This document shows positions 1 through 64,000 of a DNA stretch of 64,000 nt, one piece after another. Within the stretch, counting starts at the first letter, position 1, and the number at the start of each line of letters is the position of its first letter. This DNA is from a virus (lineage: Duplodnaviria; Heunggongvirae; Uroviricota; Caudoviricetes): IMG/VR virus record IMGVR_UViG_2513237368_000009. One strand, given 5' to 3'. The translations under genes were made by a program, and so were the position numbers. Under the pieces are notes generated by a model. It saw only the letters and a program-made list of their open reading frames with translations. It did no database searches and was not told the DNA's origin.

Positions 1-25
1 TGGCGAAGAGGATAAACGAAGTAAA

Positions 26-214
26 ATGTTAGAGCAAGTAGTATATTTTTTGACAAAAGAGAAATATGATACAGAATCAATCAATCAATTTAGCTTAGGC
101 AAGATATTACAAGAACAGAGTGAGTTACCTTCTATTGCTACGTTATATCACCATAAAATTGCTCTAAAAGACATCAAAGAAATGATGAATGGTAATAATA
201 TAAGTTCACGTTAG
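26..214 (+). CDS. hypothetical protein (small ORF at window edge)
   Basis: ORF track; no recognisable motif. Confidence 0.3.
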   Translation: MLEQVVYFLTKEKYDTESINQFSLGKILQEQSELPSIATLYHHKIALKDIKEMMNGNNISSR

Positions 215-294
215 AACCTAAAACGTGAGTTCTTGAAAGAAACATATTGACATTTATGTGATAGAGGGTTAAATTAATCTCAGGAGGAATTGAA

Positions 295-1344
295 ATGATA
301 AAAACAATGGAAGAGTCCAAAATATCCAATGCTTTTGATAGCTTTATTGAAACTCGAAGGACGGCAAGCACGAAGAAAAAATATAAATTCTGTGTTGACA
401 AGTTCTTCATTGACTTATTCGGAGTAGATACAAAGCACATCAAAAAAGAACTTATTCTCACAATGAGCTATGGTATGGTGTTTAAAGACTTCATTAAAGC
501 AGAAAGAGAAAAAGGAGTCAAGGATTCGACTATTGCGACAAATCTTCATATTGTTTCATCATTCTTTGATCATTTAGGTAAAGAGAACGTTTATCCCGAT
601 GTCAACATTGTTAAGATTAAAAAAGACTATTTGAACACTAATGTATTAATAGACGACATTGAACATATTAATCCTATGAGCAAGAAAGACTTAGAGAATC
701 TTAAAAAGTGGTTGACTGATAGGCAGTACAAATCTGACAATAATAGAATTGGTGAGAAGTATGCTATGTTGGTAGATTTTATGTTTGTTACTGCAATTCG
801 TAGTACAGCCACATTTAAGATTAAGTGGGATCAGTTCCAAGTAATAGAATGGAATGGTTCTAAATTTGCAAAATTAATTGTGGTAGATAAGGGTGTTAAG
901 AAAAACGTTAAATTCTTGCCATATCAATACTATCAAAAGATGGTCAATGTTCTATATAAGGGCGATGATAATGAATATATTTTTGGAGATTTGAATAAAA
1001 ATAACTTAGTTCATTACATGGATCAGTTTAGTGTAGAGTTCGACAAGAAGATTACACCTCATTCATTGAAAGTAGGTGCTGGTACTTACGTTTATTCTAT
1101 TACAAAGGATATCGTGAAGACATCAAGATTTCTTGACCACGAGAGCGTTGAAACAACGATGAAGTATATTCGTGATAATGGGAATCCCAATGAATCAGGA
1201 AGTGTAATTGCAAGTCGTAACAATGATTATTCTAAACTGAAAGAATTATCAAATGAACAATTGCTTTCGATTATTAGCAGACGAGATGAATTAAAAAATA
1301 TTATTTATACAGAAGGTATACAGCTTGGTTATATTAAGGAGTAG
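295..1344 (+). CDS. tyrosine recombinase / phage integrase family protein
   Basis: RBS GGAGGAA before ATG; Arg-box-like MFVTAIRST and C-terminal HSLKVGAGTY...LDHESVETTMKYI (HxxR-like, catalytic Tyr in TTMKY). Confidence 0.55.
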   Translation: MIKTMEESKISNAFDSFIETRRTASTKKKYKFCVDKFFIDLFGVDTKHIKKELILTMSYGMVFKDFIKAEREKGVKDSTIATNLHIVSSFFDHLGKENVYPDVNIVKIKKDYLNTNVLIDDIEHINPMSKKDLENLKKWLTDRQYKSDNNRIGEKYAMLVDFMFVTAIRSTATFKIKWDQFQVIEWNGSKFAKLIVVDKGVKKNVKFLPYQYYQKMVNVLYKGDDNEYIFGDLNKNNLVHYMDQFSVEFDKKITPHSLKVGAGTYVYSITKDIVKTSRFLDHESVETTMKYIRDNGNPNESGSVIASRNNDYSKLKELSNEQLLSIISRRDELKNIIYTEGIQLGYIKE

Positions 1345-1429
1345 TTTTAAATATTAACATAAATATCAAAATGTTGATTTGCGGACATCAATTGTTTATA
1401 CTGTTTATATTAACTAGGAGGTAAGTTTT

Positions 1430-2668
1430 ATGTTAGACATAATTAGTGAACCTTTACCATATGAATTTCATGACTTAAAAGATACTTATAAGGATGAACT
1501 TCTACAAGCGAAACTCGATAATAAATTTATTGACAGATTATTCAATGCTAAAGAAATAAATTCTGCAAAAATGCCTTTCACAAAATTGAAGAAAGCAACG
1601 ATTATGTTGAACGCAAAAAGTAGTAATTTTAATAGTTTAGTAAAATATAGATTAAAAGATGGTAAAGGGGAGCTTTTTTCAAACAAACAATTTTTGTATG
1701 ATAATAACGTTAAGTATTTATATTTATCTAATTACTCGAAAGAATATTTAAGTTTAAGTTCTTTAAAGAATATCAATAAAATATTTACAAATATTGAAGA
1801 GATCGAAGTAGAAAATAATAAATCAATTATTAATTTCGATTTAGAGGACATGAATAAAGTTGTAGACTTTTTCAGACACAAATTTATTAATTTTATGACA
1901 TATAGAACGACATTGCTCGAACTTAGTAATTTTATAAAATTCATAGCTAAGGAATATAAGAGTGTTGGCATTGAATATGAAGTTAAGTGGAATTACAAAA
2001 AATTAATAAAAATTATCCCAGATAGTGAAAAACCATCTCCATTTTTAGATGGAAATGAGATTGCTCGACTGGCAGAACGTTCTGATGTGGCACAAAATGG
2101 AGTCGTGTTAATTCTGTTATTGAATGGTTTAAGACTGTCTAGAATTGACGAGAATGATGAAATTAGATTTCTTAAAGAGTCAGATGTTAAAGATGGGGTG
2201 ATTCATGTTCATGGTAAATTCCCTAGAGATATTAAATTAACACCCAGAGAATTTTCCATAGTACAGGATGCGATAGAAGAAGAGTATTATGATACAAAAC
2301 GAAATTGGCTTAGTACCATTCCAAGAACTGGCTATGTTCTAAGACCCTATGGAGAAAATAAAACAACAGCTAATTTAACTGAAGTGGGGATTCAAAAAAG
2401 AATAAGTAATATTGCAAGTAAATTTAGTGATTATATTGTTGAGCGCATATTCACTTATTCATCCATCAGGACTGCTGGAAGAAATAGGTTCATAGATGGA
2501 CTAGTGGATCTTGGATATACATTAGAGGAAGCAGCATACCTCAGTTTGGAAAGATTTGGTGATATCAAATCTGACGTGGATATACTTCAAAGAGAAAAGA
2601 CTGAGAGTGAATATTACATGGCCTACAAGATCAGAAAGACGTATAATAAAAGTAAAGACAACAGTTAA
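1430..2668 (+). CDS. recombinase-like protein (possible divergent tyrosine recombinase)
   Basis: RBS AGGAGG; NGLRLSRIDE (Arg box-like) and SSIRTAGRNRFIDGL C-terminal region; weaker match than upstream gene. Confidence 0.35.
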   Translation: MLDIISEPLPYEFHDLKDTYKDELLQAKLDNKFIDRLFNAKEINSAKMPFTKLKKATIMLNAKSSNFNSLVKYRLKDGKGELFSNKQFLYDNNVKYLYLSNYSKEYLSLSSLKNINKIFTNIEEIEVENNKSIINFDLEDMNKVVDFFRHKFINFMTYRTTLLELSNFIKFIAKEYKSVGIEYEVKWNYKKLIKIIPDSEKPSPFLDGNEIARLAERSDVAQNGVVLILLLNGLRLSRIDENDEIRFLKESDVKDGVIHVHGKFPRDIKLTPREFSIVQDAIEEEYYDTKRNWLSTIPRTGYVLRPYGENKTTANLTEVGIQKRISNIASKFSDYIVERIFTYSSIRTAGRNRFIDGLVDLGYTLEEAAYLSLERFGDIKSDVDILQREKTESEYYMAYKIRKTYNKSKDNS

Positions 2669-2688
2669 TTTTTGGGGGAGATTAGGGA

Positions 2689-3174
2689 ATGCAAAACAGA
2701 ATGGACGATTTATTAGAGAATTTGATAGAAGATGAATTTTCATTGGAAATATTGAATTATCTTAAAAATAATAATATTGCGGTAGATATTAGTGAAAATG
2801 ATATTCTAATGAATAGTGAAAGAGATATCATTACAATGTATTATATTCTAAATTGCTATAAAAAATGTGAACTAGAAGCAGTTGTAGAATGTATATCTAA
2901 ATGTGAATTATATGATATCGAAAACATGGTTGTAGAGAATATCCATGATTTTGAATGGTGCTTTGGAACTCAACAGTTTCCCAATCCATTTTTACAAATA
3001 ACTGCTAGTGAAATTAAAGAACTGACCTCTCTAATGTCCAATGAACATATCTCTAACTTCATTCATTCTGAACTTAAAAACTGTTATCGCTTTGGTGTAA
3101 TATCAACAAGTAGAATGCTGTTAAAATTTTTAAGTAGATTAAAGGCACACAAAAACACAAAAATTTTAATATGA
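2689..3174 (+). CDS. hypothetical protein
   Basis: ORF track; RBS GGGAG; terminator follows. Confidence 0.4.
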   Translation: MQNRMDDLLENLIEDEFSLEILNYLKNNNIAVDISENDILMNSERDIITMYYILNCYKKCELEAVVECISKCELYDIENMVVENIHDFEWCFGTQQFPNPFLQITASEIKELTSLMSNEHISNFIHSELKNCYRFGVISTSRMLLKFLSRLKAHKNTKILI

Positions 3175-3183
3175 TTGATAAGA

Positions 3184-3215
3184 ATAAGGTTATGAATAAT
3201 AGCCTTATTTTTTTG
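3184..3215 (+). terminator. rho-independent terminator (ATAAGG..13 nt..CCTTAT + T7)
   Basis: hairpin plus T-run seen directly. Confidence 0.5.
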
Positions 3216-3288
3216 ATTTAAACCGAGTATTTTGTTTACACGAGGTCGATAATTTGATATACTATGCTTTGTTCAGGAGGTGTGGAAG

Positions 3289-3921
3289 ATGAATGGAGCA
3301 ATTATCATGGCGAGTTTTGCTGGATCTGGAAAAGATACAGTAGCAGATATGCTAGTTAAAGATTACAATTCTATCTTTAAGCAAAAAGCCGATAAACTCT
3401 CTCTAGGAAAAGAAATTCATAACATTGCAAACAAATTTTTTTGTTTTAATAGTAGTAATATTACAATGAGAAAAGCAATGCAAGAAATTGGAGAGGGCAT
3501 GAGAAGAATCTTTGGTGAGAATATTTGGATAAATTATTTAAAAAAAGAATATTATTCAAGTGATCTTGGTTATGTCTTGATACCAGACGTTCGTAAGCTA
3601 ATTGAGTTTTCAACTTTCTTTGTTGAAGATGGGCTTAAGGCAATCTATATTAAGACAGACAAAGACAAAGCACTAGAAAGAATCAAAAATAGAGATGGGT
3701 ATGCGGATAAGAAATCAATTGAAGACACTAACATTGAAAAACAGATGTCTTTTATTGAGAAGCTGCCGACAAAAACTATTTCTAAAAGTGGCTTAAAGGT
3801 CACATGCAACTCAGGTGTATTCAGTGATATTTATGTAATTGACAATACTCGTGGGTTAGATAATTTAAAAAAACAGGTTGAAGAATGGGAGGTACGAAAT
3901 TGGCTGAACAAGGACAAATAG
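3289..3921 (+). CDS. P-loop kinase, dNMP kinase-like
   Basis: AGGAGG 8 nt before ATG at 3289 (track used GTG 3280); Walker A ASFAGSGKDT typical of phage deoxynucleotide monophosphate kinases. Confidence 0.45.
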   Translation: MNGAIIMASFAGSGKDTVADMLVKDYNSIFKQKADKLSLGKEIHNIANKFFCFNSSNITMRKAMQEIGEGMRRIFGENIWINYLKKEYYSSDLGYVLIPDVRKLIEFSTFFVEDGLKAIYIKTDKDKALERIKNRDGYADKKSIEDTNIEKQMSFIEKLPTKTISKSGLKVTCNSGVFSDIYVIDNTRGLDNLKKQVEEWEVRNWLNKDK

Positions 3922-4493
3922 TTGCTACACACGCAGTAAATTTCTCTTACATCATTAATATGGATAAGCTATTTTCAAAAGAAAATATTAGTGGGTTAAG
4001 AATGGTTTACGGTACTAATGACGAGAATGAAATTTTGAAAAGAATTATGCAAGAACAAGAAAGTAAGATACAACAAGTGTTAAACAGAAACATTTTTGTT
4101 CCAATTGGAGCTACTTGTGAACGTTACGATTCTTACGTTGAAAGACAGAAAAAGATAATGGAACAAATGAATATGGGGCAAGAACAAAGTGTCCAAGGTA
4201 ATCAAGAAACTGCTGATAGTAGTAATATTGACATTAAGGACGAAACAAGAGATAATAAAGAGGAACATTTCGTTCTTTCTGATCAAGAAAGCGAGTTGCT
4301 AAACAATATAGCACAAAGCATTTTTGAATTATCTTCAAAGGGGATCTTGATAGAAAAAATTATGGTGTCAGATAAACTCTCACACGAGGCAGTTCTTAAT
4401 TTATCTAATCAGTATCGGAAACCAATTGTAAAAGGTAAGTTAGCATTGAATGAGTTCAAAATTATTGAAAAAGAAAATACGGAGGCGGAATAA
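3885..4493 (+). CDS. hypothetical protein
   Basis: ORF track; start uncertain. Confidence 0.3.
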   Translation: MGGTKLAEQGQIVATHAVNFSYIINMDKLFSKENISGLRMVYGTNDENEILKRIMQEQESKIQQVLNRNIFVPIGATCERYDSYVERQKKIMEQMNMGQEQSVQGNQETADSSNIDIKDETRDNKEEHFVLSDQESELLNNIAQSIFELSSKGILIEKIMVSDKLSHEAVLNLSNQYRKPIVKGKLALNEFKIIEKENTEAE

Positions 4494-4494
4494 T

Positions 4495-5688
4495 ATGGCG
4501 ACAAAGACAAAAGCTAAATTGGAAACAGAATTAAAGCAAGGTTTTGCAATGTTTAGAGCTTGGGGCGAAGTCAGCATAAATGACGACACTTTCAATGGTG
4601 TTCAAACGTCAGAAAAGACTGGTTACAAGTATGTGAACGTTAATTTCCCACTTAAATTAGGTGATGGCAAGCAAGTATACCTTCAATTAATGGACGGATA
4701 TCAACCAGCTAAGCCGATTCTTAAACGATTCTCTAAGAAAGCTGACGAAGGCATGATGGATATTAAGTGGGAGTTCCGTAACAAGAAAGATATTTTGGAA
4801 AATGTTGCTCCACAAAGTTTCATTAATGTTCGTTTGGAGAAAGACGACAATGGTAAATTAATCCATAAGCAATTCTTGTCAGGTATTGATGCAGCGGAAT
4901 ACATGGAGAAATTCCTTGAAAATGGTCAAGAAGTATTTGTAAGTGGCCGAGTAGAATATTCACGTTACAATGACGAAGTTCAAAGACGATTCAACATTAA
5001 GAATATTTCATTGAACGAAGGCTATACACGTAAGGGCGAAGAAGTACCCGCACATGAACATGAATTTAATGTTGAACAAACATATTTGATTGAAAAAGAT
5101 TCAATTTCTTCCCGTTCAGCTAAGGAATTAAAAGAAGAAGGACGCACAGTTATTGATGCCTACGTGCCACAATATGTAAGTAAGGAAAATGGTCATGAAG
5201 TTAAAGATACACTTGCATTGCCACAACAGATTGTCTTTACTGCAAACGAAGATAATATTGACGTACGTTTGAAAATTTTGGATAAGCTATTCAAGATGAA
5301 AAGTCGTGACGTTGTGCGAGAACTCGTATTGAAGATTGCAGTAAATGAAGGCTACGATCAAGCTACTGGAGACATTGAATTAACACCAGAAGTGCAAGAG
5401 TTAATTGATTTAGGGTTCACTACCAAAGAAGACGTTAAGAAGGAACTTACGATTCGTGGGAATAAAATTAGTGAATTGATTTTTGATGGCATTAAGATTG
5501 TCAAAGATAAGGAAACAGATAAGGCTAAAATGGCTGTCAGAGATCGTTATGACATTAGTGTTTTGAGTGTTGCTGATGAAGACGAAGAAGAAGTAATCAA
5601 GGACACAGATGAAGACGAAGACAATCCATGGGACGATGGTTCAAAAGGTGTAATAAGTGACGATAAATTTGAGGCTATGTTCGATTAA
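4495..5688 (+). CDS. hypothetical protein with acidic C-terminal tail (possible ssDNA-binding-type protein)
   Basis: GGAGG 9 nt before ATG 4495 (MATKTKAK); C-terminal EDEEEV..DEDEDNPWDDG acidic tail. Confidence 0.4.
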   Translation: MATKTKAKLETELKQGFAMFRAWGEVSINDDTFNGVQTSEKTGYKYVNVNFPLKLGDGKQVYLQLMDGYQPAKPILKRFSKKADEGMMDIKWEFRNKKDILENVAPQSFINVRLEKDDNGKLIHKQFLSGIDAAEYMEKFLENGQEVFVSGRVEYSRYNDEVQRRFNIKNISLNEGYTRKGEEVPAHEHEFNVEQTYLIEKDSISSRSAKELKEEGRTVIDAYVPQYVSKENGHEVKDTLALPQQIVFTANEDNIDVRLKILDKLFKMKSRDVVRELVLKIAVNEGYDQATGDIELTPEVQELIDLGFTTKEDVKKELTIRGNKISELIFDGIKIVKDKETDKAKMAVRDRYDISVLSVADEDEEEVIKDTDEDEDNPWDDGSKGVISDDKFEAMFD

Positions 5689-5706
5689 TAGTAGTAATAT
5701 TGACAT
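5686..5706 (+). promoter_or_regulatory. conserved 21-bp phage motif TAATAGTAGTAATATTGACAT (copy 1), abuts SD of next gene
   Basis: exact consensus; followed by TTTAAGGAGAG and ATG 5725. Confidence 0.6.
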
Positions 5707-5724
5707 TTTAAGGAGAGTGGAAGA

Positions 5725-6702
5725 ATGCAAGGAAGAAAACCCAATAGTCGTAAAAAAGGTATTAAAATTTTAGTTTATGGTGATACTGGAACAGGGAAAA
5801 CCCTGTTTGGTTTATCATTCCCAAAGATTAAGGCAATTGATTCAGAAGATGGTTATAGCTGGTACGAAGACGATCCAGTGGACGGCAGAAACTTATTAGA
5901 GATTTACGATACTCAAAGTTTCTACGATTTGAAAGATGTTCTTGAAGATCTTATGGAAGATGAAGAGGTTGGTACATTTATCATTGATTCTGAAACAAAG
6001 ATTCATGAAGACATCCAACAAGCATTACTCGATATTGATGAGAAACGTGCAAGACAAAAGGGTAAGAATACTCTTGACGCAAACTTATCAATCAGATCTT
6101 ATGGGAAGATTAAGCAACTTGAAACACGTTTACAAAATGCAAAAATTGCCTTGGCATCTCGTGGTATCAATGTTATTTCTGTAGCACAAATGAAAGATGT
6201 TATGGAAGACGTTTCTGAAACAAAACGTATCAAGGTTGGTGAAGTACCAGATATGAAGAAGAAAGCAACCTATGATTATGACGTAGTTATCAAGTTGTTT
6301 AAAGACGATGAAGATAAATACTTTGGAAAGATTGAAAAAGATCGTACAAAGACAACAACTCTTGGTCAGGTCATCGAGAACCCTAGCTATGAAATTTGGC
6401 AAGAAAGACTCGAAGGCAAGAAAAATCAGGGAGACGTTGTTAAGAAAGATTTCGTTGGTAACAATGATGAGTCTAAACGTAAGTATGAGAACGAACTTGA
6501 AAGTGAAGAGGAAGCAGCCTTACCACCAGCCGATCAGATTAAGAAGTTTGTTATTTCAATTAAGGATAAAGAAGATTTAAAGAAAGAATTTGTCACGGAA
6601 GTAGCGAAGATATCTAAGAAGACATTGAGCAAAATGAGTGACGAAGAACTGGCTGAAGTCTTGAAATTAATCAAAAATTTTAAGGAAGATAAGGGGTTGT
6701 AA
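5725..6702 (+). CDS. P-loop ATPase (RecA/AAA-like, possible recombination/replication ATPase)
   Basis: Walker A VYGDTGTGKT near N-terminus; acidic repeats. Confidence 0.45.
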   Translation: MQGRKPNSRKKGIKILVYGDTGTGKTLFGLSFPKIKAIDSEDGYSWYEDDPVDGRNLLEIYDTQSFYDLKDVLEDLMEDEEVGTFIIDSETKIHEDIQQALLDIDEKRARQKGKNTLDANLSIRSYGKIKQLETRLQNAKIALASRGINVISVAQMKDVMEDVSETKRIKVGEVPDMKKKATYDYDVVIKLFKDDEDKYFGKIEKDRTKTTTLGQVIENPSYEIWQERLEGKKNQGDVVKKDFVGNNDESKRKYENELESEEEAALPPADQIKKFVISIKDKEDLKKEFVTEVAKISKKTLSKMSDEELAEVLKLIKNFKEDKGL

Positions 6703-6715
6703 TACCCCTTTTTTC
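6692..6715 (+). terminator. rho-independent terminator AGGGGT-tgtaat-ACCCCT + T6
   Basis: seen directly. Confidence 0.6.
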
Positions 6716-6765
6716 GATATCATCAATATAACACAGGTGTTGCGCAATTCTAAGGGAGCGAAGAA

Positions 6766-8007
6766 ATGCGTAGTTATATAAACAGAAAAGGTAATAAAGT
6801 TGTAGTAAGTGATAAGCATCTTGATGTTGCTATCAGAATAAAAGAGGAACTTCAAAAGACATCTCCGACAAGACGTACATCTTGGGCTGCACATAAACGT
6901 ATGATGCGGAAAGAGGGTTTCTATGACAGTGATACAAACGAAGGATATCGCTGTCTGATTAAAGCTGTACAGAGAAAACGTGGGACTCTACCCACCGCAG
7001 TAAAGCACGTAGATTTAGTTGCGGATAATAAGTTAAAGAGTATCAAGGAAGAAGTCGGAGAGTTGTACTCTTCAAAACTACAACTACAAGCACAAGGAAG
7101 AAATATCAGAAAACTTGTCAGAGCGGTCAATAAGGACGTTCTGTTCTTAGAGGAAATTAAGGAAGCGATTAAAGAGAAAGACTTTGTTAAGCCTAGCTCT
7201 TTCAATAAGTATCGTGCCAATTCCAAAGAAGAAAAAAGGGAAATGATTGTTTGTTTATCAGATTTTCATTATGGCGCTTTAGTAGATATCCCAGAGAACA
7301 AGTACAACACTGAAATTGCCAGAGAGTTATTAAATGAATATGCTCAAAAAGTTATAAAGAATATCAAAAAGGAAAATGTTAAATCTGTCTATGTTATGAA
7401 CTTAGGTGACTTGATTGAAAACGTATATATGAGAAACCAAAATCTATACAATGCAGAGGAAACATTATCAGAACAGATAGTTAATGCTACTGAGTTAGTC
7501 ATAGAATTTCTTGAAACAATTTCTTCTTATGTTCCAGTTAAATATTCAGCTATTGCGGGTAACCATGATAGATTGCAAGGGAATAAGAAGTCAAATCTGA
7601 GTGCAGATCATGCTATCAGAGTAAGTAATAAGATTGTCCAGACGTATGCTAAATATTCAAACAGTAGAGTTCAGTATATAGAAGCTAAGAGAGATTACGT
7701 GCATTGGATCAAGGTTGGCAAATACGTTTTCTGCTTTATTCATGGAGACTTGAATAATCTACAAAAGAAGACGTTGTTAGCCGAGTTAAGCTCAATGTAT
7801 GGAGAACATTTCGTGGCTGTTATTGGTGGTCATATCCACCACTTTACCATGCTAGAAGTTGGCATGAATGAGTATCAAGTTACTTTCGGGAGTATTAAGG
7901 GAATCGATGAGTATTCAGTAGACACTATTGGTTCAAAATCGTCACGTTCTCAGGGTGTAGTTATCGTGGGGAAGGACGAGTATGAGATCAAAAAAATAGG
8001 ATTATAG
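6766..8007 (+). CDS. SbcD/Mre11-family metallophosphoesterase nuclease
   Basis: calcineurin-like motifs LSDFHYG (DxH), GDLIEN (GD), GNHD, GGHIHH. Confidence 0.6.
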   Translation: MRSYINRKGNKVVVSDKHLDVAIRIKEELQKTSPTRRTSWAAHKRMMRKEGFYDSDTNEGYRCLIKAVQRKRGTLPTAVKHVDLVADNKLKSIKEEVGELYSSKLQLQAQGRNIRKLVRAVNKDVLFLEEIKEAIKEKDFVKPSSFNKYRANSKEEKREMIVCLSDFHYGALVDIPENKYNTEIARELLNEYAQKVIKNIKKENVKSVYVMNLGDLIENVYMRNQNLYNAEETLSEQIVNATELVIEFLETISSYVPVKYSAIAGNHDRLQGNKKSNLSADHAIRVSNKIVQTYAKYSNSRVQYIEAKRDYVHWIKVGKYVFCFIHGDLNNLQKKTLLAELSSMYGEHFVAVIGGHIHHFTMLEVGMNEYQVTFGSIKGIDEYSVDTIGSKSSRSQGVVIVGKDEYEIKKIGL

Positions 8008-8018
8008 AAGGTGTCTAA

Positions 8019-8636
8019 ATGGGGGCAGAAATTAGCAAATTAAAAAAATGCTATTACTGTAATAAAGATTTAGAAGAGAAAGATTTGGTTACGAAACCAG
8101 TCCCCTTAGTATGTAAGAATGGGAAAGTTCGGAACTATAATCGTTCTTTTCACGTTGATTGTGTTAAGCAGTTCGTCAATGAACATGAGGATATGTACAA
8201 ACGAAAGCAAGAGAACAACGTATGGATGCAAGTAGGAGAATATTTTAAAACGGATATTCTTGGCTTAGACGATTCTGATACGTTACCAAAGTTTGCAGTA
8301 CAAAGGCTGCTAGGTTTGCGTACTGGTAATTTCACGGCAAATGGAACTAATACAAGAACGATTAAGAAAGGTTATTCGTTCGATACGATATTAGCAACCA
8401 TGAAAGTTGCGAACATTGAAATACAGCAAGCATTAAAGAAACAGAATTTTAATGATGATCAACACCTAATAAACTTTGCGATATTTATTATTAATAAACA
8501 TATTGCAAGTATGGATAAGCGATTGCGCAAGATTAACAAAATGAACGAAAAGACCGAGGAAATTAAGGTAGAAAAGGTACAAGTAGCTGATTATGTTAAA
8601 AAGGGAACAGTCAAACGCAAATTTGACTTTGTCTAG
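8019..8636 (+). CDS. hypothetical protein (Cys-rich N-terminus)
   Basis: ORF track; CYYC...C...C...HVDC pattern. Confidence 0.4.
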   Translation: MGAEISKLKKCYYCNKDLEEKDLVTKPVPLVCKNGKVRNYNRSFHVDCVKQFVNEHEDMYKRKQENNVWMQVGEYFKTDILGLDDSDTLPKFAVQRLLGLRTGNFTANGTNTRTIKKGYSFDTILATMKVANIEIQQALKKQNFNDDQHLINFAIFIINKHIASMDKRLRKINKMNEKTEEIKVEKVQVADYVKKGTVKRKFDFV

Positions 8637-8981
8637 GTGGTATGTATGGACGATAAGATTTTACAATTTTACAATGACACAATTGAACAGAATGAAGTTA
8701 TATTGTTGAGTTCTTTTGGCAAAGATTCTGTTACAAAGTCTAAGGTAAAGACAGAGCTGATACAAGAGGTTATTAATGCAGTTGGTGGCGAACATGTATC
8801 AAGAATACTGGATGACTTTTATAACTTATTGAAAAGGAAATATATTCAAGATAAATTCTTTTTAAAGTTTGACAGATACAGTATAGACAAATTTATTCGT
8901 GATGAAAAATTTACGATGGAAAGATTGTGGTATAGAAATAGGAGGGTTCTTTTTGAGCGAGAAGAAAAACGAGAAAAATAG
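8637..8981 (+). CDS. hypothetical protein
   Basis: ORF track. Confidence 0.35.
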   Translation: MVCMDDKILQFYNDTIEQNEVILLSSFGKDSVTKSKVKTELIQEVINAVGGEHVSRILDDFYNLLKRKYIQDKFFLKFDRYSIDKFIRDEKFTMERLWYRNRRVLFEREEKREK

Positions 8982-10437
8982 TATGATAAAATCCGAGTTT
9001 TATAAAGAGCTTTTGAAGCATAAAGAGATAGCAGAAAGTCAATTTGTACTTTCTTTGTACAAAAACCCAGATCTCTTTTTCGAGTATGACCTAAAAAGTC
9101 CAGATATCTCGAACGCTTCATGGAGACTTTATTATGGAATCTTAAACGACCTATTAACAAGAAAGAGATTAAAGGTCGTAGATATGATTGCTGTTGAAGA
9201 ATATATTCAATCTAAGTCTGATAAACTTCAAGAGTATTATTCAGCAAACGGTGGTTATGATACGATATCTCGTGGTTCACAAATGATTGAAGATGAAAAC
9301 GTTGATGTTTTCTATTCTGAAATTCAACGATACAAAATCTTAATGAAATTGGTTGAAAAAGGATATCCTATCAAGAACGATTGGAATAAATATTCCAAAA
9401 TGAGGTTGGAAGATTTGTCCGATTATCTTGAAGGACAATTAAGTTCAATATTCTTAGATGCAGATTTTGGAGACGAGAAAGTAGAAAATATCGTAAGTGG
9501 TATTGATGAAATGATTGAAAGAGCCGATTCAGGAGTTGATAGAGGATTGCCTTTAGCATCTCCATTAATGAACAGTGTTCAGAACGGTATGGCATTAGGA
9601 AACATTACAATGTTAGCAGCCAACTCTGGTGTTGGTAAGACCTTCTTAACATTGAACCAATTATTGCCGACACATATCGACTTAGAAGAACCACTTATGA
9701 TCATTGCCAACGAGGAAGACAAGGCAAAATGGCAAAGAGATTTATTGACTTGGCAGATCAACAATCTTCAAGAAGGCGTTACTTTTGATAAGACACGTTT
9801 TAGTCAAGGAAAGTTTGACAAGGAAGAGAAAGCAGCACTAGCTAAAGCGTCAGAATGGTTGAAAAATAAAATGGATAGCGGACTTATTCAATTTGTGAAC
9901 TTGAATAACTTCTCAATGAACAAATCTATTAAATTAGTTAAAAAGTATGCTACTGGTTTAGGTATCAAATATTTTATTATTGATACATTGAAACTGGATA
10001 ACGATGCGAACGCAAATATGTCTGATAATTCATGGTTGTTATTACAACAGAACATGGTTAAGTTGTATAACGTAGTCAAACCAACAAATAAGAATTGCCA
10101 TGTGTGGGTAACCTATCAGATGTCAAAGAACCCTAAAGGTAAATACCTTAGTCAAAATGATTTAGGTATGTCAAAGAATGTTGCCGATGTTGTTTCTTCT
10201 TTAATTCTAGTTCGTTTAATTTCAGAATCAGAAAAAGGAGAAGGAAAAGGCGCATTAAAGGTTAAAGGAATGTCTGGGAAAAGAATGACTTTAAATGAAG
10301 ATCTTGATTACTTTGTTGTATTTTGGGATAAGAATAGACAAGGTTCAACAAGTGAACAGGTTGTATTGCGAGTTAATCGTGGTAGAAATACTGTTAAAGA
10401 CATTGGAAAAGTAAGAATATCACCAGAATATAACTAA
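8953..10437 (+). CDS. DnaB-like replicative DNA helicase
   Basis: Walker A LAANSGVGKTFLTLNQ resembling DnaB AARPSMGKTAF; probable TTG start 8953 after GGAGGG (track start 8899 lies inside upstream gene). Confidence 0.55.
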   Translation: MSEKKNEKNSMIKSEFYKELLKHKEIAESQFVLSLYKNPDLFFEYDLKSPDISNASWRLYYGILNDLLTRKRLKVVDMIAVEEYIQSKSDKLQEYYSANGGYDTISRGSQMIEDENVDVFYSEIQRYKILMKLVEKGYPIKNDWNKYSKMRLEDLSDYLEGQLSSIFLDADFGDEKVENIVSGIDEMIERADSGVDRGLPLASPLMNSVQNGMALGNITMLAANSGVGKTFLTLNQLLPTHIDLEEPLMIIANEEDKAKWQRDLLTWQINNLQEGVTFDKTRFSQGKFDKEEKAALAKASEWLKNKMDSGLIQFVNLNNFSMNKSIKLVKKYATGLGIKYFIIDTLKLDNDANANMSDNSWLLLQQNMVKLYNVVKPTNKNCHVWVTYQMSKNPKGKYLSQNDLGMSKNVADVVSSLILVRLISESEKGEGKGALKVKGMSGKRMTLNEDLDYFVVFWDKNRQGSTSEQVVLRVNRGRNTVKDIGKVRISPEYN

Positions 10438-10447
10438 ACTTCAGAAA

Positions 10448-10472
10448 GGATTGCATTTAGCAGTCCTTTTTG
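10448..10472 (+). terminator. rho-independent terminator AGGATTGC..GCAGTCCT + T5
   Basis: seen directly after helicase gene. Confidence 0.5.
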
Positions 10473-10504
10473 TGTTGACTAATTGCTCTCAATGTATTAA
10501 AATT

Positions 10505-10525
10505 TAATAGTAGTAAATTCGACAT
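10505..10525 (+). promoter_or_regulatory. conserved phage motif copy (TAATAGTAGTAAATTCGACAT), abuts SD
   Basis: 19/21 to consensus; followed directly by TAGGAGG and ATG 10538. Confidence 0.55.
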
Positions 10526-10537
10526 TAGGAGGAATAT

Positions 10538-11050
10538 ATGAATTTAAGGTATGGAATTATTTTAGATAATTTTAAGAAAGAAACAGGTATTCAAGATGCA
10601 CGTTGGGTATTAGGTTGGGAAGGGTTTTATATTATTACACTTGATGGACAAGTTTTCAAAAAGAACAAGTACAACGCTTTGTTCAAGAGGTTAGCCATTA
10701 GTGATAAGAATGACGAAAATGCAGTAGTTTCATTCAAACATCCTTTTAAGAAGAGTGGACAAACAACAAAGAAAGATCAAGTTATCTATGAGGCATTTAT
10801 TGAGAAACTAGATAAGGGTTGGAAAGTTGTTCGTGATAGTAGTAATTTTGACATAAATAGACTTAATCTTGTACATTCAAATAACTCAAAGACAATTGGT
10901 TATTACGTGGATAATGTTTGCAAGAAAACATGGAGTTCAATTAACAAGGCAGCGTTTGATTTAGGTATAGAAGAGAACATCATTAAGAATATGATAACAA
11001 AAAATGATTTCTACAAGAACTCACCGTTTGAATTAAGGATGGTGGTATAG
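10538..11050 (+). CDS. hypothetical protein
   Basis: ORF track with strong RBS. Confidence 0.45.
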   Translation: MNLRYGIILDNFKKETGIQDARWVLGWEGFYIITLDGQVFKKNKYNALFKRLAISDKNDENAVVSFKHPFKKSGQTTKKDQVIYEAFIEKLDKGWKVVRDSSNFDINRLNLVHSNNSKTIGYYVDNVCKKTWSSINKAAFDLGIEENIIKNMITKNDFYKNSPFELRMVV

Positions 11051-11051
11051 T

Positions 11052-11531
11052 TTGAAATATTTTGGCGATGACTTCTATGATGTATTGCGAGACCTTGATA
11101 GGACTGAAATGTGGGCTAATAGACTTCCTGATACAGATCCTCGAATTATATTCATTCAAGAATATGCCAAGAGACGTGAGGAAGAGGTTAGAGAATATCG
11201 TGAGAATAATTCAGATGCAAGGAAAATTATGGAATTACACTATCTCAAAGGTTGGACTATTAAAGAGCTTGCGAAAGAATATTGCAAGACAGAGTGGGCT
11301 ATTACAAACATAATTTCAAAAGCTAGAAGATTCTTTGCCTTAGATGTTAAGACTGGACAGCTCAATAGATTCAAGACTTTTGGTGAACTTGCCGATTTTC
11401 TAGATATAAGCATAAGGAATACTCGATATTATTCAAAAAATTGCGTTTTAATTAATGAACGCTGGAGAGTATTTAACCAAAGACAATGGTTGGTAGAGGG
11501 GGAAGAAATGTATGAGCATCTTAGGAAATGA
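11052..11531 (+). CDS. sigma-70 region-4-like HTH protein (candidate phage sigma/transcription factor)
   Basis: LHYLKGWTIKELAKEYCKTEWAITNIISKARRFF resembles sigma region 4 / ECF sigma HTH. Confidence 0.4.
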   Translation: MKYFGDDFYDVLRDLDRTEMWANRLPDTDPRIIFIQEYAKRREEEVREYRENNSDARKIMELHYLKGWTIKELAKEYCKTEWAITNIISKARRFFALDVKTGQLNRFKTFGELADFLDISIRNTRYYSKNCVLINERWRVFNQRQWLVEGEEMYEHLRK

Positions 11532-11802
11532 AGATTTAACTTTTAGAATTAAAAGAGATTTTGGAATGACGAAATTTCTCATTAAATGTCGTCCAAATTA
11601 TATGTTCAAGACCACACATGTTGGTGGAGATTCTTTTGAACAAATTAACACTAATAGTAATGTAGTTGTGAAAGAACAAGAGATTAACAAATTAATTGAA
11701 AACGGCAAGACGGTTGTTGTCTTATATGAAGCAGAGCTTAAAATGGACTGCTACAATTTTGAAGATGGAGTTGCGCTATTGAACATGGTGGTGTCTTGTT
11801 AA
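11512..11802 (+). CDS. hypothetical protein
   Basis: ORF track. Confidence 0.3.
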   Translation: MSILGNEDLTFRIKRDFGMTKFLIKCRPNYMFKTTHVGGDSFEQINTNSNVVVKEQEINKLIENGKTVVVLYEAELKMDCYNFEDGVALLNMVVSC

Positions 11803-14078
11803 TGGCAGATACAGAAAGTGTTAAAATCACAGGAAGGTTGAACAGAATTAAATTTGAGTCACAAGATAATGACTTCAAAATAATGGATATTGCGTGTGAA
11901 GACGGCCAGTTAAGGACTCTTAAAGGTGATGCGGATATACTGTTTAATACCGATTATGAGTTTACTTGTTCAATTGAGAATCACCCACGGTTCGGGAAGC
12001 AATATACTATCCAGTATATGAAACGTAAGAAACCGATTGACTCTCTTAGTCAAGAAGATTTTAAAGAGTTCCTAAACATTGCAGTAGGTGGAATTAAAAC
12101 AAAGGCTATTTATGAAACGTTGGAAGATCCTATCGCAGTTTTCAAGAATGGAGATATTGAAGCGTTAAAGACAATCAAAGGTATTGGCGATAGTTATGCT
12201 AATAAGTTGTTGGAGACATACGAATCCCAAAAAGATTACAGCGAAGGATATATTGAGTTTAGTAAGTGGGGTTTCACTCCTAAGTTCACAAGAAAGGTTA
12301 TTAAGAAAAAGGGTTCAGTTGAGTTAGCAATCAAAGCACTCAAAGAAAATCCATATAGCCTCATGGAATTATCGGGAGTTGGTTTTAAAACGATAGATAA
12401 CAAAGCCTTAGAGCATGGTATCAAACCTAACGATAAAAGACGTGTTAGAGCGTTCATTGAGAATTTCTTTAGTAATCTTGCTATGGACGGGAACTCATAT
12501 ATCAATTTGAATAAGTTTTTGCTTTATTTGAAGAATGAGATCTTTGAGTGTGACTTGAAATATATAACAAAATATTTAGCTGAAAGTGATAAATATGTTG
12601 TATATACTCATGAAAACGAACGAAGAATAAGTACCAAAATGACTTTTAATACATTACAAGGTATATCAAGAGAATTGTTGAGAATATTGCTATGCAAGAA
12701 ACACTTAAAAATTGAGGGTCAGGATAAGATTGTTAAAAAGACCGAGGAAGAACAAGGTTGGGAATATTCTGATGAACAGCGAAATGTTATTGATCAGATG
12801 ACGAAATATAACGTCTTTCTTCTACAAGGTTTAGCTGGTACTGGTAAAAGTTCTGTCGTTAATGGTTTCCTACAAATATTACAGCAGAATAATTATGAGT
12901 ATAAACAATGTGCATTGTCTGGTAAGGCTGCTCAAAATTTAGCTGGGATCACAGGTAAAATGGGAAGTACCATTCATTCATTGCTTGGATATACACAAGA
13001 AGGTTTCTTTTACAATGAAAACACGAAACTACCTACTCATGCCGTAATTTTAGATGAAATATCCATGGTTGATATAGATATCTTTTACGCATTGTTAAAG
13101 GCTATTCCTAGTGGAGCTAAGTTAGTTATGATTGGTGATAGCGGACAGTTGGATTCAATTGGTGTGGGTGTCATGGAAGAGATAATTAAGTCTAAGGCAA
13201 TTCCGACATTCACTTTGAAGAAGATTCATAGACAGGCGCAAGATTCCGCTATGATTACTCATTCAATAGCCTTTCGTAAAGGTAAATATCCATCAGAGTT
13301 ATCTACGAAACACAAGTATAAAGTTTATGGTTTTAAGAAAGATTTAGGATATACTTTTGTTCCTTCAAATGAGTCAAATATTCCGATTGAAACAATGAGG
13401 ATATATAAGACTTTGGTCAAGAAATTTGGTGTAGATGATACACAGATTATCACTCCGACAATCTCTTCTGGAACTACAAACTGTAACATGTTAAATGATA
13501 CGTGTCAGAAATTAGTCAACCCACCTAACCCCAATTTATTAGAGGTTGAATTAAATAGAGGTGGTGGAGAGAAGTTCATTATCAGAGAAAACGATCGGGT
13601 AATCAATACACGTAATAATCCTAGGACACAAGATGTTGACGGAAAGAGTTTGCCAATTTTCAATGGTAATACTGGAAGAGTTGAAGAGATTGTACTTAAT
13701 GCTGAGGGTCATTTAGATAAGATGACAGTTAATTTTGACGGTATTGGCAGAGTTATTATCGGGAGCAAGGATATAAAATACATTAATTTGTCTTATGCTA
13801 TGACAGTTCATAAGTCACAAGGTAGCACAATTAAATGTGTAATCGTATCTTTACCATTCCAATATATGTTAGATACACGAGAGCTGTTATATACAGCAAT
13901 CACTAGAGCATCTAATTTAGCCTATATCGTCACGTCACCTAAGACATTGAAGAGTACAGTTGGAAAATCAAGTAAGAAGTTACATGATAATGAACTAGGG
14001 GCATTAATTCGTTTACAAGCTATGAAAATTATAGAAAAGAACAAAAAGAAAGGAAGTAATAAGAATGAGGGTATTTAA
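11796..14078 (+). CDS. RecD-like SF1 ATP-dependent DNA helicase
   Basis: Walker A LQGLAGTGKSS, Walker B ILDEISM, C-terminal YAMTVHKSQGS motif typical of RecD/TraA-like helicases; N-terminal HhH-like region. Confidence 0.65.
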   Translation: MLMADTESVKITGRLNRIKFESQDNDFKIMDIACEDGQLRTLKGDADILFNTDYEFTCSIENHPRFGKQYTIQYMKRKKPIDSLSQEDFKEFLNIAVGGIKTKAIYETLEDPIAVFKNGDIEALKTIKGIGDSYANKLLETYESQKDYSEGYIEFSKWGFTPKFTRKVIKKKGSVELAIKALKENPYSLMELSGVGFKTIDNKALEHGIKPNDKRRVRAFIENFFSNLAMDGNSYINLNKFLLYLKNEIFECDLKYITKYLAESDKYVVYTHENERRISTKMTFNTLQGISRELLRILLCKKHLKIEGQDKIVKKTEEEQGWEYSDEQRNVIDQMTKYNVFLLQGLAGTGKSSVVNGFLQILQQNNYEYKQCALSGKAAQNLAGITGKMGSTIHSLLGYTQEGFFYNENTKLPTHAVILDEISMVDIDIFYALLKAIPSGAKLVMIGDSGQLDSIGVGVMEEIIKSKAIPTFTLKKIHRQAQDSAMITHSIAFRKGKYPSELSTKHKYKVYGFKKDLGYTFVPSNESNIPIETMRIYKTLVKKFGVDDTQIITPTISSGTTNCNMLNDTCQKLVNPPNPNLLEVELNRGGGEKFIIRENDRVINTRNNPRTQDVDGKSLPIFNGNTGRVEEIVLNAEGHLDKMTVNFDGIGRVIIGSKDIKYINLSYAMTVHKSQGSTIKCVIVSLPFQYMLDTRELLYTAITRASNLAYIVTSPKTLKSTVGKSSKKLHDNELGALIRLQAMKIIEKNKKKGSNKNEGI

Positions 14079-14490
14079 GATTAAGGGAGAAAAGGCACAT
14101 TTGGTCAGAGTTTATAAGGTAGGAGGAGTTAATTATGCCGATTTTGTAAAACTGTCAAATGGAGAACAGATCAGAGGTGTTAAGGTTGTTCGTGAGAAGA
14201 CTAAGAACGAAAAACCAGTAGAAAAAGAGCAAGCCAAGGTTGAAGAAGTAGTTCAAGAAGCCGTGGAAGAAGTTAAACCTAAAGAAGATGGATATGCTGA
14301 AGAAGAAGTTAAAGAGCCTAGTCAACAAATAGTAGTAACTAGCAAAGACTCACAAGCCACATTCAATTATCCGAGTGCAGAGTTCGATAAATTTGTAGAA
14401 GAGAATAAATTGAACCCTGTCATGGTTGATAATTGTATCGAGGGTAAGCAGAAGACACACAAGGGTTATGAATTTAAACTCAAAGATTAA
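14065..14490 (+). CDS. hypothetical protein (Lys/Glu-rich)
   Basis: ORF track. Confidence 0.4.
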   Translation: MRVFKIKGEKAHLVRVYKVGGVNYADFVKLSNGEQIRGVKVVREKTKNEKPVEKEQAKVEEVVQEAVEEVKPKEDGYAEEEVKEPSQQIVVTSKDSQATFNYPSAEFDKFVEENKLNPVMVDNCIEGKQKTHKGYEFKLKD

Positions 14491-14508
14491 TAATACACAT
14501 ATTGACAT
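14491..14508 (+). promoter_or_regulatory. degenerate copy of conserved motif (TAATACACATATTGACAT) with TTGACA-17-TATACT
   Basis: sigma70-like -35/-10 spacing seen. Confidence 0.5.
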
Positions 14509-14726
14509 TTTGGTCTAGTATTGATATACTATCATTGAGGAATTGGTTCGGGGAAATATCAATTTCGGAGAAGATAATATGGATATTAGGAAGTTAAAGA
14601 CTTGGGAGTTAATCGAGGCGTTAAACTATCTAATTAAGGTTGGTGTGCGTAAAGGTGCAACATATGAATACTACCTGAATGAATTAAATAGAAGATCAAG
14701 ATTACTCACAATTCTATATTGAAATA

Positions 14727-14752
14727 AAACCACATTTTAAATGTGGTTTTTG
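14727..14752 (+). terminator. rho-independent terminator AAACCACATTT..AAATGTGGTTT + T-run
   Basis: seen directly. Confidence 0.55.
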
Positions 14753-14773
14753 TATTAAGAAGGGAAGTTACAC

Positions 14774-15751
14774 ATGACAAAAGAAGGAATATATATCAAA
14801 ATGTTTTCACATAATGACTTAGACGGAGTAGCGTCTCCAGTTATTTTAAGACAATTGCTAACTATGAAAAGGGGTGACCTTACTTTCTACCCTCCGACAT
14901 TTTCATCTACTGGAAAAGAGGGAACGATTGATGACGACATTATAGTTTTCTTAAATAGTGACAAGGCAAAATTGACTGATGAAGTTTACATTATGGATTT
15001 GACACCGTCAGAAGAAGTGCTTAATTTGTTGGATCGAAAATCAGAGGAGTATGGATTCAAGTGGCAAGTATTTGACCATCATGCTACAGCAGTATGGAGT
15101 ATGGGAAAATATCCTAGCAATGTTCACAATTATCAAAACATGGGAGACCATGAGCATTCAGCAACCTCAATAACAACAGTATTTGTAGAGTATGCTACAC
15201 CGATTGAATTAATGAAGATTGAAAAATTCAGAAAAATTGGACAATTAGCAGAGGTTGTTAGACTGTATGATACTTGGGAATGGTTCAATAGTGCTAGTGA
15301 ATTAGCAATACAAGCTAAGAAATTGAATGACTTATTCTATCTTTACCCGCCTTCACAACGTTTCAATTTATTATCAATCGTAGCATCTGCTGGTGTTGAC
15401 GAGATATTGAATAAAAATAGGAATTTCATTTATGCAGTGGAAGAAAGAGAAGCAGAGTATATTGAAAGCAAAATCAAGAATAGTAATATTATAAGATTTG
15501 CTGAATACGACATCGCAGTAGTTTATGCTGAACAATATATCTCTAATCTTGGTAACGCAATGTGCAGAGAGTTAGATGTAGATTTCTCAATAGTGTTACA
15601 TGGAAGTAATGGCAGACAATTATCACTTAGAAGTGTCTTGAATATAGACGTATCAAAAGTTGCTAAAGAATACTTTAATGGTGGTGGACACGAACACGCT
15701 GCTGGAGGGAAAGCAACAGATGAGTTTATTAGGGCGGTGTATAGTTTATGA
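14774..15751 (+). CDS. DHH-family phosphoesterase (RecJ/NrnA-like)
   Basis: motifs FSHNDLDG, FDHH, C-terminal GGGHEHAAGG (DHHA1-like). Confidence 0.55.
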   Translation: MTKEGIYIKMFSHNDLDGVASPVILRQLLTMKRGDLTFYPPTFSSTGKEGTIDDDIIVFLNSDKAKLTDEVYIMDLTPSEEVLNLLDRKSEEYGFKWQVFDHHATAVWSMGKYPSNVHNYQNMGDHEHSATSITTVFVEYATPIELMKIEKFRKIGQLAEVVRLYDTWEWFNSASELAIQAKKLNDLFYLYPPSQRFNLLSIVASAGVDEILNKNRNFIYAVEEREAEYIESKIKNSNIIRFAEYDIAVVYAEQYISNLGNAMCRELDVDFSIVLHGSNGRQLSLRSVLNIDVSKVAKEYFNGGGHEHAAGGKATDEFIRAVYSL

Positions 15752-16164
15752 AAAATGAACTAAGAATAGAGGCGGAATATTTACCTATATCAGTGAATAA
15801 GTATTTAGCGCCTAGAATACAAACAGTCGGGAGAAAGAAGTTCCCTGTTATGTATGAAACAAAACTGTCAAAGGATTGGAAGACAATGTTCAGACTTGAC
15901 GCATTGAGAGCAATCAGAAAGCAAAAGTTTGATATGGAAGAGACAAAAGACGGATATTGGTATCTAGATTGTGGTTTCGTTCTGAAGAGAAAAAATCAAG
16001 ACTGCAATAATTTCTTTAAGATTATGATTGATGCGTTAATCGGCGTAGCGATCAAAGACGATAAGAACATAATGCCGAGAGTTCAATGGTTGAACAAAGA
16101 TACAAAACATCCAAAAACAGTTGTAAGGTTGCACAAGGCTGGAGAGTTTGATTACAAATTATAG
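15748..16164 (+). CDS. RusA-like Holliday junction resolvase (tentative)
   Basis: DCNNFFKIMIDALIGVAIKDDKNI resembles RusA D-x-D/N...K...DAL...DD core; size 138 aa. Confidence 0.35.
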   Translation: MKNELRIEAEYLPISVNKYLAPRIQTVGRKKFPVMYETKLSKDWKTMFRLDALRAIRKQKFDMEETKDGYWYLDCGFVLKRKNQDCNNFFKIMIDALIGVAIKDDKNIMPRVQWLNKDTKHPKTVVRLHKAGEFDYKL

Positions 16165-16306
16165 GAGGGCATTCATGCTAATATATATTTATTATGATAG
16201 ACGTGATGGTACAATTTTAGGGGCTTTTAAAGAGCCACAATCTCTTCTGGATATGGATAATGAAACGATGCTACATCAAGAGTATTTAAGATAAGGAGAG
16301 ATATTC

Positions 16307-16519
16307 ATGAATAAAGATATATATGAAATTGGTTACGGCCATGGAGAAGAAGACTATGGCAGAAGTATTGACGATTGTGACAAAGCTATTGCTCGACACA
16401 ATACTCTAAATGGCAGTCCTCTATCAGAAGATGAAGAAGATATTTTTTATGACGGATATTCTGATGCGCAAGACACTTGTAGAGCTGATGAAGATTATAT
16501 TAGAGGGAGTGGATTTTAA
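16307..16519 (+). CDS. hypothetical protein
   Basis: ORF track. Confidence 0.4.
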   Translation: MNKDIYEIGYGHGEEDYGRSIDDCDKAIARHNTLNGSPLSEDEEDIFYDGYSDAQDTCRADEDYIRGSGF

Positions 16520-16887
16520 TGACTAAAAGTGTTTTACATTATCCAGTATATGTAAATATGTATTTTGGTGGAGAATTAGATGTAGTAGATGATAAGTTAC
16601 CCACCTTTACTCAACGTACTAAAAGATATGGTAGCTTTAAAAATAGAGATGAATTATCAAAAAAGATATTATTCATAGTATGTGGAAGTAATCCTAAAGA
16701 TATTGATGAAGATGTTATGGTAGGACTTCAACAAGAATTAAATACTGATTTTGATTTGAATCAATGTGGGGATATTAGAATAACTCTTAAAAATATTAGA
16801 GACTTTAATAAGTATATAAGGAAATGCAATAAAAAAGGACTTACTGATTCTGAGATAGAAGGAGTAACAACTTACTTTCCTTATTGA
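16519..16887 (+). CDS. hypothetical protein
   Basis: ORF track. Confidence 0.4.
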   Translation: MTKSVLHYPVYVNMYFGGELDVVDDKLPTFTQRTKRYGSFKNRDELSKKILFIVCGSNPKDIDEDVMVGLQQELNTDFDLNQCGDIRITLKNIRDFNKYIRKCNKKGLTDSEIEGVTTYFPY

Positions 16888-16902
16888 GAGGAGGAAAAGA
16901 AT

Positions 16903-17082
16903 ATGAGTCAGAAGAGAGCTAGAAAATGGTACGATCAGTTAAAGGACACAAAGGTTCGTATGCGCAATGATGGTCATGAGATGTGGATTGAAAATAACAC
17001 TCTTGTCACTAGGAATATAGATAATGGCATTATTAGCAAGTATGATAAGTATGGATTTGTAATTGCAACAGAAATAATTTAA
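16903..17082 (+). CDS. small hypothetical protein (59 aa, not in ORF track)
   Basis: GAGGAGGAAAAG RBS then ATG 16903; stop TAA 17080. Confidence 0.4.
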   Translation: MSQKRARKWYDQLKDTKVRMRNDGHEMWIENNTLVTRNIDNGIISKYDKYGFVIATEII

Positions 17083-17100
17083 TAGTAGTAATATTGACAT
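17080..17100 (+). promoter_or_regulatory. conserved 21-bp motif, exact copy
   Basis: TAATAGTAGTAATATTGACAT then TTAGGAGG ATG. Confidence 0.6.
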
Positions 17101-17118
17101 TTAGGAGGTATAATAACA

Positions 17119-17268
17119 ATGTATTCATTTTTAATAATCTTAGGTATTTTGATATTTGCTTTAGTGGTCGAGTATTTAATCAAACCTATAATTTCTAAAC
17201 GTATGGGAGTTGATATGAAATGCAAGAACCAGATTGGTCGGCACTGGAGAGGTATAGAGAAAACTTAG
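17119..17268 (+). CDS. small membrane protein (49 aa, not in ORF track)
   Basis: AGGAGG RBS; hydrophobic MYSFLIILGILIFALVVEYLI. Confidence 0.35.
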   Translation: MYSFLIILGILIFALVVEYLIKPIISKRMGVDMKCKNQIGRHWRGIEKT

Positions 17269-17277
17269 AGATAGAAG

Positions 17278-17484
17278 ATGTTTTTGACACAAGAGAACCT
17301 TGGGAAATTGAGGAGGAGGAGGAAAATGAGGCGTACAAGAACAGTTTACGTTGTTTATGAGTCAGAATCTTTTGAGGGAATATCTAAAATTTTTGGAGTT
17401 TGCCAAGATATAGAATCTGCTGAACATTTATGTCATTGTGGTCATGGTTTTAGAGAATATGAAGAGGTAGCATACTTTGAATAA
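17278..17484 (+). CDS. hypothetical protein
   Basis: ORF track. Confidence 0.35.
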   Translation: MFLTQENLGKLRRRRKMRRTRTVYVVYESESFEGISKIFGVCQDIESAEHLCHCGHGFREYEEVAYFE

Positions 17485-17737
17485 GTTAAGAGGTTCTGAA
17501 ATGACTATTAAAGAAATTATCATGAAACTTGTGGGTCACATTAATTTTGTTGGTGAAACAGATTATGACAGCGCCAGTTGTGAAAATATTAAGACTCTGC
17601 TGAAAGTTATTGATGATTTAATGTCTGAGGTAAATAATGTCGAAGACACAGTCAAGGGACGTTGTGAATATTCAGCAAGACAAATCAATAATGAGATCAA
17701 GGACTTGAAAGAATTGTTAGGAGACTATATAGATTAG
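17477..17737 (+). CDS. hypothetical protein
   Basis: ORF track. Confidence 0.4.
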   Translation: MNKLRGSEMTIKEIIMKLVGHINFVGETDYDSASCENIKTLLKVIDDLMSEVNNVEDTVKGRCEYSARQINNEIKDLKELLGDYID

Positions 17738-17747
17738 GAGGATATAG

Positions 17748-18362
17748 TTGATGAAACACTATGAAATAGGCGATAAGGTAGTTGTCGAGATTAAAGGCAT
17801 GAGAGATATTGATTCAATCAGTAATGTAGCAAGTTATGCAATATTAAAAGATTACAATATGTTTGGCGATGATCTTGTTATTAGTGACGAGGCTATCTTA
17901 GGTAAAGTTGAAGATTTCACACCAAAACCAGAAAAAATCAGAATGACAGTCGAAGAAAAGAAAGAGTTTGATGATCTATGTAGTATCAAATCTCGCCTTG
18001 ATATTGGAGAAATAATGTCAACGATTATACCACGAAAATACGACACCTTAAATAAAAGGTTGTATTATCAAGAGCTTCAAAACGGCAATATTAAAAAACA
18101 AATTGAGTTTGTTAAAGCACTTGAGCACCCAGAATTGATTGAGGTAGAACATGAATTTAAAATTGGAAATTCAGTGATCGTAGACACGGACGATTTTAAA
18201 GCACTAGGAATTATCGTTGGTACGGGTGTATGTAAATGTTTTAAGGTATTATTCAAATCAGGACTTGTTTCGTCAGTATTTTATAAGAAGATGAAACTTG
18301 TAAAAGAGAATGCGATAGATTGGGAGGATCAGAATGGGGAACGTCAAAAAGAAGAAGCCTAG
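17748..18362 (+). CDS. hypothetical protein
   Basis: ORF track; RBS AGGAGG. Confidence 0.45.
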   Translation: MMKHYEIGDKVVVEIKGMRDIDSISNVASYAILKDYNMFGDDLVISDEAILGKVEDFTPKPEKIRMTVEEKKEFDDLCSIKSRLDIGEIMSTIIPRKYDTLNKRLYYQELQNGNIKKQIEFVKALEHPELIEVEHEFKIGNSVIVDTDDFKALGIIVGTGVCKCFKVLFKSGLVSSVFYKKMKLVKENAIDWEDQNGERQKEEA

Positions 18363-18738
18363 AGACTATAAGGTCGGGGACAAGTTGTATGTAGTCATAG
18401 AAGATATTGATTTCTTTGGGAAAGAAGATACAACGTACAGAGAAGAGGAAATATCTGTAACGAGAATAAACACCAGCTCAATATACGTAAAATTTGTTGG
18501 TCAATCACGTGAAGAGAAGTTTAAACTGCGTGGTTCATTCCCAATTTCAGATGGTGGTTCAATGCTTGGACTTACGGAATACCTCACTGACAATCCAGAT
18601 CTAGCCGATGAATGGAGCGAACAATACCAACATAACAAAGAAGTTAATTGGAAATTAGATGAACTATTTAAAAAAGTTAAAGAGTTATCAATTGAAGAAA
18701 AAGAAGACTTCTTAGCTAAGAATAAATTGGAGGATTAA
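18334..18738 (+). CDS. hypothetical protein
   Basis: ORF track. Confidence 0.4.
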   Translation: MGNVKKKKPRDYKVGDKLYVVIEDIDFFGKEDTTYREEEISVTRINTSSIYVKFVGQSREEKFKLRGSFPISDGGSMLGLTEYLTDNPDLADEWSEQYQHNKEVNWKLDELFKKVKELSIEEKEDFLAKNKLED

Positions 18739-18739
18739 A

Positions 18740-18958
18740 ATGGGAAAGACAAATTTATACATTTCATTGCTTAAATTGTCAATGGTTGTTTCAACTACTT
18801 TAGGAGTAGGAATATTGACATTTGTTGCGTTGACAATCTTGGGAATTACTTCAACGTATTTCCTTTTCTGGGCGTTTGTCGTAGTTGTTATTATGCTCAT
18901 TCTCGATATGTTGGCTACTGAAATAGTAATATATCTGTTTAATAAAGGAGATTCTTGA
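18740..18958 (+). CDS. small membrane protein (2 TM)
   Basis: hydrophobic segments. Confidence 0.4.
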   Translation: MGKTNLYISLLKLSMVVSTTLGVGILTFVALTILGITSTYFLFWAFVVVVIMLILDMLATEIVIYLFNKGDS

Positions 18959-19173
18959 ACGGGTGGTGAAGGTATGTGGCTATTATACAGAAAAGAATAT
19001 GAAGATTTTTACTTACTTGGTCTGTATGCAGATATGGGAAAAGCTATGAAAGAAAGAGATAGTTTGGCAGCAGAAGATCAATGCAACGATTATGTTGTCC
19101 AATTTGTCGAGTGTTGTGGGTAATAAAAGACGTGTTTTATTAATAAAAACAATCAAAAAATGGAGGAATTGGA

Positions 19174-19641
19174 ATGAGTAAAGTCGTAGATTTGAATGGA
19201 ACAAAGTTTGAGGTAGAAGACACAAAGATCAAAAAGGTAACAGAATATCGCATTGGAGATACAGTTAAGATTCTAGATAATCGTTACAGCAATCCAGAAA
19301 TATCAGACGGCATTATTGTAGATTTCCTCAACTTTAAGTCTCTTCCTACTGTTAGAATTGCACAGATTAGTAATAGTAATTTTTCAAGTAGCATTGACGT
19401 TTCCTTTATTTCAATTAATTCTAAAACAAAAGAGATCGAGATTATGCCAATTAGTCCAGATGAAATGAAGATTGACGTTACTCTAATGAATGAATTGTTT
19501 GATAGTAAGATTGCTACCAAGTTAAGAGAGTTGGACGAGTTGAAACATAAGAAGAACTTCTTTAATAAGTTCTTTGGACAGTCGGAAGAGGCGATTGATA
19601 AGATTGTCGAAGACGCATTTGAAACAGAGGAGGATAGGTAG
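19174..19641 (+). CDS. hypothetical protein
   Basis: ORF track; RBS GGAGGAA. Confidence 0.45.
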   Translation: MSKVVDLNGTKFEVEDTKIKKVTEYRIGDTVKILDNRYSNPEISDGIIVDFLNFKSLPTVRIAQISNSNFSSSIDVSFISINSKTKEIEIMPISPDEMKIDVTLMNELFDSKIATKLRELDELKHKKNFFNKFFGQSEEAIDKIVEDAFETEEDR

Positions 19642-19643
19642 TA

Positions 19644-20030
19644 ATGGACAACAAAATCAATACTAGAAATATGAATATCAACATTAACAGTGTGAGATAT
19701 AAGGTTTCTAGGACTAAAAAATTATGGGACGGAGGAGAACCTTGTTGGGGCGTGACGCTCTTTAAGGAAAACAAGATCAAGATAGACAATAGTTTATCTG
19801 CTCAAAAAATGGAACAAGTATTAGTTCACGAACTAGTTCATGCAACATTACATGAAGCTGGTCTTGAAAACTATTCTTGTGATGAAGAATTGGTTAATCC
19901 GCTTGGTAATGCACTTTACAGTTTAATCATGGAAAATCAACCGCTTTTCCGTACTATGATGGATAATTACAGGCGATATAGTGATAAGAGTTTAACAACA
20001 GTATCACAGATTGGTAAATATTTTAAATAG
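19644..20030 (+). CDS. small HExxH zinc-metallopeptidase-like protein
   Basis: VLVHELVHATLHEAGL contains HExxH...H. Confidence 0.35.
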   Translation: MDNKINTRNMNININSVRYKVSRTKKLWDGGEPCWGVTLFKENKIKIDNSLSAQKMEQVLVHELVHATLHEAGLENYSCDEELVNPLGNALYSLIMENQPLFRTMMDNYRRYSDKSLTTVSQIGKYFK

Positions 20031-20043
20031 AAAGAGGTAAAAA

Positions 20044-20463
20044 ATGGTAATTATATCATTGATCTTATTGGGAATACTAATTTATACCAACATTACTGGT
20101 ATATGTGGGTTATTCAGAAGTGAAGAAAAAATTAAGGGTAGATTGAAAGATTTGAATGATGACAACTACAAGTCCATGGACTGTATGGCTGGTTGTTTTG
20201 GAATGCTCATGTATATTCCAGCGTTATTAATTGCAATATTTTGTGTTGGAGACAACGTGAGCATTCTCTTATTGATAATCATTGTTGTAGGTGAGTTTAT
20301 TGAGGGCAATATTAGAATTAGTATCGTGAATCGAGTTGACAACAAGGACGGATATCTAAAATATTTGTTTAAAGAAAGATATAAGCTGCAATATATATTG
20401 TTTGAAATATATGAATTAATCGTATTTGTTTATGTATTCGTTGAGTTGTTCTTTAAATTATAG
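20044..20463 (+). CDS. membrane protein
   Basis: multiple hydrophobic helices. Confidence 0.4.
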   Translation: MVIISLILLGILIYTNITGICGLFRSEEKIKGRLKDLNDDNYKSMDCMAGCFGMLMYIPALLIAIFCVGDNVSILLLIIIVVGEFIEGNIRISIVNRVDNKDGYLKYLFKERYKLQYILFEIYELIVFVYVFVELFFKL

Positions 20464-20475
20464 GAGGGTCTTTAG

Positions 20476-20781
20476 ATGATTTGGGATAAGAAAACACCGC
20501 AAGTAAACTCGAACAATATTATCAATATTGACATATGGGTGATGTGTCAGTGGTGTCTTATTGCAGCGGAATCTCACCTATCATACAAGGGAACTAACAT
20601 TAAGAGAGTTGGTCTTGCAGATGTTCTTAATGCGGGAGCGCAAGCAGATATAGGTGAGCCTAACACGGATTACGATAGTCGTATATTGATCTCCGTTAAT
20701 AATCTAAGAGGTAGTTCAAAAATGCGTGATTATGTTGATAAGGAATTGGCGAAAAGTAACATTGAGTTTGAATGGTGGTGA
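20476..20781 (+). CDS. hypothetical protein
   Basis: ORF track. Confidence 0.4.
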   Translation: MIWDKKTPQVNSNNIINIDIWVMCQWCLIAAESHLSYKGTNIKRVGLADVLNAGAQADIGEPNTDYDSRILISVNNLRGSSKMRDYVDKELAKSNIEFEWW

Positions 20782-20789
20782 GATATTAA

Positions 20790-21017
20790 GTGGTTGTGGC
20801 AACTGGAACAAAAGATCATAAACGTGTTTATGTATTAATGAGTAAATTCCATGATTGTCTTGGAATTTATCCAACTTTTGAAAAAGCACGAGAAGCACAG
20901 GGTTCTACCTTCACATTTATAGAGCAAGCTATCGAATATTATGTGAATGGACGCAGAATTGTTGAGGTGGGGAACACGGCAACAGATTGGATAAAGAATG
21001 AGAAAATTGATAATTAA
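20790..21017 (+). CDS. hypothetical protein
   Basis: ORF track. Confidence 0.35.
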   Translation: MVVATGTKDHKRVYVLMSKFHDCLGIYPTFEKAREAQGSTFTFIEQAIEYYVNGRRIVEVGNTATDWIKNEKIDN

Positions 21018-21083
21018 AAATACTATTAATTTAATAGTATACATATTTTAATAATATGAAACACTTAATTGGAGGAATAAATA

Positions 21084-21509
21084 ATGGAAAACAAGTTCAG
21101 AGGTTTAACAAGTAAAGGCAAGATGATTTACGGAGCATTACTATTCAATAGTTTTGGAACTATGTTTATTAGTGAGTTCGGTTCATCTAAGGCAGTGTCA
21201 TATCCTTGGGCTAAACTCAATCCTGTAAAAGTCAAAGCAGCAGATGAGTACACCAAAGTTGATGATAGAGTTGGTATACAAGTCTTTGCTAATGATATTT
21301 TTGGTGTCAAAATTACTGATGAGAATGGTGCTAAAAGAGAATATGGCGTTGTTGAATTAATCAATGGACAATATGGAGTCAAATATAGTAGTGGACTGTT
21401 CTTTTCTGTATGGGATATTGTTCATGGATTAGCCGATTCAGATATGTTGAGCTTTGACCATATGGTAAAGGGTAATATTTATAATAATAGTTATTTATTA
21501 AATAAATAA
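21084..21509 (+). CDS. hypothetical protein
   Basis: ORF track; RBS GGAGGAA. Confidence 0.45.
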   Translation: MENKFRGLTSKGKMIYGALLFNSFGTMFISEFGSSKAVSYPWAKLNPVKVKAADEYTKVDDRVGIQVFANDIFGVKITDENGAKREYGVVELINGQYGVKYSSGLFFSVWDIVHGLADSDMLSFDHMVKGNIYNNSYLLNK

Positions 21510-21523
21510 AAGGGGTATGAACT

Positions 21524-21739
21524 ATGAAACGTAAATACAATATTGGTGATTTAGTGAGAATTACTACAACTGCCAAAGATCCGATGAATTATTTAAGTGG
21601 AACTATTGTTGATATTAGAAGGATAAAGGCTAGTGACGATAATTATATTCAGTATAAAGTCAAGATTCCTACATCATTCGGTTTTCATTTAGGGATATAC
21701 GGTGAAGAAAATTTAATATTTGTAAAGAGAGATGACTGA
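21524..21739 (+). CDS. hypothetical protein
   Basis: ORF track. Confidence 0.4.
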   Translation: MKRKYNIGDLVRITTTAKDPMNYLSGTIVDIRRIKASDDNYIQYKVKIPTSFGFHLGIYGEENLIFVKRDD

Positions 21740-21741
21740 TT

Positions 21742-22038
21742 ATGGTAAAACATGGTGGTACAATTACCTTTGACAAAAGAGAACGGATGATTTTATCTGT
21801 CTCAATGTCGAATAATGAGTTAGCAGAGCTGATTAGATTATCTGCCAGACTGATTATTGAAAATAATGATTCACGGTTTACTGTTATGCAAATTCTTAGT
21901 GGACTTGCTTCAAATTTAGATTTGCAACAAATTAGTTCATATTGTGAACATTGTAAGAATGGCTACCCTACTATGGACTATCAAGGGTTCAAATTCTGTC
22001 CACATTGCGGAAGTAGGCTCTATAAGAAAAATTTGTAA
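21742..22038 (+). CDS. hypothetical protein with C-terminal zinc ribbon
   Basis: CEHCKNG...CPHCGSRL. Confidence 0.4.
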   Translation: MVKHGGTITFDKRERMILSVSMSNNELAELIRLSARLIIENNDSRFTVMQILSGLASNLDLQQISSYCEHCKNGYPTMDYQGFKFCPHCGSRLYKKNL

Positions 22039-22052
22039 TATGAAAAGATTTT

Positions 22053-22072
22053 GATAGTACACATATTGACAT
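22053..22072 (+). promoter_or_regulatory. degenerate motif copy with TTGACA-17-TATACT
   Basis: GATAGTACACATATTGACAT. Confidence 0.5.
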
Positions 22073-22139
22073 ATTATTTGTGTTCCAGTATACTATTATT
22101 CATAGCGATAACGAATCAAAAATATATGGGGGAAAGAAG

Positions 22140-22421
22140 ATGCGTCAATTGCAGAGTGGTAATGCCAATTTTTTAGTTAAAACCGAAAGAGAGTGGGAGT
22201 TGTTAATGAAATTTCTTGAAGAACAAATCGTTGATCGAGTTATTTCTTGGGGGAACAAGTACCGTCCAACAGAAATCAATAATTGGAGCGACTTTGAGGA
22301 AAGAACCGTTGTTACACTTGAACAAGGAAAATTGACTTATGGTCGAATTGAGAATTTGGCTTATCCAACTTTTAGATACAATGGAGATCCATCATTAAAG
22401 ATTTTTGAACTAATTTCATAA
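22140..22421 (+). CDS. hypothetical protein
   Basis: ATG 22140 after GGGGGAAAG; track start 22080 lies in promoter. Confidence 0.4.
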   Translation: MRQLQSGNANFLVKTEREWELLMKFLEEQIVDRVISWGNKYRPTEINNWSDFEERTVVTLEQGKLTYGRIENLAYPTFRYNGDPSLKIFELIS

Positions 22422-22440
22422 TAATCAAGGAGGAACAGAT

Positions 22441-22836
22441 ATGAAAAGTGGTTATGTAACATTTAAAAATGGAGAATATATTCTTGCTACAAAACGAGGG
22501 CAATATGCAATAGAAACAAGTGATGATGGTTATTATCTCACCGATGAGGGTTCTGCTCTATCACGTAATAAAGTATTGTTATTGGATGTAGAAAAGGCAG
22601 CAGAGATTAGTAGGAAAACTGGTGGTAGATTAATTCCTCTTAATACGTCTAAGTTAGTCATGACTTATGGAATTAAATATGGTGAATCTGGTAACTATCC
22701 TACTTCTCCTTTAATAAGAGCTTTGAGAGCTTTCGATGAACTTGAAGAAGAAGAGATTTTAAGATTTTGGGGACATGAAGCTAATAAGATTGCAATAATT
22801 CTTAGAAAAGATTGGAGTAAACATACGGATGAATGA
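22441..22836 (+). CDS. hypothetical protein
   Basis: ORF track; RBS AGGAGG. Confidence 0.45.
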   Translation: MKSGYVTFKNGEYILATKRGQYAIETSDDGYYLTDEGSALSRNKVLLLDVEKAAEISRKTGGRLIPLNTSKLVMTYGIKYGESGNYPTSPLIRALRAFDELEEEEILRFWGHEANKIAIILRKDWSKHTDE

Positions 22837-23176
22837 AAGCAAAGATGAATTATTTTGTGGACATACTCTTAGGGAATCATATTTTGAAGGCTTGATTAGA
22901 GCCAAGGAAGAGTTCGAGAAAAAATATCATAAAGAATTAAAGACTATCATGGAAGATCTGGACTTTAATCTTAAAAAAGGCAAAAAAAGTGTTACGTATT
23001 ATAAAAATAAGGAAGACGAGGAAATTTGTGATTTTCTTTTTGGGAACAAAGGTCTTTTCAACCTGTTTTATGGCAATGTTGCTGAGGTTACCCCTATACC
23101 TGAAATAAATAGAGTTTATATCAGGTATGTTCCAAGAAAAAGTGTAGAGGCAGAGGTTAGAAATAACCTTAATTAA
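22829..23176 (+). CDS. hypothetical protein
   Basis: ORF track. Confidence 0.4.
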   Translation: MNESKDELFCGHTLRESYFEGLIRAKEEFEKKYHKELKTIMEDLDFNLKKGKKSVTYYKNKEDEEICDFLFGNKGLFNLFYGNVAEVTPIPEINRVYIRYVPRKSVEAEVRNNLN

Positions 23177-23194
23177 AAGTAGTAATATTACAAT
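23177..23194 (+). promoter_or_regulatory. degenerate motif copy (AAGTAGTAATATTACAAT)
   Basis: partial consensus. Confidence 0.35.
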
Positions 23195-23351
23195 TTTGTG
23201 GAGGTGAATGGTCATAGTAAAGAATCAGAACGCCCCACCTAATCAATGACTTTTCAAATATGGATCAAGAAAGTCATGTCATCAGAAAATTGGGTGTGAC
23301 TGGATAAGCAAATTAAAATAGCTAATAAAAATTAAGGGAGATATTTATTTA

Positions 23352-24176
23352 ATGGAAAATTTAACAGGACGTTTTGAAGGAAATTATTTCGGATGGATTA
23401 AGGAACAATTGGTATCTGTACCAAAATCAATGTGGACAATGTGGGGATTTGGAGCTGGAATGGAAACCATCCTTTTTCTAACTGGACAAATTCAATTTAT
23501 AACATTTATGGCATTATTAGGGACATTATTCGGTATGGCATGTGTATGTAGTATGGCTTCTGGACACCCAATTAACGGAATGCTGGGTGCTGTGAGTGTA
23601 ATAGCATATATTACTGTAAATTTACCAGCACATCATTACTTTAGCGTTTTAGACCAGTTGTTCTTCCTATTCTTAATTGATATTCCCCTAATGCTGAAAT
23701 GGCGCACATGGGGTCGTGGAGATAATTCAGAAATTAAAAATCTAATTGATGTTGATAGTCTTAAAAACACATTTTCAACAGGAGAATCAAAATTTGGTAA
23801 AAAGATTCTATCTATTATCAAAAATATTTTTAAGGCATTCTGGAAATATTTACTAGTTATTATTGCAGTATTAGCGTTGTGGTTTGCATTATATCACATT
23901 GGACATTTACGAATTATGAATGATTACAATGTATATTGGGATTCTTTGGCACTCGCAATTGGAGCAGTTGCTTCTGTATTATGCTTTACACGTTATACTC
24001 AAACATATACTTTATGGTTAGTGTCTGACGCTGTTAATATAGCTCTTTGGTTTTACGCTTTGAAAGACGGTTACTCACAAGCAGCATTGCCAATGTTGGC
24101 TATGACATTATTCTATACAGCTTCAGCGGTATATGGTAGATTCTTTGCAATATGGAATGGTAAAAAGCAAAAATAA
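23352..24176 (+). CDS. polytopic membrane protein, PnuC-like nicotinamide riboside transporter (tentative)
   Basis: about 7 TM helices, W-rich loops (LMLKWRTWGRG), size 274 aa. Confidence 0.35.
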   Translation: MENLTGRFEGNYFGWIKEQLVSVPKSMWTMWGFGAGMETILFLTGQIQFITFMALLGTLFGMACVCSMASGHPINGMLGAVSVIAYITVNLPAHHYFSVLDQLFFLFLIDIPLMLKWRTWGRGDNSEIKNLIDVDSLKNTFSTGESKFGKKILSIIKNIFKAFWKYLLVIIAVLALWFALYHIGHLRIMNDYNVYWDSLALAIGAVASVLCFTRYTQTYTLWLVSDAVNIALWFYALKDGYSQAALPMLAMTLFYTASAVYGRFFAIWNGKKQK

Positions 24177-24242
24177 TCTTGTAGTAAAATTTGAATCATG
24201 TTATCCTAAATACATTCAAATAAAATCTATTTGAACACTGCT

Positions 24243-24273
24243 ACCATTGGTCTGAACAGCCAATGGTTTTTTT
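24243..24273 (+). terminator. rho-independent terminator CCATTGG..CCAATGG + T7
   Basis: seen directly. Confidence 0.6.
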
Positions 24274-24285
24274 ATTGTCAAATTT

Positions 24286-24306
24286 TAATAGTAGTAAATT
24301 TGACAT
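24286..24306 (+). promoter_or_regulatory. conserved motif copy with TTGACA-17-TATACT
   Basis: TAATAGTAGTAAATTTGACAT. Confidence 0.55.
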
Positions 24307-24357
24307 TTAAAAGATGACGAGTTATACTTTGAAAGTAGTAAAATAAAGGAGGGAAAC

Positions 24358-24900
24358 ATGAAAAGGTTTATTGTATTCATTACAATAACATTGTTAATCG
24401 GTGTTTCATTTATTGGAATAAAGCAGCACATCATTAGTGATAGTAGTAATATTACAATTGTCAAGAAAAAGTACAGAAATATCACGAAAGTGTCTAGCAA
24501 CAATAAAGCGAGATACGAAGAGATCGAAAGAGAAGAGAGTATTAAAAATGCTCATGATGAGTCAATTTTAAGATATGCTCATGAAGTCGAAAATTTAGAC
24601 ATGAATACTCTAAACCGAAGATTTCATTCCTCTTGGAGCAATGACGATATGGGACTGGTTGGTTACATGATGAATCGAATAGGATATAGAAACTTCAACT
24701 TGTCTTCATTCATCAAAGGTGGTCAACTAATCTTTTACAGCCAATCAGACGTTGGTGATATTTATGTTTATGGAAGCCAAGAGAATCCACAATATTTAGC
24801 AATGAAAATGGATGGAGACAATGTACTAATGTTAGTCTCTGGAAAAATTAAGATAGTGGACAGTAATGTAGTTCCGAACGAAGTAATCAAATTAAATTAA
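24358..24900 (+). CDS. hypothetical protein with N-terminal TM/signal anchor
   Basis: ORF track; AGGAGGG RBS. Confidence 0.45.
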   Translation: MKRFIVFITITLLIGVSFIGIKQHIISDSSNITIVKKKYRNITKVSSNNKARYEEIEREESIKNAHDESILRYAHEVENLDMNTLNRRFHSSWSNDDMGLVGYMMNRIGYRNFNLSSFIKGGQLIFYSQSDVGDIYVYGSQENPQYLAMKMDGDNVLMLVSGKIKIVDSNVVPNEVIKLN

Positions 24901-24914
24901 AGGAAGGTATAGAT

Positions 24915-25502
24915 ATGAATATCAAAAATGTATTAGGTAAAGCACAGGCAATTACAGGAAAGCGTGGTACAGGCAAGACTACAAAATTGATTGAATTAGT
25001 CAATAAACACGTAAAGCAAGAAGGATTAAATTACATCATTCTTACTTCTGACAGACCTATGGCGGATTCATTAGAGAGAAGAATAAACTCCTCTAATGAT
25101 GAATGGCACGAATATAAGATTTTAACTCTAAATGATTTTGTTGGAACTGTTGTACCGTCTGGGATAGAAAACATTGATATTTATATTGATGAAATTAATC
25201 TCATGGAAGTCGAGCTTTTATACAGACTTTTCAAAAAGTTGCCACCACTTTCTAGAATTATGGCATACACATATGATGACCCAGAGCCAATCGTGACAAA
25301 TAGGAAAGAAGACAATGAGATCACATTCCTTCTTAAAGTTCCACACGTCAACGACATGTATTACGCATTGCAACCAGATGGAGAAGTAATTGCGACAGAG
25401 TTAAATAGTTTCAGAAATTGCCTATATGAGTTTACGCAAAATGAGATTCACAATCATGGACTTGACAATGATTATGTCAAACAGATAGCAATTATCAAAT
25501 GA
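24915..25502 (+). CDS. P-loop NTPase, hypothetical
   Basis: Walker A AITGKRGTGKTTKL. Confidence 0.45.
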   Translation: MNIKNVLGKAQAITGKRGTGKTTKLIELVNKHVKQEGLNYIILTSDRPMADSLERRINSSNDEWHEYKILTLNDFVGTVVPSGIENIDIYIDEINLMEVELLYRLFKKLPPLSRIMAYTYDDPEPIVTNRKEDNEITFLLKVPHVNDMYYALQPDGEVIATELNSFRNCLYEFTQNEIHNHGLDNDYVKQIAIIK

Positions 25503-25590
25503 TAAAACTCATATTTTATCTAGAATGAAGAAAACCGCTGCTGGATTAAGTGCGTGCATAGTATAATAGCATTACAAAGGGGTTGACGAA

Positions 25591-25833
25591 ATGGACGAAT
25601 TAGACAAGTTGATTGAACAATTTAATAATTTACGTGGTAATGATGCTGACAACGGTTATTATCTAACCGCTAATAGACGTGGGAATACTGTACAAATTAG
25701 GGACTCATTAACATTGCTAATGACTGTATCTTATGGTGGTTTGGAAATATATGGTTTAGTTGAATTTCTTGATAGAGATGAAACTGTACTAATTGGGAAA
25801 ATGGTTGAGGAATGTATAGAAATGAATAATTAA
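25591..25833 (+). CDS. hypothetical protein
   Basis: ORF track. Confidence 0.4.
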   Translation: MDELDKLIEQFNNLRGNDADNGYYLTANRRGNTVQIRDSLTLLMTVSYGGLEIYGLVEFLDRDETVLIGKMVEECIEMNN

Positions 25834-25847
25834 AAAAGGGGTAAGGT

Positions 25848-26891
25848 ATGGTAGAAAAATTAGAATTAAAGAAAGTGAAGAAACATGTTAAGAGTGTATC
25901 TCTTGCATATGATTTATTATCTTCAAGAGAATGGACACCTTCAAAAATGTTCAATTTCTTGTATATGAAAGATAAGAACGAGTACACAGAGCAAGAGAAA
26001 GAACAGATTAAGAATTTACTTAGTCCAAACTTTACTCCAACTCTAAGTGATTATTACAATATCGGAAGATACGTTAAGCAATTATTTGAGCAAGATGGTT
26101 ATCCACCACTCCAACAAGCTTATGTTGCGTCTACCGATATTGTTATTAGTAGAGAATACATTGCCAGAGAACATAGTTTCAAGTTACAAGTTGAGATAGA
26201 TTCAATCAAATATGAAATGAGAATAGGTATAAAAATTGTCACGGATTCAGATTATTTTGATGAATATGGATATTTTGTTATCAAACCTTCAGTTAAAACG
26301 AAGGATAGGAACAAAGATCTGCATTACAGAATAACCATATTTAATGTGGTCAATTTATCTGAGTGGGACAAGGACAATAAAGAAAAAACAAAGCGAGAGA
26401 TATTTGATAAATATGACGAACTAAGACATAGCTATTCATATTTCAATCTTCTTAGTAAATGGAGATGGAGTAATAAAATGCTGCAAGGTTCAAAGGGATA
26501 TTCTAAAGAGTTTTACTCAATAGCTAAACAAGTCAAAATACCTTTTTATAGTAAATTTCTTGCAATATTTAGATTCAATATTTTCGCATTTCTGTTCCCT
26601 AGCAGCAATCTTTCAAAATTGTACAAAAGGGGACAGGATATCTTAGCTGAACACAAAGAAGATTACACTGATTGTAGATATTATTGCAATGATATTTCAT
26701 TAAGTCCTTATGTACAGAAGATATCTGATTTACCTAAATCGTTTAAGAAGATTGTCACTAGTGATGCAAAGTATGAGAAAATAGTTGATAGTTATTTAAA
26801 TAAGTTTGAAGATATATTTGAAAAATTATTGGATAACCAAAACGTTTATTTGATACTAGATTCTATTGAATTGAAAGGAGAGAAAGCGTAA
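25848..26891 (+). CDS. hypothetical protein
   Basis: ORF track. Confidence 0.45.
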   Translation: MVEKLELKKVKKHVKSVSLAYDLLSSREWTPSKMFNFLYMKDKNEYTEQEKEQIKNLLSPNFTPTLSDYYNIGRYVKQLFEQDGYPPLQQAYVASTDIVISREYIAREHSFKLQVEIDSIKYEMRIGIKIVTDSDYFDEYGYFVIKPSVKTKDRNKDLHYRITIFNVVNLSEWDKDNKEKTKREIFDKYDELRHSYSYFNLLSKWRWSNKMLQGSKGYSKEFYSIAKQVKIPFYSKFLAIFRFNIFAFLFPSSNLSKLYKRGQDILAEHKEDYTDCRYYCNDISLSPYVQKISDLPKSFKKIVTSDAKYEKIVDSYLNKFEDIFEKLLDNQNVYLILDSIELKGEKA

Positions 26892-27190
26892 TGAGTATTT
26901 TTAATTTTAAGAAAAAGAAGGAAGAAGTGAAACCTAAAGTTAAAACTGGTTTAATTCCAGCAGACAAAGCAAAAGAAATTCTTAATAAAGCCAATAGTTT
27001 AGAAAAATTAACAAAAAAAGACATTGAACTTATTAACGACAGAATAAAGAATCATGCAAAAACTGGTTCAAATAAATTTAGTCTTTTCTATGATACAACT
27101 GAATGTCCTCTTGAAGTGGCTATTTTTGAATTGGAGAAAGCTGGCTATAAAGCTACATTTTGTGAGAGGTATACAGACTTTACTTTTTAG
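26891..27190 (+). CDS. hypothetical protein
   Basis: ORF track. Confidence 0.4.
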   Translation: MSIFNFKKKKEEVKPKVKTGLIPADKAKEILNKANSLEKLTKKDIELINDRIKNHAKTGSNKFSLFYDTTECPLEVAIFELEKAGYKATFCERYTDFTF

Positions 27191-27214
27191 GAGGAATGAG
27201 GAATGGAATTTATT

Positions 27215-28680
27215 TATTTATAGGGTCGGTAACTAAGAAAACTTATGCTTTTAATCGTAAGATGAATTAGTGCCTTGACCGACCAGAATTGTATTCTGTT
27301 ACTTGGTTCTCAATATGCTGAAATTTTGGAGAAAAGCTTGACATCAAAGGAGGTGAACCTGAATGTATCAAGGCCTTAAACTACGGATATATCCTAATTT
27401 AGAACAACAAAAACAAATAGTTGAGAACTTTGGGGCAACTAGATTTGTTTGGAATCAGATGTTGGATATGCAAAGCAAGCGTTATAAAAATAATAAAGAT
27501 TCTAAGTTCTTAAATGGTTTTGCAATGAACTTCTTATTAAGGCAATTAAAAACAGAATATCCATGGTTAAAACAAGCTGAGAGCACCTCACTACAAGACA
27601 CTTGTGAAACTCTAGCTGTAGCTTTCCAAAGATTTTTTAAGAAGCTTGGGGGATATCCTAAATTTAAGTCGCGAAAATTTCCAAAGCAAAGTTTTAAATC
27701 TAAATGTATAAATAACAATGTTAGATTGATTGATAATCATTATTTGAAGCTGCCTAAATTAGGCATTATGAAGTACAGAGGGAAATTCACTGATGACAAA
27801 ATCAAGTCAACGACTATCCAGTTAAGTCCAACAGGCAAGTTCTATTGCGTTTTACTAATTGAGTGTGAAAATCAAACACAATTTAGTAAGACAAATAAAA
27901 CTGTCGGTTTGGATATGGGGATAGCTGATTTAATAATTACATCAGATGCTGTTAAATATCCGACAATTAGGTTTGATCAGATTCTTGCTAAGAAGAAACA
28001 CTATTGGGAAAAACGACTAGCTAGAAGAAGGCTATTAGCACAAAAAGAAATAGCTTGGGATAAACACAACAAAGTCGTTGAACCTAGAGAACTAGCCAAC
28101 TTTAAGAACTATACCAAGGCTAAACAGATGGTCGCTAAATATAGTGAAAAGATAGCTAACCAGAGGAAAGATTATCTTCATAAGATTACAATTGGGTTAG
28201 TTAAAGACTATGACAAAATAGTGATTGAAGATTTGAAAACTAATAATATGATTAAGAATCACAAATTAGCCAGAGCAATCGCTAACCAATCTTGGAGAAT
28301 GCTTAGACTAATGTTGGAATATAAGTGCAAATGGTATGGCAAAGTCCTTAGTGTGGTTAATCCATACAAGACTAGTCAACTCTGCTTTAATTGTGGATAT
28401 GATGATGGTAAACACGAACTAGATATTCGTGCTTGGACTTGTCCTCAATGCCATACACAGCTAGATAGAGATGTAAACGCAAGTAAAAATATATTAAAAC
28501 TTGGTTTGGGCTAAACCTTAGTAAATAGAGTAAACCGCTGTCGAATACTGAAATGTATGAGATAAGTTATGCTTGTTCCTAGAAGCTCGGTACTTTAGTG
28601 CCGACGTAAGTCACACAACAATGAGTACAAGGTTTTCGATACAGCGGGTACAAAATTACCAGAGGGTGACGAGTTTATCA
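27215..28680 (+). mobile_element. IS200/IS605-family element carrying tnpB only (IS1341-like); ends approximate
   Basis: left subterminal hairpin GGTCGGT...ACCGACC (27223-27284); similar TAGTGCC..CCGAC at right end; omegaRNA-like structured 3' region 28515-28680. Confidence 0.5.
27363..28514 (+). CDS. tnpB: TnpB (OrfB) RuvC-like RNA-guided nuclease of IS200/IS605 family
   Basis: N-terminal LKLRIYPNLEQQKQIVENFGATRFVWNQ; C-terminal zinc finger CFNCGY...CPQCHTQLDRDVNASKNIL. Confidence 0.7.
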   Translation: MYQGLKLRIYPNLEQQKQIVENFGATRFVWNQMLDMQSKRYKNNKDSKFLNGFAMNFLLRQLKTEYPWLKQAESTSLQDTCETLAVAFQRFFKKLGGYPKFKSRKFPKQSFKSKCINNNVRLIDNHYLKLPKLGIMKYRGKFTDDKIKSTTIQLSPTGKFYCVLLIECENQTQFSKTNKTVGLDMGIADLIITSDAVKYPTIRFDQILAKKKHYWEKRLARRRLLAQKEIAWDKHNKVVEPRELANFKNYTKAKQMVAKYSEKIANQRKDYLHKITIGLVKDYDKIVIEDLKTNNMIKNHKLARAIANQSWRMLRLMLEYKCKWYGKVLSVVNPYKTSQLCFNCGYDDGKHELDIRAWTCPQCHTQLDRDVNASKNILKLGLG

Positions 28681-28682
28681 CC

Positions 28683-29141
28683 ATGCGCAATCAAATATTA
28701 GATTGGTATTTTTCTGACGATAAGAGTATATTATCCTACATTCATTCAGATAATGCAGATGAAGAGGTTGTTAATGAACTGTATATGAGCTTTGAAAGAA
28801 GATATCGTTTGTCTGATATTATTAATGAATTGCCACAGGATATCATATCTAAGGAAGACACTTATCCTCAATGGGTAGTAAGTGCTGTTAATGACAATGT
28901 AATGGAAAAGATTTGGTATCAAGATGATTACAACGAGATCATTGAGGAAACTAAGGAAAGCAAGGATTACAAAAAGGGTTATGACTCCTTAGTAAATCTA
29001 TTCAAGGAGGAACTCAACGAGAACGAATACAGTGCTGAAAACATTGGTTATCCTAAGAAGATAAACAGTATACAAGAATATGAAAAAGAACATCCATATT
29101 GTTTTATGACTATTGTTGCTCCCCAGAAACGTTCTAGATAA
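28683..29141 (+). CDS. hypothetical protein
   Basis: ORF track. Confidence 0.4.
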   Translation: MRNQILDWYFSDDKSILSYIHSDNADEEVVNELYMSFERRYRLSDIINELPQDIISKEDTYPQWVVSAVNDNVMEKIWYQDDYNEIIEETKESKDYKKGYDSLVNLFKEELNENEYSAENIGYPKKINSIQEYEKEHPYCFMTIVAPQKRSR

Positions 29142-29149
29142 ATATGAAC

Positions 29150-29169
29150 AATAGTAGTAATATTGACAT
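29150..29169 (+). promoter_or_regulatory. conserved motif copy with TTGACA-17-TATTGT
   Basis: AATAGTAGTAATATTGACAT. Confidence 0.55.
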
Positions 29170-29187
29170 ATTAGTTAAATTATAGTA

Positions 29188-29505
29188 TTGTTATTTATGA
29201 TAAAAATAAAGGGGCGTGATAACAGAGTGGATAGTCAAAAATTTATTAAGGCATGTAAGAGGTTGGTGGTAAGTTATACTAATGAACATTTAGACATTAC
29301 AAATCAGACCTTAGTTGGCGAATCAGATGTGTACGTTGTTTGGTCATCTAAAACATTGCAAAATAGCAAGGCGTGTTTAAGTACGAGATTACTTGATGAA
29401 ATGTACTATGAAATAACCTACAACGGAGATAGGAAGGAATTATATTTTGATGCCTATAAGAAATTTGAAAATAGAAAGATTGATGTTGATTTTGAGGAGG
29501 ACTAA
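29188..29505 (+). CDS. hypothetical protein
   Basis: ORF track. Confidence 0.4.
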   Translation: MLFMIKIKGRDNRVDSQKFIKACKRLVVSYTNEHLDITNQTLVGESDVYVVWSSKTLQNSKACLSTRLLDEMYYEITYNGDRKELYFDAYKKFENRKIDVDFEED

Positions 29506-29508
29506 CAA

Positions 29509-29754
29509 GTGAAAGCTAAAGAAACAGTAAACATTATTGCGGGCATTCTTGGACTAAAAGATGTCTCTGATGATGCAAAAATTGAAACAATCAAGAACGT
29601 AGTTGGGGACAATCGTGTCCCTATCATGACTCATGACGGGTATGTTAAAGATATCCGAGAAAAATTCCCTAATAAAGTATGGAGTGACAAGGACTTTGAA
29701 GTTACCAATAGAGGAATCATTAACCAAGAGAAAGCAATGCTAGGAGGAAAATAA
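29509..29754 (+). CDS. hypothetical protein
   Basis: ORF track (GTG start). Confidence 0.35.
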   Translation: MKAKETVNIIAGILGLKDVSDDAKIETIKNVVGDNRVPIMTHDGYVKDIREKFPNKVWSDKDFEVTNRGIINQEKAMLGGK

Positions 29755-29755
29755 G

Positions 29756-30145
29756 ATGATACGAAAGACTTTGATACCACGAGAAGAGTTCATAGCAAGA
29801 ATCCTCAACGATGAAGACACATATAGTTTCAATGAAGCTATTGGTCTTCTAGCTGAATTAAAGCCAGATCCAGAAAAGCTATTCTTTGAAGGTGAGAAAA
29901 CTACACAATTAATGTGGAGTGATTATCATAAATGTGTAACAGTTGATAGTATGCCACTTGATTATGATACTTTGAAGACCGCAATGCCGTTATCTGATAT
30001 TGAGAACCCTTGGACAGCTCAACGTATTGGTACACAAGAAGAGATTGAGGAACTAATGAAAGATCCAGCTTGGATTAGAGAACAGGCTGCATCATTTGGC
30101 GCTTGCATGGGTGAAGTCATGGAACAGAATAGTAATCAAGATTAA
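29756..30145 (+). CDS. hypothetical protein
   Basis: ORF track. Confidence 0.4.
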   Translation: MIRKTLIPREEFIARILNDEDTYSFNEAIGLLAELKPDPEKLFFEGEKTTQLMWSDYHKCVTVDSMPLDYDTLKTAMPLSDIENPWTAQRIGTQEEIEELMKDPAWIREQAASFGACMGEVMEQNSNQD

Positions 30146-30166
30146 TTATGAAAGAAGGCTGAACTC

Positions 30167-30421
30167 ATGGAGAAGAAGATTCTTACAGCAACAGTTATAC
30201 AGATTGATGACAATAAAGATGAAACTTTTAAGATAAAGTTTGATAAAGACGCAAACCAACATGAATGTGAAGTAGTCGTAATAAGAGCTTTGCAACTATT
30301 GCTCAACAAATTTGTTGACGATTCAGGATTGGATTTTGAAGAAGCTCTAAAGATATATTCTAATTCAATTGTAGCTCATTTGGGCGCATTGCATGATATG
30401 GACGAAAGCAGAAAGGGGTGA
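30167..30421 (+). CDS. hypothetical protein
   Basis: ORF track. Confidence 0.4.
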   Translation: MEKKILTATVIQIDDNKDETFKIKFDKDANQHECEVVVIRALQLLLNKFVDDSGLDFEEALKIYSNSIVAHLGALHDMDESRKG

Positions 30422-30623
30422 TTATTTACAATTCTTGAACGGAGTAGGTACTGGCATAATTTCAGTATTTTTTGTCTTTGTCATTATGACTTATAGTAAA
30501 GGGACACACCTCTCAATTGGAAATTACGATCTCGTAGACCACCCATATATTAGGTTAGCTATTACAATATTGCTATTGGTGATAATTCTGTTAAACGTAT
30601 TTACAAATTTATTTCAGAAATAA
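30393..30623 (+). CDS. small membrane protein
   Basis: two hydrophobic helices. Confidence 0.35.
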   Translation: MIWTKAERGDYLQFLNGVGTGIISVFFVFVIMTYSKGTHLSIGNYDLVDHPYIRLAITILLLVIILLNVFTNLFQK

Positions 30624-30641
30624 TAGTAGTAATATTGACAT
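30621..30641 (+). promoter_or_regulatory. conserved motif, exact copy, with TTGACA-17-TATAAT reading into noncoding region/tRNAs
   Basis: perfect sigma70-like geometry seen. Confidence 0.6.
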
Positions 30642-31315
30642 TTATACAAATGAGTTATATAATAATAACATGGTTGAGGTTGATAACAATATCCCCTTGG
30701 TTTGAATCCATAAAAATAGGCTTTTGATTAGTTCGATAGTCTAGCTTGTTGCATTAACAAATCTGAGTCGTAAAAAGCGTCAAAGAGGTCTAGTAACTAG
30801 AGAATGAGTACAATATTTGTCTACTCATAATATGATACTGACCAAGACGAATATTGTACAAAAAACCTTTGGCTGGCATCGGGCTAGGCTAGTAGAAGAT
30901 GTCCACTGTACAAGATGATAACTTGTACACTCCCTACTCATCAATAGGGTTATTCTGAATTACGACTCAGATACATAAAGGATTGGGAGATAGGGCGATA
31001 GTATTTGTCGCTGTCAACTATCTAAATAAAATGAGGAATTTAGTATTCTTCAAAGTCGCTTGGTTTTGTTAAGCATCCGTACCTTTTCCAAGGGACTGGC
31101 AGTGAATGTCATAGAATTGATTTGTTTCTAGAGCATATCAGTGGGAGCATCACCCACCATTCACATTAACACCTATTCTTTAGTGAGTACGAGTGTTGAG
31201 CGTTCATCAAATTGCCTTGCATGGCGAGAAAAATATGTTATCGGAGTGAGGCGGCAATACCAAAATTCAATGATGATAATATTGACAGAATTTTACTCTT
31301 TTGTCTGTCAAACAT
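30642..31315 (+). other. 0.67-kb ORF-free structured region downstream of promoter and upstream of tRNAs (candidate ncRNA/leader)
   Basis: no ORF over 60 aa on + strand; multiple hairpins, e.g. GAGTACAATATT..AATATTGTAC and GATAGT..ACTATC. Confidence 0.35.
31274..31288 (+). promoter_or_regulatory. partial motif copy (TGATAATATTGACAG) immediately upstream of tRNA-Arg
   Basis: 3' half of consensus. Confidence 0.35.
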
Positions 31316-31389
31316 AGTTGTGTAGCTCAATTGGATAGAGCAACTGACTTCTAATCAGTAGGTTATCGGTTCGAGTCCGATCATAACTA
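31316..31389 (+). tRNA. tRNA-Arg (anticodon TCT)
   Basis: manual fold: acceptor AGTTGTG/CATAACT, D-arm GCTC-AATTGGATA-GAGC, anticodon arm ACTGA-CTTCTAA-TCAGT, T-arm ATCGG-TTCGAGT-CCGAT. Confidence 0.75.
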
Positions 31390-31471
31390 TTACCAAAAAT
31401 AAAAATCATGGAGTTTTTGGTAATAATGCACGTTTTTACCCCAACAAGTATGAGTTCCAACAGCTCATAGT

Positions 31472-31542
31472 GCCTGATTAGTTCAATGGTAGAACATTGG
31501 TCTAGTAATCCAACGACAACAGTTCGATTCTGTTATTAGGCA
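31472..31542 (+). tRNA. tRNA (anticodon uncertain: AGT-Thr if loop CTAGTAA, or TAG-Leu)
   Basis: acceptor GCCTGAT/ATTAGGC, D-arm GTTC-AATGGTA-GAAC, T-arm AACAG-TTCGATT-CTGTT; anticodon stem has a T-T mismatch. Confidence 0.55.
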
Positions 31543-31547
31543 TTCGT

Positions 31548-31568
31548 TAATAGTATGAATATTGACAT
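31548..31568 (+). promoter_or_regulatory. conserved motif copy (TAATAGTATGAATATTGACAT)
   Basis: 19/21 to consensus; upstream of SPFH gene. Confidence 0.5.
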
Positions 31569-31601
31569 TAATGAAAAACAATATATTAGGGGGAATAGTT
31601 T

Positions 31602-32405
31602 TTGAAAAAAGCAATAATTGGTTTGGTTTCAGGTCTTGTGATCTTAGTGGCATTAATTATCGGATTATTCAGGTTCACTGAAAGAATTGATAATGGGAAT
31701 GTTGGTATTCGTTATTCTATGAATGGTGGAGTAAAGGACAAGGCACTTGGACAAGGTGTTCATTTTGTGGGATTTGATTATGTCACACAATATCCAATCA
31801 GAACACAAACTGTTCATCAAGAAGTCGGTTTAGCAACCAAAGATGGTAAGAAGACTGTTGTAAATATTTCATATGCTTATCATGTAGATGCCACTAAGGC
31901 AGTTAATGTCTACAAGAAATTTGGATCAGCAGATATTTTAAGTATAGAAAAAGGTTGGTTATCCCAAAAATTACAAAAGGCTGGCCGAGATACAATGTCT
32001 GAATATACATTGCTAGATGTGATGGGTTCTTCTTCAGCCAAGGTTCAAGGCGGTATTCTAACCGCATTCCAGCAATCAGTTGAGAAACAAGGCTTTATCA
32101 TTGAGGATTTATCGTTTGGTGTCCCTAGTGTGGATGCACAAACACAAAAATCAATTGATGATTTAATCAAAGCTGGACAAGATAATAAAAGAGCTGAACT
32201 TGAAGCAAAATCTAAGCAAATTAAAGCAGAGGCCGCAGCCAAAGCTAAATTGACAAGAGCAGATGCTACTGCTCAGGCCAATGAAAAGATCAACAATTCT
32301 GTTACTGATAAGACTATTCAGTACATGGAAGCACAAGCTCGATTGAAACATGGTTGGGTTACTACACAAGGTAACGGTTCTGTTATCACTGATCAAACAA
32401 AGTAG
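31602..32405 (+). CDS. SPFH/band-7 (prohibitin/stomatin-like) membrane protein
   Basis: N-terminal TM anchor then NVGIRYSMNGG...GVHFV core; coiled-coil A/K/E-rich C-terminus. Confidence 0.5.
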   Translation: MKKAIIGLVSGLVILVALIIGLFRFTERIDNGNVGIRYSMNGGVKDKALGQGVHFVGFDYVTQYPIRTQTVHQEVGLATKDGKKTVVNISYAYHVDATKAVNVYKKFGSADILSIEKGWLSQKLQKAGRDTMSEYTLLDVMGSSSAKVQGGILTAFQQSVEKQGFIIEDLSFGVPSVDAQTQKSIDDLIKAGQDNKRAELEAKSKQIKAEAAAKAKLTRADATAQANEKINNSVTDKTIQYMEAQARLKHGWVTTQGNGSVITDQTK

Positions 32406-32414
32406 GTGTGAGTC

Positions 32415-32618
32415 ATGGTATTTTTCGTAACTAAAATACTCATATTACTAATCATCATTATTTTATTGGCTATTGCTTATATCTTAGTTAAACAATATTT
32501 TAGCCATACCAATAAGAACAAGAGCAAAACACGCATTAATGTTACTGATCGTAATGGAAATATTACACAAGTTAATGTCAATGGTGAGACTGTAAATATT
32601 GAATCAAAAAAAGATTAG
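32415..32618 (+). CDS. small membrane protein
   Basis: single TM, follows SPFH gene. Confidence 0.4.
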   Translation: MVFFVTKILILLIIIILLAIAYILVKQYFSHTNKNKSKTRINVTDRNGNITQVNVNGETVNIESKKD

Positions 32619-32858
32619 GATGAAAATGGACAAGCCATTAATGGGAAATGCAAATTTTCCCTCATTCTTATTCCATAGCTTACTATGGAAAATAAAAATA
32701 TGCTTTGTCTCGTATTTTTATTTGTTACACTTCAACTTCAACGAAAAATAAGAACCGAACAGAGGTGATAGTATATGATGATCTTTACATAGTATCAGCA
32801 TTTAAAGTTGCTGGTACTATGTTTTTTTTTGACACAATAATAAAAAAGGGGCGTGTAT

Positions 32859-33500
32859 ATGGCTGTGATTGTATTAAGTGGAACTATTGGAGCGGGAAAA
32901 TCAAGTCTAACAGGAATGTTAGCAGAAAAATTAGGGACTACAGCATTCTATGAAAGTGTTGATGATAATGAAGTGTTACCTCTATTCTATTCAGATCCAA
33001 AGAAGTATGCTTTTTTATTGCAAATCTATTTTTTAAATAAACGTTTTGCATCAATTAAAGCTGCATTAAAGGACGATAATAACATTCTGGACAGGTCTAT
33101 CTATGAGGATAGCCTATTATTCCACCTCAATGCCGATTTAGGTCGTGCAAATCAGAAAGAAGTAGACGTTTATGACGAGCTGCTAGACAATATGTTGGAG
33201 CGTATCAGTAAATCAGATATTAATACTGCTCCAGACTTATTGGTTCATATTAGAGTATCATTCGATACCATGATGAAACGTATTGTTAAACGTGGACGTG
33301 AGTACGAACAGATTGAGAATGATCCAGACTTGTATGAATATTACAATGAACTGAATCGGAGATATGATAGATGGTACAATGATTTTGATATTTGTCCAAA
33401 AATTCAAATTGACGGAGACAAGTATGATTTCGTTGAAAACCCAGACGATGCTGAGAAAGTTTTAAAAGACATTGAAACGAAGTTAGCTGAAATCAGATAG
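32859..33500 (+). CDS. deoxynucleoside kinase (dAK/dGK/dCK family)
   Basis: Walker A LSGTIGAGKSS, FYESVDDNEVLPLFY, LDRSIYED (ERS-like) motifs; ATG 32859 after AAAAGGGG. Confidence 0.6.
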   Translation: MAVIVLSGTIGAGKSSLTGMLAEKLGTTAFYESVDDNEVLPLFYSDPKKYAFLLQIYFLNKRFASIKAALKDDNNILDRSIYEDSLLFHLNADLGRANQKEVDVYDELLDNMLERISKSDINTAPDLLVHIRVSFDTMMKRIVKRGREYEQIENDPDLYEYYNELNRRYDRWYNDFDICPKIQIDGDKYDFVENPDDAEKVLKDIETKLAEIR

Positions 33501-33515
33501 TATTAATATTGAAAT
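33497..33515 (+). promoter_or_regulatory. degenerate motif copy (ATAGTATTAATATTGAAAT)
   Basis: partial consensus. Confidence 0.3.
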
Positions 33516-33537
33516 ATGACAGTAGTCATATTTTTTT
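33514..33537 (+). terminator. rho-independent terminator ATATGAC..GTCATAT + T7
   Basis: seen directly. Confidence 0.55.
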
Positions 33538-33606
33538 ATTACCTCTAATTTTTTGGTTGTTTTTTCACACCATTCATAATATAATTAATCATATAAAAAG
33601 ATAAAA

Positions 33607-34188
33607 TTGAAAATGATAAGTGGGGATATTATTATGGCAATGACAATGGAACGTAAATTACAATATCTAAGAACATTAGCAGCAGAAAGCACGTACCTAA
33701 AACTCGGTACACGTTATCACTTAATTATATCTGATCACGAAGCACCTGTGTTGTTTAAAAATGCTGTAAAGAAAACGGGCTTTTGGGGTAGTGTTACAGG
33801 CGGAACAACTGGTTGGGCTTATATTGCATGTAAATCAATGGTTGTTAGGTTAGACGAAAGATATGAAGACAAGAACGTTGGTGGCGGAAGTTTTGGTAAG
33901 TCTTTAGCTGGAGAGTTGTTATTTGGTACTGCTGGAGCTATTGTAGGTGGCGCTGGTAGAGGTGTTCAAAAATCAAGATTAACAAAACTTAATATCAATA
34001 TTTATGACAAAGACAATATGACGATGATACCTTTTCTGCAACTTAGATTGTTAGCAGCACCATGCGATTCACGTTCAATTACTTATCAACAAAAAATTGA
34101 TTGGGTACAAAAATTCATACAACTAACTACAAAATATGGAGCAAGTTTTCAAGGCGAAGAACGCAAACCTGATATCGCTGCTGATTAA
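33607..34188 (+). CDS. hypothetical Gly-rich protein
   Basis: ORF track; GGGSFGKSLAGELLFGTAGAIVGGAGRG. Confidence 0.4.
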   Translation: MKMISGDIIMAMTMERKLQYLRTLAAESTYLKLGTRYHLIISDHEAPVLFKNAVKKTGFWGSVTGGTTGWAYIACKSMVVRLDERYEDKNVGGGSFGKSLAGELLFGTAGAIVGGAGRGVQKSRLTKLNINIYDKDNMTMIPFLQLRLLAAPCDSRSITYQQKIDWVQKFIQLTTKYGASFQGEERKPDIAAD

Positions 34189-34275
34189 TTATAGTTGTAT
34201 GATTATGTAAGTAATACCTTGAACATTGTCTTAGAATGCGCCTGTCAGCATACATTAAAAAAAGAGTAAAAGAAA

Positions 34276-34304
34276 AAGACTAACCAATTTGGCTAGTCTT
34301 TTTA
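34276..34304. terminator. bidirectional terminator between convergent genes (AAAGACTAACC..GGCTAGTCTTTTT)
   Basis: hairpin with A-run upstream and T-run downstream. Confidence 0.5.
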
Positions 34305-34314
34305 AATAGAAATA

Positions 34315-35229
34315 TTAAGATAGGACAGACAGTAAAAATGTTTCATTAAGAACATCTAGTATCTCATCTTCATTAAATTTATATGTCAATCTAATCATTT
34401 TGATATTGTTGTCTTTACAATATTTATCTTTTTGTCTATCGTGGATGTTGAGCTTCATTTTATATTCTTTCCCACCAAAGAAATCAACCGCTTTATAATG
34501 TTGTTTTCCATCATACTCAATCATGATATTATAGTCTGGTAGATAAAAGTCAAAGCGTAGGTCTTTCTTATCCTTTAATCCTTCTACTTTATATTGTGGT
34601 ATATCTTTAATATTATTATCTACAAACCATTGATGTATAAATCTTTCGTGCTTTGATATAGCATGGCATGTTGGACAACCATTGTTATGTGTGCTAAGTA
34701 TATCATTAGGTGTAGTTTTAAAAACCCAGTTACAATTAGCATGTTTAATTCTTATAGGTTCTCTTGCTCCAAGATACTCACTCACAACAATATATTCTTT
34801 ATCATATTTATCACATAATTCTTTTGCAAATTCTTCTGTCGTTTTCTTATGTCCCGAACCACATTTTGTGCATTTTGATCCAGCAAAGAATCTGTTGGGA
34901 GTTGTGATAAATATTTTACCACATTTATTATGTTTACATTTTATTTCTGTGAGAGATGTGGTATAAGGCTCTATGAAACTATACTCATTACCTGTTGTAT
35001 TCCTTACTTTATATTTAAATGTATCGTTATCACATACAAATCCTTTGCAATAAGGACATGTTGATTTATTTTTAAATAATGATGCTGGAGTAATCTTCCA
35101 TACATTATTACAGATTGAATGTAACAACTCCACTATTTCTGTACTTTTAGTGTAGCTAGAAATTAAAGAATATGCACCGCCAGAATAGGTGAGTAGTTTC
35201 TTTTTAAATTGTTCTTCATATTTCGACAT
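34315..35229 (-). CDS. Zn-ribbon repeats + C-terminal PD-(D/E)xK (DUF559/Vsr-like) endonuclease; possible homing endonuclease
   Basis: several CxxC pairs (CPYCKG, KCTKCG, CPTCH); C-terminal RFDFYLPDYNIMIEYDGKQHY. Confidence 0.4.
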   Translation of the reverse strand: MSKYEEQFKKKLLTYSGGAYSLISSYTKSTEIVELLHSICNNVWKITPASLFKNKSTCPYCKGFVCDNDTFKYKVRNTTGNEYSFIEPYTTSLTEIKCKHNKCGKIFITTPNRFFAGSKCTKCGSGHKKTTEEFAKELCDKYDKEYIVVSEYLGAREPIRIKHANCNWVFKTTPNDILSTHNNGCPTCHAISKHERFIHQWFVDNNIKDIPQYKVEGLKDKKDLRFDFYLPDYNIMIEYDGKQHYKAVDFFGGKEYKMKLNIHDRQKDKYCKDNNIKMIRLTYKFNEDEILDVLNETFLLSVLS

Positions 35230-35380
35230 TTAATATCTCCTTTTTTACATAAAATAAGCTACTTTACATAATGTATTTTATCGAAAGTAGTGATAAAGAC
35301 CTACATAATAGAGTTTTACAACTACTTTACCTATAATTAATTATGTTTATGCTTAATTTAATGTTATTTTATTATTGTAT

Positions 35381-35400
35381 ATGTTAATATTACTACTTTC
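35381..35400 (-). promoter_or_regulatory. conserved motif copy on minus strand (GAAAGTAGTAATATTAACAT)
   Basis: reverse complement read. Confidence 0.45.
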
Positions 35401-36496
35401 ATTGCAATTTGATATTAAGCTGTTGTAATCTTTTCGGATTAATCAATTCCGTTAATGCTGACGATTCCATCTTAGCCATGTCGATTAAATAGAAATCATT
35501 TCCAGATTTCATAACGTCTAATGACCAACATCCTTTCAATGAAAGTACGTCTATGATAGATTGAACGTTGTTATTAATCCTACCAACGTTATCATTGAAA
35601 TCTTGATTCAGAACAGGTTCAAACGCTTTGTACGTTTCATACCACTCATAAATCCTATCATCAACTAAGCCTTGTGATTGCAGTACGTTCTTCATGACAA
35701 GTGGATTCCAATATGGAACAGTCTGAATTAAGTCTTTGGTATCACAATCAATGAAACATCTAAATTCAGTTCTTAACGGCATACCATCATATATGGTTGG
35801 TCTATTTTCGGGTTCATCAATGTATTCTCTCACAACTATATCGTTTGTACGACCAGCACCAACAGACATGGCATGATTATTGATTACTTGAAAGTATTCT
35901 CCGACTTGTTTTTGTTCTGAAGGAATCAAGTGACAATTCCTAAATTGAAATTTTGCACTGAATTCACCATTTTTCAAAAAATAGTGCTTGTTTTTATCCA
36001 AATCTAAATTTTTAAGAAGTATTTTATTGAAAGCATTCTTTGATACATCATTTGTGTCTTGATATTCAATTCTCATGAACTGTGATAATTCCATTGGCAA
36101 AGTAAAACATTTTGTTTCTGGAATTTTAAAAAATGTATTGCCGTTTTGTTCTGCCAATTTGTGTGCTTGTGCTAACTGTGGAAACCAATTTGAGAAAGTG
36201 TTAGGGTTCTGATTGAATCTAGCGTATAAGTTTTCTGTTAAATCAGATACACTCTCCATACGTTGCAATAGAGCATCTAAATTTTTCTTCTCATTAGGAT
36301 CTGTTTGTTTGCTAATCACATCTTCTAAATCAGCAATGGACCGATCAACTGGTAGACCATCAGTTCTCATGTATTTATCTGGCGCAAACATTACGCCATC
36401 AAACTTTCTAACTGGTAATAATGATTGACTTGCGGTTTTTAATTCATTTTTTATTTCATCTAAACTATCCCAATATGCTCCCATGATTACCTCCAT
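35399..36496 (-). CDS. hypothetical protein
   Basis: ORF track. Confidence 0.45.
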   Translation of the reverse strand: MEVIMGAYWDSLDEIKNELKTASQSLLPVRKFDGVMFAPDKYMRTDGLPVDRSIADLEDVISKQTDPNEKKNLDALLQRMESVSDLTENLYARFNQNPNTFSNWFPQLAQAHKLAEQNGNTFFKIPETKCFTLPMELSQFMRIEYQDTNDVSKNAFNKILLKNLDLDKNKHYFLKNGEFSAKFQFRNCHLIPSEQKQVGEYFQVINNHAMSVGAGRTNDIVVREYIDEPENRPTIYDGMPLRTEFRCFIDCDTKDLIQTVPYWNPLVMKNVLQSQGLVDDRIYEWYETYKAFEPVLNQDFNDNVGRINNNVQSIIDVLSLKGCWSLDVMKSGNDFYLIDMAKMESSALTELINPKRLQQLNIKLQ

Positions 36497-36632
36497 ATAA
36501 TTGTGATTTATTTTTAACGAACAATAAACATATACCTACATAAGTCGTTCGTCATTAATGTTGAATATGGAATAAGTATATGTTTATTGTTCGTGTATTA
36601 TACTTGTTTTTAGTGATAAAATCGTCATTTTA

Positions 36633-37160
36633 TTAACCAACATTTATCGTGGCAATCTTTAATGGACGGCCATGACCCAATCGACCAACTAGGCCAGATG
36701 CTAATGCAGTAAATAAATCATCACTAAATGTATTAATCTTGTCACCATCATTATCAAGTTGTTTAGCATATCCAATCTTCATCTTGTCACCATAACCATA
36801 ATTTGTTACACCTAGTGAACCATACAAATTAGCCAAGCCGATTGCCAACAACTCATCAATACCAAACTGGCCTAAATCATTTGCGATAATAGTCTGCATT
36901 GGTTCTGGCAATTTCTTCTCTGTTGCTAGGTTATCCAGCATTAATCCAGTTGCTACGATATTCAATACTTCACGTTTCTTAAACAGTTGATAGAAGCCGC
37001 ACCCGAAATCTTTGACGGTCTTTTCTGGAAAGTATTCATGTTCCATTTCGTACACAGCTTCACCAATTGTTAATGGTGTGATATTTTTCTTTTTCAATTC
37101 AATCATCACATAATCAAAAAGTTCTTGATCTGGATATTCCATATTCTTGTTTGCTACCAA
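36633..37160 (-). CDS. hypothetical protein
   Basis: ORF track. Confidence 0.45.
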   Translation of the reverse strand: MVANKNMEYPDQELFDYVMIELKKKNITPLTIGEAVYEMEHEYFPEKTVKDFGCGFYQLFKKREVLNIVATGLMLDNLATEKKLPEPMQTIIANDLGQFGIDELLAIGLANLYGSLGVTNYGYGDKMKIGYAKQLDNDGDKINTFSDDLFTALASGLVGRLGHGRPLKIATINVG

Positions 37161-37173
37161 TTTCTTTCACTCC

Positions 37174-37611
37174 TTAGATGTATCTTTCTTCACCATATTT
37201 TTCTATAAACTCCGTTCTGGACAACCTATAAATATCATACAATTCGTGTTTATTAAGATTATGCAGCCTAATCCTGTAAACCAACCTCCACCGCTTATCC
37301 ATTCCACTTTTTGAAATGAAAAAGTTGTCTGGAAATTCTTCTTTGTTAGGATAGTATTTTTTCTTATAAACATTTTCATCGTAATATTGTATCTGTGCAT
37401 CATCAAACATGTCTTCATTGAACCATTCATATTTGTTTTTCTTTTTGCTCATTCTATTTTTACGAGGACATATGGGTTGACCACTATGTTTATGATATTG
37501 ATAAGTGAACCATTTGTGCCGTGGATATTCCATTTTTAAACTTACTCTTCTTAAACTAAGACTCATATGCCACCTCTTCTTAAATGTATTTCTTTGCACC
37601 ATGTTTCTCAA
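37174..37611 (-). CDS. hypothetical protein, paralog A of tandem pair
   Basis: shares KYEWFNEDMF / RWRLVYRIRLHNLNKHELYDIY..IEKYGEERYI with next gene. Confidence 0.4.
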   Translation of the reverse strand: MRNMVQRNTFKKRWHMSLSLRRVSLKMEYPRHKWFTYQYHKHSGQPICPRKNRMSKKKNKYEWFNEDMFDDAQIQYYDENVYKKKYYPNKEEFPDNFFISKSGMDKRWRLVYRIRLHNLNKHELYDIYRLSRTEFIEKYGEERYI

Positions 37612-37915
37612 TGTAGTCTGCTTTGTTCATATAGTAAATGTCATGCAATTCTTCGGCATTTAGACATTTACGTCTAATACGATAAACCCTTCGCCATCTC
37701 GGTTTGGTCTTGTGACTACCAAATAAATAATAAGTTGCATTGTAGTTTGTAATATCTAATTGAAAATACAGGTCTTCATTGAACCACTCGAACTTTTCCC
37801 TCTTCTTGCACTCCCTTTTAGAATGTCCTCTCTCACCAATTTCATACCATTTACCGAACCATTTATGACGCATATATTCCTGATTGTACCCCACAGGTCT
37901 TAAACTAAGACTCAT
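37580..37915 (-). CDS. hypothetical protein, paralog B of tandem pair
   Basis: KFEWFNEDLY / RWRRVYRIRRKCLNAEELHDIY..IEKHGAKKYI. Confidence 0.4.
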   Translation of the reverse strand: MSLSLRPVGYNQEYMRHKWFGKWYEIGERGHSKRECKKREKFEWFNEDLYFQLDITNYNATYYLFGSHKTKPRWRRVYRIRRKCLNAEELHDIYYMNKADYIEKHGAKKYI

Positions 37916-37926
37916 AACATTTCTCC

Positions 37927-38139
37927 TTATTTAGTTTCTACTTTAATTAAGCCTTCTTTATAGGCTTGTCCGACACATGCAGAACACAAGTTGTCTTCAT
38001 CATAATCAATGTTGTATTCTTTAATTCTTCCAGCATCAGCAGTAGCATTGCGACAACAACTCTTTATACCAAATTTGGATAAGGGTAGAGACGATACAAT
38101 ATGAGTAACTTGTTTTGATTTATTTTGGAAAATCTTCAT
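37927..38139 (-). CDS. hypothetical protein
   Basis: ORF track. Confidence 0.35.
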   Translation of the reverse strand: MKIFQNKSKQVTHIVSSLPLSKFGIKSCCRNATADAGRIKEYNIDYDEDNLCSACVGQAYKEGLIKVETK

Positions 38140-38151
38140 AACGTTTCCTCC

Positions 38152-38391
38152 TTAATACATAGCACCTATAATTTCATTAACTCCCGAACTAAGTTGTTTC
38201 TGCGCACTACTCCATTCCCAATATAATTTATTCTTCTGTGCCATAAGTCTGGATATTTTTCTACTTAATCGTTTTTCATCTGATTCTGAAACTGTTTCAT
38301 ATTCTTCACACAAATCTTCGATATGCTGATCTAAGAGTTTCATTTTATCTTCAAGTGCAACAATGTTATTATGAGTAATCTCGATATTCAT
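38152..38391 (-). CDS. hypothetical coiled-coil protein
   Basis: ATG at 38391 after GGAGGAAT; track start 38457 overlaps upstream gene. Confidence 0.4.
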   Translation of the reverse strand: MNIEITHNNIVALEDKMKLLDQHIEDLCEEYETVSESDEKRLSRKISRLMAQKNKLYWEWSSAQKQLSSGVNEIIGAMY

Positions 38392-38404
38392 GATTTTATT
38401 CCTC

Positions 38405-38959
38405 CTAGTTCCGTGACTGGTAAACTGGTAGATCAAATGGAAGCTCTGCAATATCAATAGGATTCATGGGTATTTTAATTAGTGTATCGACAAAATCTTG
38501 ATTGAAATGTTGGATATTTTCTTCATTAAAGAGAGCAGCGTCTTCTAAATTGAATGCCGAATATTCCATTCTCTCGTTAAGATATCCGTAACTTGGTCTT
38601 AGAAGTAAAAAATTCTTAGAATTTATTTCTTCTTTGAGGTTATTCAATGACTCGTGTTTAGATACCCAAGCAATTAAATCTCTGACATCTTTTACCCAAT
38701 CTTCAAACTCTGTTTTAAATGCAGCAGATGAATCCATAAAATCACCACCACTTTCAATGAGGTACTTTCTGAATTTAGAGTAAACATCTTTCTCATGACT
38801 ATATATACCATTTTGGACAAAATCTGACGGTAATTTTTCTTTTAGTTTTTCTGCCCTATCAAACAAATCACTAATAACTGCGTTTAATTTAACCACGTTT
38901 ATTTGTTCTTTTCCCACGTCTTTACCCTCTTTAATAAAATTAGTTTTCATTTTTGTCAT
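38405..38959 (-). CDS. hypothetical protein
   Basis: ORF track. Confidence 0.45.
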   Translation of the reverse strand: MTKMKTNFIKEGKDVGKEQINVVKLNAVISDLFDRAEKLKEKLPSDFVQNGIYSHEKDVYSKFRKYLIESGGDFMDSSAAFKTEFEDWVKDVRDLIAWVSKHESLNNLKEEINSKNFLLLRPSYGYLNERMEYSAFNLEDAALFNEENIQHFNQDFVDTLIKIPMNPIDIAELPFDLPVYQSRN

Positions 38960-39236
38960 CCTTTCTGTTTTTGAGCTTGAATTTCACCAACATGATAAGC
39001 CATAAAATAAATGTAAATATAATACACCCAACTACACCAATGCCAACGTAACATCTAACCAACAAGAAATCTGATGAGACATGGAAATGGTTGACAAATA
39101 TAAAGTAATAAATCAAATATAAAATACAGCCAATCATTGTTATCAAGCTACCCAAAAATATAATCACTTCTACCATTTCAAGAACAGCATTAGCAACCTC
39201 TGAAAAGGTGGGAGGCTTTTTACCTTTTAAAAACAT
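38940..39236 (-). CDS. small membrane protein
   Basis: two TM helices. Confidence 0.4.
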   Translation of the reverse strand: MFLKGKKPPTFSEVANAVLEMVEVIIFLGSLITMIGCILYLIYYFIFVNHFHVSSDFLLVRCYVGIGVVGCIIFTFILWLIMLVKFKLKNRKDDKNEN

Positions 39237-39246
39237 ATAATCTCTC

Positions 39247-39975
39247 CTATCTATCTATTAATTCAGCTTGACGTTCAACCCAATTGTAGAACTGCCTATC
39301 ATGCTCTTTGATTGATGACATTATATGATTATTATTGTTTACTTGTATAATCAAATCGTAATAATCTTCATCGTCAATGCGGATTACGTCTGGCATAAAA
39401 TTAGCATTTTTCTTTTTCCTGTTGTACACGACCCAAACCATAGCAAGAGATTTGGTATAATCAAAAATATCATCGTGAAAATAGGGCTTATCGGACAATT
39501 TGTCATAATCCTTGATTTGTTTAATTGCCTTCAGCATTTCGTTTCTAGAAAACGTTTCTTCATTTGTGGGTAGATTAAAACGACTACCGAAATAGTCATC
39601 AAATTGATAATCGGGTACATCTTCCCAAGTCATAAAACGCTTGTGGTATATGATATTAACGATTTGAGACACTAATTCTAATATAAGCAAGGTAAAAACA
39701 ATTATACCCATGATGTGATACTCTATAAATACACTCCCCACAATACATAAACAGAATAAAAAAAGTAATGTAATCATTAATTTGAAAAATATTACACAAG
39801 TTCTATCCCAGATATAATTTGGTAGGCTTAATGATTTATAAATATTATTTAGTGTAATATCATTTTCTAGGCTGATTGAATTTCTACGCCTTAGAACCGC
39901 TAATAATGTATTGATTTGAATTTGTTTTTCAGAACTCTCGATAATATATTCTGTTACTTCTACCTTCTTTTCCAT
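39247..39975 (-). CDS. membrane protein
   Basis: central TM helices. Confidence 0.45.
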   Translation of the reverse strand: MEKKVEVTEYIIESSEKQIQINTLLAVLRRRNSISLENDITLNNIYKSLSLPNYIWDRTCVIFFKLMITLLFLFCLCIVGSVFIEYHIMGIIVFTLLILELVSQIVNIIYHKRFMTWEDVPDYQFDDYFGSRFNLPTNEETFSRNEMLKAIKQIKDYDKLSDKPYFHDDIFDYTKSLAMVWVVYNRKKKNANFMPDVIRIDDEDYYDLIIQVNNNNHIMSSIKEHDRQFYNWVERQAELIDR

Positions 39976-40004
39976 ATTTCTCTCCTGTTATAATGTCAAG
40001 ATTA

Positions 40005-40355
40005 CTACTTGCAGAAACCACCATTAAGCAATTGTTGTAACATACTAAAGTTAGGAGTAAACAACCCCTTAGTTGTTATGACAATTGCTATCAAGAATAC
40101 AAGGTCAAAAATCACCAATACAATCAATACTAAAATTCTAGCTATCGGATCATCTTCCCACCTTGTCTTGTTTTCATAGCATTCTTTAATGTTTCTAAAC
40201 AAAAAGTACCCAGCTATCGTGAAACCAATAAAACCTAGTACAGACAATGCAATCGTTATAAATGACTGCATCATGTATTCATGAACCAATTCATGATACC
40301 CTTGTGGTGTCTTTTTCATTAGTTCCATAGCTAATACATTTAATTTATTGTCCAA
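40005..40355 (-). CDS. membrane protein
   Basis: two TM helices. Confidence 0.4.
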   Translation of the reverse strand: MDNKLNVLAMELMKKTPQGYHELVHEYMMQSFITIALSVLGFIGFTIAGYFLFRNIKECYENKTRWEDDPIARILVLIVLVIFDLVFLIAIVITTKGLFTPNFSMLQQLLNGGFCK

Positions 40356-40358
40356 TTG

Positions 40359-40538
40359 TTACACCTCCACTAACTTTTCCACCTCATCTACTGATAAACT
40401 TACAAATGTACCAGCCGATACTTTGACAGTGACCGCCATTACCTTATTGTCACCTGTGATTTTGTCACTAATGATTCCTTGATCACCATTAAATACACCT
40501 TCTAAAATTAATACTTTGTCGCCTACTTCTAAATTCAT
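40359..40538 (-). CDS. small hypothetical protein (59 aa, not in track)
   Basis: GGAGGATAAA RBS then ATG 40538; MNLEVGDKVLILEG. Confidence 0.35.
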   Translation of the reverse strand: MNLEVGDKVLILEGVFNGDQGIISDKITGDNKVMAVTVKVSAGTFVSLSVDEVEKLVEV

Positions 40539-40568
40539 AATTTATCCTCCTTTAAATGTTGTTTAATT

Positions 40569-40877
40569 CTATAATCTGATAGTTCCTCTTATCATGAAGT
40601 CTTCCTCAATCAATTTAGCTGCAAGGATATCTTCTGAAGTCAAAGTATGAATACCCTCACTTAATCGTTCAAATCGCTCAACTGAATATGTGAAACCTAG
40701 ATTGTATTTGATCATATCAGTCCAAACGGTTTCTAATTCAATTTTGCCACTTTCTAAATCTTCTCGATATTTGTCAAAGTTGAATTTCTTTCCCTTTACT
40801 ACATTGTCCAAAAGATCATATTCATGCTTAATGTTAAGCACGTAGTTTTCAGACTTTTTATTGTAACTCAACCACAT
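40569..40877 (-). CDS. hypothetical protein
   Basis: ORF track. Confidence 0.4.
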   Translation of the reverse strand: MWLSYNKKSENYVLNIKHEYDLLDNVVKGKKFNFDKYREDLESGKIELETVWTDMIKYNLGFTYSVERFERLSEGIHTLTSEDILAAKLIEEDFMIRGTIRL

Positions 40878-40910
40878 ATTCTATAACACTTCCTTATTGT
40901 AAGATGTATA

Positions 40911-41678
40911 CTACCTAGGTTCGATAAATAATGGTGTATTGTAGATAAGTTTGTCCATTAACTCGAAATCAGTCTTGGTCTCCATACTCTCGTACTTTTC
41001 TTTTAGAGCTTTATACAGTCCCTCTGGGTCTATAAAATGTAACAAATCTTTATCATAGCTATCAGTGTTTTTAACATACATATATCTAGCTATGCCAGAG
41101 ATTTCGACTTCTAAGAATGTATTCTCACAAACGTAAACCTCGTTTTCTAAGAAGGTATTGTTATAAACAGAAATTCCATATCTATACGCTTTAATTAGAT
41201 TAAATAATTCTTTACCAAAAGAACCGCTGCCATGGTACACCTTATCTGGTGACATCCTAGACAGGTTAGATTTAATCATTCCGACACATGACCCAACAAA
41301 ATGTTTTGAATCCATAGAAGATAGTAGTTCTCTATATTGATAGAGCATTTCAGCCAATGTACTGAAATATGTGCCAATAAATACTGGACGATTGAAAAAT
41401 ATCTCAATAAAATTAGGGTTAGTCTTCTTCAATAAAGAAAATAAATGAGTGATATCGAAACACTTAATTTCATAATTTTCACCTCTATATGTCTTACCCT
41501 TATTCCTATCACTCAGCACAAAGTCTTTCTTATTAGAAATAGTGAAAGCATAAAAATCATAATCTGAATTAAGATTGTTAGTTCCAGTTAATCTTGACCC
41601 CGTCAAATATAATAAAGCTAAATTAGGTATCTTCTCTCTAATGTCGTTCACAATCTTTTGCGGTACTGATACTTTCAT
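40911..41678 (-). CDS. minimal nucleotidyltransferase-fold protein (Pol-beta superfamily, GS...DxD)
   Basis: LTGSRLTGTNNLNSDYDFYAF near N-terminus; ATG 41678 after AGGAGGGG, 11 nt after tdk stop (track start 41798 overlaps tdk). Confidence 0.45.
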   Translation of the reverse strand: MKVSVPQKIVNDIREKIPNLALLYLTGSRLTGTNNLNSDYDFYAFTISNKKDFVLSDRNKGKTYRGENYEIKCFDITHLFSLLKKTNPNFIEIFFNRPVFIGTYFSTLAEMLYQYRELLSSMDSKHFVGSCVGMIKSNLSRMSPDKVYHGSGSFGKELFNLIKAYRYGISVYNNTFLENEVYVCENTFLEVEISGIARYMYVKNTDSYDKDLLHFIDPEGLYKALKEKYESMETKTDFELMDKLIYNTPLFIEPR

Positions 41679-41688
41679 GTTACCCCTC

Positions 41689-42279
41689 CTATTTATGTGC
41701 CCCAGCATTAGTGGGACAATGCCAATGTCTACGACAAACAGAGATATACTCTTCATCTCCGATTTGTACTTGTTCACCTTCATAAACTGGCTTACCATTA
41801 ACCATTCGTAAATTCATTGTTGCTTTCTTATTACAATATCTGCATACAGTTTTGATTTCTTCGAGCTTATCAGCAAGTGTCAAGAGTGCTTTGCTACCCT
41901 CAAATAGATTATTACTAAAGTCATTTTTCAGACCATAACAGATAACTGGTATACCAAACAAATCCACAATGCTGGCTAGTTCCTCAACCTGTTTACTTGT
42001 CAAGAATTGAGATTCGTCAATCAAGATACATGATGGATCAATTTTCAGCATATCTTCATCTATGATATCTCCCATAATGCTTGTTTCATTGCTTACGGGT
42101 ATTGCCTCATGAGAGATACCAATGCGGCTGCTAATGCAACCTACACCCGACCTAGTATCTAATGAACTCGTCAATAGAATAACTTTCTTACCACTCTCAC
42201 GATAATTATGAGCAACCTTCAGCAACTCTACACTCTTACCACTGTTCATAGTTCCATATCTAAAAAACAATTGTGCCAT
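41689..42279 (-). CDS. tdk: thymidine kinase
   Basis: [20 protein letters not shown]-loop, C-terminal Cys cluster CRYC..C..H. Confidence 0.8.
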
Positions 42280-42473
42280 CTATTTTCCTCCTTCACGTTT
42301 GCCTTGGGGACTATAATCTTTATATCCCTTGTAACCGTGATAATTATTTTCTGGACAGTTAAGATACCATTTATTGCCCGTAATATTAAACCTTGATTTT
42401 AATATCTTCTTGTCTTGTATTAATAAAGCATGATTCCTAGCTCTCTTGCGCATTTATACTTCCTCTTTTCTTA

Positions 42474-42746
42474 TTAAACTGACAAAATTTCTAATTCTCT
42501 ACCAAAGTGATAACCATTAACAGAAAAGTTATCTTTGCCAACCTCTCTTGCAATCCATTTTCCGTACACATAATTATCATTTTTGACAAGAAAACTCTCT
42601 TCCACTTTCACATCTGGAACATTGACAAAGTTATTTATTCTATACGGTTGTACACGATCGCCTTCGTAAATTTTCTTCCCATTTTTGTCTTTGATTCCAG
42701 TGTATCTTCCAAAAGCCCCATGAGTTTTATTCATTTTTTCCTCCAA
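42474..42746 (-). CDS. YopX-family protein (paralog 1)
   Basis: KDKNGKKIYEGDRV motif. Confidence 0.45.
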   Translation of the reverse strand: MEEKMNKTHGAFGRYTGIKDKNGKKIYEGDRVQPYRINNFVNVPDVKVEESFLVKNDNYVYGKWIAREVGKDNFSVNGYHFGRELEILSV

Positions 42747-43115
42747 TTATTCGACAATCTTTAAATCATAACATCCATATTCACTAAGAGGTAAATTCCC
42801 AAGCATAAGAGACGTTTTTGTTGACCAAATTTTACCGATTCTATGATCCATTAGTTTAGGAGTTAAGTTAGACCAAAATTCAACATTATCTCCTTCATAA
42901 ATCTTTTTGCCACTTTCAATATCTTTTCGTCCTGAATATTGTTCAAGAATTACATCATCATTTTTTACATTCCAAGTTTCATTTTTGCCTTTAACAATCA
43001 CGTAGACCGAACTAGGAGTTCCATCTGTGTCCCTATTTTGGATTGCTGTCACATAGTCCGATCTAACATTCAACCTTTTATTAAATGCTCTAAAAATCAT
43101 TCTTTCGTTCATCAT
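42747..43115 (-). CDS. YopX-family protein (paralog 2)
   Basis: SGKKIYEGDNVEF motif. Confidence 0.45.
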   Translation of the reverse strand: MMNERMIFRAFNKRLNVRSDYVTAIQNRDTDGTPSSVYVIVKGKNETWNVKNDDVILEQYSGRKDIESGKKIYEGDNVEFWSNLTPKLMDHRIGKIWSTKTSLMLGNLPLSEYGCYDLKIVE

Positions 43116-43465
43116 GATACCTCCAAGAGTTCTGGGTTCTGGTGGATGTTTCCCACTACTTCTCCCTTACGAACTGCATAATCAACACGTACCCAGCCTG
43201 TTACGAAACTAGCATCTTCTTGCGACCATTTGACAACTAGATATTCAACATCACCTGTACTATTAACATATTTGATAATGTCGCCTTCATAGATTTCTTT
43301 GTCATTCTTATCTCTGTGACCTATATATTGTTCCCAAGTAGCGGTATCATTTCCGACTAAATCATCAACTAGTCCTCTAAAACTACCAAAGTTAAAACTT
43401 TCAATAGACATGTATTTATATTCCCCTAAATCTTCATGCCATGCTCTGAAGTTAATTTGTCTCAT
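43112..43465 (-). CDS. YopX-family protein (paralog 3)
   Basis: DKNDKEIYEGDIIKY motif. Confidence 0.45.
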   Translation of the reverse strand: MRQINFRAWHEDLGEYKYMSIESFNFGSFRGLVDDLVGNDTATWEQYIGHRDKNDKEIYEGDIIKYVNSTGDVEYLVVKWSQEDASFVTGWVRVDYAVRKGEVVGNIHQNPELLEVS

Positions 43466-43697
43466 TTTCTAACCCCCATTTTGCAAACTCTGCCAATACT
43501 TCAAGCTCTTGCTTCGATGTTAATTTTTTAAAAGAGTTTTCAACAACCACATTTAAATTACCTACAACATGTCTCCTATGAAGTGTTCCTATAACACCTA
43601 TTGGACTTAGCTCTAAGGATTTGTCTCGGTCTACGTAATTTTTGTACCCTTTAAGCCATTTCAATACAATATTTTGAACCTTATTCATCTTCTTCAC
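43452..43697 (-). CDS. hypothetical protein
   Basis: ORF track. Confidence 0.4.
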   Translation of the reverse strand: MKKMNKVQNIVLKWLKGYKNYVDRDKSLELSPIGVIGTLHRRHVVGNLNVVVENSFKKLTSKQELEVLAEFAKWGLENETN

Positions 43698-44142
43698 TCC
43701 CTACAAGATTAATGTGTAATGATCTAACAGTTTTACCCATGATTATATTTTTTGCTCCCAACACATTGAGTCTTATCAAACTTGCACGATACCCATTATG
43801 TTTTAATGCTTTTACTATCGTATTAAGTGACTTATCATTCAACTTATTAAGATGTGGATTCTCTTCAGCAATTATTCCTAAAGCAATACTATTACTCTCT
43901 TTAGCTGAGGATATTAAACGAGACACTTCTTCCAATGATTCTTTTGTAACACTAGTTTGTGTTGGTAAGAAATCACAAATTTCATCAAATGTCATACACT
44001 TATTTTCTTCTATCATTTCATCATCCTTCTTTATAAAAGTAAAACCTAAGCGCTTAAAGGTCTCTTCAATTTCTTGATCTGTTGCTTTTACTCCATAATT
44101 ATCAAATAAATTTTTTAAATTAATCTTAGGCATTATTACCAC
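43681..44142 (-). CDS. hypothetical protein
   Basis: ORF track. Confidence 0.4.
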   Translation of the reverse strand: MVIMPKINLKNLFDNYGVKATDQEIEETFKRLGFTFIKKDDEMIEENKCMTFDEICDFLPTQTSVTKESLEEVSRLISSAKESNSIALGIIAEENPHLNKLNDKSLNTIVKALKHNGYRASLIRLNVLGAKNIIMGKTVRSLHINLVGSEEDE

Positions 44143-44896
44143 TCCAATTCAATCGTGTACGCAATGTTCTGCGACCATAATTAATAATCTCTCCGCATCG
44201 CAATCGTTCAAGTGTTGTTTTCTTATCTTCTCTAAATCCCCATCCAAGAAAGACGCTAACGTTGTATTTCTCTTTTAGTTTTCTACCATATTCTGTTTCA
44301 AAGAAATCATCATTAATATCTTTAATCGTGAATGACAGTCCATTTTCAAAAAATGTGCTATTTGTAACTTCGTCTACATGAATCGTATTTAACAATTGCA
44401 CGTCATCTTGAATCTCATTATTCTTCAACCAATTTTCTAAATCTTCAAGTTGTGTCTTTGTTAAACTTAAATCATTAATTAAGTCATAATAATTGTTTTT
44501 GATACGTGCTATTCTTATCAATTGTGACTCTGGCAGATTCAATGGAATAAAGTATTTATTTTCAGTTACAAACGACAGATCATAATGATCATGTTTAAAT
44601 TTTATGAGCTGTGCGTATATTCCATCAAACTTTGTTAAGTAAATACCTCTTTTAAACCACATATTACGATTTGCATCAATAATGTTGTCAATGTTTATAC
44701 AAGCTATAATTAACCAGCCAACAAAACTAACGAATAATATCAACAAAATAAAGACCAACAATATATCAATGGTTATTGCTATAATATATTGATACAGTTT
44801 TCCATTTACGCCACATTCTTTACGAGTGCCATTCTTACTATTCCACAGTATCTTGGCGTACTCATTCATTACTGTAGAACGTTCGCTGCTATCCAT
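44126..44896 (-). CDS. membrane-anchored hypothetical protein
   Basis: N-terminal TM region. Confidence 0.4.
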   Translation of the reverse strand: MDSSERSTVMNEYAKILWNSKNGTRKECGVNGKLYQYIIAITIDILLVFILLILFVSFVGWLIIACINIDNIIDANRNMWFKRGIYLTKFDGIYAQLIKFKHDHYDLSFVTENKYFIPLNLPESQLIRIARIKNNYYDLINDLSLTKTQLEDLENWLKNNEIQDDVQLLNTIHVDEVTNSTFFENGLSFTIKDINDDFFETEYGRKLKEKYNVSVFLGWGFREDKKTTLERLRCGEIINYGRRTLRTRLNWSGNNA

Positions 44897-45512
44897 TTAA
44901 GAAATCTCCCTCTTCCCACATAGACATGATTTCAGTTTTTCTGCTCTCCAATTTACTAGTTTTTGAATCAATATCCGTCAACATCTGCTTGTACAATTTT
45001 TCTCTATCAGTATCTTCAAGAACCTTGATTATTGGGTACTTTTCTTTTTCGACAACGTCAGTGTATAACTGTTCAAGTGTTTCAAATTTGACTTCTCTAG
45101 TGCTGCTGTTGTAATATCCGAAATGTTCAGATAGGTAATTTATTATTACCTTGTCTGATTTCTTTTTATATCTGAAGGGGCTGCCTTGCTCTACGTCATA
45201 TACTTCTACGTCTGCATCCATATTGACGTAATGACGATAGGTACAATTGATTACATTCTTGCTTAGATCAATTTGTTCACCATAATCAAAGAATAACTTA
45301 TATACATGCGGAGTCAGATATTTATTGCTATCAAGTAGTTCGAGATTTATCTTAATTTTGTCTCCGAAATAAAAGACGGCCATATCACCAGCTTTGTTAC
45401 GTCCATGACCATGTATTTCATGTGTCTTGACTTTGATTAAGTCTCTCCACCTATGTCTTAATACCAGCTCTTTAATAAGGTACTTCTTCATATTTACATA
45501 ACATTCAGCCAT
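44889..45512 (-). CDS. hypothetical protein
   Basis: ORF track. Confidence 0.45.
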   Translation of the reverse strand: MAECYVNMKKYLIKELVLRHRWRDLIKVKTHEIHGHGRNKAGDMAVFYFGDKIKINLELLDSNKYLTPHVYKLFFDYGEQIDLSKNVINCTYRHYVNMDADVEVYDVEQGSPFRYKKKSDKVIINYLSEHFGYYNSSTREVKFETLEQLYTDVVEKEKYPIIKVLEDTDREKLYKQMLTDIDSKTSKLESRKTEIMSMWEEGDFLNG

Positions 45513-45535
45513 AATTTCTCCTTATCTCTTTAAAT

Positions 45536-45560
45536 ATTGTAATATTACTACTATCAACAT
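45536..45560 (-). promoter_or_regulatory. conserved motif copy (minus: ATGTTGATAGTAGTAATATTACAAT)
   Basis: reverse complement read. Confidence 0.5.
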
Positions 45561-45600
45561 ATATAAATATAACCGTTAAACATCAAAATGTCAACGGTTA

Positions 45601-45624
45601 TTGTAATATTACTACTATTAAATT
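45601..45624 (-). promoter_or_regulatory. conserved motif copy (minus: AATTTAATAGTAGTAATATTACAA)
   Basis: reverse complement read; second copy 40 bp from previous. Confidence 0.5.
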
Positions 45625-45889
45625 ATTCTTTAGCTTTTCTATTCCACTCTGTAATCTTGTCTGGTCTTAAATTACTCCATTCATCTACGATTTCATCTTT
45701 TTTAAGATCATAGACTTGCACAAAAGGCATAGTTCTTACTTCTTTTTCATTTTTAAGCCAATCAATGATATCACTGCTAAGTTTGACTGGCTTAAATGGT
45801 AGTTTTAAACGTTCCATGGTAATTTTGCACTTTATGCAATTGTCTTTCCATATAACTGTTGCCTGATACCTATTTTCTTGTTCTGTCAT
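45623..45889 (-). CDS. NrdH/glutaredoxin-like small redoxin
   Basis: VIWKDNCIKCKIT CxxC motif, 88 aa. Confidence 0.45.
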   Translation of the reverse strand: MTEQENRYQATVIWKDNCIKCKITMERLKLPFKPVKLSSDIIDWLKNEKEVRTMPFVQVYDLKKDEIVDEWSNLRPDKITEWNRKAKE

Positions 45890-45898
45890 ACAGCACCT

Positions 45899-46231
45899 CT
45901 ACTTTTTCCTATACATTAATTGTAATTTTCTTCTACGATCTGTTATTAATTCCCCCACCAATTCTAACGCTATCTGAGAATCAGCAACATTTTTATGCCA
46001 TACAAAAGTATGTGTCTCAATAATTTTCTTATTTTTAGTATCATATAAATACCAATGTACAATTCTCTTATCTGTATCACCAATCATTAATGAATAATCA
46101 GTATATGATACTCTATAAACCTCACGCAAACTACTATATATATCTTTTAATTCATTTTTTGCTTGTTTTTTGTGCTGTACAATATCATATAGCAATAATA
46201 ATGCAAGCAAAATAATCACAGCTTCAGTCAT
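45899..46231 (-). CDS. hypothetical protein (N-terminal TM)
   Basis: ORF track. Confidence 0.4.
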   Translation of the reverse strand: MTEAVIILLALLLLYDIVQHKKQAKNELKDIYSSLREVYRVSYTDYSLMIGDTDKRIVHWYLYDTKNKKIIETHTFVWHKNVADSQIALELVGELITDRRRKLQLMYRKK

Positions 46232-46260
46232 TCAGTCACCTCTTTTTAAAAAATCATTAT

Positions 46261-46449
46261 CTATTCTCTTACTATTTTGACATCATCACTAAAAACATAT
46301 GATTTACCACCCAACGTGATTTGCGTGCCGGCCTTAATGTGTATGGCACTATTCTCTGCTATAAACAGTTTGGGTGTCTCAACAATGAAATCTATATTAT
46401 TAGTTTCAATATTAGTGGCACTAATATTGTCTTTTATCTCCATACTCAT
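46261..46449 (-). CDS. hypothetical protein
   Basis: ORF track. Confidence 0.35.
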   Translation of the reverse strand: MSMEIKDNISATNIETNNIDFIVETPKLFIAENSAIHIKAGTQITLGGKSYVFSDDVKIVRE

Positions 46450-46892
46450 TCTCCTTTATATATAATTAACGCTGATGGAAAAGGTGCAGCATCTTTTTGT
46501 TCTCCATCAATTGCAAATTTTAACCTACCACGTATAAACTTGATCTCTGCTTTGCCAAAAATATAGTCGTGCCAATAACTAGTATCTGTCCTTGATGGAA
46601 TTAACAATACTAAATATTGATTATGCTTTAGTTTTGTCTCTGCCGCCTTTTTAACCCATAATTTAAGCTCTCTGCCGTATGGAGGATTGAGGAATAAATT
46701 TCCAGAAAGACCCCCCCAATCAATTGATAAAGAGTCATCTTTCTCTGTTAAATGATTGGTACACAGGGCATTATCATCTGTTGATGCTAAGTCCCAATTA
46801 AAGTGAAACACCTTATTAATCTTGTTAAAGAAGTCCCTAGGCGTTTCCCAATATTGCTTATCTGATGTAAACATGCTTTTATTTAATACCAT
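46446..46892 (-). CDS. small phage-type DNA N6-adenine methyltransferase (Dam-like)
   Basis: FLNPPYG motif; about 150 aa. Confidence 0.55.
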   Translation of the reverse strand: MVLNKSMFTSDKQYWETPRDFFNKINKVFHFNWDLASTDDNALCTNHLTEKDDSLSIDWGGLSGNLFLNPPYGRELKLWVKKAAETKLKHNQYLVLLIPSRTDTSYWHDYIFGKAEIKFIRGRLKFAIDGEQKDAAPFPSALIIYKGE

Positions 46893-46909
46893 AAGTCACC
46901 TCTTCAATT

Positions 46910-47494
46910 TTAATAAATAGCGCCATTGTAGAAGTTAAACTCTGGTTTATTAAAATCGAAATTAGCTAGTTCGCTCATTTTCAAAACTAAGTCTGCTCCA
47001 CCAAATGACATTAAATTAATCGGTTCTCCATATTCTTCATCTGGAATTACTAAGACAACATATTTACCAAGCGCCTTAGCATATCCAATTTCCATTCCAC
47101 ATCCAATATCTTCTTCTGTTGGTAGGTAACAGAACATAGCTATATCTGATGTTTTAATTCCCACAAGATCTCCGTTGAATGTTGCCATCGCCCATTCTTT
47201 ATCATGAAGATATTCAGGATGTTCATCTACACGAATACCTTTGTACTGGTGTTTCAAAGGAACATATGAATTTTCTGAATCCAAAGTTGCATTATCTTCT
47301 AATGCTTTAGAAAATTCATCATATGCCTTTTCTTGCTTAAGAGTGAACCAGCCAGCTCCATGGTAATAAGTCTTTTGAGGTACAGGCACTACAAATTCAC
47401 GAACACCCACTTTTATTCCCTTTGAATCAATTTCCTCAAAAGGTTCTTTCACAATCTCTTTGACACGAGTATATTTTGTGCTTACCTTTACCAT
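46910..47494 (-). CDS. nucleoside 2-deoxyribosyltransferase-like protein
   Basis: YHGAGWFT (YLAGPFF-like) and GMEIGYAKALGKYVVLV with candidate catalytic Glu. Confidence 0.45.
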   Translation of the reverse strand: MVKVSTKYTRVKEIVKEPFEEIDSKGIKVGVREFVVPVPQKTYYHGAGWFTLKQEKAYDEFSKALEDNATLDSENSYVPLKHQYKGIRVDEHPEYLHDKEWAMATFNGDLVGIKTSDIAMFCYLPTEEDIGCGMEIGYAKALGKYVVLVIPDEEYGEPINLMSFGGADLVLKMSELANFDFNKPEFNFYNGAIY

Positions 47495-48073
47495 TTATAC
47501 TTCTCCTTCTTTCTCTACAATTTGATTTAACATTTCAATGCTTTCGTCCAATAGTCCTTTGACATTTTCAATGACATAATCACACTTGTCTTTATTTTTC
47601 ATGTCAGAATAATAAAGACCTAAACGTTTATTGATATTCCAACTTGAATCGCCACGATTAATTAACATGTCTTTATTGTCGTTATATGGGGAATAGATAA
47701 ATACCGAAACTGTATCAGGATATAATTCTTTGATTTGTTCATACCCATGATAAGTTACAACCGCATAGGCGTTATTGTCCTTTGTTTTTTCTTCAATTTC
47801 ACTTAATTCTAACCCATAGTAATGATCTCCATAACGATCTTCTTCAGCAAATTTCTCTGCTCTTGCCATATTAAGAAATACCAGTTTTGAAACAAAATGA
47901 TAATCAACGCCATCTTTTTCATGCGTTCTTTTGTCTCTTGTAGTTGTGCTAACCAATTCCTTTTCTTTCCCGAAAACACTACTACCAATAGTTGTCTTAC
48001 CAGATCCAGAAGTCCCAATTAAACAAAATAATTTACCTTTACTCATTTTTATTACTCTCCAATCTCGATTCAA
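47495..48073 (-). CDS. gmk: guanylate kinase
   Basis: GTSGSGKTT P-loop and STTTRDKRTHEKDGVDYHFVS signature. Confidence 0.65.
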   Translation of the reverse strand: MNRDWRVIKMSKGKLFCLIGTSGSGKTTIGSSVFGKEKELVSTTTRDKRTHEKDGVDYHFVSKLVFLNMARAEKFAEEDRYGDHYYGLELSEIEEKTKDNNAYAVVTYHGYEQIKELYPDTVSVFIYSPYNDNKDMLINRGDSSWNINKRLGLYYSDMKNKDKCDYVIENVKGLLDESIEMLNQIVEKEGEV

Positions 48074-48314
48074 CTCTTGCTAACATCTCTTCAATAATTG
48101 CTCTAGATTCATCACTCATGTCACGTTTTTCCAATTGTTTCTTGAAACCGTCACGAGCGCTTTCCAAATATTCATCACCTATTTCGATTAAGCTGTTAGC
48201 AAACTTTAATTCTGCTGGCTTATTGAATAAAAGTAAGATACCCATATCGTTTAATGTCTTTGGTTCAAGTTCATGAACCAATATTGAGATTGCTTGTTCT
48301 GTACTTTGTTTCAT
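48039..48314 (-). CDS. hypothetical protein
   Basis: ORF track. Confidence 0.35.
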   Translation of the reverse strand: MKQSTEQAISILVHELEPKTLNDMGILLLFNKPAELKFANSLIEIGDEYLESARDGFKKQLEKRDMSDESRAIIEEMLARVESRLESNKNE

Positions 48315-48477
48315 TTATTTCCCTCCTAATTTTCAAGTGTTACATCTTTGTATACGTCAACATGGACTTGATTAACTTTTAAATAGACATCGTCACCAGA
48401 ATCAAAATAGGTAACGTTTTCGTCTCCGAGTCCATCTTTAACTAGTTCACTTAGCTTGTCCCTCAATTCCTTAACTG

Positions 48478-49050
48478 TCATATTCGTTCCACCTCGAAAA
48501 CTGGCGCTGGAATAAATTGTTTGAAAACACTTGGTACATTTTCTAATTCTTTAGCAGTAAAAGATTGTTTCAACCTTGTGTTTTCGGGACGATATGAACA
48601 AGCAAAAAATTTGTTGTCCACACCCAATGTCAAATATTGTTGTCCATTGTCACTAACCAAACCTAATAGTGGAATCATAATTCTAGGCTCATTATTCTCA
48701 CCTGTGATTCTTTCAATAATTTCATTTGAAGGAACAAAATCTAATTCTGCTGGATTGATATTCTTATCATCAATGAGAATGTCATATGATAATTTACGAG
48801 AATCTACACCTTTATAAAACTTCAATACTCTAGTTAGATTTTCATTAACTTTATCGAACTTTAGTCCTTGTTGTTTACACCACTTAACGGCATCTTTCAG
48901 TAAAGAACCATTGCGACAAGTCCACAATATTAATTCATTACCCTTATTCTTTAATTTGATAAGTGCCTTAATCAAAGGCTTGTTAGCAACACCTATTTCT
49001 GGGTATGCTTCTTCACACAATGTTCCATCAAAATCTACTGCAATAATCAT
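48478..49050 (-). CDS. HAD-superfamily phosphatase (nucleotidase/PNK-phosphatase-like)
   Basis: IIAVDFDGTL motif I; ATG 49050 after GGAGGAAAGAC. Confidence 0.5.
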   Translation of the reverse strand: MIIAVDFDGTLCEEAYPEIGVANKPLIKALIKLKNKGNELILWTCRNGSLLKDAVKWCKQQGLKFDKVNENLTRVLKFYKGVDSRKLSYDILIDDKNINPAELDFVPSNEIIERITGENNEPRIMIPLLGLVSDNGQQYLTLGVDNKFFACSYRPENTRLKQSFTAKELENVPSVFKQFIPAPVFEVERI

Positions 49051-49064
49051 GTCTTTCCTCCTAA

Positions 49065-49089
49065 ATGTCAATATTACTACTATTAAATT
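49065..49089 (-). promoter_or_regulatory. conserved motif, exact copy on minus strand, abuts SD of HAD gene
   Basis: minus: AATTTAATAGTAGTAATATTGACAT then TTAGGAGG. Confidence 0.6.
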
Positions 49090-49256
49090 GGTTCGATTGT
49101 CTTGCTATTGAGATCAGCAAAATACAAAGCGTCCCTACTATCCATAAAAGTAAATTCCTTATCTTCACCATCTGGCAGTATGTCGTGAATGTGTTTAATG
49201 TTGTTCTTCGCTGCAAGTTTCTTGACAGCTTTCAGTTCTGAATGTTTGACTTCCAT
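49083..49256 (-). CDS. small hypothetical protein (57 aa, not in track)
   Basis: RBS TTAGGGG then ATG 49256; motif copy upstream. Confidence 0.35.
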   Translation of the reverse strand: MEVKHSELKAVKKLAAKNNIKHIHDILPDGEDKEFTFMDSRDALYFADLNSKTIEPI

Positions 49257-49290
49257 TTCTAAACCCCTAACTTTATTTTATATACTATAT

Positions 49291-49315
49291 TATAATATTA
49301 CTACTATTAAAAATC
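49291..49315 (-). promoter_or_regulatory. conserved motif copy (minus: GATTTTTAATAGTAGTAATATTATA)
   Basis: reverse complement read. Confidence 0.5.
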
Positions 49316-50660
49316 AAGACTCATAGCTAATATCGTCAATATTTTTATCCGAACGTACACTCTTGAACGTTGGGAATCTCAGTGACTTACCACCATTTTG
49401 ATTTTCACTCTCTTCAAAATACTGAACATCAATGATTTTACCGATAATATCTTCAGGGTTATTCCAGTATTTAACTCTATCATCTTCAGTAAAACCAGAT
49501 CCAACTTGAACCTCAAAATCTTTGAATTGAATAATAACTCCACCTAGCTTATTCTTATTTGCTCCCGTTCCCTCATAAACGTCTTTTACGAGTACGTCTG
49601 CATTAAAGAATTGCTTAATCTTCAATAGGTCTGGTGTACGTTTTGTCTTATAAAAGCTGTCATTAAAGTTGAGCATGAGTCCTTCCCAACCTAACTTCTT
49701 AACTTTCTCATCTTGCAGTTTTGCAATAATGCTAGTATCATTTCCAGAATACAATGTAGGAACGATTTTTAATTTGAAATCTGTGGCAACCATATCATAA
49801 CTTGATGTGAATGTTACATATGATTCAGCCAACTTAGATTTTCTGTCAAGATAAGCTAGTTTAGATTCGCCCTCAAAAAATTCATCAAGTGGTAACCAGT
49901 CAAATACATTAAATAAAATACCAGTTTTATCAGCTTTGTCATTTTTCAATACTTTTGCTGTTGCTCTGAATAGGTCTTTAGTTTCGAGATTATCCTTATT
50001 ATCCAGAACTAGTTCACCATCTAATACTACTGGCTTACCTTGATTGATAATATTTGCCAATACCTCAACTTGTTTTCCCAATAGGTCAAGTCCAACATAT
50101 CTAATTCCTTGTCGTGTGAAGAATGCGACCTCGACACCATCACAGATAGCAACACAACGGTGTCCATCTAGTTTTTGTGTGATACTAAAATCTCTTCCAC
50201 TTTCAACTCTGTCTGGATATTTGTTCATAGGATAAGCCAACTGGCAACTGAACTCCTTGATAAAGCCTTTACACAATGCTTTGTTAATCGACTTAGCTGT
50301 GATCCCAACTTTGATATTCTTAGCAAAAATGTTAAGGATAAATTGTTCAACGCTTTCTGAATACTTCTTAGCGAAATTTTTAATGTTCGATACTACTTGT
50401 AATTTACCAGTATTGTTTTCTTCAACATATTCCATTAATTCAAGAATGTTGTTAAAATCTTGATCTGGTTCAACCAAATCAGTTACCGACATTTTCTTTG
50501 TACTGATACCTGTACGGATAAAATCGTCAAACACAAATTTCAAGACTTCTTTGAATAATATGTTATCCTCATTTTCTTTAATGATAGATACCTTTTCATT
50601 TTTTGAAGATGTTTCAGAGATACGCTGGAAGATAGTTGCTATTTCGATAATGTTTTGCAT
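49314..50660 (-). CDS. ATP-dependent DNA ligase
   Basis: motif I KLDGHR (KxDG), EGLMLNF motif IV, K-rich motif V. Confidence 0.6.
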   Translation of the reverse strand: MQNIIEIATIFQRISETSSKNEKVSIIKENEDNILFKEVLKFVFDDFIRTGISTKKMSVTDLVEPDQDFNNILELMEYVEENNTGKLQVVSNIKNFAKKYSESVEQFILNIFAKNIKVGITAKSINKALCKGFIKEFSCQLAYPMNKYPDRVESGRDFSITQKLDGHRCVAICDGVEVAFFTRQGIRYVGLDLLGKQVEVLANIINQGKPVVLDGELVLDNKDNLETKDLFRATAKVLKNDKADKTGILFNVFDWLPLDEFFEGESKLAYLDRKSKLAESYVTFTSSYDMVATDFKLKIVPTLYSGNDTSIIAKLQDEKVKKLGWEGLMLNFNDSFYKTKRTPDLLKIKQFFNADVLVKDVYEGTGANKNKLGGVIIQFKDFEVQVGSGFTEDDRVKYWNNPEDIIGKIIDVQYFEESENQNGGKSLRFPTFKSVRSDKNIDDISYES

Positions 50661-51361
50661 TGTGATTTCTCCTTTTTTATGTCAAATTTATTTTCAATTC
50701 TTGTCTTAGCTACGTCAAAATACTCTTCGTTTAGCTCTATGCCAATAAATCTACGTTTTAGGTTTAAGGCTGCTATGCCTGTTGACCCACTACCCATGAA
50801 ACAGTCCAATACTATGTCATTCTCATTACTGTGTCGTAATATCAATTCTTCCATTAGTTCTACAGGCTTTTGTGTTGGATGAAACTTATTCTTACCAGAT
50901 ACAATAGGATATCTTAATTCAGAACGGTCATACTTATCTGATTGTCTATTGAAAGTCCATTTGCCCTTCTTAATAGCTACTATTGCAAATTCATAATCAA
51001 CAATATATCTTCTATCTCTATTTCTTGGCATTGGATTGGTCTTTTCCCATCTAATAAGGTCTTTTACTATCAATCCTGATTTTTCTAATTCTTTTGCGAT
51101 ATCCCCTAAATTTTTCCAATCATTAAACACGATCAACGTACCACCACGTTTAAGGGTACGAGCAGCATCACTTATCCATGTGAGAATGTCTGCATCATGA
51201 TCCCATGTACCAAAATCAATGCTACTTCTACCCATAGTGTCAAAGTTGTTATCTTTGGCAATATTATATGGAGGGTCTGTTAGAACTAAGTCAATGCTTT
51301 CATTGGGTATCTTTTTCATTGCCACAAGACAATCGCCATTTTGCAAGGCATATTTACTCAT
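50639..51361 (-). CDS. DNA methyltransferase (N6-adenine/N4-cytosine, DPPY class)
   Basis: LVLTDPPYNI and FMGSGSTGIAA (AdoMet motif I). Confidence 0.65.
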   Translation of the reverse strand: MSKYALQNGDCLVAMKKIPNESIDLVLTDPPYNIAKDNNFDTMGRSSIDFGTWDHDADILTWISDAARTLKRGGTLIVFNDWKNLGDIAKELEKSGLIVKDLIRWEKTNPMPRNRDRRYIVDYEFAIVAIKKGKWTFNRQSDKYDRSELRYPIVSGKNKFHPTQKPVELMEELILRHSNENDIVLDCFMGSGSTGIAALNLKRRFIGIELNEEYFDVAKTRIENKFDIKKEKSQCKTLSK

Positions 51362-52151
51362 GAACCAACTCCCCCTTCGCCTTTATGTCAATATTACTAC
51401 TATTGATACGCTCTTTAGCAATGTAAAAATAATCATCTTCCTTTTCAATACCCAAAAATCTACGACTAGTATTTAAACAGGCGACACCAGTTGAACCTGA
51501 ACCCATACAGTTATCTAACACTAGGTCATTTTCATTTGTATAAGTTTTTATGAGATATTCAAGTAATTCAACGGGCTTTTGGGTCGGATGCAGCCTATCC
51601 TTGTTTACAATGTTAGATACAGTAACTATACTTGTGGGATATTTCATATTGCTATCCTGAGCTTTTGTATAATTCTTGTGATCATAACTTCCGTACACTT
51701 TGCTATTGTCCATACTATTGCCTTTGTTTTCCCATTTCTTACCTCGTGAATGACTTGGCTCTCCACCTTCTGTCATTTGAGGATTATAGATTGGCAATTT
51801 TTTGTAGAACACAAGAATATCCTCATGTTTGCGCAAAGGCATTCGATTTGCATTAAGAAAACCTGTTGTCCTAACTTTGTCCCAAACCAACGTGTATCTA
51901 TACATTCTCTCATTTGATAAGATTAACTTAGCAGAGAAAGCGTTCTGACCAAACAGTACGATAGCACCATTTTCCTTAATGACTCTTTTATACTCTTTCC
52001 ATAATTCATCAAAAGGAATAATGCTATCCCATTTATTATGAGTAACCTTACCATACGGTAGATCACATAGAATCATGTCAATACTTCCATTAGGTATCTT
52101 CTGCATTACTTCAAGACAATCACCCTTTTGTAAGGCATATTTATTACTCAT
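51354..52151 (-). CDS. DNA methyltransferase (second, DPPY-like class)
   Basis: ILCDLPYGKV and CMGSGSTGVAC motifs. Confidence 0.6.
   Translation of the reverse strand: MSNKYALQKGDCLEVMQKIPNGSIDMILCDLPYGKVTHNKWDSIIPFDELWKEYKRVIKENGAIVLFGQNAFSAKLILSNERMYRYTLVWDKVRTTGFLNANRMPLRKHEDILVFYKKLPIYNPQMTEGGEPSHSRGKKWENKGNSMDNSKVYGSYDHKNYTKAQDSNMKYPTSIVTVSNIVNKDRLHPTQKPVELLEYLIKTYTNENDLVLDNCMGSGSTGVACLNTSRRFLGIEKEDDYFYIAKERINSSNIDIKAKGELVHE
51385..51408 (-). promoter_or_regulatory. conserved motif, exact copy, inside 3' end of upstream MTase gene and just upstream of downstream MTase SD
   Basis: minus: TATCAATAGTAGTAATATTGACAT then AAAGGCGAAGGGGGAG ATG. Confidence 0.55.
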
Positions 52152-52527
52152 CTTTGGCTTTCCTCTTGCTTTCTACATAATCATTAATTGTTTGCGCATA
52201 AACAATTTGTTTCTGCAATTCACCGTACATTAGTTCTAGAGGTTCGCCATCAAAGTTATAGTCCAGAACAAAGAAGAGGACTGCGTCTTTTCTTGCTTGT
52301 TTGCCTAGTCCGAAAAGAACCATTTTATTGGTTTTGCAGATTTCTTGTGCGACACTCTCAAAGTTACTGTAAGTCTGCTTGTAAGAGCTGTACGCAATCT
52401 GTTTCTTGCATAAAAGTAAACGTGTTGTCTTAATACCTTTCATGACTTCAACCAGTTTCTCGTTTGTGCTTTTCTTAAAATCCAAATATTTAATTGGCTT
52501 CAATGTCAAATCATCTAAAACTGTCAT
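52144..52527 (-). CDS. hypothetical protein
   Basis: ORF track. Confidence 0.4.
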   Translation of the reverse strand: MTVLDDLTLKPIKYLDFKKSTNEKLVEVMKGIKTTRLLLCKKQIAYSSYKQTYSNFESVAQEICKTNKMVLFGLGKQARKDAVLFFVLDYNFDGEPLELMYGELQKQIVYAQTINDYVESKRKAKDE

Positions 52528-55500
52528 TTAACCTCACCTTTTCTAATAAATTTAATCTTTTGCAACCATATATCCTTGTCTGTTGGGTGTTTAGTCCACA
52601 CTCCGTCAATCAACACTGATTTAGGTTTCTCTTCATACTGTTGTATCTCGATAAGATCTCCAGCCTTAAACGGTACTTCCTTATAAGCTCTGCTACCTAT
52701 TAACACTTGTACTTCGCTACCAGTCTTAATAGAATAGAATATTGCTCTAGTTCTAGTCCTTCTCACATCTGCATCAACAACAAACGCATACTTAGCTGGT
52801 AGACTTGCGTTTACTAAATTACATTTACCTGTATAGAACAATTCATATTCCAACTTGGTAATAAATGGATAATCGCTATCTTCTAAGTTGTCTTCGTATT
52901 CAACACACATGAGGTACTTCTTAGCCTTGCCAGACAATGTCTTATTCTTTGGCTTATAGTTCTTCATGAAATAGTCGTATATCTTTTGTAGCTTTTCAGA
53001 CTTCCCAAAATCAACGAAATAATCTAATCTGATAAGACTTTCTATCTTGGTACGATTAATTGCATACTTGCTCTGATGTAACGATATCTCCTCGGCTTTT
53101 AATTGCTTGTCCATTGCCTTTAATTCTTCTTCTGACTTCGTTCTGTAAATTGTCTCAATATCAACGTTGTCACCATTTTCTAAGGTAATATATGAGTTAT
53201 CATTAATCTTCAACAACAATTCAACAAAGCTACTGTAGTCTTGTAATTGAGATATCTCATATAAATCGTCTCCAACCTGAGCATTGTTCCCCTTAATCGG
53301 CTCAGTTCCACTATATATAGAATTGTCGTCCCTATTCATGAAATACAAACCTTTAGATTTACCAAACTTAGTTTGTTTTAAATCAATACCATGTGCATCC
53401 GCATATCTTGTAACCTTATTGATCTTGTCTTGATTGCCACCCCATATTTCAAAAGCGGCGGTACAAAATTCAAGGGGATAATAATATCTTAACCACGTTG
53501 CGATATATCCAATGTATGAATATGCCATTGAATGATTAACTGAAAAACCATAATTAACAGCATCCATAAACACCTGTATAAATCTATCCGCAACTTCATT
53601 TGCATGTTCTTCAGTATCGCCGTATTCTTTAATCATTGTTTTGACAAAAGAAGGCTTAATCTTTGGTACTTCCTCGTCCATAATCGACTGGAGTTTCTTA
53701 CCGATCCCACGTCTAATCAAATCTGCTTGTCCATAATTCCAACCACAAAACTTAACCAGAAATTCAATTAATTGTTCTTGATATACTAAGTTACCTAGGG
53801 TTGGAGCTAAGAAATCATTTAATGCTTTATGACCATTATCTGTAAATCGACCTTCTGTTACAGATTCGAGGTAACTTGCCCCACTAGGTCTTTGCGCTGC
53901 ATTAGCAAGACTCAACAGATCAATGAATTTGATATCGGGTACTTTTTCTTTAATTCTGTCAATCGTTTCATCAGAGAACAAATGTCTTAATATGCTACCC
54001 GCACGCTCTCCTTCAAATTGAAAGATACCAATGTTCGATTCTGTCATTGACTTCCAAACTTTTTCATCTTGAAAATCAATAACTTCTGAACTATCAGGCG
54101 TTAAGAATGGTAAACCAGCCAATTCACAAGTTTTTGTAATCAGACCTAAGTTATCCAAACCTAAAACATCAAATTTCGTAAAGTTACAATAATCAATTTC
54201 TTTCATGTACACCTGTGTTACTGGATAGTCCCAACCACTAACGGTTTGAGTTCCCATTACATCATCAATAGGTTCTGTGCTAACGACAATTCCACAAGCA
54301 TGTCTACCAAATGAATCAATGACACCAACTATCTCCTTGGCTGTATCAAACAATTCTTTATGAGCTTGATATATTGAATCTGGATAGTTGTCTTTAATAT
54401 CTATCTGATTACATATCCCCTGAATTTCAAATGGAGATTTATCTTTGTAACCGTCCATTCCTTTTGCAATAACCTTGATTGCTCCTTTTAGACCATAAGT
54501 GTTAGCCGTCATGATAGAGGCACAATACAAGTTAGGGTTAGTTAATAGCCACTTTTGTACTTCGACTTTGTCTTTTCCTGACCAATCATGATCAATATCT
54601 GCGAGACTGATTCGCTCAGGGTTCATGAATCTCTCAAAGTTGAGTCCATGTTTAATTGAATCCATTTCTGTTGAATGCAGTAGATAAGCTATAAGACTGC
54701 CACTTACCGAACCACGGCTATACCCGACATTTCTTCCTTGTTTCTTAGCCTCTTGAATCATTAACCAATCTGCAAGCATATAACTGATTGCTCCGTTATG
54801 CTTATATACCTTGTATTCATGGTTTACACGTTTCATGTATTTCTCTAGTTTTTCTTTAGGGAACTTCAAGATTCCCCTATCTTTCATACCTTTAATAATT
54901 AACTCTTTGAACTTTCCCTCTTCGTCTTTGAAAAGATGTGGATATTTATGACTTCTATCCAACTCGAAATCTTCAACTTGACTCTCAATTTCCATTGTTG
55001 CGTCCAATGCTTGCTCAACAATATCTTCGTCAACAATTCCTTGCTGTCTGAAAGATTCCTTCATTTCGTCATAGTCTTTACACCACAACTCAAACTTGTC
55101 ATCGCCCTCGTATGAAGACCCTTTACCATTCTTAATCATTAACCTAATGTCATTATGTCTTGGGTTAAGTGCATGAATATCATTAGATGCTATGAGCTTT
55201 AAGTCATATTTTTCGGCAAGTTTCAATAACAACTTGTTGTATTCTTTCTGATCTTCGTCAAGGTGAGGTTGTATTTCAAGATATACACGTTCCTTATTAT
55301 TTATGATAAAGTCCATCCATTGATTGAAATACTCTTTGTTACCCTCGACCTTCTTGTCGCTTTGGTGGTTATAATGAGGACTGTTTTGCCACAATGCCCC
55401 AGCCAGACAAGCTGTTGTAACAAAGATATTGTCACTAGTCTTGACTAAATCACTGAACAGAACTCGTGGTTTATAATAGAAATGCCCGTCTTTTCTGTTG

Positions 55501-55823
55501 AAAGATGCAGAAGACAATTTGTTTATTTCCTTTACACCTTCATAATTCTTAGCAATCAAGATTGTATGATAACCACGATTTTTTTCTTCTAAATCCATGG
55601 TCACGTATGCTTCAATTCCGTGAATATACTTCATACCACTATCATTTATAGCCATTTTGTGTTTCATCCAACGTGCAACATTACCGTGATTTGTAATACA
55701 TACCGCTGGTAGTTCATGTTCCTTGGCATATTTAACGTAATCTGCATATTGAGTGACCACTTCAAAATATCCACCAGCATTAGATTCATCGGTATGTTGA
55801 TGTAAACTTACCCATTTCTTCAT
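52524..55823 (-). CDS. dnaE: DNA polymerase III alpha subunit-like (DnaE-type, PHP domain) replicative polymerase
   Basis: N-terminal PHP motif VSLHQHTDESNAGG; 1099 aa. Confidence 0.6.
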   Translation of the reverse strand: MKKWVSLHQHTDESNAGGYFEVVTQYADYVKYAKEHELPAVCITNHGNVARWMKHKMAINDSGMKYIHGIEAYVTMDLEEKNRGYHTILIAKNYEGVKEINKLSSASFNRKDGHFYYKPRVLFSDLVKTSDNIFVTTACLAGALWQNSPHYNHQSDKKVEGNKEYFNQWMDFIINNKERVYLEIQPHLDEDQKEYNKLLLKLAEKYDLKLIASNDIHALNPRHNDIRLMIKNGKGSSYEGDDKFELWCKDYDEMKESFRQQGIVDEDIVEQALDATMEIESQVEDFELDRSHKYPHLFKDEEGKFKELIIKGMKDRGILKFPKEKLEKYMKRVNHEYKVYKHNGAISYMLADWLMIQEAKKQGRNVGYSRGSVSGSLIAYLLHSTEMDSIKHGLNFERFMNPERISLADIDHDWSGKDKVEVQKWLLTNPNLYCASIMTANTYGLKGAIKVIAKGMDGYKDKSPFEIQGICNQIDIKDNYPDSIYQAHKELFDTAKEIVGVIDSFGRHACGIVVSTEPIDDVMGTQTVSGWDYPVTQVYMKEIDYCNFTKFDVLGLDNLGLITKTCELAGLPFLTPDSSEVIDFQDEKVWKSMTESNIGIFQFEGERAGSILRHLFSDETIDRIKEKVPDIKFIDLLSLANAAQRPSGASYLESVTEGRFTDNGHKALNDFLAPTLGNLVYQEQLIEFLVKFCGWNYGQADLIRRGIGKKLQSIMDEEVPKIKPSFVKTMIKEYGDTEEHANEVADRFIQVFMDAVNYGFSVNHSMAYSYIGYIATWLRYYYPLEFCTAAFEIWGGNQDKINKVTRYADAHGIDLKQTKFGKSKGLYFMNRDDNSIYSGTEPIKGNNAQVGDDLYEISQLQDYSSFVELLLKINDNSYITLENGDNVDIETIYRTKSEEELKAMDKQLKAEEISLHQSKYAINRTKIESLIRLDYFVDFGKSEKLQKIYDYFMKNYKPKNKTLSGKAKKYLMCVEYEDNLEDSDYPFITKLEYELFYTGKCNLVNASLPAKYAFVVDADVRRTRTRAIFYSIKTGSEVQVLIGSRAYKEVPFKAGDLIEIQQYEEKPKSVLIDGVWTKHPTDKDIWLQKIKFIRKGEVK

Positions 55824-55832
55824 AACACCCTC

Positions 55833-56051
55833 CTAATCTAGTATCTCTAATACATTCTTAAACTTTTTACTGGCATGTTTGACACTAGCCAACCCAATAA
55901 TCTTGACTGTCTTAGCACCACGTACCGTTGCTACGCTTGCTAATTTACCAATCTTCGCATTGCTCCGACCAACGCCTTTTGGAATATACCACATGTAAAT
56001 TTTGTCATTAGCTAAATGCTTAGCTAGAATTGTATTAACAGAAACCTTCAT
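55833..56051 (-). CDS. hypothetical protein
   Basis: ORF track; AGGAGGAG RBS. Confidence 0.4.
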   Translation of the reverse strand: MKVSVNTILAKHLANDKIYMWYIPKGVGRSNAKIGKLASVATVRGAKTVKIIGLASVKHASKKFKNVLEILD

Positions 56052-56068
56052 AACTTACTCCTCCTAAA

Positions 56069-56090
56069 ATGTTAATATTACTACTAGTTC
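56069..56090 (-). promoter_or_regulatory. conserved motif copy (minus: GAACTAGTAGTAATATTAACAT), abuts SD
   Basis: then TTTAGGAGGAG ATG. Confidence 0.5.
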
Positions 56091-57244
56091 AACAATAAAT
56101 TTAAAAGATCATCATCATTTGTGCTGCTTTCATCTTCGCCACCAAAGATATCATTAACTTCCAAACTTTCCGTTACTTCTGGCTCAATCATGCCATTTTC
56201 TTCCTTAAATTCTCTGCTTGAATGATATGCACACAACTTTTTGCAATAGAAATTATCGGGATCGTAAGGATAATTTATCTCCAAATAAGTCTTGATATCT
56301 TCCTTGCTTTCTAAGTCATAGATATCGTTGCAGTAGCCAGTAATCTTCTTTTCCAATTTATCACAAGTCTCTTCACTGATTTTTACTTCAATGTAGTAGT
56401 TTGTGATAAAGAACTGCTTTTGAATTGACTCTGGCAGATTATCCATGTTGTTGAAATCACTGGCCGTCTTAATCATTTCTTCTGCGGTGATTGGATCAAT
56501 GTCAACCTTTGGCAACTTCGTTTTGAGTTTGTTAGCCATCTTAGTTACCCACTGTGAACGCTCTTGTGCTGATGTCTTCCATTTACCACTTTCCAATTGA
56601 TAATGAACGGTACAATACTTTTGCATATCGAACTTACACTTAATCTTGTCGTAAGGTATGCCCGTTCTCTGATGTTCTGCTATTGCATAAAGTAATAGCT
56701 GCATTGATTTCTTTGGTAAATTTTTAGGTGTAAATGTTGTCTTACTTGATGTCTTAAAATCAATCAAATGCAAGTTTCCATCTTCGTCAGTGTATTCACT
56801 ATCGACATAACCCACAAACACAAGGAGTTTACCGTCTTTGTCATGCAATTTTGCAATGACTGGCTTTTCATTTCTTACTGGATAATTCAAACCTTCAGTA
56901 TGTTTAAAATAATGAGTAAGATTATCTAAATAACCACTTTCAATCTTCTTTGTATCAAACTGAAACGAGGTTGGGTCGTCTTCCCATCTTTCGACAAAAC
57001 TAGCCCATGATTTACTCATTTCGGCACGATCAATCTTCTTTGCAAGATAATCTTGAATGATTTCATGACATTCTGAACCAAAAATCGTATATACATTATC
57101 CGTATTAATCCTTCTCTTCTCAATGTATAGCATGTTATACGCCCATGGACATTCTAGGAACGTACTAATACGAGAAAAAGACCAGATACGATCTACTTTG
57201 AACTTTTCTTTTAAAGCGTTTAAATCTTCATGTTTTAATCTCAT
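56084..57244 (-). CDS. PD-(D/E)xK (RecB/Cas4-like) exonuclease
   Basis: FSRISTFLECPWAY N-terminal, HLIDFKTSSK (DxK-like), C-terminal Cys cluster. Confidence 0.45.
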   Translation of the reverse strand: MRLKHEDLNALKEKFKVDRIWSFSRISTFLECPWAYNMLYIEKRRINTDNVYTIFGSECHEIIQDYLAKKIDRAEMSKSWASFVERWEDDPTSFQFDTKKIESGYLDNLTHYFKHTEGLNYPVRNEKPVIAKLHDKDGKLLVFVGYVDSEYTDEDGNLHLIDFKTSSKTTFTPKNLPKKSMQLLLYAIAEHQRTGIPYDKIKCKFDMQKYCTVHYQLESGKWKTSAQERSQWVTKMANKLKTKLPKVDIDPITAEEMIKTASDFNNMDNLPESIQKQFFITNYYIEVKISEETCDKLEKKITGYCNDIYDLESKEDIKTYLEINYPYDPDNFYCKKLCAYHSSREFKEENGMIEPEVTESLEVNDIFGGEDESSTNDDDLLNLLLN

Positions 57245-57296
57245 TTACACTCACCTTTCTTAATACGTTAATAACAGCATACCACTTTTGAAAAAT

Positions 57297-57321
57297 ATTG
57301 CAATATTACTACTATTGAAAC
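57297..57321 (-). promoter_or_regulatory. conserved motif copy (minus: GTTTCAATAGTAGTAATATTGCAAT) with TTGCAA-16-TATGCT
   Basis: reverse complement read. Confidence 0.5.
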
Positions 57322-58367
57322 TTTCTCCATTTGAATAAATAATCCCATTTAACTTTGCCTTCATCAATAGGAGATGAATTGTCTTCCAACAGGTCATGAC
57401 TATCGTATATATAGCTAACCTTTCGCATTCCTATAAACTTTTTGCATTCTGAAATCAGATATTTTTCTCCTAGATCTTCGTCCCCAGAATTAGACATAAC
57501 GTCCTTATCATAAGCAATAATAATCTCGCAATCTATACCAGTATTTTTTAGTATAAAGCTGACCTGTTCGTCACTCAATACGTGACCACCCAATGCGACT
57601 GAATATCCTTTATGATTTTCATATGTGAACTGTTTTAATACAGATTTTTCTCCCTCGAACAATATCATTTTGTTTTGCCTATTGATATTGTCTTTTGCCA
57701 TATTGTACCCGTATAAGTTGTTCATTTTTGAATAACCCTTAATATAATTCCAATATTTTGGAACGTCCAATTCTTTTGCAAGTTCTGAATCAAGTGTAGT
57801 TCTTCCCTTAACACCAACTATTTTGTCTGTTTCGTTCCAGTCATAATGAGGGAATATGATCCTACTCTTCTCTGCGTCAAAGCGGATATCAAACTCTCTT
57901 GCAACACTAGGTAGTATACCTTCTTCAATGACAGATTTATGAATACCGTTTGCAAATCTATCAAGATATGACTTGTTATATTTTTTATTTTCTATTTTAT
58001 GAATCCTGTTACCCTTTTTTGTGTATTCCTTAATGATACTCAATGGATCGATGAGTTTCTTGCCTTTGAACTTATTTGATAGCCCCAAACAGGCATGTAT
58101 TAAACCCATTGCGTCCTTAAACGAACTATTGGTAACCTTTTGTACAGCACCAATCAAATCACCAGAAAAATCAGAAGAATATATGGTTGTGTATAGATTC
58201 TCGTTGAGTTTGACCACAACACTTGTCTTATTATCACCATCTGGCAATGCACAACGGAGTTCATCATTTCCATTTATCCAGATGTCATGGAATCCAGCAG
58301 TCTCCAAAACTTTCGTTATTCTATCTGTTTCCTCTAGCAAATATCTTTTTAGTTCCCTAACTTCCAC
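57312..58367 (-). CDS. DNA primase (toprim/DnaG-like)
   Basis: LFEGEKS toprim Glu and IIAYDKDVMSNSGDED DxD motif. Confidence 0.5.
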   Translation of the reverse strand: MEVRELKRYLLEETDRITKVLETAGFHDIWINGNDELRCALPDGDNKTSVVVKLNENLYTTIYSSDFSGDLIGAVQKVTNSSFKDAMGLIHACLGLSNKFKGKKLIDPLSIIKEYTKKGNRIHKIENKKYNKSYLDRFANGIHKSVIEEGILPSVAREFDIRFDAEKSRIIFPHYDWNETDKIVGVKGRTTLDSELAKELDVPKYWNYIKGYSKMNNLYGYNMAKDNINRQNKMILFEGEKSVLKQFTYENHKGYSVALGGHVLSDEQVSFILKNTGIDCEIIIAYDKDVMSNSGDEDLGEKYLISECKKFIGMRKVSYIYDSHDLLEDNSSPIDEGKVKWDYLFKWRKFQ

Positions 58368-58381
58368 AACATCACCTCAAT

Positions 58382-58405
58382 TAATAGTAGACATATTACA
58401 ATATT
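58382..58405 (+). promoter_or_regulatory. degenerate motif copy (TAATAGTAGACATATTACAATATT) upstream of XRE gene
   Basis: partial consensus. Confidence 0.3.
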
Positions 58406-58564
58406 ATTGTATCATAAAGAGCATATATTTACTACTTAATACTAGAATTAATATACATTTACTAGAAAATAGACCGAACTAATGCTTTAATAATAATATT
58501 AAGACAAAAAGGAATGAAGACAAGCAAGACATACATATACTCGGTAAGTTGGTTTATGCAGTAA

Positions 58565-59215
58565 GTGGAAATTACATTGAATAATGGAGGCAACAAAATG
58601 ACATTTAAGGATTCAGACAAAATCTCTAAATCCAGAATTATTAATTTAAGAGAAAAGAACAATCTTACACAAAATGAACTAGCTGAAAAAGTAGGTATAA
58701 ATAGATCTGTTTTAAATCGCATAGAGAATGGCTCTCGTCATCTAAGAGATGATGAGGTAGTTAAATTAGCTAATTATTTTCATGTTTCGACTGACTATCT
58801 TCTTGGGAATGATAGAATGCGTTGCGAAAACCACATTGAAGCGATATCCAAAGATTCAGATGAAATACTTAAAACCAAAATCATTAATTTGAGAGAGAAA
58901 AATAAGCTCACACAAAATGGGCTTGCAGAAAAAGTTGGACTCGATGCTACTATAATTAGCAAGATTGAAAATGGAACAAGAAAAGTGTCTAGCTCTGAAT
59001 TAAACAGGTTTGCTAATATTTTCTCTGTGTCCGCTGATTATCTTCTTGGGAATACGTCCAATAGATATCAAGATGAAGTGGATCTAAAAGACTTTTTAGA
59101 TCAGAATTTCAATAAAGGTATGAGTTATGCAGATGAGGAACTTACTGACGAAGATAAACAAAGATTAAAAATTGCACTCACTCAGATTTTTTGGAAATAT
59201 CATAATAAAAAATGA
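58565..59215 (+). CDS. XRE-family transcriptional regulator with two tandem HTH domains
   Basis: duplicated IINLREKN(N/K)LTQNELAEKVG...IENGSR modules. Confidence 0.65.
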   Translation: MEITLNNGGNKMTFKDSDKISKSRIINLREKNNLTQNELAEKVGINRSVLNRIENGSRHLRDDEVVKLANYFHVSTDYLLGNDRMRCENHIEAISKDSDEILKTKIINLREKNKLTQNGLAEKVGLDATIISKIENGTRKVSSSELNRFANIFSVSADYLLGNTSNRYQDEVDLKDFLDQNFNKGMSYADEELTDEDKQRLKIALTQIFWKYHNKK

Positions 59216-59311
59216 ATGATAAAATCATAGTTTTATCATTCATTAAAAGTGCTATTCACATCCAGTTAAGGATTGCATGTACTCGAAAGTTTCCTTATTT
59301 TTTATTTTGAT

Positions 59312-59358
59312 AGATTCACGTTTTTCAGAAGTGAAAGACGTGAATCTATTTTCTTTAT
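59312..59358 (+). terminator. 10-bp perfect inverted repeat AGATTCACGT..16 nt..ACGTGAATCT followed by T-rich run (terminator or operator)
   Basis: seen directly 100 nt after XRE stop. Confidence 0.4.
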
Positions 59359-59467
59359 TAATAAGAAACTCTTTCTTTTTACGTTCTTTTGCATTGATAA
59401 GTTTTCTATTCATGAACATACCTCATTTATAGTGTACTTTAAAAGCCTGTTACTTTTGCAGAGTAAA

Positions 59468-59539
59468 CAGATCATGTTGGAATCGAACCAACGTCAAGAG
59501 TTTTGGAGACTCCTATTCTACCAATTGAACTAATGACCT
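59468..59539 (-). tRNA. tRNA-Trp (anticodon CCA)
   Basis: manual fold on minus strand: acceptor AGGTCAT/ATGATCT, D-arm GTTC-AATTGGTA-GAAT, anticodon arm GGAGT-CTCCAAA-ACTCT, T-arm GTTGG-TTCGATT-CCAAC. Confidence 0.65.
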
Positions 59540-59893
59540 ATATAGTTACAAGGCTGCTTTTGAGGTCTATTACCTTGTTCGCAGCATTCAACGGAACTTG
59601 CGTATTCTAATTCAAAAACATGTAGTATTTGAAATGTGACCCACATTACTGATCACCCTCGCACCCTGTAATTATAAAAGAATTAATTTATAGTCGTACT
59701 TTAATCGACTTTTATCCAGCCAATAAATGCAAGTTCTATGGATTCACTCCTAACTTGCAATGCTCAGGGAAGGATTTGCACCTACATAGCCACAATGACG
59801 ACAGATTTACAGTCTGCGGAGTTCTCTAATACTCAGCCCAAGCGTGTTATTCTTATTTATTTGTTTCCAATTTTGAATCTAAAATCTGAGTAC

Positions 59894-60184
59894 GTTTTCC
59901 TTATCTAAAGGTTTTAATCTGACTAAAACGCATGTATGCTAACCATTGCAGTTTTCCCTATCTAAGGATTCTAGTCAAACTAAAACAAGAGCTTTCAATA
60001 CACATTTCAGTCCAGTGTTTTCCTTATCTAAGGATTCTAGTCAAACTAAAACGCTTTTTCGGAATATCCTATCTTGTCTGTAGTTTTCCTTATCTAAGGA
60101 TTCTAGTCAAACTAAAACTACAGTTGGAAAATCAAGTAAGAAGTTACAGTTTTCCTTATCTAAGGATTCTAGTCAAACTAAAAC
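59894..60184 (-). CRISPR. CRISPR mini-array: 5 x 36-bp repeats (consensus on + strand GTTTTCCTTATCTAAGGATTCTAGTCAAACTAAAAC), spacers of 21, 30, 30, 30 nt
   Basis: repeats at 59894, 59951, 60017, 60083, 60149; leftmost repeat degenerate with truncated spacer, so leader inferred at right and transcription on minus strand (repeat then reads GTTTTAG..., type II-A-like). Confidence 0.85.
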
Positions 60185-60287
60185 CTCAAAATATCCTATC
60201 ATCACTTCAAGGCTTCCTAGGAACTCCGAACCATTGTCCAGATATTTACTAGGCTATTATGGATTGATGGAAACTTCCAATCCTAAT

Positions 60288-60368
60288 GGAACTGGATAGA
60301 TTTGAACTATCTGAGCTTTTAACACTTCCAGTTATTGAGTATTACTAGCATTACCCAATTCAGTTCCG
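60288..60368 (-). tRNA. tRNA-like element (81 nt) with aberrant core; possible unusual or pseudo-tRNA
   Basis: perfect 7-bp acceptor GGAACTG/CAGTTCC and canonical T-arm GATAG-TTCAAAT-CTATC; D/anticodon arms could not be folded canonically by hand. Confidence 0.35.
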
Positions 60369-60970
60369 TTTTCGGGAGAAACTCTCTTTATACTGGTTCT
60401 CCTCTTGTTCCAGTTATGCAAGTGGCATGGATTCAAACCATACAGTGACTAACTTTATAATACTGGCTTACCTCGTACATTAGGTGTAGTCAGGTGTTCT
60501 CACGGTTTTACTCACGCAACCAGTCAAACCTTAGCGTTACTCTCTGCGCCACACTTGCTAGTAATCTACCCGAAGGAAACCAACCATAAGAAGGTCTAAG
60601 TAGTAGAATGGGAACTCACATGCCCCACTTGAATGGACGATTGCCTATACCACATCGCTCACGTTCTTTCCTTTTTAGTGACCACACTAGCAGCTCGGTA
60701 TAGAACCTACTCGTTGGATTTAATCTCAAACCCGATGATTCAATGTCTATATTAGCATTGAATTATTTTTGACTAGTCATAATTCCAAAAAACCGCCTTT
60801 GTGGGTCGAACCGAATTATGTTGACGAAATGTCTAGAGTGTCAATTCTATTAACATTTCACCCTTTTTGACATATCTAGGAAAGATTTGACTGATCTTTC
60901 AGTTGTATGCTAGTGCCAATGGATTGGGTTTAATTTATTACTGCGTATTTAAAGATTACTTTAAATACTA

Positions 60971-61039
60971 TGTGACATATGAGAATCGAACTCATATCAC
61001 TTGTGAAGGTCAAGTGCGCTACCATTACGCCAATGTCAC
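60971..61039 (-). tRNA. tRNA-like (69 nt), anticodon loop ACCTTCA (CTT-Lys reading but C33/C37 non-canonical)
   Basis: perfect acceptor GTGACAT/ATGTCAC, D-arm GCGT-AATGGTA-GCGC, stem CACTTG/CAAGTG, T-arm ATGAG-TTCGATT-CTCAT. Confidence 0.45.
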
Positions 61040-61258
61040 TACGATGCGTTTAATATAATCGCCAAATTATATTAAACGACTTTTAGGAGGCGAACCGCCA
61101 ATAAAAAACGTAATATGACCAGTAGGAATCGAACCTACAAGCCTCGCCAGTGTAAGACCTATTATTTCAAGGTGAATATTACATACTGTCGTCTGCCAGA
61201 CGAGGGTAATACCGCAAATAGCCATAACTTAATTATAATATAACATATCATATTAAAT

Positions 61259-61283
61259 ATGTCAATATTACTACTATTAAATT
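61259..61283 (-). promoter_or_regulatory. conserved motif, exact copy (minus: AATTTAATAGTAGTAATATTGACAT) with TTGACA-17-TATATT, reading into tRNA/CRISPR cluster
   Basis: reverse complement read; downstream (lower coordinates) are tRNA-like genes and the array. Confidence 0.55.
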
Positions 61284-61321
61284 TGTTATATTACGCAAAA
61301 TAAAGCAATATAACAAATAAT

Positions 61322-61621
61322 TTATAATCTCTTCATTCTTTCCTCAGCGACAGGTTGAAGTATATAAGGGAATCGAGGATTATCTGATGTCATCATTGCA
61401 AATCTCCCAGCCTTGCTTATTAATCCAAATTGTTCCAATAAATGAACTTTTTGGTTGTGTATTGGAAGATTTGCAGAATTAGGATGATTTCTATAGAGTT
61501 CTTTTAAAATTGTCATCGCTTCTGGATCTTGGAATAATTTTTCTTGCTGTTCGGTATAATATTTGTTAAAAGCCAAATCTCTTCTCTTTTTTGCTATTTT
61601 TTTACTTATACGAACCACCAA
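61322..61621 (-). CDS. hypothetical protein with N-terminal TM
   Basis: ORF track. Confidence 0.4.
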   Translation of the reverse strand: MVVRISKKIAKKRRDLAFNKYYTEQQEKLFQDPEAMTILKELYRNHPNSANLPIHNQKVHLLEQFGLISKAGRFAMMTSDNPRFPYILQPVAEERMKRL

Positions 61622-61907
61622 TAGAAAAAAAGAACCAAATAGAAAAATTAAGACAATATAATCGTAATTATCTAAAAAGTTTTCTAAATGAAGTTTTTTA
61701 AATAATTAGATGGTAAAAAATTTGCGGCCGATAAAAGAATACTCGTTGAGAATGTAGCAATCAAAACTTCAAAGCTAATGGGTTTTCTTAGAAAATCAAT
61801 AACTTTATCGAACATTTTATTATACTCTCTTTTCTATAGTAGGAATTAGTATGCTGTTTAATATACTATAATATAAATACTTTTTCATTATATCATATTT
61901 AATTTTA

Positions 61908-61929
61908 ATGTCAATATTACTACTATAAG
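61908..61929 (-). promoter_or_regulatory. conserved motif copy (minus: CTTATAGTAGTAATATTGACAT) with TTGACA-16-TATAAT
   Basis: reverse complement read. Confidence 0.5.
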
Positions 61930-61939
61930 AAACAAAAAA

Positions 61940-62254
61940 TTATTTTATCTCTCTATCATTACTATGCCACCTTTGACCATTAAAACAGATAAACATGATT
62001 GTAAAATTAGTTTGCTTTTTTAATTCACGGTAAATAGCTTCAAGATATTCAATGTCGTATTCTTCATTTTGTAATGTTCTTAGAGGTAATGATCTAGTAA
62101 AATGGTTAGGTTTGCCCTTTAGGAAAAAGAAATTATATCTACTGTCGAATCTATCATTAACAATATTTATCTGATATCTTGCTCGAATATTAGGAATGAA
62201 ATATTTTTCTGCACGTTCATTTATTATGTCTGCTTGCTTTTTTGGACTAAGCAT
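61940..62254 (-). CDS. hypothetical protein
   Basis: ORF track. Confidence 0.4.
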   Translation of the reverse strand: MLSPKKQADIINERAEKYFIPNIRARYQINIVNDRFDSRYNFFFLKGKPNHFTRSLPLRTLQNEEYDIEYLEAIYRELKKQTNFTIMFICFNGQRWHSNDREIK

Positions 62255-62336
62255 ATAATCACCTCAGATAACATTATACGAACATATGTTTCATTTGTAA
62301 ATAAAAATAAGCCTAAATGGCTTATTTTTATTGTAT

Positions 62337-63656
62337 TTATTTAACCCTCAACGTCTGTCCAACATAAATGTAATTTACATTTTTCAATCCAGTCAATCGT
62401 TGAATTTGACTTACTGAAACACCATAGCGTTTAGCAATTGACCCAACAGTATCACCAGATTTAACCTTGTAGTAAACTTTTGAGCTTACCGTTGCAGTTG
62501 TCGTTGTGGTAACCGATTTAGTTGCACTAACTTTCAACTTCTGGTTAGGATATAGCATTGAATTGATTGTCTTACCATTCAACTGAGCTAGAGTATTCAT
62601 GTTCATACCCAGCTTATTGGCAATACCCCACCACGAGTCTCCCGACTTAACAGTGTAATAGTTATAGCTAACTGTTTGGGTTTGAGCCTGAGCTTGTACA
62701 GCTTTCTTAGCTGATGTAGTAACATTGTTTTTCAATGTACCTTTGATCAGCAATTTCTGATTAGGATGGATAACAGTGTTTACTGTCATACCGTTTAATT
62801 GAGCCAATTGGTTCATATCTAACCCTAGCTTGTTGGCAATTTTCCACCATGAATCTCCAGAAACAACAACATAATACTTGTTTGAGTTATCAACTGTTTC
62901 TTCCTTGACTACTGCCTTTGGAGCTGTCGGCGTAACAGGCGTGTTGTCCTTAACGTCACCACTATTCATGATTCCTGTTAAATCAACATTACCGTCAACA
63001 CCATACACGTTGCTCCCGAATTGCCACATTGCTACATAATCCAGTGAAGGGAAGTATCTAAAGTCTGGAGCAGTTTGGTAACTCATCGTTTTGTATGATG
63101 CTATCCACACCCTTGCTCCAAAAGTTGAGCCGACTTCACTCACGTTAATGTAGGTTTTCAGATAACTAGCTCCACTGTATAATACAGCTTTGTAATTAGC
63201 TTTCTGAACCGTCTCCATGAACGTGATAATAGCTTGTGTATTAGCTTCTTTGTTGCCAGTTGCACCAGCCTCATAATCTAAGGCAATTACTGAACCAGTT
63301 TTCAAACCAACTCTTTGTGCATCGCTGATAGCTAAGTTAGCCATATCTTTTGCAGAGTTTTGATCTGCCCCGAATTGACCCCAGAAATAGCTCCCTATAT
63401 CCATTCCAGCTAAACTAGCATTTGCTAATTGTGCTGATGCCTTCGGGTTTTTATAGTGAGTTCCCTCACCTCCGCCAGAACCACCTAACTTTACAAGGGT
63501 AAATGACATGCCACGGCTTTTCATAGTCTGAAAATATTGAACTGTGGAATCTTGCCAGTTTGAAACATCCATTCCAAGCGTATTTGCTGACGCTGAAATG
63601 ACAAATATCATGATAGTTAAAAAACTAACTAACATTAATGTTATTTTCTTTTTCAT
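62337..63656 (-). CDS. endolysin: GH25 muramidase with signal peptide and three C-terminal LysM domains
   Basis: N-terminal MKKKITLMLVSFLTIMIFVISASA; GMDVSNWQ GH25 start; three repeats of YYxVKSGDxxxxIAxxxGxxxxxLxxLNG. Confidence 0.8.
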   Translation of the reverse strand: MKKKITLMLVSFLTIMIFVISASANTLGMDVSNWQDSTVQYFQTMKSRGMSFTLVKLGGSGGGEGTHYKNPKASAQLANASLAGMDIGSYFWGQFGADQNSAKDMANLAISDAQRVGLKTGSVIALDYEAGATGNKEANTQAIITFMETVQKANYKAVLYSGASYLKTYINVSEVGSTFGARVWIASYKTMSYQTAPDFRYFPSLDYVAMWQFGSNVYGVDGNVDLTGIMNSGDVKDNTPVTPTAPKAVVKEETVDNSNKYYVVVSGDSWWKIANKLGLDMNQLAQLNGMTVNTVIHPNQKLLIKGTLKNNVTTSAKKAVQAQAQTQTVSYNYYTVKSGDSWWGIANKLGMNMNTLAQLNGKTINSMLYPNQKLKVSATKSVTTTTTATVSSKVYYKVKSGDTVGSIAKRYGVSVSQIQRLTGLKNVNYIYVGQTLRVK

Positions 63657-63696
63657 ATTTTCTCCTTCCCGAAATATATTCTTTATTTACTTAAAA

Positions 63697-64000
63697 TTAC
63701 TGTGCTGCAACTGTTGAATTAATAGCATCAACTTGACCAGATAAGTTACTAATCTTTGTATGTGCCAAGTCTACTGATGCCTGTGCAGTGTTTGCTACTG
63801 CTTTTGCTGTATTAGCTGCTGCCTTGGCTGCTGAAATTTCTGCATTTGAAGAAACGATTTGTTGCTCCAATGAAGCAGTATCAACGCTTACGGTAGCTGG
63901 TTCACTAAATACACCAATTAAACCTAGGAATGCTAACACTGTGTTAATGCAAGCAACAATTGCTCCAATGTCGCCAGTAAACTTAATGCCAAAACTTGCT
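63697..64000 (-). CDS. hypothetical protein, 5' end beyond window (Ala-rich, amphipathic)
   Basis: ORF runs off right edge on minus strand. Confidence 0.3.
   Translation of the reverse strand, partial: ASFGIKFTGDIGAIVACINTVLAFLGLIGVFSEPATVSVDTASLEQQIVSSNAEISAAKAAANTAKAVANTAQASVDLAHTKISNLSGQVDAINSTVAAQ

Follow-up and report, generated by a model that had tools for sequence, protein, structure and literature searches.

A recurrent asymmetric motif as a possible operator of an integrase-fold master repressor in a Liquorilactobacillus mali phage element

The stretch of DNA analysed in the present study (the window, 64,000 nucleotides) repeatedly carries one 21-bp motif, TAATAGTAGTAATATTGACAT, and the question is whether these copies are promoters or the sites at which a regulator controls promoters. 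The window is part (about half) of a circular element of ~126.6 kb (126.6/127 kb) of Liquorilactobacillus mali DSM 20444, which has an SPbeta-like replication module and is best read as a temperate phage or phage-plasmid. Herein, we propose, with a probability near 0.58, that the motif serves as operator for a master repressor of the MrpR/SroF type, often fused to an early promoter.

Form and distribution of the motif

A sequence-only reading had claimed more than 20 recurrences, and 20 copies with at most three mismatches were indeed found, against 0.01 expected from shuffled sequences. The 12-mer core AGTAGTAATATT occurs exactly 18 times, and a weight matrix yielded 24 strong (>=19 bits) and five weak (14-18 bits) copies. 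All positions in the earlier listing were recovered to within 1-3 nt, among them those of the degenerate copies (14488, 22052, 23174, 33495 and 58382). At 31274 the site is very degenerate and visible by eye only, and the copies at 3447, 4214, 10834, 24438, 39993, 18801 and 20514 are additions. The 5' block AGTAGTAATATT is the invariant part, with fixed G residues and a conservation above that of the TTGACA part. The 3' end is dimorphic, reading ..ATATTGACAT in 10 copies and ..ATATT(ACAAT/ATAAT/AACAT/GCAAT) in eight, and TTGACA is absent from eight of the 18 exact-core copies. Some 30 copies lie within ~76 kb of DNA for early, replication, accessory and lysis functions, and the ~26 kb of structural genes hold no exact-core copy (top match, 21.7 bits).

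Motif copies in the window (coordinates, strand, description)
3447..3467, +, ..TTACAAT form, in dNMP-kinase-like ORF; clade C copy in same gene; 29.2 bits
4214..4234, +, in ORF 3900-4493; GATAAT 17 bp after TTGACA (promoter scan); conserved in L. hordei phage (L186:12769); 31.2 bits
5686..5706, +, exact; TAA is upstream gene's stop codon; adjoins RBS of AAA_24 gene; different motifs at this junction in clades B and C
10505..10525, +, degenerate; directly 3' of promoter TTGACT-17-TAAAAT; adjoins RBS; 17.4 bits
10834..10854, +, inside 170-aa ORF, ~200 nt 5' of ORF 11052; relative B carries a motif of its own type at this intragenic site (L185:11881); 26.4 bits
14488..14508, +, weak, ACACATATTGACAT type; TATACT at 17 bp; homologous promoter in relative B; 10.7 bits
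17080..17100, +, exact; TAA is upstream stop codon; adjoins RBS
18801..18821, +, weak, intragenic; 17.7 bits
20514..20534, +, weak, intragenic; 14.4 bits
22052..22072, +, degenerate, ACACATATTGACAT type; TTGACA-17-TATACT; 15.8 bits
23174..23194, +, ..TTACAAT form; TAA is upstream stop codon; 157-nt leader before PnuC-like gene; 26.5 bits
24286..24306, +, after terminator-like hairpin 24243-24267; TTGACA-17-TATACT; 22.3 bits
24438..24458, +, ..TTACAAT form, inside ORF 24358-24900; 28.5 bits
29149..29169, +, TATTGT at 17 bp; 30.7 bits
30621..30641, +, exact; perfect promoter TTGACA-17-TATAAT, followed by 640 nt of non-coding DNA and two tRNA genes
31548..31568, +, 5 nt after tRNA-Thr, 33 nt before SPFH gene start; 21.3 bits
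33495..33515, +, degenerate, at dNK gene end; motif TAG is dNK stop codon; 20.7 bits
35381..35401, -, ..TTAACAT form; first triplet TGA is stop codon of gene 35399-36484; 27.3 bits
39993..40013, -, adjoins RBS of gene 39247-39975; 21.0 bits
45536..45556, -, downstream member of pair; after promoter TTGACA-17-TATATT; adjoins RBS; 28.5 bits
45600..45620, -, upstream member of pair, 64 bp from 45536
49065..49085, -, exact; TAA is upstream stop codon; adjoins RBS; same gene in relative B preceded by that phage's own motif
49289..49309, -, within spacer of TTGATT-17-TATAAT; 26.3 bits
51385..51405, -, in 3' end of methyltransferase gene, 23 nt before next start codon; 30.7 bits
56069..56089, -, ..TTAACAT form; motif TAG is upstream stop codon; adjoins RBS; 24.8 bits
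57297..57317, -, ..TTGCAAT form; TATGCT at 16 bp; motif TAG is upstream stop codon; 29.3 bits
58382..58402, +, variant TAATAGTAGACATATTACAAT, 5' of RstR-like gene; contains TAGACA-16-TATCAT; 19.6 bits
61259..61279, -, exact; TTGACA-17-TATATT with upstream TG; drives tRNA and CRISPR-like RNA island
61908..61928, -, TTGACA-16-TATAAT with upstream TG; 28.8 bits

Placement relative to genes and promoters

As had been described, the motif follows the direction of the downstream gene, flips included, in 29 of 29 copies, and the isolated + strand gene 58598-59215 is likewise served by a + copy at 58382. The description of the copies as strictly intergenic fails: five strong copies (3447, 4214, 10834, 24438 and 51385) and two weak ones (18801 and 20514) lie within ORFs, the copy at 51385 being placed, as stated, inside gene 51354-52151 (methyltransferase), at its 3' end. 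Coding DNA is nevertheless strongly depleted in the motif, holding five of the 24 strong copies against ~21 expected (binomial P ~1e-13), and all five strong intragenic copies translate as (N/D)-S-S-N-(I/F)-(D/T)-I. The motif contains the in-frame stops TAA-TAG-TAG-TAA, and in 10 copies one of these actually terminates the gene upstream. Ten or more copies stop 0-35 nt short of a start codon; in these the Shine-Dalgarno sequence follows the motif immediately, and there is neither a -10 box nor space for one. These RBS-adjoining copies include 5686, 10505, 17080, 31548, 39993, 45536, 49065, 51385 and 56069, and at L051:7188 GACAT runs directly into GGAGG. The copies at 17080 and 49065 are the two arms of a 33-bp inverted repeat. 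A public contig terminates at the 17080 copy.

The connection of the motif family with transcription start regions holds. Among sigma-A-type promoters in the window, the best are formed by motif copies (30621, 61908, 61259, 22052 and 24286), two of which drive tRNA and other RNA genes. The sequence-only reading had gone further, regarding the copies as a core promoter family in which an AT-rich UP element precedes TTGACA and a good -10. A -10 box follows TTGACA at 16-18 bp in only ~9-10 of the 29 copies. The motif takes varied positions relative to the sigma-A elements, being 5' of or overlapping the -35, within the spacer (49289) or 3' of the -10 (10505, 45536). A 5' block that is invariant and holds fixed G residues is unlike the degenerate A/T tract of an UP element, and the RBS-adjoining copies, the varied position and the clade-specific 5' blocks described below led us to reject a single family composed of UP element and -35. 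The "sigma-like" ORF 11052-11531, named in that reading for a binding comparison with host sigma-A holoenzyme, matched only a region-4 helix-turn-helix, under family cut-offs, and sigma region 2 was not detected in it using family profiles.

A candidate repressor and its relatives

The reading as an operator calls attention to the following features.

295..1344, +, YopP-like tyrosine recombinase (Pfam Phage_integrase E=4e-8; blastp to SPbeta yopP 7e-13)
1374..1402, +, sigma-A-like, motif-free promoter before the repressor-like gene, TTGATT-17-TATACT (sequence read)
1430..2668, +, MrpR/YopR/SroF-like integrase-fold protein of 412 aa, proposed cognate repressor (fold, gene order)
58598..59215, +, RstR-like repressor with two HTH_3 domains (Pfam HTH_3 x2; NCBIfam phage_RstR 108.7 bits, cut-off 80)

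The product of ORF 1430-2668 is our candidate for the motif-binding repressor, and we infer its binding from fold, gene order and analogy. In Foldseek searches with an AF2 model (pLDDT 73.7), the seven top PDB matches were all SroF, MrpR or YopR (E 2e-8 to 6e-8), including 9rd5 (SroF-DNA), 8a0a (MrpR), 9rgl and 8bpz/8bj6 (YopR), and ordinary recombinases (XerA, Cre) ranked lower, at 1e-5 to 1e-3. The assignment is also supported by weak Pfam MrpR_N_CB matches in three of four members of the repressor family, by PF22823 MrpR_C_cat, which is recorded for four of six members, and by a family profile that ranked yopR best among SPbeta ORFs (E=0.0026). Sequence homology to MrpR is weak: MrpR_N_CB matched the ORF 1430-2668 product at E=1.3e-4, under the family cut-off; hhalign gave a probability of only 4.5%; and phmmer against PDB returned no match. 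The YopP-like gene (also XerA-like in NCBIfam, 1.4e-11, under cut-off) lies directly 5' of the repressor-like gene, the gene order of the SPbeta sro operon. Additional SPbeta homologues in the window are yorL, yorI, yorJ and yonJ, together with a YorH domain.

Comparison with related phages revealed three clades of the repressor-like protein. Identity is 80% among the clade A proteins and 70-89% among those of clade C, against 35-39% from one clade to another. The box differs with the clade, being TAATAGTAGTAATATTGACAT in A (window, L186), AAATAAACATAATGAAAG in B (L185, L063) and AAGTAAACAAATAG in C (L189, L195, L196). These boxes occupy homologous junctions, including intragenic sites in the 170-aa ORF and in the dNMP-kinase gene. 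L. hordei is the host of both type A (L186) and type B phages; different 5' blocks thus stand at the same junctions in one host species, indicating that the specificity is set by the phage and not by the host RNA polymerase. Which phage protein sets it is not singled out by this covariation, because all other phage proteins diverge along the same three clades. The RstR-like protein is the alternative candidate binder; no homologue was found in the relative B stretches compared, and the corresponding gap there could not accommodate the island. The promoter-like site 5' of the repressor-like gene is kept in all lineages.

A proposed switch and its known counterparts

Under the preferred reading, in which the integrase-fold protein is the repressor, each asymmetric ~21-bp box, TAATAGTAGTAATATTnnnAT, would be clamped by a monomer during lysogeny or in a carrier state. 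At boxes overlapping a sigma-A promoter, bound repressor would block initiation, and the overlap would take three forms: the 3' TTGACA serving as the -35, the box in the spacer, or the box over the start site after the -10. A lone box, whether within a gene or flanked by a stop codon and the RBS that follows, would probably act as a read-through roadblock or an extra binding site; this role is a guess, since for roughly one third of the copies no sigma-A promoter can be recognised in the vicinity. A simple roadblock would not need strict co-orientation of all copies. The repressor gene would be transcribed from its own motif-free promoter, and removal of the repressor upon induction would turn on early, replication, accessory and RNA genes from host-type promoters. 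No Cheo/LexA box was found in the window, and no Sar-like antirepressor was identified.

Two known systems are consistent with such a switch. MrpR of Bacillus phage SPbeta binds the SPBRE box at ~10 dispersed promoter regions, as demonstrated using ChAP-seq, EMSA and lacZ fusions (PMC10516654). In phi3T, monomers of SroF bind an asymmetric, AT-rich box of 26 bp at many genomic sites (bioRxiv 10.1101/2025.11.27.690993). Scanning SPbeta, we observed 11 SPBRE copies, each co-oriented with its downstream gene; SPBRE is dispersed, asymmetric and gene-co-oriented, and the layouts of the window motif match. In SPbeta yonP and yosX, SPBRE lies in the spacer of TAGACA-17-TATAAT, as does the copy at 49289 in its promoter, and at yopV and yopM (ChAP-seq peaks) it follows the promoter and adjoins the RBS, as at 10505 and 45536. 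A 64-bp pair spacing is common to the SPBRE of yonX, the copies at 45600/45536 and relative B. The similarity of the two motifs beyond their common AT-richness is not significant (column-shuffle p = 0.125), and there are ~40 sites per genome here compared with ~10 in SPbeta. If the proposed reading is correct, this element would add a new case to a type of phage switch described only recently, namely the SPbeta-like one governed by an integrase-fold master repressor.

Copies of the motif and their placement

The repeated 21-bp motif is confirmed by the present analysis: the 21-mer TAATAGTAGTAATATTGACAT has 20 copies in the window at up to three mismatches, compared with 0.01 in dinucleotide-preserving shuffles, and its exact core AGTAGTAATATT occurs 18 times. 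A weight matrix derived from the 18 exact-core copies detected 24 sites of at least 19 bits and five sites of 14-18 bits in the window. All copies listed in the sequence-only reading were recovered, together with seven that it had missed (3447, 4214, 10834, 24438, 39993, 18801 and 20514). As had also been claimed, the orientation of the motif is that of the surrounding genes in all 29 copies, including the lone plus-strand gene at 58598-59215 within a minus-strand region. The copies are not strictly intergenic, as had been supposed: five strong copies lie inside ORFs, and all five translate as (N/D)SSN(I/F)(D/T)I. The motif is nevertheless strongly under-represented in coding DNA, where 5 of 24 copies are located against about 21 expected (P ~1e-13), and in ten copies the stop codon of the upstream gene is one of the in-frame stops of the motif, TAA-TAG-TAG-TAA. 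The conserved block of 21 bp is long, non-palindromic and AT-rich and is present in many dispersed copies, with more copies in the flanks of the window; in its information profile, positions 0-11 are invariant and are followed by three variable positions and then by an invariant AT. The exact 17-mer, searched in 185,579 species genomes, gave single chance matches only, and thus the motif is not host-wide. In IMG/VR, more than one copy was found only in the element's own fragment.

Settings of individual copies
30621, 61259, 61908, 22052, 24286 and 29149: the best sigma-A-type promoters in the window, two of which head tRNA and other RNA genes
49289: copy within the spacer of TTGATT-17-TATAAT
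10505: copy just 3' of the complete promoter TTGACT-17-TAAAAT; 45536 is similar
17080 (+) and 49065 (-): copies adjacent to an RBS, TTGACATTTAGGAGG..ATG
L051:7188 (left flank of the window): copy adjacent to an RBS, GACAT directly followed by GGAGG

The sequence-only reading took the motif for a family of very strong host-type early promoters, with an UP element in the AT-rich 5' part; as a model for every copy, this would make each one a host sigma-A promoter in which TTGACA supplies the -35 box and the alpha CTD contacts the 5' block. The association with promoters stands: the best sigma-A matches of the window are motif copies, a -10 box lies 16-18 bp after TTGACA in about 9-10 of the 29, with two such copies heading RNA-gene clusters, and a recognisable sigma-A promoter overlaps or adjoins about 13-15 of the 29, none being detectable at the remainder. 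The UP-element mechanism fails. About two thirds of the copies carry no -10 box at the right distance, including those beside an RBS, as at least ten copies run directly into a Shine-Dalgarno sequence and start codon, so closely that neither a -10 box nor a transcription start would fit in between. TTGACA itself is missing from 8 of the 18 exact-core copies, in which the 3' end reads TTACAAT, TTATAAT, TTAACAT or TTGCAAT, compared with TTGACAT in the other ten. Moreover, the 5' block is not a degenerate A/T stretch, since its G residues are invariant and it holds more information than the -35 part, and an upstream element read by the host is difficult to reconcile with two phages of one host species, L. 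hordei, carrying different 5' blocks. Given the variable position relative to the -35 and -10 elements and the fixed G residues in the best-conserved part, the motif behaves as a protein-binding site, and the UP-element model is considered improbable.

The ORF at 11052-11531 was rejected as a phage sigma factor, as it has the region-4 helix-turn-helix alone and region 2 was not found. Its region 4 (residues 53-93) scores below the cut-offs of Pfam (23.0 versus 24.1) and TIGR02937 (27.5 versus 42.9), and a PDB search gave no relative.

RNA-gene islands near motif promoters
30660-31300 (+) and 60260-60950 (-): non-coding stretches of about 650-700 nt, directly 3' of the two best promoters and beside tRNA genes
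59890-60189 (-): orphan CRISPR-like mini-array within the RNA-gene island, 3' of the copy-61259 promoter; the 36-nt repeat GTTTTAGTTTGACTAGAATCCTTAGATAAGGAAAAC has four good copies and a fifth, degenerate one, separated by 30-nt spacers (period 66)

Both non-coding stretches hold tRNA-like T-arm fragments (GGTTTGAATCC) and match no Rfam family even at E<=1, and they may represent large structured RNAs or decayed tRNA genes; the Rfam search returned tRNAs only. The window itself showed no cas gene.

The element and its relatives

Two records, AYYH01000006.1 (GCA_001436535.1) and AKKT01000168.1, encode proteins of the window, and the latter comes from a Lactobacillus mali sequencing project (PMC3393694). 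Both ends of the window map to one contig of 94,695 bp with offsets that differ by 126,647 bp, and a contig of 126,646 bp with the same protein is on record, which together indicate that the element is circular or circularly permuted, with a length of about 126.6 kb. No nucleotide-level similarity to deposited phages was found, and the DnaE-like protein shows at most 40% identity to any deposited phage. The gene content includes a DnaE-type polymerase, DnaB-like and RecD2-like helicases, a ligase, methyltransferases, a GH25-LysM endolysin, TnpB and tRNAs, and SPbeta homologues in the window comprise yorL, yorI, yorJ, yonJ and yopP in addition to a YorH domain. The window contains no LexA (Cheo) box of the form GAAC-N4-GTTC, and no AimR-like gene was found among the proteins scanned.

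Features of the element and its flanks
17068-17108 and 49057-49097: 33-bp inverted repeat AATTTAATAGTAGTAATATTGACATTTAGGAGG, with the motif copies 17080 (+) and 49065 (-)
23195-24176 (+): gene for a PnuC-like nicotinamide mononucleotide transporter, with a 157-nt leader that begins at copy 23174
27363-28514 (+): TnpB / IS605 OrfB-type gene within the phage element, with HTH_OrfB_IS605, OrfB_IS605 and Cas12f1-like TNB domains
L051:5785-6380 (left flank): HigB-like toxin and HTH antitoxin pair
L197:2653-8979 and L053:5597-12016 (right flank): one giant ORF each (about 2,108 and 2,139 aa), within the structural region

The ends of both the public contig AYYH01000006.1 and a Logan contig coincide exactly with the 33-bp inverted repeat. 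This is most simply an assembly break, since a repeat of 33 bp is at or above the k-mer size of the assembler; the motif repeat thereby explains the breaks in public assemblies of the element. The 32-kb segment between copies 17080 and 49065 could in principle invert. The HigB-like toxin/antitoxin pair is compatible with stable carriage as a prophage or plasmid, and the leader of the PnuC-like gene matched no riboswitch family.

Five related elements with similar gene order were identified in IMG/VR and other public assemblies, and they fall, together with the window, into three motif types. The L. hordei element L186 retains the motif of the window (type A). In the closest relative, IMGVR_UViG_2663762946_000001 (relative B), whose DnaE is 82% identical, a different motif, AAATAAACATAATGAAAG (type B), is present at homologous junctions, among them those before the MIIAVDFDGTLC gene, at a 64-bp-spaced pair flanking a conserved hairpin, and inside a 170-aa gene. 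The third group (L189, L195 and L196; type C) has AAGTAAACAAATAG at these positions as well as within the dNMP-kinase gene. Both L186, which is of type A, and the element of type B come from L. hordei, and thus the specificity is set by the phage and not by the host polymerase. A query with the RecD2 helicase found no relative, and a 15-mer of relative B gave chance matches among the matches listed in IMG/VR.

Other repeated or conserved sites in these elements
45557-45599 (-): hairpin ATAACCGTTGACATTTTGATGTTTAACGGTTAT overlapping the promoter TTGACA-17-TATATT between paired motif copies, with a conserved counterpart in relative B (L063 ~21822-21860) and a folding z of -1.96 for the 146-nt region
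~240-290, 14488-14530, 22052-22095 and L053:1113 (right flank): second promoter family, A(A/C)ACATATTGACAT with a -10 box at 17 bp
L186, L195 and L196, coding strand: AAAAAGAATTTTTAGGAGG, repeated 8-9 times among small genes upstream of the integrase-like gene

The hairpin may be a site for another regulator. The A(A/C)ACATATTGACAT family heads the integrase/repressor operon and is common to all three phage lineages, unlike the lineage-specific 5' block of the motif.

A candidate repressor and the readings of the motif

Genes discussed as possible regulators
295-1344 (+): YopP-like integrase gene
1430-2668 (+): candidate repressor gene, 412-aa MrpR/YopR/SroF-like protein
58598-59215 (+): gene for an RstR-like protein with two HTH_3 domains

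The best-supported reading, to which we assign a probability of about 0.58, is that the motif is the predicted operator of the MrpR/SroF-like repressor encoded by ORF 1430-2668. The sequence homology of this protein to MrpR is weak: Pfam gave a weak match to MrpR_N_CB, and the sole homologues are five proteins in the related elements, four of which have MrpR_C_cat on record. Searches with the repressor-like and integrase-like proteins, by phmmer against the PDB and by tblastn against deposited phages, found nothing, and a fold search was therefore needed. With the AF2 model (pLDDT 73.7, pTM 0.49), the top seven Foldseek matches were all SroF, MrpR or YopR (E 2e-8 to 6e-8, probability 1.00, target-normalised TM 0.43-0.49), with the phi3T SroF-DNA complex (PDB 9rd5) as the best match and XerA and Cre following later at 1e-5 to 1e-3. 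The model thus indicates the integrase-like fold of MrpR, YopR and SroF, with CB and CAT domains. Conversely, a profile of the repressor family searched against SPbeta gave yopR as the best ORF (E = 0.0026). The gene context is similar in SPbeta: the integrase ORF 295-1344 matches yopP (7e-13) and directly precedes ORF 1430-2668, this order is kept in five of five relatives, and in SPbeta yopR follows yopP-yopQ. Equivalents of yopQ, yopM, yopN and yopO were not identified. In the alignment of the six family members, read by eye, lysine occupies the box-I arginine position in five of six, the two histidine positions of the HxxRH-like box hold S/K and T/N, and all members share R347 and Y370. 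Comparison of the repressor family with YopP-like integrases by hhalign gave no usable alignment for the catalytic residues.

The repressor-like proteins form three clades, sharing 80% identity in clade A, 70-89% in clade C and 35-39% from one clade to another, and these clades correspond to the three motif types at homologous junctions, suggesting that each repressor variant has a box sequence of its own. This covariation is not peculiar to the repressor-like protein, since divergence of the genomes as a whole follows the same three clades. The promoter of the repressor-like gene (1374-1402) does not contain the motif. About 30 copies are distributed across 76 kb of early, accessory and lysis DNA of the element, and the 26 kb of structural genes examined hold no exact-core copy (top match 21.7 bits), a distribution that fits a lysogeny repressor holding down early functions. 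A repressor bound to a box that overlaps a sigma-A promoter would block initiation, and we speculate that a lone box between cistrons or inside a gene would block read-through or add binding sites.

Other explanations were weighed against this operator reading. The 21-mer alone might direct initiation near its 3' end, at the invariant A-T, as an autonomous promoter used by host core polymerase with a phage specificity factor or by a phage polymerase, resembling the late promoters of T4 or the gp36 promoters of phiEco32. The motif is compact, strictly co-oriented and directly before the RBS in at least ten copies, its TAATAT resembles a -10 element and is followed 5-6 nt later by the invariant AT, the next gene begins 200-260 nt downstream of the intragenic copies 4214 and 10834, and the motif differs between sister phages; promoters of the T7 group likewise change along with their polymerase. 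However, no RNA polymerase gene or YonO homologue was found in the approximately 94 kb of the element searched, and the sole sigma-like ORF offers region 4 alone. In addition, several copies directly follow a good sigma-A promoter or supply its -35 box, a placement that fits an operator better, and the equivalent SPbeta box is a repressor site by experiment (PMC10516654), so that an autonomous promoter appears rather unlikely. The operator could instead belong to the divergent RstR-like protein of 58598-59215, whose two HTH_3 domains would read the direct half-sites TAATAG and TAATAT; as read from the sequence, TAATA occurs twice in the motif with starts 9 bp apart. This protein exceeds the NCBIfam RstR cut-off, and its gene, which has a variant of the motif upstream of it, lies divergently beside the leftward early operon in a classical immunity-like position. 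Against this assignment, relative B has a gap of only about 460 bp compared with the 3.5-kb island of the window, the whole island including the gene being missing there, and the relative B stretches searched hold no homologue despite at least 20 copies of B's own motif, whereas the MrpR-like gene is present in six of six elements having a motif family. Moreover, the SPbeta homologue of the HTH domain is YonR, while the master repressor that binds SPBRE is MrpR (PMC10516654). We consider the RstR-like protein a doubtful candidate. A role at the RNA level, as an intercistronic processing site or a translational operator just 5' of the Shine-Dalgarno sequence, agrees with the co-orientation, the location between stop codon and RBS, and the stop-codon overlap in ten copies; nevertheless, no RNA structure beyond that of shuffled sequence was found around five single copies (z -0.4 to +1.1), and the copies that supply a -35 box, including those at the heads of tRNA clusters, would not be transcribed from that promoter. 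Such a role is very unlikely.

Returning to the operator reading, we tentatively propose, as a possibility of lower probability, that the boxes represent a dense genome-wide silencing grid and not just promoter operators, and that the whole set is rewritten together with the repressor between sister phages of the same host. Such a grid would comprise about 40 sites, including sites written into coding sequence or fused to stop codons and RBS, and positions would be kept while sequences are replaced, even within genes (DSSNFDI versus NKHNDI in the 170-aa protein). If true, this would constitute a dispersed-operator immunity switch, one that could evolve only through dozens of coordinated changes or by gene conversion among the copies, and it would make a monomeric DNA-encircling repressor a transcriptional roadblock within operons.

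Significance and comparison with known systems

The operator reading would extend the integrase-fold repressor system with dispersed boxes (MrpR/SroF) from the SPbeta-like phages of Bacillus to large elements of Lactobacillaceae, where it is not findable by BLAST. The MrpR/SroF-SPBRE kind of system is already known; new here would be the host family, more sites than in SPbeta, and the intragenic and intercistronic sites. The three proposed natural repressor-box pairs at homologous sites would offer material for studying the specificity change of a monomeric clamp-like repressor and the co-evolution of a dispersed operator set with its repressor. Annotators of large Firmicutes phages should compare repeated promoter-like motifs with a repressor-box model before calling them promoters.

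The early promoters of T5 and SPO1 and the PeSL cassettes of T4-type phages also place a repeated, conserved, promoter-containing sequence before many early genes, and such repeats can mislead assemblers and may promote recombination. However, those promoters have complete -35 and -10 boxes and are read by the host holoenzyme, whereas most copies here have no -10 box, and each phage lineage has a conserved block of its own. The C1 operators of the phage-plasmid P1 are asymmetric sites of 17 bp that are bound by a monomer, and more than a dozen are scattered over the genome of approximately 90-100 kb, overlapping promoters. The protein fold and the sequence are unrelated to those described here, and, to our knowledge, P1 operators have not been reported at intercistronic stop/RBS junctions or inside genes.

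The closest counterpart is found in SPbeta. MrpR (YopR, SroF), the master repressor of SPbeta, has a tyrosine-recombinase fold with no recombinase activity. ChAP-seq detected MrpR at the 15-bp SPBRE of about ten promoter regions, gel assays showed that it shifts DNA carrying SPBRE, and promoter fusions of aimR and yosX are repressed by it (PMC10516654). The SPBRE (SPbeta repeated element) itself was described by Lazarevic et al. 1999, as cited in PMC10516654. In our own scan of SPbeta (NC_001884), 11 SPBRE copies were observed, all co-oriented with the downstream gene. The SPBRE lies within the spacer of TAGACA-17-TATAAT at yonP, yosX, yorZ and yorE; at yopV it is 3' of the promoter TTGACA-17-TATAGT and abuts the RBS, as it also does at yopM; and at yonX a pair 64 bp apart surrounds a promoter. 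These layouts are the same as those of the window. In both systems, therefore, numerous copies of an asymmetric AT-rich box are dispersed over the DNA, each oriented like the gene that follows it; they are placed in the promoter spacer or between promoter and RBS and include one 64-bp-spaced pair. Both also have a gene for an integrase-fold repressor, here a candidate, after a YopP-like integrase gene, together with SPbeta-like replication genes. The differences are also considerable. The host here is Liquorilactobacillus instead of Bacillus, and the protein, of 412 aa, has about 90 extra N-terminal residues and only 13-19% identity in structural alignment. About 40 sites are present, compared with about ten in SPbeta, many boxes are fused to a TTGACA -35 box, and five strong sites are intragenic. 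No arbitrium, Sar or LexA parts were identified in the examined part of the element, which is seen as a separate circular contig (126.6 kb). The box shows no significant sequence similarity to SPBRE. A sequence homology between the two, which look alike by eye (14 of 23 positions), was dropped, as the column-shuffle test gave p = 0.125 for type A versus SPBRE and no pair of motif types was significant.

The SroF protein of phi3T, the best structural match to the model of the ORF 1430-2668 protein, binds as a monomer and wraps almost completely around an asymmetric AT-rich box of 26 bp, CAGTAATTTTATTTTTATTCTTAATG (bioRxiv 10.1101/2025.11.27.690993; PDB 9rd5). The box sequence here is unrelated to it, and 21 bp are conserved compared with the 26 bp of the SroF box. 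The motif is, similarly, long, non-palindromic and AT-rich, and the monomer reading is shown for SroF. The SroF family uses multiple sites in distant parts of the genome and has multiple specific repressor variants, such that different phages carry different specific repressor-box pairs (bioRxiv 10.1101/2025.11.27.690993), a pattern that the three clades described here resemble.

What the first reader, a model, noticed from the sequence alone, without database searches (positions are those of the whole stretch)
13955..13984. Array spacer 4 (60119-60148) is a perfect 30/30 match to the phage's own RecD-like helicase gene
Spacer TACAGTTGGAAAATCAAGTAAGAAGTTACA is identical to + strand 13955-13984, inside the 760-aa RecD-like helicase CDS in the same window. 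A phage carrying a spacer against its own essential replication gene is paradoxical. One possibility is superinfection exclusion of close relatives, with self protected by PAM absence. The local flanks are 5' ..CATTGAAGAG and 3' TGATAATGAA... Another possibility is deliberate host-Cas-mediated self-processing. A third is that the locus was recently acquired from a host whose array targeted this phage.
Basis: seen in the sequence. Interest (0 to 1): 0.9.

Follow-up and report, generated by a model that had tools for sequence, protein, structure and literature searches.

The report
Phage-borne CRISPR array matching its own helicase
A 127-kb phage-like plasmid living in the cider bacterium Liquorilactobacillus mali carries a small CRISPR array without cas genes, and its newest spacer is a perfect copy of the element's own helicase gene; this is a rare self-match that is probably harmless here because the host's Cas9 machinery cannot read this array.

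Summary
The 30/30 match is real. Spacer and target lie on one replicon, a ~126.6-kb extrachromosomal phage-plasmid of L. mali DSM 20444.

**The array (59894-60184):**
- It has five 36-nt repeats, spacers of 21/30/30/30 nt, and no cas genes or tracrRNA in the 83 kb examined.
- It sits inside a minus-strand tRNA cluster.
- It is absent from the relatives examined, and its repeat occurs in no searched collection.

**Direction of growth:**
- The sequence next to 60185 reads ATTTTGAG|GTTTT on the minus strand, the conserved type II-A leader end.
- Repeats degrade stepwise toward 59894.
- The self-matching "spacer 4" is therefore the newest, leader-proximal unit.

**The host system:**
- The published L. 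mali Cas9 system has a different repeat (20/36 identical).
- Its tracrRNA cannot form a normal duplex with the phage repeat, so the array is probably inert here.

**The "PAM absent" idea fails on the + side:**
- TGATAA is exactly the PAM predicted for L. mali Cas9 (NNATAA).
- On the other flank, self (CTCTTCA) differs by one base from array-less relatives (CTCTTTA). That difference is not statistically significant.
- The relatives carry the identical 30-mer.

Strand-of-function clues conflict, so origin and use remain open. [quoted passage not shown]

The parts
13955..13984 (+). Self protospacer, 30/30 identical to the spacer at 60119-60148. It encodes residues ~718-728 of the helicase (sense strand).
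   Evidence: It is identical in the relatives L006-L008. It lies in a 101-nt stretch (13950-14050) with no differences, in a gene that is only 89.3% identical overall.
13985..13990 (+). 3' flank TGATAA, which equals NNATAA, the PAM predicted for L. mali Cas9. This applies to the + reading of the spacer.
   Evidence: PMC11929499 Dataset S1/S2. ATAA at this offset has a frequency of 0.0097 in the window.
13948..13954 (-). PAM-side flank if the spacer is read from the array's leader (minus sense): CTCTTCA. G13949 (position +6) is A in the array-less relatives, giving CTCTTTA; the change is a synonymous Leu TTG/TTA.
11802..14078 (+). RecD2-like helicase CDS (758 aa), a core gene of this phage-plasmid family.
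60185..60286 (-). Probable leader. Its last 8 nt (60192-60185 read on the minus strand) are ATTTTGAG, directly abutting GTTTT of repeat R5.
   Evidence: The motif ATTTGAG/GTTT and its ATTTTGAG variants are described in PMC5382924. TTTGAG has a frequency of 3.3e-4 per position.
60149..60184 (-). Repeat R5 (leader-proximal). It matches the consensus: + GTTTTCCTTATCTAAGGATTCTAGTCAAACTAAAAC, - GTTTTAGTTTGACTAGAATCCTTAGATAAGGAAAAC.
60119..60148 (-).
60083..60118 (-). Repeat R4, identical to the consensus.
60053..60082 (-). Spacer 3 (30 nt); no target found.
60017..60052 (-). Repeat R3, identical to the consensus.
59987..60016 (-). Spacer 2 (30 nt); no target found.
59951..59986 (-). Repeat R2, with 1 mismatch.
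59930..59950 (-). Spacer 1, truncated to 21 nt (the oldest); no target found.
59894..59929 (-). Repeat R1, degenerate (30/36 identical by my hand count; the mismatches are in the middle). This is the trailer-end repeat.
60287..60367 (-). Non-canonical tRNA-like gene immediately upstream of the leader.
59761..59843 (-). tRNA-Tyr-like gene 50 nt downstream of the array. The array is embedded in a minus-strand tRNA cluster.
60815..60844 (-). Nearest good sigma-70-like promoter upstream of the array on the minus strand (TTGACA-18-CATAAT).
   Evidence: this is a consensus match only.

Best explanation
This is a genuine, recently integrated spacer in a cas-less, four-spacer, type II-A-style CRISPR array. 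The array is carried by a ~127-kb phage-plasmid resident in Liquorilactobacillus mali DSM 20444.

The array grew from the 60185 side, so the self-matching spacer is the most recent addition. A type II-A adaptation complex, acting on the phage-borne leader-repeat junction, copied a 30-nt piece of this phage lineage's helicase gene. The source was either the element's own DNA or a co-infecting close relative that carries the identical 30-mer.

The element survives because in this host the array is an orphan:
- its repeat is unrelated to the published L. mali Cas9 repeat;
- its leader-sense transcript cannot pair with that tracrRNA;
- the element supplies no cas genes or tracrRNA of its own in the 83 kb seen.

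No usable guide RNA is therefore made.

Shown: the match, one replicon, the array architecture and polarity, absence from relatives, and the repeat/tracrRNA mismatch.

Inferred: which machinery integrated the spacer, and that the array is inert.
For: Match and replicon:
- The match is exact and non-random.
- Helicase and array are on the same NCBI contig. The contig's two ends join the 32-kb middle piece, which gives a closed ~126.6-kb element with no chromosomal flanks.
- The host is identified by PMC3393694.

Phage-plasmid nature:
- It carries a tail protein, an endolysin, a recombinase and a HigB-like toxin-antitoxin pair.
- Its relatives are separate 108-148-kb replicons.

Array growth from the 60185 side:
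- ATTTTGAG|GTTTT matches the Group-1 type II-A leader end, which together with one repeat is reported to be sufficient for adaptation.
- TTTGAG occurs at only 3.3e-4 per position.
- R5 = R4 = R3, R2 has 1 mismatch, R1 has 6 mismatches, and the far spacer is cut to 21 nt.
- All neighbouring tRNA genes and the good promoters are on the minus strand.

Orphan status:
- The L. mali repeat GTTTTTGCACTCTCAACATTTTCCTATCAATAAAAC is 20/36 identical to the phage repeat (hand count).
- Duplex energy with the L. mali tracrRNA is -10.5 (leader sense) and -21.3 (other sense), against -42.2 for the cognate repeat.
- There is no anti-repeat or tracrRNA-like sequence and there are no cas genes in the window plus 19 kb of flanks.
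Against: - The self protospacer carries a perfect predicted host PAM (TGATAA) on the + side. If the host machinery selected it, the spacer is integrated 'flipped' relative to the leader, which to my knowledge is rare in vivo.
- The plus-sense repeat pairs 20 bp with the host tracrRNA, more than 99.45% of shuffles. Inertness is therefore not proven.
- I could not verify that DSM 20444 itself, rather than the other sequenced L. mali strain, carries the published Cas9 locus, or that it has no second system.
- The L. mali PAM is an in-silico prediction.
- 43 kb of the element was not examined.
- Two of the three other spacers are full length with unknown targets, which hints at an earlier working life of the array.
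Confidence: 0.42

Rival explanations
1. Interviral weapon with PAM-based self-sparing. In hosts that have a still-unknown cognate Cas9, the array supplies guides that destroy superinfecting relatives. Those relatives carry the identical 30-mer followed by CTCTTTA. The carrier escapes because its own flank is CTCTTCA.
For: - The protospacer is 30/30 identical in the closest relatives (a 125-kb L. hordei MAG contig and three metagenome contigs), and none of them has the array.
- It lies in the longest difference-free stretch of a gene that is only 89.3% identical; only 8.8% of 30-mers are conserved.
- The only difference within 45 nt upstream of the protospacer is a synonymous change at PAM position +6 in the leader-defined reading.
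- A run from the SRR262158xx-159xx accession range holds a fragment identical to this element, and neighbouring runs hold the relative.
- There is precedent in archaeal virus mini-arrays (PMC6858448).
Against: - No cognate repeat, Cas9 or tracrRNA is known. The repeat is absent from 185,579 species genomes, JGI metagenomes, IMG/VR, PLSDB and GenBank phages.
- The flank difference is not significant: 26.5% of conserved 30-mers have one.
- It needs the perfect host-type PAM on the opposite flank to be a ~1% coincidence.
- Known mini-arrays avoid self-targeting by mutations inside the protospacer.
Confidence: 0.25
2. Captured host immunity. A former host with a short array of this repeat type immunised itself against this phage lineage. 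The phage then picked up the leader-proximal array by recombination. G13949 is the escape mutation that let this lineage survive.
For: - The array block 59614-60718 is an insertion relative to the closest relative.
- Two spacers have unknown, non-self targets, as expected of a cellular array.
- The leader motif is intact.
- Published work notes that phage mini-arrays may arise by recombination with host arrays.
Against: - No cellular array with this repeat was found.
- The leader is only ~100 nt and is flanked on both sides by phage-type tRNA genes, not by csn2 or bacterial sequence.
- The PAM-escape argument is statistically weak.
Confidence: 0.12
3. Counter-defence decoy. The array is a leader-competent but guide-incompetent sink that diverts the host's spacer acquisition. 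The self-derived spacer next to a host-type PAM would be one such wasted immunisation. In addition, or instead, its plus-strand RNA sponges the host tracrRNA.
For: - A conserved leader end is combined with a non-host repeat.
- The newest spacer is self-derived and flanked by NNATAA.
- There is a 20-bp (8+12) complementarity of the + repeat to tracrRNA nt 19-44, including part of the nexus. The energy is -21.3, reached by 0.55% of shuffles.
- The element is multicopy-capable.
Against: - The spacer orientation is flipped relative to the leader.
- Only one of four spacers is self-derived.
- Context favours minus-strand transcription, and that RNA does not pair with the tracrRNA or with the host repeat.
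- After several post-hoc tests, the p-values of about 0.01 are fragile.
- I know of no precedent.
Confidence: 0.08
4. Self-regulation. The minus-strand array transcript carries 30 nt antisense to the 3' end of the helicase mRNA. Alternatively a Cas9 guide nicks or cuts the element's own DNA as part of its life cycle.
For: The likely transcript sense is antisense to the helicase mRNA.
Against: - The site is at codons ~718-728 of 758, a poor place for translational control.
- No relative has the array, so it is not part of the conserved life cycle.
- No compatible Cas9 guide scaffold was found.
Confidence: 0.03
5. Assembly artefact or chimeric contig.
For: - Short-read assemblies break at repeats in this element.
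- Spacer 4 is covered by one public assembly only.
Against: - The insert is exactly 30 nt, bounded by perfect repeats in 66-nt register.
- Helicase and array are on one 94.7-kb contig.
- An independent assembly is identical up to the array edge.
Confidence: 0.02

Closest known systems
Virus-borne mini-CRISPR arrays used in interviral conflict (Sulfolobales portogloboviruses SPV1/SPV2, Medvedeva et al. 2019, PMC6858448; phage/prophage mini-arrays of Faure et al. 2019, from my own knowledge)
   Same: - It is a short array on a viral replicon, with no cas genes, in an intergenic region, and preceded by a leader-like element.
- A spacer perfectly matches closely related viruses found in the same kind of habitat.
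   Different: - Published cases have repeats and leaders like the host's, and the carrier's own locus is mutated or deleted so that it is not targeted.
- Here the carrier's own protospacer is 30/30 intact.
- The repeat matches neither the published host repeat nor anything in the searched collections.
- This array has 4 spacers, not 1-2.
Type II-A CRISPR arrays of 'Group 1' (S. thermophilus CRISPR1 / St1Cas9-like, including the L. mali Cas9 locus; Van Orden et al. 2017, PMC5382924; Sun et al. 2015, PMC4667430)
   Same: 36-nt repeats with GTTTT...AAAAC ends, exact 30-nt spacers, the leader end ATTT(T)GAG/GTTT, and a degenerate far repeat.
   Different: - No cas9, cas1, cas2, csn2 or tracrRNA is nearby.
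- The repeat core is unrelated: 20/36 identical to L. mali, 23/36 to St1 (hand counts).
- The repeat sense suggested by tracrRNA pairing is opposite to the leader-defined sense. Among 56 natural loci only Globicatella sanguinis shows this.
Self-targeting spacers against resident prophages in bacterial CRISPR arrays (from my own knowledge)
   Same: There is a perfect spacer-protospacer pair within one cell lineage. It is tolerated, presumably because interference is disabled.
   Different: Here both partners sit on the same mobile element, not on a chromosome and its prophage, and the array has no associated cas locus.
RNA anti-CRISPRs (Racrs) / solitary repeat units in phages (Camara-Wilpert et al. 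2023, PMC10651486)
   Same: CRISPR-repeat-like RNA encoded by a phage without cas genes.
   Different: Racrs mimic the host repeat and are solitary. This is a five-repeat array with real spacers, and its repeat does not mimic the host repeat.

Membership tests
CRISPR array, type II-A style | Three or more direct repeats of ~36 nt separated by unique spacers of ~30 nt | tested here: met
   There are five repeats with start-to-start spacing of 57, 66, 66 and 66, and spacers of 21/30/30/30 nt.
CRISPR array, type II-A style | Leader whose 3' end carries the conserved adaptation motif (ATTTGAG or CTRCGAG) abutting GTTT of the first repeat | tested here: met
   The minus strand reads GGATATTTTGAG|GTTTTAG at 60196-60178. 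ATTTTGAG variants occur in natural Group-1 loci. The background frequency of TTTGAG is 3.3e-4.
CRISPR array, type II-A style | Adjacent cas9-cas1-cas2-csn2 operon | tested here: not met
   There are no Cas domains in the window or in 19 kb of flanks, apart from an unrelated TnpB. 43 kb of the element was not seen.
CRISPR array, type II-A style | A tracrRNA with an anti-repeat complementary to the repeat | tested here: not met
   No anti-repeat of 12 nt or more and no tracrRNA-like sequence is in the window or flanks. The published L. mali tracrRNA gives -10.5/-21.3 kcal/mol against -42.2 for its own repeat, and pairs in a shifted register.
Virus-borne mini-CRISPR array (interviral conflict) | Located on a viral genome and lacking cas genes | tested here: met
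   The element has a tail protein, an endolysin and replication genes, and closes as a ~126.6-kb replicon.
Virus-borne mini-CRISPR array (interviral conflict) | Repeat (and leader) matching the host's own CRISPR-Cas system so that host Cas proteins can be hijacked | tested here: not met
   Only 20/36 identical to the published L. mali repeat. There was no hit in the genome, metagenome, viral, plasmid or phage collections. Only the leader end and the repeat termini are host-like.
Virus-borne mini-CRISPR array (interviral conflict) | Spacer matches closely related viruses | tested here: met
   30/30 in L006, L007 and L008. The other three spacers have no known target.
Virus-borne mini-CRISPR array (interviral conflict) | The carrier's own orthologous site is altered so that it is not targeted | tested here: inconclusive
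   The protospacer is unaltered. One flank base differs from the relatives (13949), but that is compatible with chance, and the relevant PAM is unknown.
Chromosomal self-targeting spacer against a prophage | Array in the bacterial chromosome next to cas genes, with the target in an integrated prophage | tested here: not met
   Array and target are on the same extrachromosomal contig set, with no chromosomal flanks.
RNA anti-CRISPR (Racr) | Solitary repeat unit that mimics the host repeat | tested here: not met
   There are five repeats with spacers, and the repeat does not mimic the host repeat.

The most novel reading that the evidence does not exclude
The array is a counter-defence device, not a weapon. 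It has a leader that the host's type II-A integrase can use, but a repeat that the host tracrRNA/Cas9 cannot use. A multicopy phage-plasmid carrying it would soak up spacer acquisition; the self-derived spacer next to the host PAM would be a fossil of one diverted immunisation. In addition, or instead, its plus-strand repeats base-pair 20 bp with the tracrRNA lower stem and nexus and so titrate it.
Probability: 0.08. Interest if true: 0.85.

Novelty: new variant of a known kind. Interest (0 to 1): 0.55.

Why it matters
Virus-borne mini-arrays are thought to work by borrowing the host's Cas proteins while carefully avoiding their own genome. This case breaks both rules: the self-match is perfect, and the repeat matches neither the published L. 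mali repeat nor anything in the searched collections. Yet the array keeps an intact type II-A leader end.

It can therefore show three things:
- whether mobile elements can be substrates of host adaptation;
- how self-targeting is tolerated on a mobile element;
- whether orphan arrays act as weapons, fossils or decoys.

The carrier is a culture-collection type strain (DSM 20444). Its Cas9, tracrRNA and predicted PAM are already published, so the alternatives can be tested directly with small-RNA sequencing, plasmid interference assays and leader-end amplicon sequencing.

Tried and rejected
**Searches for the repeat elsewhere (all negative)**
- The exact 36-mer, a 22-mer and a degenerate form (GTTTTCCYTATCTAAN{12,16}CTAAAAC) gave nothing in IMG/VR, GTDB species genomes or JGI metagenomes.
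- BLAST against PLSDB and GenBank phages also gave nothing.

**Targets of spacers 1-3 (none found)**
- I searched the window, 19 kb of flanks, all fetched relatives, GenBank phages and IMG/VR.

**Looking up the host cas9 locus (failed)**
- I queried the protein database with the published N-terminal 399 aa of L. mali Cas9. Only fragments at 70% identity or less came back.
- The chromosomal array and leader of DSM 20444 could therefore not be examined.

**Sun et al. 2015 supplements**
- The CRISPR table (Table S7) is not held as text.

**Ideas considered and dropped**
- My first inference was minus orientation. I then swung to plus orientation after seeing the PAM and an apparent 23/36 similarity to the St1 repeat. 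A comparison with about 60 natural type II-A repeats showed that repeat similarity does not discriminate the strands, so I dropped that argument.
- Type V-A and type VI-A readings of the repeat (3' hairpin, ACTAAAAC end) were rejected. The hairpin position differs, the leader motif is type II-A specific, and a + sense spacer would not pair with the mRNA.
- A link between the array and the TnpB at 27363-28514 was rejected: it is 32 kb away and is an ordinary IS605-type gene.
- Rfam gives only tRNAs in the region.
- The flank polymorphism is not significant as evidence of PAM escape.
Full report
**1. The observation**

The 30-mer TACAGTTGGAAAATCAAGTAAGAAGTTACA occurs exactly twice in the window, at 13955-13984 and 60119-60148, both on the + strand and with no mismatch. 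None of 100 shuffles gave a match.

The second copy sits between two perfect 36-nt repeats of a five-repeat array with 66-nt periodicity. The first copy lies near the 3' end of a RecD2-type helicase gene. The called gene starts at ATG 11802 and encodes 758 aa. The other three spacers have only background-level similarity to the window.

**2. What the replicon is**

Exact-protein look-ups place the window in NCBI assembly GCA_001436535.1.
- Contig AYYH01000006.1 (94,695 bp) holds both the helicase (record 3029-5305) and the array region.
- That contig ends at window 17106 and, by arithmetic, at about window 49059. These are the two arms of a 43-nt inverted repeat.
- The 32-kb piece between them is a separate contig in a Logan assembly of SRR1151218. 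All these loci are 100% identical to the window.

The element therefore closes on itself at about 126.6 kb, with no chromosomal flanks.

A second, independent assembly, AKKT01000168.1, is identical up to window 60155, where it breaks inside the first repeat. AKKT is Lactobacillus (now Liquorilactobacillus) mali (PMC3393694).

The element encodes:
- PolIII alpha, a DnaB-like helicase, a primase-like protein and a ligase;
- a PD-(D/E)XK nuclease and two DNA methylases;
- a GH25-LysM endolysin, a tail protein and a tyrosine recombinase;
- a HigB-like toxin-antitoxin pair just outside the window.

Homologous helicases sit on 108-148-kb 'plasmids' of Limosilactobacillus, Ligilactobacillus (for example the syntenic pMP1046B), Vagococcus and Bacillus, and on a 145-kb replicon of a complete L. 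hordei genome. It is thus a phage-plasmid rather than a contaminating lytic phage, and misassembly is an unlikely explanation for the self-match.

**3. Relatives**

No close relative is in GenBank phages or IMG/VR.

The large protein collection gave a 94%-identical helicase on a 125-kb contig of an L. hordei MAG and on several metagenome contigs.
- In all of them the protospacer is 30/30 identical, and the 3' flank TGATAA is also identical.
- The only nearby difference is A instead of G at 13949, a synonymous Leu codon change.
- The two helicase genes are only 89.3% identical. Only 8.8% of 30-mers are fully conserved, and the protospacer lies in the longest difference-free stretch.
- However, 26.5% of conserved 30-mers have a difference within the 7 nt upstream, so the flank change is not significant by itself.

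At the position of the array, the closest relative has unrelated sequence. The block 59614-60718 and, separately, the double-HTH gene 58487-59206 have no counterpart there. Two more distant relatives and 90 kb of pMP1046B also lack any array. The array is therefore a private acquisition of this element.

**4. Anatomy and polarity of the array**

On the + strand the repeat is GTTTTCCTTATCTAAGGATTCTAGTCAAACTAAAAC.
- R5, R4 and R3 are identical, R2 has one mismatch, and R1 has six (hand count).
- The spacer next to R1 is cut to 21 nt.
- New repeats are copies of the leader-proximal repeat. This gradient therefore says the array grew from the 60185 side.

Read on the minus strand, the sequence abutting R5 is GGATATTTTGAG|GTTTTAG.
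- Van Orden et al. showed that Group-1 type II-A loci, the group that includes St1-like systems, end their leaders in ATTTGAG/GTTT.
- They also report that ten leader nucleotides plus one repeat suffice for adaptation.
- Their sequence file contains several natural ATTTTGAG variants.
- TTTGAG occurs at 3.3e-4 per position in the window.

All neighbouring tRNA and tRNA-like genes are on the minus strand, as are the two good promoter matches.

I conclude, with high confidence, that the leader is at 60185-60286 and that the self-matching spacer is the newest unit. The 36/30 geometry, the repeat termini and the leader motif make this a type II-A-style array. It has no cas genes, no anti-repeat and no tracrRNA-like sequence in the window or in 19 kb of flanks.

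**5. The host's Cas9 system**

L. mali has a published short (1174 aa) St1-like type II-A Cas9 (Sun et al. 2015; PMC11929499).
- Its repeat is GTTTTTGCACTCTCAACATTTTCCTATCAATAAAAC.
- It has a defined putative tracrRNA.
- Its PAM is predicted in silico as NNATAA.

Two points follow.
- The phage repeat is not the host repeat (20/36 identical). In the leader-defined sense it cannot pair with the host tracrRNA: -10.5 kcal/mol, within the range of shuffled sequences, against -42.2 for the cognate repeat. This gives a simple reason why a self-match is tolerated: the array is an orphan in this host.
- The + strand 3' flank of the self protospacer, TGATAA, is a perfect NNATAA. The frequency of ATAA at that offset is 0.0097.

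**6. An unresolved conflict**

The plus reading gains support beyond the PAM.
- The plus-sense repeat pairs 20 bp (8+12) with tracrRNA nt 19-44, at -21.3 kcal/mol. Only 0.55% of core-shuffled repeats reach this.
- Among 56 natural type II-A repeats, an asymmetry of 10 kcal/mol or more between the strands occurs ten times in favour of the true crRNA sense. It occurs once in favour of the reverse, in Globicatella sanguinis.
- In that locus the leader-adjacent repeat is itself the reverse complement of the St1-like family repeat.

So the architecture says minus, while the two host-linked clues say plus.

Possible reconciliations:
- the spacer was selected by the host Cas9 but integrated flipped;
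- there is a Globicatella-like 'inverted' subfamily;
- it is coincidence after several post-hoc tests.

Repeat similarity to about 60 known repeats does not discriminate the strands. I could not resolve this with the available tools.

**7. Best explanation and rivals**

I commit to the following (0.42). A type II-A adaptation complex integrated a fragment of this phage lineage's helicase gene at the phage-borne leader-repeat junction, and the result is tolerated because the array is an orphan in this host.

Rivals:
- an interviral weapon with PAM-based self-sparing in a host with an unknown cognate Cas9 (0.25);
- capture of a former host's array, with G13949 as an escape mutation (0.12);
- a counter-defence decoy or tracrRNA sponge (0.08);
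- self-regulation (0.03);
- an assembly artefact (0.02).

No array with this repeat was found in any collection searched. That weakens both cognate-system models but does not exclude them, because only one genome per species was searched.

**8. Comparison with what is known**

The closest known kind is the virus-borne mini-CRISPR array (PMC6858448).

It shares these features:
- a viral location;
- no cas genes;
- a leader;
- a spacer that matches close relatives.

It differs in two defining respects:
- the carrier's own protospacer is intact;
- the repeat is not host-like.

It is not a chromosomal self-targeting spacer and not a Racr-type solitary repeat. I therefore class it as a new variant of a known kind, of moderate-to-good interest. 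The main reason is that the strain and its Cas9 components are available, so the alternatives can be tested directly.

**9. Limits**
- I could not retrieve the DSM 20444 cas9 locus.
- I could not confirm that the published L. mali system is from this strain.
- 43 kb of the element was not read.
- The L. mali PAM and tracrRNA are predictions.
- Promoter hits are consensus matches only.

Noticed in passing
window 27363-28514 (+): A TnpB / IS605 OrfB gene (HTH_OrfB_IS605, OrfB_IS605 and Cas12f1-like TNB domains) sits inside the phage-plasmid. The related L. salivarius pMP1046B carries three TnpB genes in the 90 kb examined.
   Followed up: partly
window 17066-17108 and 49057-49099: A 43-nt inverted repeat (91% complementary) lies exactly where both public short-read assemblies break. 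The 32-kb segment between the arms could sit in either orientation or be invertible. The core motif TAGTAGTAATATTGACAT recurs at ~4216, 24281, 49043 and 61239 and looks like a reiterated phage promoter.
   Followed up: partly
window 61322-61621 and 61684-61815 (-); L009 6547-7041: The superinfection-exclusion SieB homologue is split into two ORFs (99 + 43 aa) in this element. It is an intact 164-aa gene in the closest relative.
   Followed up: partly
window 58565-59215 (+): A double HTH_3 (Cro/C1-type) regulator lies 680 nt from the array on the opposite strand. Like the array, it is absent from the closest relative, but it is a separate insertion: the conserved tRNA-Trp region lies between them.
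   Followed up: partly
window 60287-60367 and 61113-61211 (-): Non-canonical tRNA-like genes are found only at relaxed ARAGORN thresholds. One is directly upstream of the CRISPR leader, so tRNA processing could release the array transcript.
   Followed up: no
window 50642-52151 (-): Two adjacent N6/N4 DNA methyltransferase genes, possibly for anti-restriction.
   Followed up: no
L018 5785-6380 (about 3.6-4.2 kb upstream of window position 1): A HigB-like toxin plus HTH antitoxin pair, consistent with plasmid-like maintenance of the element.
   Followed up: no
L014 11420-14747 (L. hordei CP049301.1): In the 145-kb L. hordei relative, the PolIII alpha gene is interrupted by a LAGLIDADG-type ORF (a homing endonuclease or intein). 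Several helicase homologues in the protein search carry intein-like insertions (~1100 aa forms).
   Followed up: no
Published data: Globicatella sanguinis NBRC15551 entry in PMC5382924, file LeaderRepeat_All.fa: Its leader-adjacent repeat is the reverse complement of the St1-like family repeat. It pairs with the L. mali tracrRNA only in the reverse sense (-33.4 against -11.4 kcal/mol). This is either a natural 'inverted' type II-A array or a mis-oriented record.
   Followed up: partly

Follow-up and report, generated by a model that had tools for sequence, protein, structure and literature searches.

The question raised by this locus is whether a tnpB gene in the genome of a large Liquorilactobacillus phage belongs to an ordinary insertion sequence (IS) that has landed there or to a nuclease that the phage has made its own. 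The window (the whole stretch of phage DNA analysed here, 64,000 nucleotides or 64 kb) encodes a replicative helicase, exonucleases, a Dda/RecD-like helicase, a DNA polymerase, a ligase and an endolysin, together with five tRNAs. A first-pass annotation of this DNA had described an IS200/IS605-family, TnpB-only insertion in the phage and had mentioned a CRISPR mini-array besides. A CRISPR-like array is indeed present at 59890-60189, and the description of the insertion was upheld, except that its boundaries, the length of the omegaRNA and the place of the guide were given wrongly. The element is an IS200/IS605-family insertion sequence of the IS1341 (TnpB-only) group and is non-autonomous. The explanation that best fits the evidence, and one that we consider very probably correct, is a recent IS1341-type insertion with a catalytically intact TnpB, an omegaRNA and a guide predicted to target the vacant allele.

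The assignment begins with the protein. Searched against TnpB profiles, the 383-aa product matched NCBIfam NF040570 (guided_TnpB) with 323 bits against a cut-off of 100, while the narrower NF038281 (IS200_TnpB) scored 359.8, under its cut-off of 425. Three Pfam domains were found, all above their gathering cut-offs: PF12323 (HTH_OrfB_IS605, residues 1-45), PF01385 (OrfB_IS605, 166-299) and PF07282 (Cas12f1-like_TNB, 311-377). The sequence that had been quoted as the hallmark TnpB N-terminus corresponds to residues 8-32, and the C-terminal zinc finger that had also been claimed takes the CxxC...CxxC form, with C341FNC (C341/C344) and C360PQC (C360/C363). The best natural structure match was the ISDra2 TnpB (8bf8/8exa/8h1j; E = 2e-55, residues 6-379). 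Alignment of the RuvC residues with this protein, a check set beforehand, found the D-E-D triad intact: D184, E289 and D370 (codons 27912-14, 28227-29 and 28470-72) fall on the catalytic D191, E278 and D361 of ISDra2. Since the domains, the RuvC triad and the zinc finger are all intact, the TnpB is apparently active, neither decayed nor nuclease-dead.

The ends of the element were obtained by comparing six independent insertions and IS-free sister phages, which gave a complete element of 1393 bp on the + strand. The extent proposed at first, 27215-28680, is thereby corrected to 27222-28614, in agreement with alignments to two related copies (L042 and L043), to a bacterial chromosomal copy (L058) and to the vacant site. 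In the DNA alignment, the sequence shared with L042 and L043 starts at TTTATAGGGTCGG (27217) and ends with ...GTAAGTCAC (28614). TTTAT stands directly 5' of the element in 6/6 independent insertions, and the junctions of all six follow the pattern TTTAT/AG(G/A)GTCGG...GTAAGTCAC/, after which the flank is unique. Insertion is thus immediately 3' of TTTAT, and both target-site duplication and terminal inverted repeats are absent. The left ends (LE) of relatives with 60-77% identity aligned too untidily to show the transposon-adjacent motif (TAM), which was settled from near-identical bacterial copies instead. Coordinates are collected in Table 1.

Table 1. Features of the tnpB element and of the phage gene that it interrupts (positions in the window)
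Feature	Position	Strand	Evidence
Non-autonomous IS200/IS605 (IS1341-type) element	27222..28614	+	L058 match, L042/L043 alignment, vacant site
TTTAT, transposon-adjacent motif (target DNA, outside the element)	27217..27221	+	Uninterrupted gene of L045-L054
Left end (LE)	27222..27316	+	Hairpins; identical to bacterial copy L058
tnpB, 383 aa	27363..28514	+	Pfam, NCBIfam, structure-sequence alignment
Predicted omegaRNA-like scaffold / right end (RE), ending ...GTAAGTCAC	about 28503..28614	+	Covariation, covariance model R1
Predicted guide, 16-20 nt, ACAACAATGAGTACAA(GGTT)	28615..28634 (28615-28630/34)	+	First non-shared base after RE in every copy
Stub of 180-aa gene, ATG GAA TTT ATT TAT TTA T/AG (MEFIYL, then stop)	27203..27223	+	Sister phages L045, L051
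Remainder of interrupted gene, frame open	28615..29141	+	Comparison with sister phages

Both ends carry predicted subterminal imperfect hairpins, as in IS200/IS605 elements. At the LE, an outer imperfect palindrome (27224-27236 / 27267-27284) encloses an inner hairpin (27242-27247 / 27256-27261) that aligns with the LE hairpin of related elements. The upstream palindrome reported in the first-pass annotation is contained in it, with GGTCGGT at 27225-27231 and ACCGACC at 27278-27284. The TAGTGCC..CCGAC element said to be shared by both flanks was likewise found, at 27268-27283 in the LE and as TAGTGCCGAC at 28597-28606 in the right end (RE), where the RE hairpin (28587-28604) has 5/5 covarying pairs. 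Folded as a single sequence, the LE did no better than shuffled sequence. Nothing in the base-composition profile sets the element apart, and no second TnpB, IS end or omegaRNA was found within the 64-kb window.

The insertion lies within codon 7 of a 180-aa phage gene. The first two bases of the element supply the rest of the stop codon that ends the resulting stub, and two IS-free sister phages (L045 and L051) start the gene with the same ATGGA(A/G)TTTATTTATTTAT. On the other side, 28615-28682 corresponds to codons 7-29, and the sole remaining start codon in the remainder of the gene is Met30 (28683). What is left is therefore a six-codon stub together with a product that would, at best, have 152 aa and lack the original N-terminus. 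The 180-aa gene matched no Pfam family and, among PHROGs, gave just a weak hit to phrog_8899, whose function is unknown.

The vacant alleles were found only by searching a large protein database and then inspecting the contigs concerned. Neither flanking protein (152 aa and 347 aa) had a match in IMG/VR, or by tblastn in GenBank phages. When the 5-kb neighbourhood was compared with GenBank phages by megablast, the sole match was one of 80 bp to LP65, so this neighbourhood has no close relative among GenBank phages. Among 5.8 billion proteins, the 152-aa downstream protein had only three relatives: an identical protein on a 126.6-kb contig of a L. mali assembly, and two 180-aa versions on 125-128-kb contigs from L. 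hordei. The L. hordei phage loci are syntenic with the window, presenting a 348-aa gene, a 43/97-aa gene, the 180-aa gene and the same downstream genes, with no tnpB. Their 180-aa gene reads ATGGAATTTATTTATTTAT/ACAATAATGAG... at the vacant site (also given as ATGGAATTTATTTATTTAT/ACAATAATGAGTAC...), where the window has ATGGAATTTATTTATTTAT, the element and then ACAACAATGAGTAC.... Deleting 27222-28614 restores an uninterrupted 180-aa reading frame, and the empty allele reconstructed in this way aligns across the junction with both sibling phages, which are 74-89% identical in the flanks. Given the vacant site, the restored frame and the junction-spanning alignment, the element is best read as a scarless, TAM-adjacent insertion inside a phage gene. 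The related phages lack the element, rather than carrying the same sequence without IS ends as would be expected of a domesticated gene.

An insertion in sense orientation inside a coding sequence, with an open frame downstream, could in principle behave like an IStron, where self-splicing removes the insertion from the mRNA and the 180-aa gene stays functional. However, an open frame is expected anyway for a recent insertion, no group I intron or other Rfam match was found in 27100-28800 even at E <= 5, and the region from the element start to tnpB is only 141 nt long and homologous to ordinary IS left ends. We consider self-splicing here to have a negligible probability.

The source of the element can be seen in bacterial chromosomes. 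The closest proteins to the TnpB, 95% and 93% identical, are chromosomal and come from a Liquorilactobacillus MAG and from Lactobacillus sp. UCMA15818. A scan of species-representative genomes with the RE sequence located nine copies in the latter. One of these (L058, 1089-2481) matches 27222-28614 end to end with 99.07% identity and identical ends; the LE and the RE past the tnpB stop codon are 100% identical. All 13 differences between the two fall within 28119-28478, and three conservative amino-acid substitutions result from them. The plasmid collection contained nothing close to the element. With a chromosomal copy 99.1% identical and identical at its ends, transfer into the phage was recent, and the element would have moved from a Liquorilactobacillus/Lactobacillus-type chromosome into a phage of ~126 kb.

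The same near-identity could raise the suspicion of an assembly artefact, with IS reads from the host mis-joined into the phage contig, since the IS occurs at 99% identity in bacterial chromosomes and the contigs with the phage copy are possibly not independent. Against this, the junctions are canonical (TAM-adjacent and free of duplication) and removal of the element restores the gene in frame. The same junction is present in three contigs, including a Logan assembly and the 126.6-kb NCBI contig, possibly not independent of each other, and the 13 differences from the closest bacterial copy are private to the phage copy. An artefact is in our view extremely improbable.

The bacterial copies bear equally on domestication, in which the phage would have co-opted the TnpB as a nuclease, or as a nuclease-dead TldR-like form, for instance for use against the host or competitors or in transcriptional regulation. 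In favour of such a role stands the recurrence of TnpB genes in large Lactobacillaceae phages, often several per genome. Here, however, the IS ends are intact and 100% identical to those of the bacterial chromosomal copy, sibling phages exist without the element at the same site, and the insertion interrupts a gene rather than occupying a conserved slot. In addition, the guide is the interrupted gene's own sequence, and the intact RuvC triad is not that of a TldR-like protein. Co-option is very improbable on this evidence, and we conclude that the element is neither domesticated nor an IStron. Large Lactobacillaceae phages commonly carry TnpB homologues, so finding one here is nothing out of the ordinary, and phage-borne TnpB-only ISs are a known, routine type already labelled by annotation pipelines.

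The first-pass annotation was also right that tnpA is missing. A tblastn search of the 64-kb window, using the full TnpA from a relative in phage CL1 (L003), found none. This relative retains a full divergent tnpA, whereas the Liquorilactobacillus chromosomal copy L042 has only a 52-aa N-terminal remnant of a divergently oriented tnpA, located between LE and tnpB. Given this remnant, the lineage derives from an IS605-type element by deletion. Lacking tnpA in the window, the phage element is non-autonomous (IS1341 type), and its excision or further transposition would need a host TnpA in trans.

We next turn to the RNA component. The 170 nt after the tnpB stop codon had been called highly structured, as expected for an omegaRNA. 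Only the first 100 nt of this region belong to the element, and the folding energy of the 3' region is unexceptional relative to shuffled sequence (z = -0.76 and z = -0.44), so the structure has to be argued from covariation. The minimum-energy fold is dominated by a long-range pair between CCGCTGTCGAA (28535-45, in the element) and TTCGATACAGCGG (28637-49, in phage coding sequence). This pairing is probably a coincidence, as the phage sequence TTCGATACAGCGG also occurs in IS-free phages.

Covariation does support a conserved structure, and with it the claim of an omegaRNA. The 3' regions of 16 distinct homologous elements, with 60-95% protein identity, were aligned, and RNAalifold placed 29 pairs, 20 of which show compensatory change. 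On the consensus structure, 94.8% of the cells are paired, vs 72.4% in shuffles. The covariation score is 0.657, vs 0.223 for shuffles, and none of 500 shuffles reached 0.657; slid controls, in which the 3' partners were shifted, gave at most 0.157. The helices comprise 28503-08/28512-17 (across the stop codon), 28518-21/28579-82, 28528-32/28570-74, 28538-48/28555-66 and the RE hairpin 28587-93/28598-604. Run over the window, a covariance model (R1) of 28498-28614 and its homologues gives a single match, the element itself, with 107 bits. The R1 motif was also detected immediately 3' of TnpBs that are only 43-50% identical and lie outside the model-building set, whereas the IS-free phage loci gave no match. 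No omegaRNA match was found in the region with Rfam. These results point to a conserved, structured, predicted omegaRNA formed by the tnpB 3' end and the RE, covering at least 28503-28614, with a 5' end that may extend upstream into the ORF. The locus also yields an omegaRNA model, backed by covariation, for a TnpB clade that is widespread both in Lactobacillaceae and in the phages that infect them.

By analogy with ISDra2 and ISGst TnpB biology (PMC10055086), the scaffold would be followed by a guide of ~16 nt. The guide had been placed around 28660-28700 and is corrected here to the position in Table 1, directly 3' of ...GTAAGTCAC. The predicted guide, ACAACAATGAGTACAAGGTT, is codons 7-13 of the interrupted gene, and TTTAT plus the guide spells the vacant allele of that gene. 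The phrase "potentially programmable nuclease", used in the first-pass annotation, overstates the case: the guide is fixed by the insertion site and merely spells the interrupted gene. Within the window, no guide match adjoining TTTAT was found elsewhere. The vacant allele of the closest sibling (L045-L050) differs from the guide by one mismatch, a T at guide position 5, and that of L051-L054 by four mismatches in 20. Exact searches with TAM plus guide in viral_contigs and metagenome_contigs gave no match, and no exactly matching vacant allele is on record.

Whether the nuclease is ever put to use depends in part on its expression. Downstream of the replication genes, small ORFs form a long + strand block that contains the element, and because the element is co-oriented with this block, read-through transcription of tnpB is plausible. 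A convincing promoter of its own was not found, and the promoter/terminator scan yielded no more sites than shuffles. The live alternative among the rival explanations is that the element is an inert passenger, an accidental recent hop that is never usefully expressed, its only effect being the knock-out or truncation of a dispensable phage gene. This would accord with the lack of a perfectly matching vacant allele, of a tnpA in the window and of a clear promoter, and with the divergence of the known siblings. Moreover, no function is known for the interrupted gene, and in L045-type phages the gene next to it on the upstream side is already broken. On the other hand, the orientation within the phage transcription unit makes read-through expression likely, and the TnpB triad and omegaRNA are fully intact and identical to those of a multi-copy bacterial element. 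We regard the inert passenger as possible, if short of probable; what separates it from the best explanation is solely whether the activity is ever put to use.

If, as the best explanation has it, the TnpB and its omegaRNA are functional, the following sequence of events can be proposed, in which expression, cleavage and homing are inferred and the cleavage step follows the established biology of IS605 TnpB (PMC10055086). A TnpA-type "peel-and-paste" insertion would have placed the element 3' of TTTAT without target duplication. Transcription past ...GTAAGTCAC would then append the guide ACAACAATGAGTACAA(GGTT) to the omegaRNA, and the TnpB-omegaRNA complex would recognise and cut TTTAT plus ACAACAATGAGTACAA, which is to say the vacant allele only. 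The occupied site would be immune, because GTCAC stands there in place of the TAM. A vacant target could arise by TnpA-mediated excision, or it could sit in a co-infecting IS-free sibling phage. After cleavage, recombination with a genome copy that has the IS would either put the element back or spread it. Since the window has no tnpA, there would seldom be a need for restorative homing, and for a phage in this state spread to IS-free siblings would be the more relevant route.

The last step leads to a further reading, in which the phage-borne TnpB and its omegaRNA may together serve as an RNA-guided endonuclease for homing from one phage to another. This has been put forward for TnpB in phages under the name "transposon non-restorative homing", as a theoretical proposal (PMC13565253). 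During co-infection, TTTAT-ACAACAATGAGTACAA would be cut in the 180-aa gene of IS-free siblings, and recombinational repair would copy the element together with flanking markers, or siblings too divergent for repair would be destroyed. We judge this to be unlikely; if it were true, the carrier phage would gain a drive or a competitive advantage without any TnpA. The locus offers a clean natural test case for RNA-guided spread of TnpB between co-infecting phages, since it combines exact boundaries, a TTTAT TAM, a guide of 16-20 nt, a 99%-identical bacterial source and siblings with one or four mismatches.

Among known systems, the IS1341 group is the closest in kind: its members have tnpB alone and subterminal hairpins, lack inverted repeats and insert without duplicating the target, and nothing essential differs in the phage element. 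The ISGst2 TnpB2 of Geobacillus stearothermophilus, characterized by Meers et al., belongs to the IS605 family and likewise combines TnpB with a 3' omegaRNA. Its TAM, shown experimentally to be 5'-TTTAT-3' and abutting the left end, is the same as that of the phage element; its guide corresponds to the DNA immediately beyond the right end, so that the RNP is directed to the scarless donor joint, and most copies are without tnpA and rely on TnpA in trans (PMC10055086). ISGst2 comes from another host lineage, whereas the phage element lies inside a phage gene and its activity is predicted. The ISDra2 TnpB of Deinococcus radiodurans matches over its full length, with RuvC D/E/D and zinc finger aligned, and its omegaRNA, too, shares sequence with both the ORF 3' end and the RE. 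It differs in its TAM (TTGAT vs TTTAT here) and in having a tnpA, and the omegaRNA sequences are unrelated, with no Rfam family for comparison.

Closer to the present host range are the "transposase" genes of the Lactobacillaceae phages CL1, Lb338-1, 521B, Semele, LP65, Lbab1 and ATCCB, which encode TnpB homologues with 60-68% amino-acid identity. The same omegaRNA motif lies 3' of these genes, and CL1 retains its divergent tnpA; the insertion sites and the phages are others, and none of the latter is a close relative of the phage studied here. Finally, a functional analogy can be drawn to the free-standing homing endonucleases of T-even phages, such as SegF, SegB and Mob, in which a nuclease targets the empty allele of a co-infecting relative. 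In those systems the target is recognised by the protein, whereas the phage element is predicted to recognise it by RNA.

The chromosomal Liquorilactobacillus copy of the element (locus L042) retains a short ORF of 71 aa, of which the first ~55 residues (query residues 4-55) match the N-terminus of a Y1 TnpA, with 56% identity to the TnpA of CL1, a phage that carries a related element with a full tnpA. The remainder of the ORF reads into the sequence of the left end (LE). The ORF is a snapshot of tnpA loss in the IS lineage of this element.

When the phage copy was compared with the 99%-identical bacterial copy, 6 of the 13 differences were found to lie within 9 nt (window 28425-28433). These clustered differences are partly synonymous (CGT -> AGA), and the cluster looks like a short conversion patch derived from another IS copy.

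Directly upstream of the insertion is a gene of 99 aa, the counterpart of which is interrupted by a stop codon in the IS-free L. hordei phages L045-L050, where only 43 aa are called; in L051-L054 it is intact, at 97 aa. The stretch of small genes around the insertion seems to tolerate loss. Besides the integrase-like ORF at the window start, the genome has genes for a DNA polymerase, helicases and a ligase of its own. Elsewhere in the phage genome, tRNA genes surround a CRISPR-like array in which the first of the five repeat copies is degenerate. The TnpB element and this array are unrelated.

Features of the phage window and of related loci
Feature	Location	Details
Tyrosine-integrase-like ORF	window 295-1341	window start; phrog_1, E = 9e-18
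99-aa gene	window 26891-27190	counterpart L045 5693-5824
CRISPR-like array	window 59890-60189	36-nt repeat GTTTTCCTTATCTAAGGATTCTAGTCAAACTAAAAC x5, 30-nt spacers between
71-aa ORF	L042 4700-4915	
omegaRNA covariance-model matches (n=3)	L020 7156-7286, 7345-7474, 9837-9944	IMG/VR phage contig

Apart from a 2-nt bulge, CCGCTGTCGAA in the omegaRNA scaffold (window 28535-28545) is the complement of TTCGATACAGCGG (28637-28649), which belongs to the interrupted phage gene and lies just 3' of the guide. When a read-through transcript is folded to minimum energy, the dominant pairing is the one between these two segments, and it would compete with the conserved omegaRNA helices. The complementarity is probably due to chance, because the phage partner is native, being present also in the IS-free phage locus L051.

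The omegaRNA is also found in other arrangements. On the contig L020, all three matches are downstream of a single TnpB, in a stretch of 2.8 kb, and by the covariance model the omegaRNA there may be tandem or duplicated. Lactobacillus sp. UCMA15818 carries derivatives of the element without TnpB (L055, two copies in L056, L057 and L062), each with its own flank. These include copies of 113-183 nt consisting only of the right end (RE)/omegaRNA, and a 492-bp mini-element, still preceded by TTTAT, in which LE 1-45 is fused to RE 943-1393. The TnpB-less copies are PATE-like, solo-omegaRNA copies.
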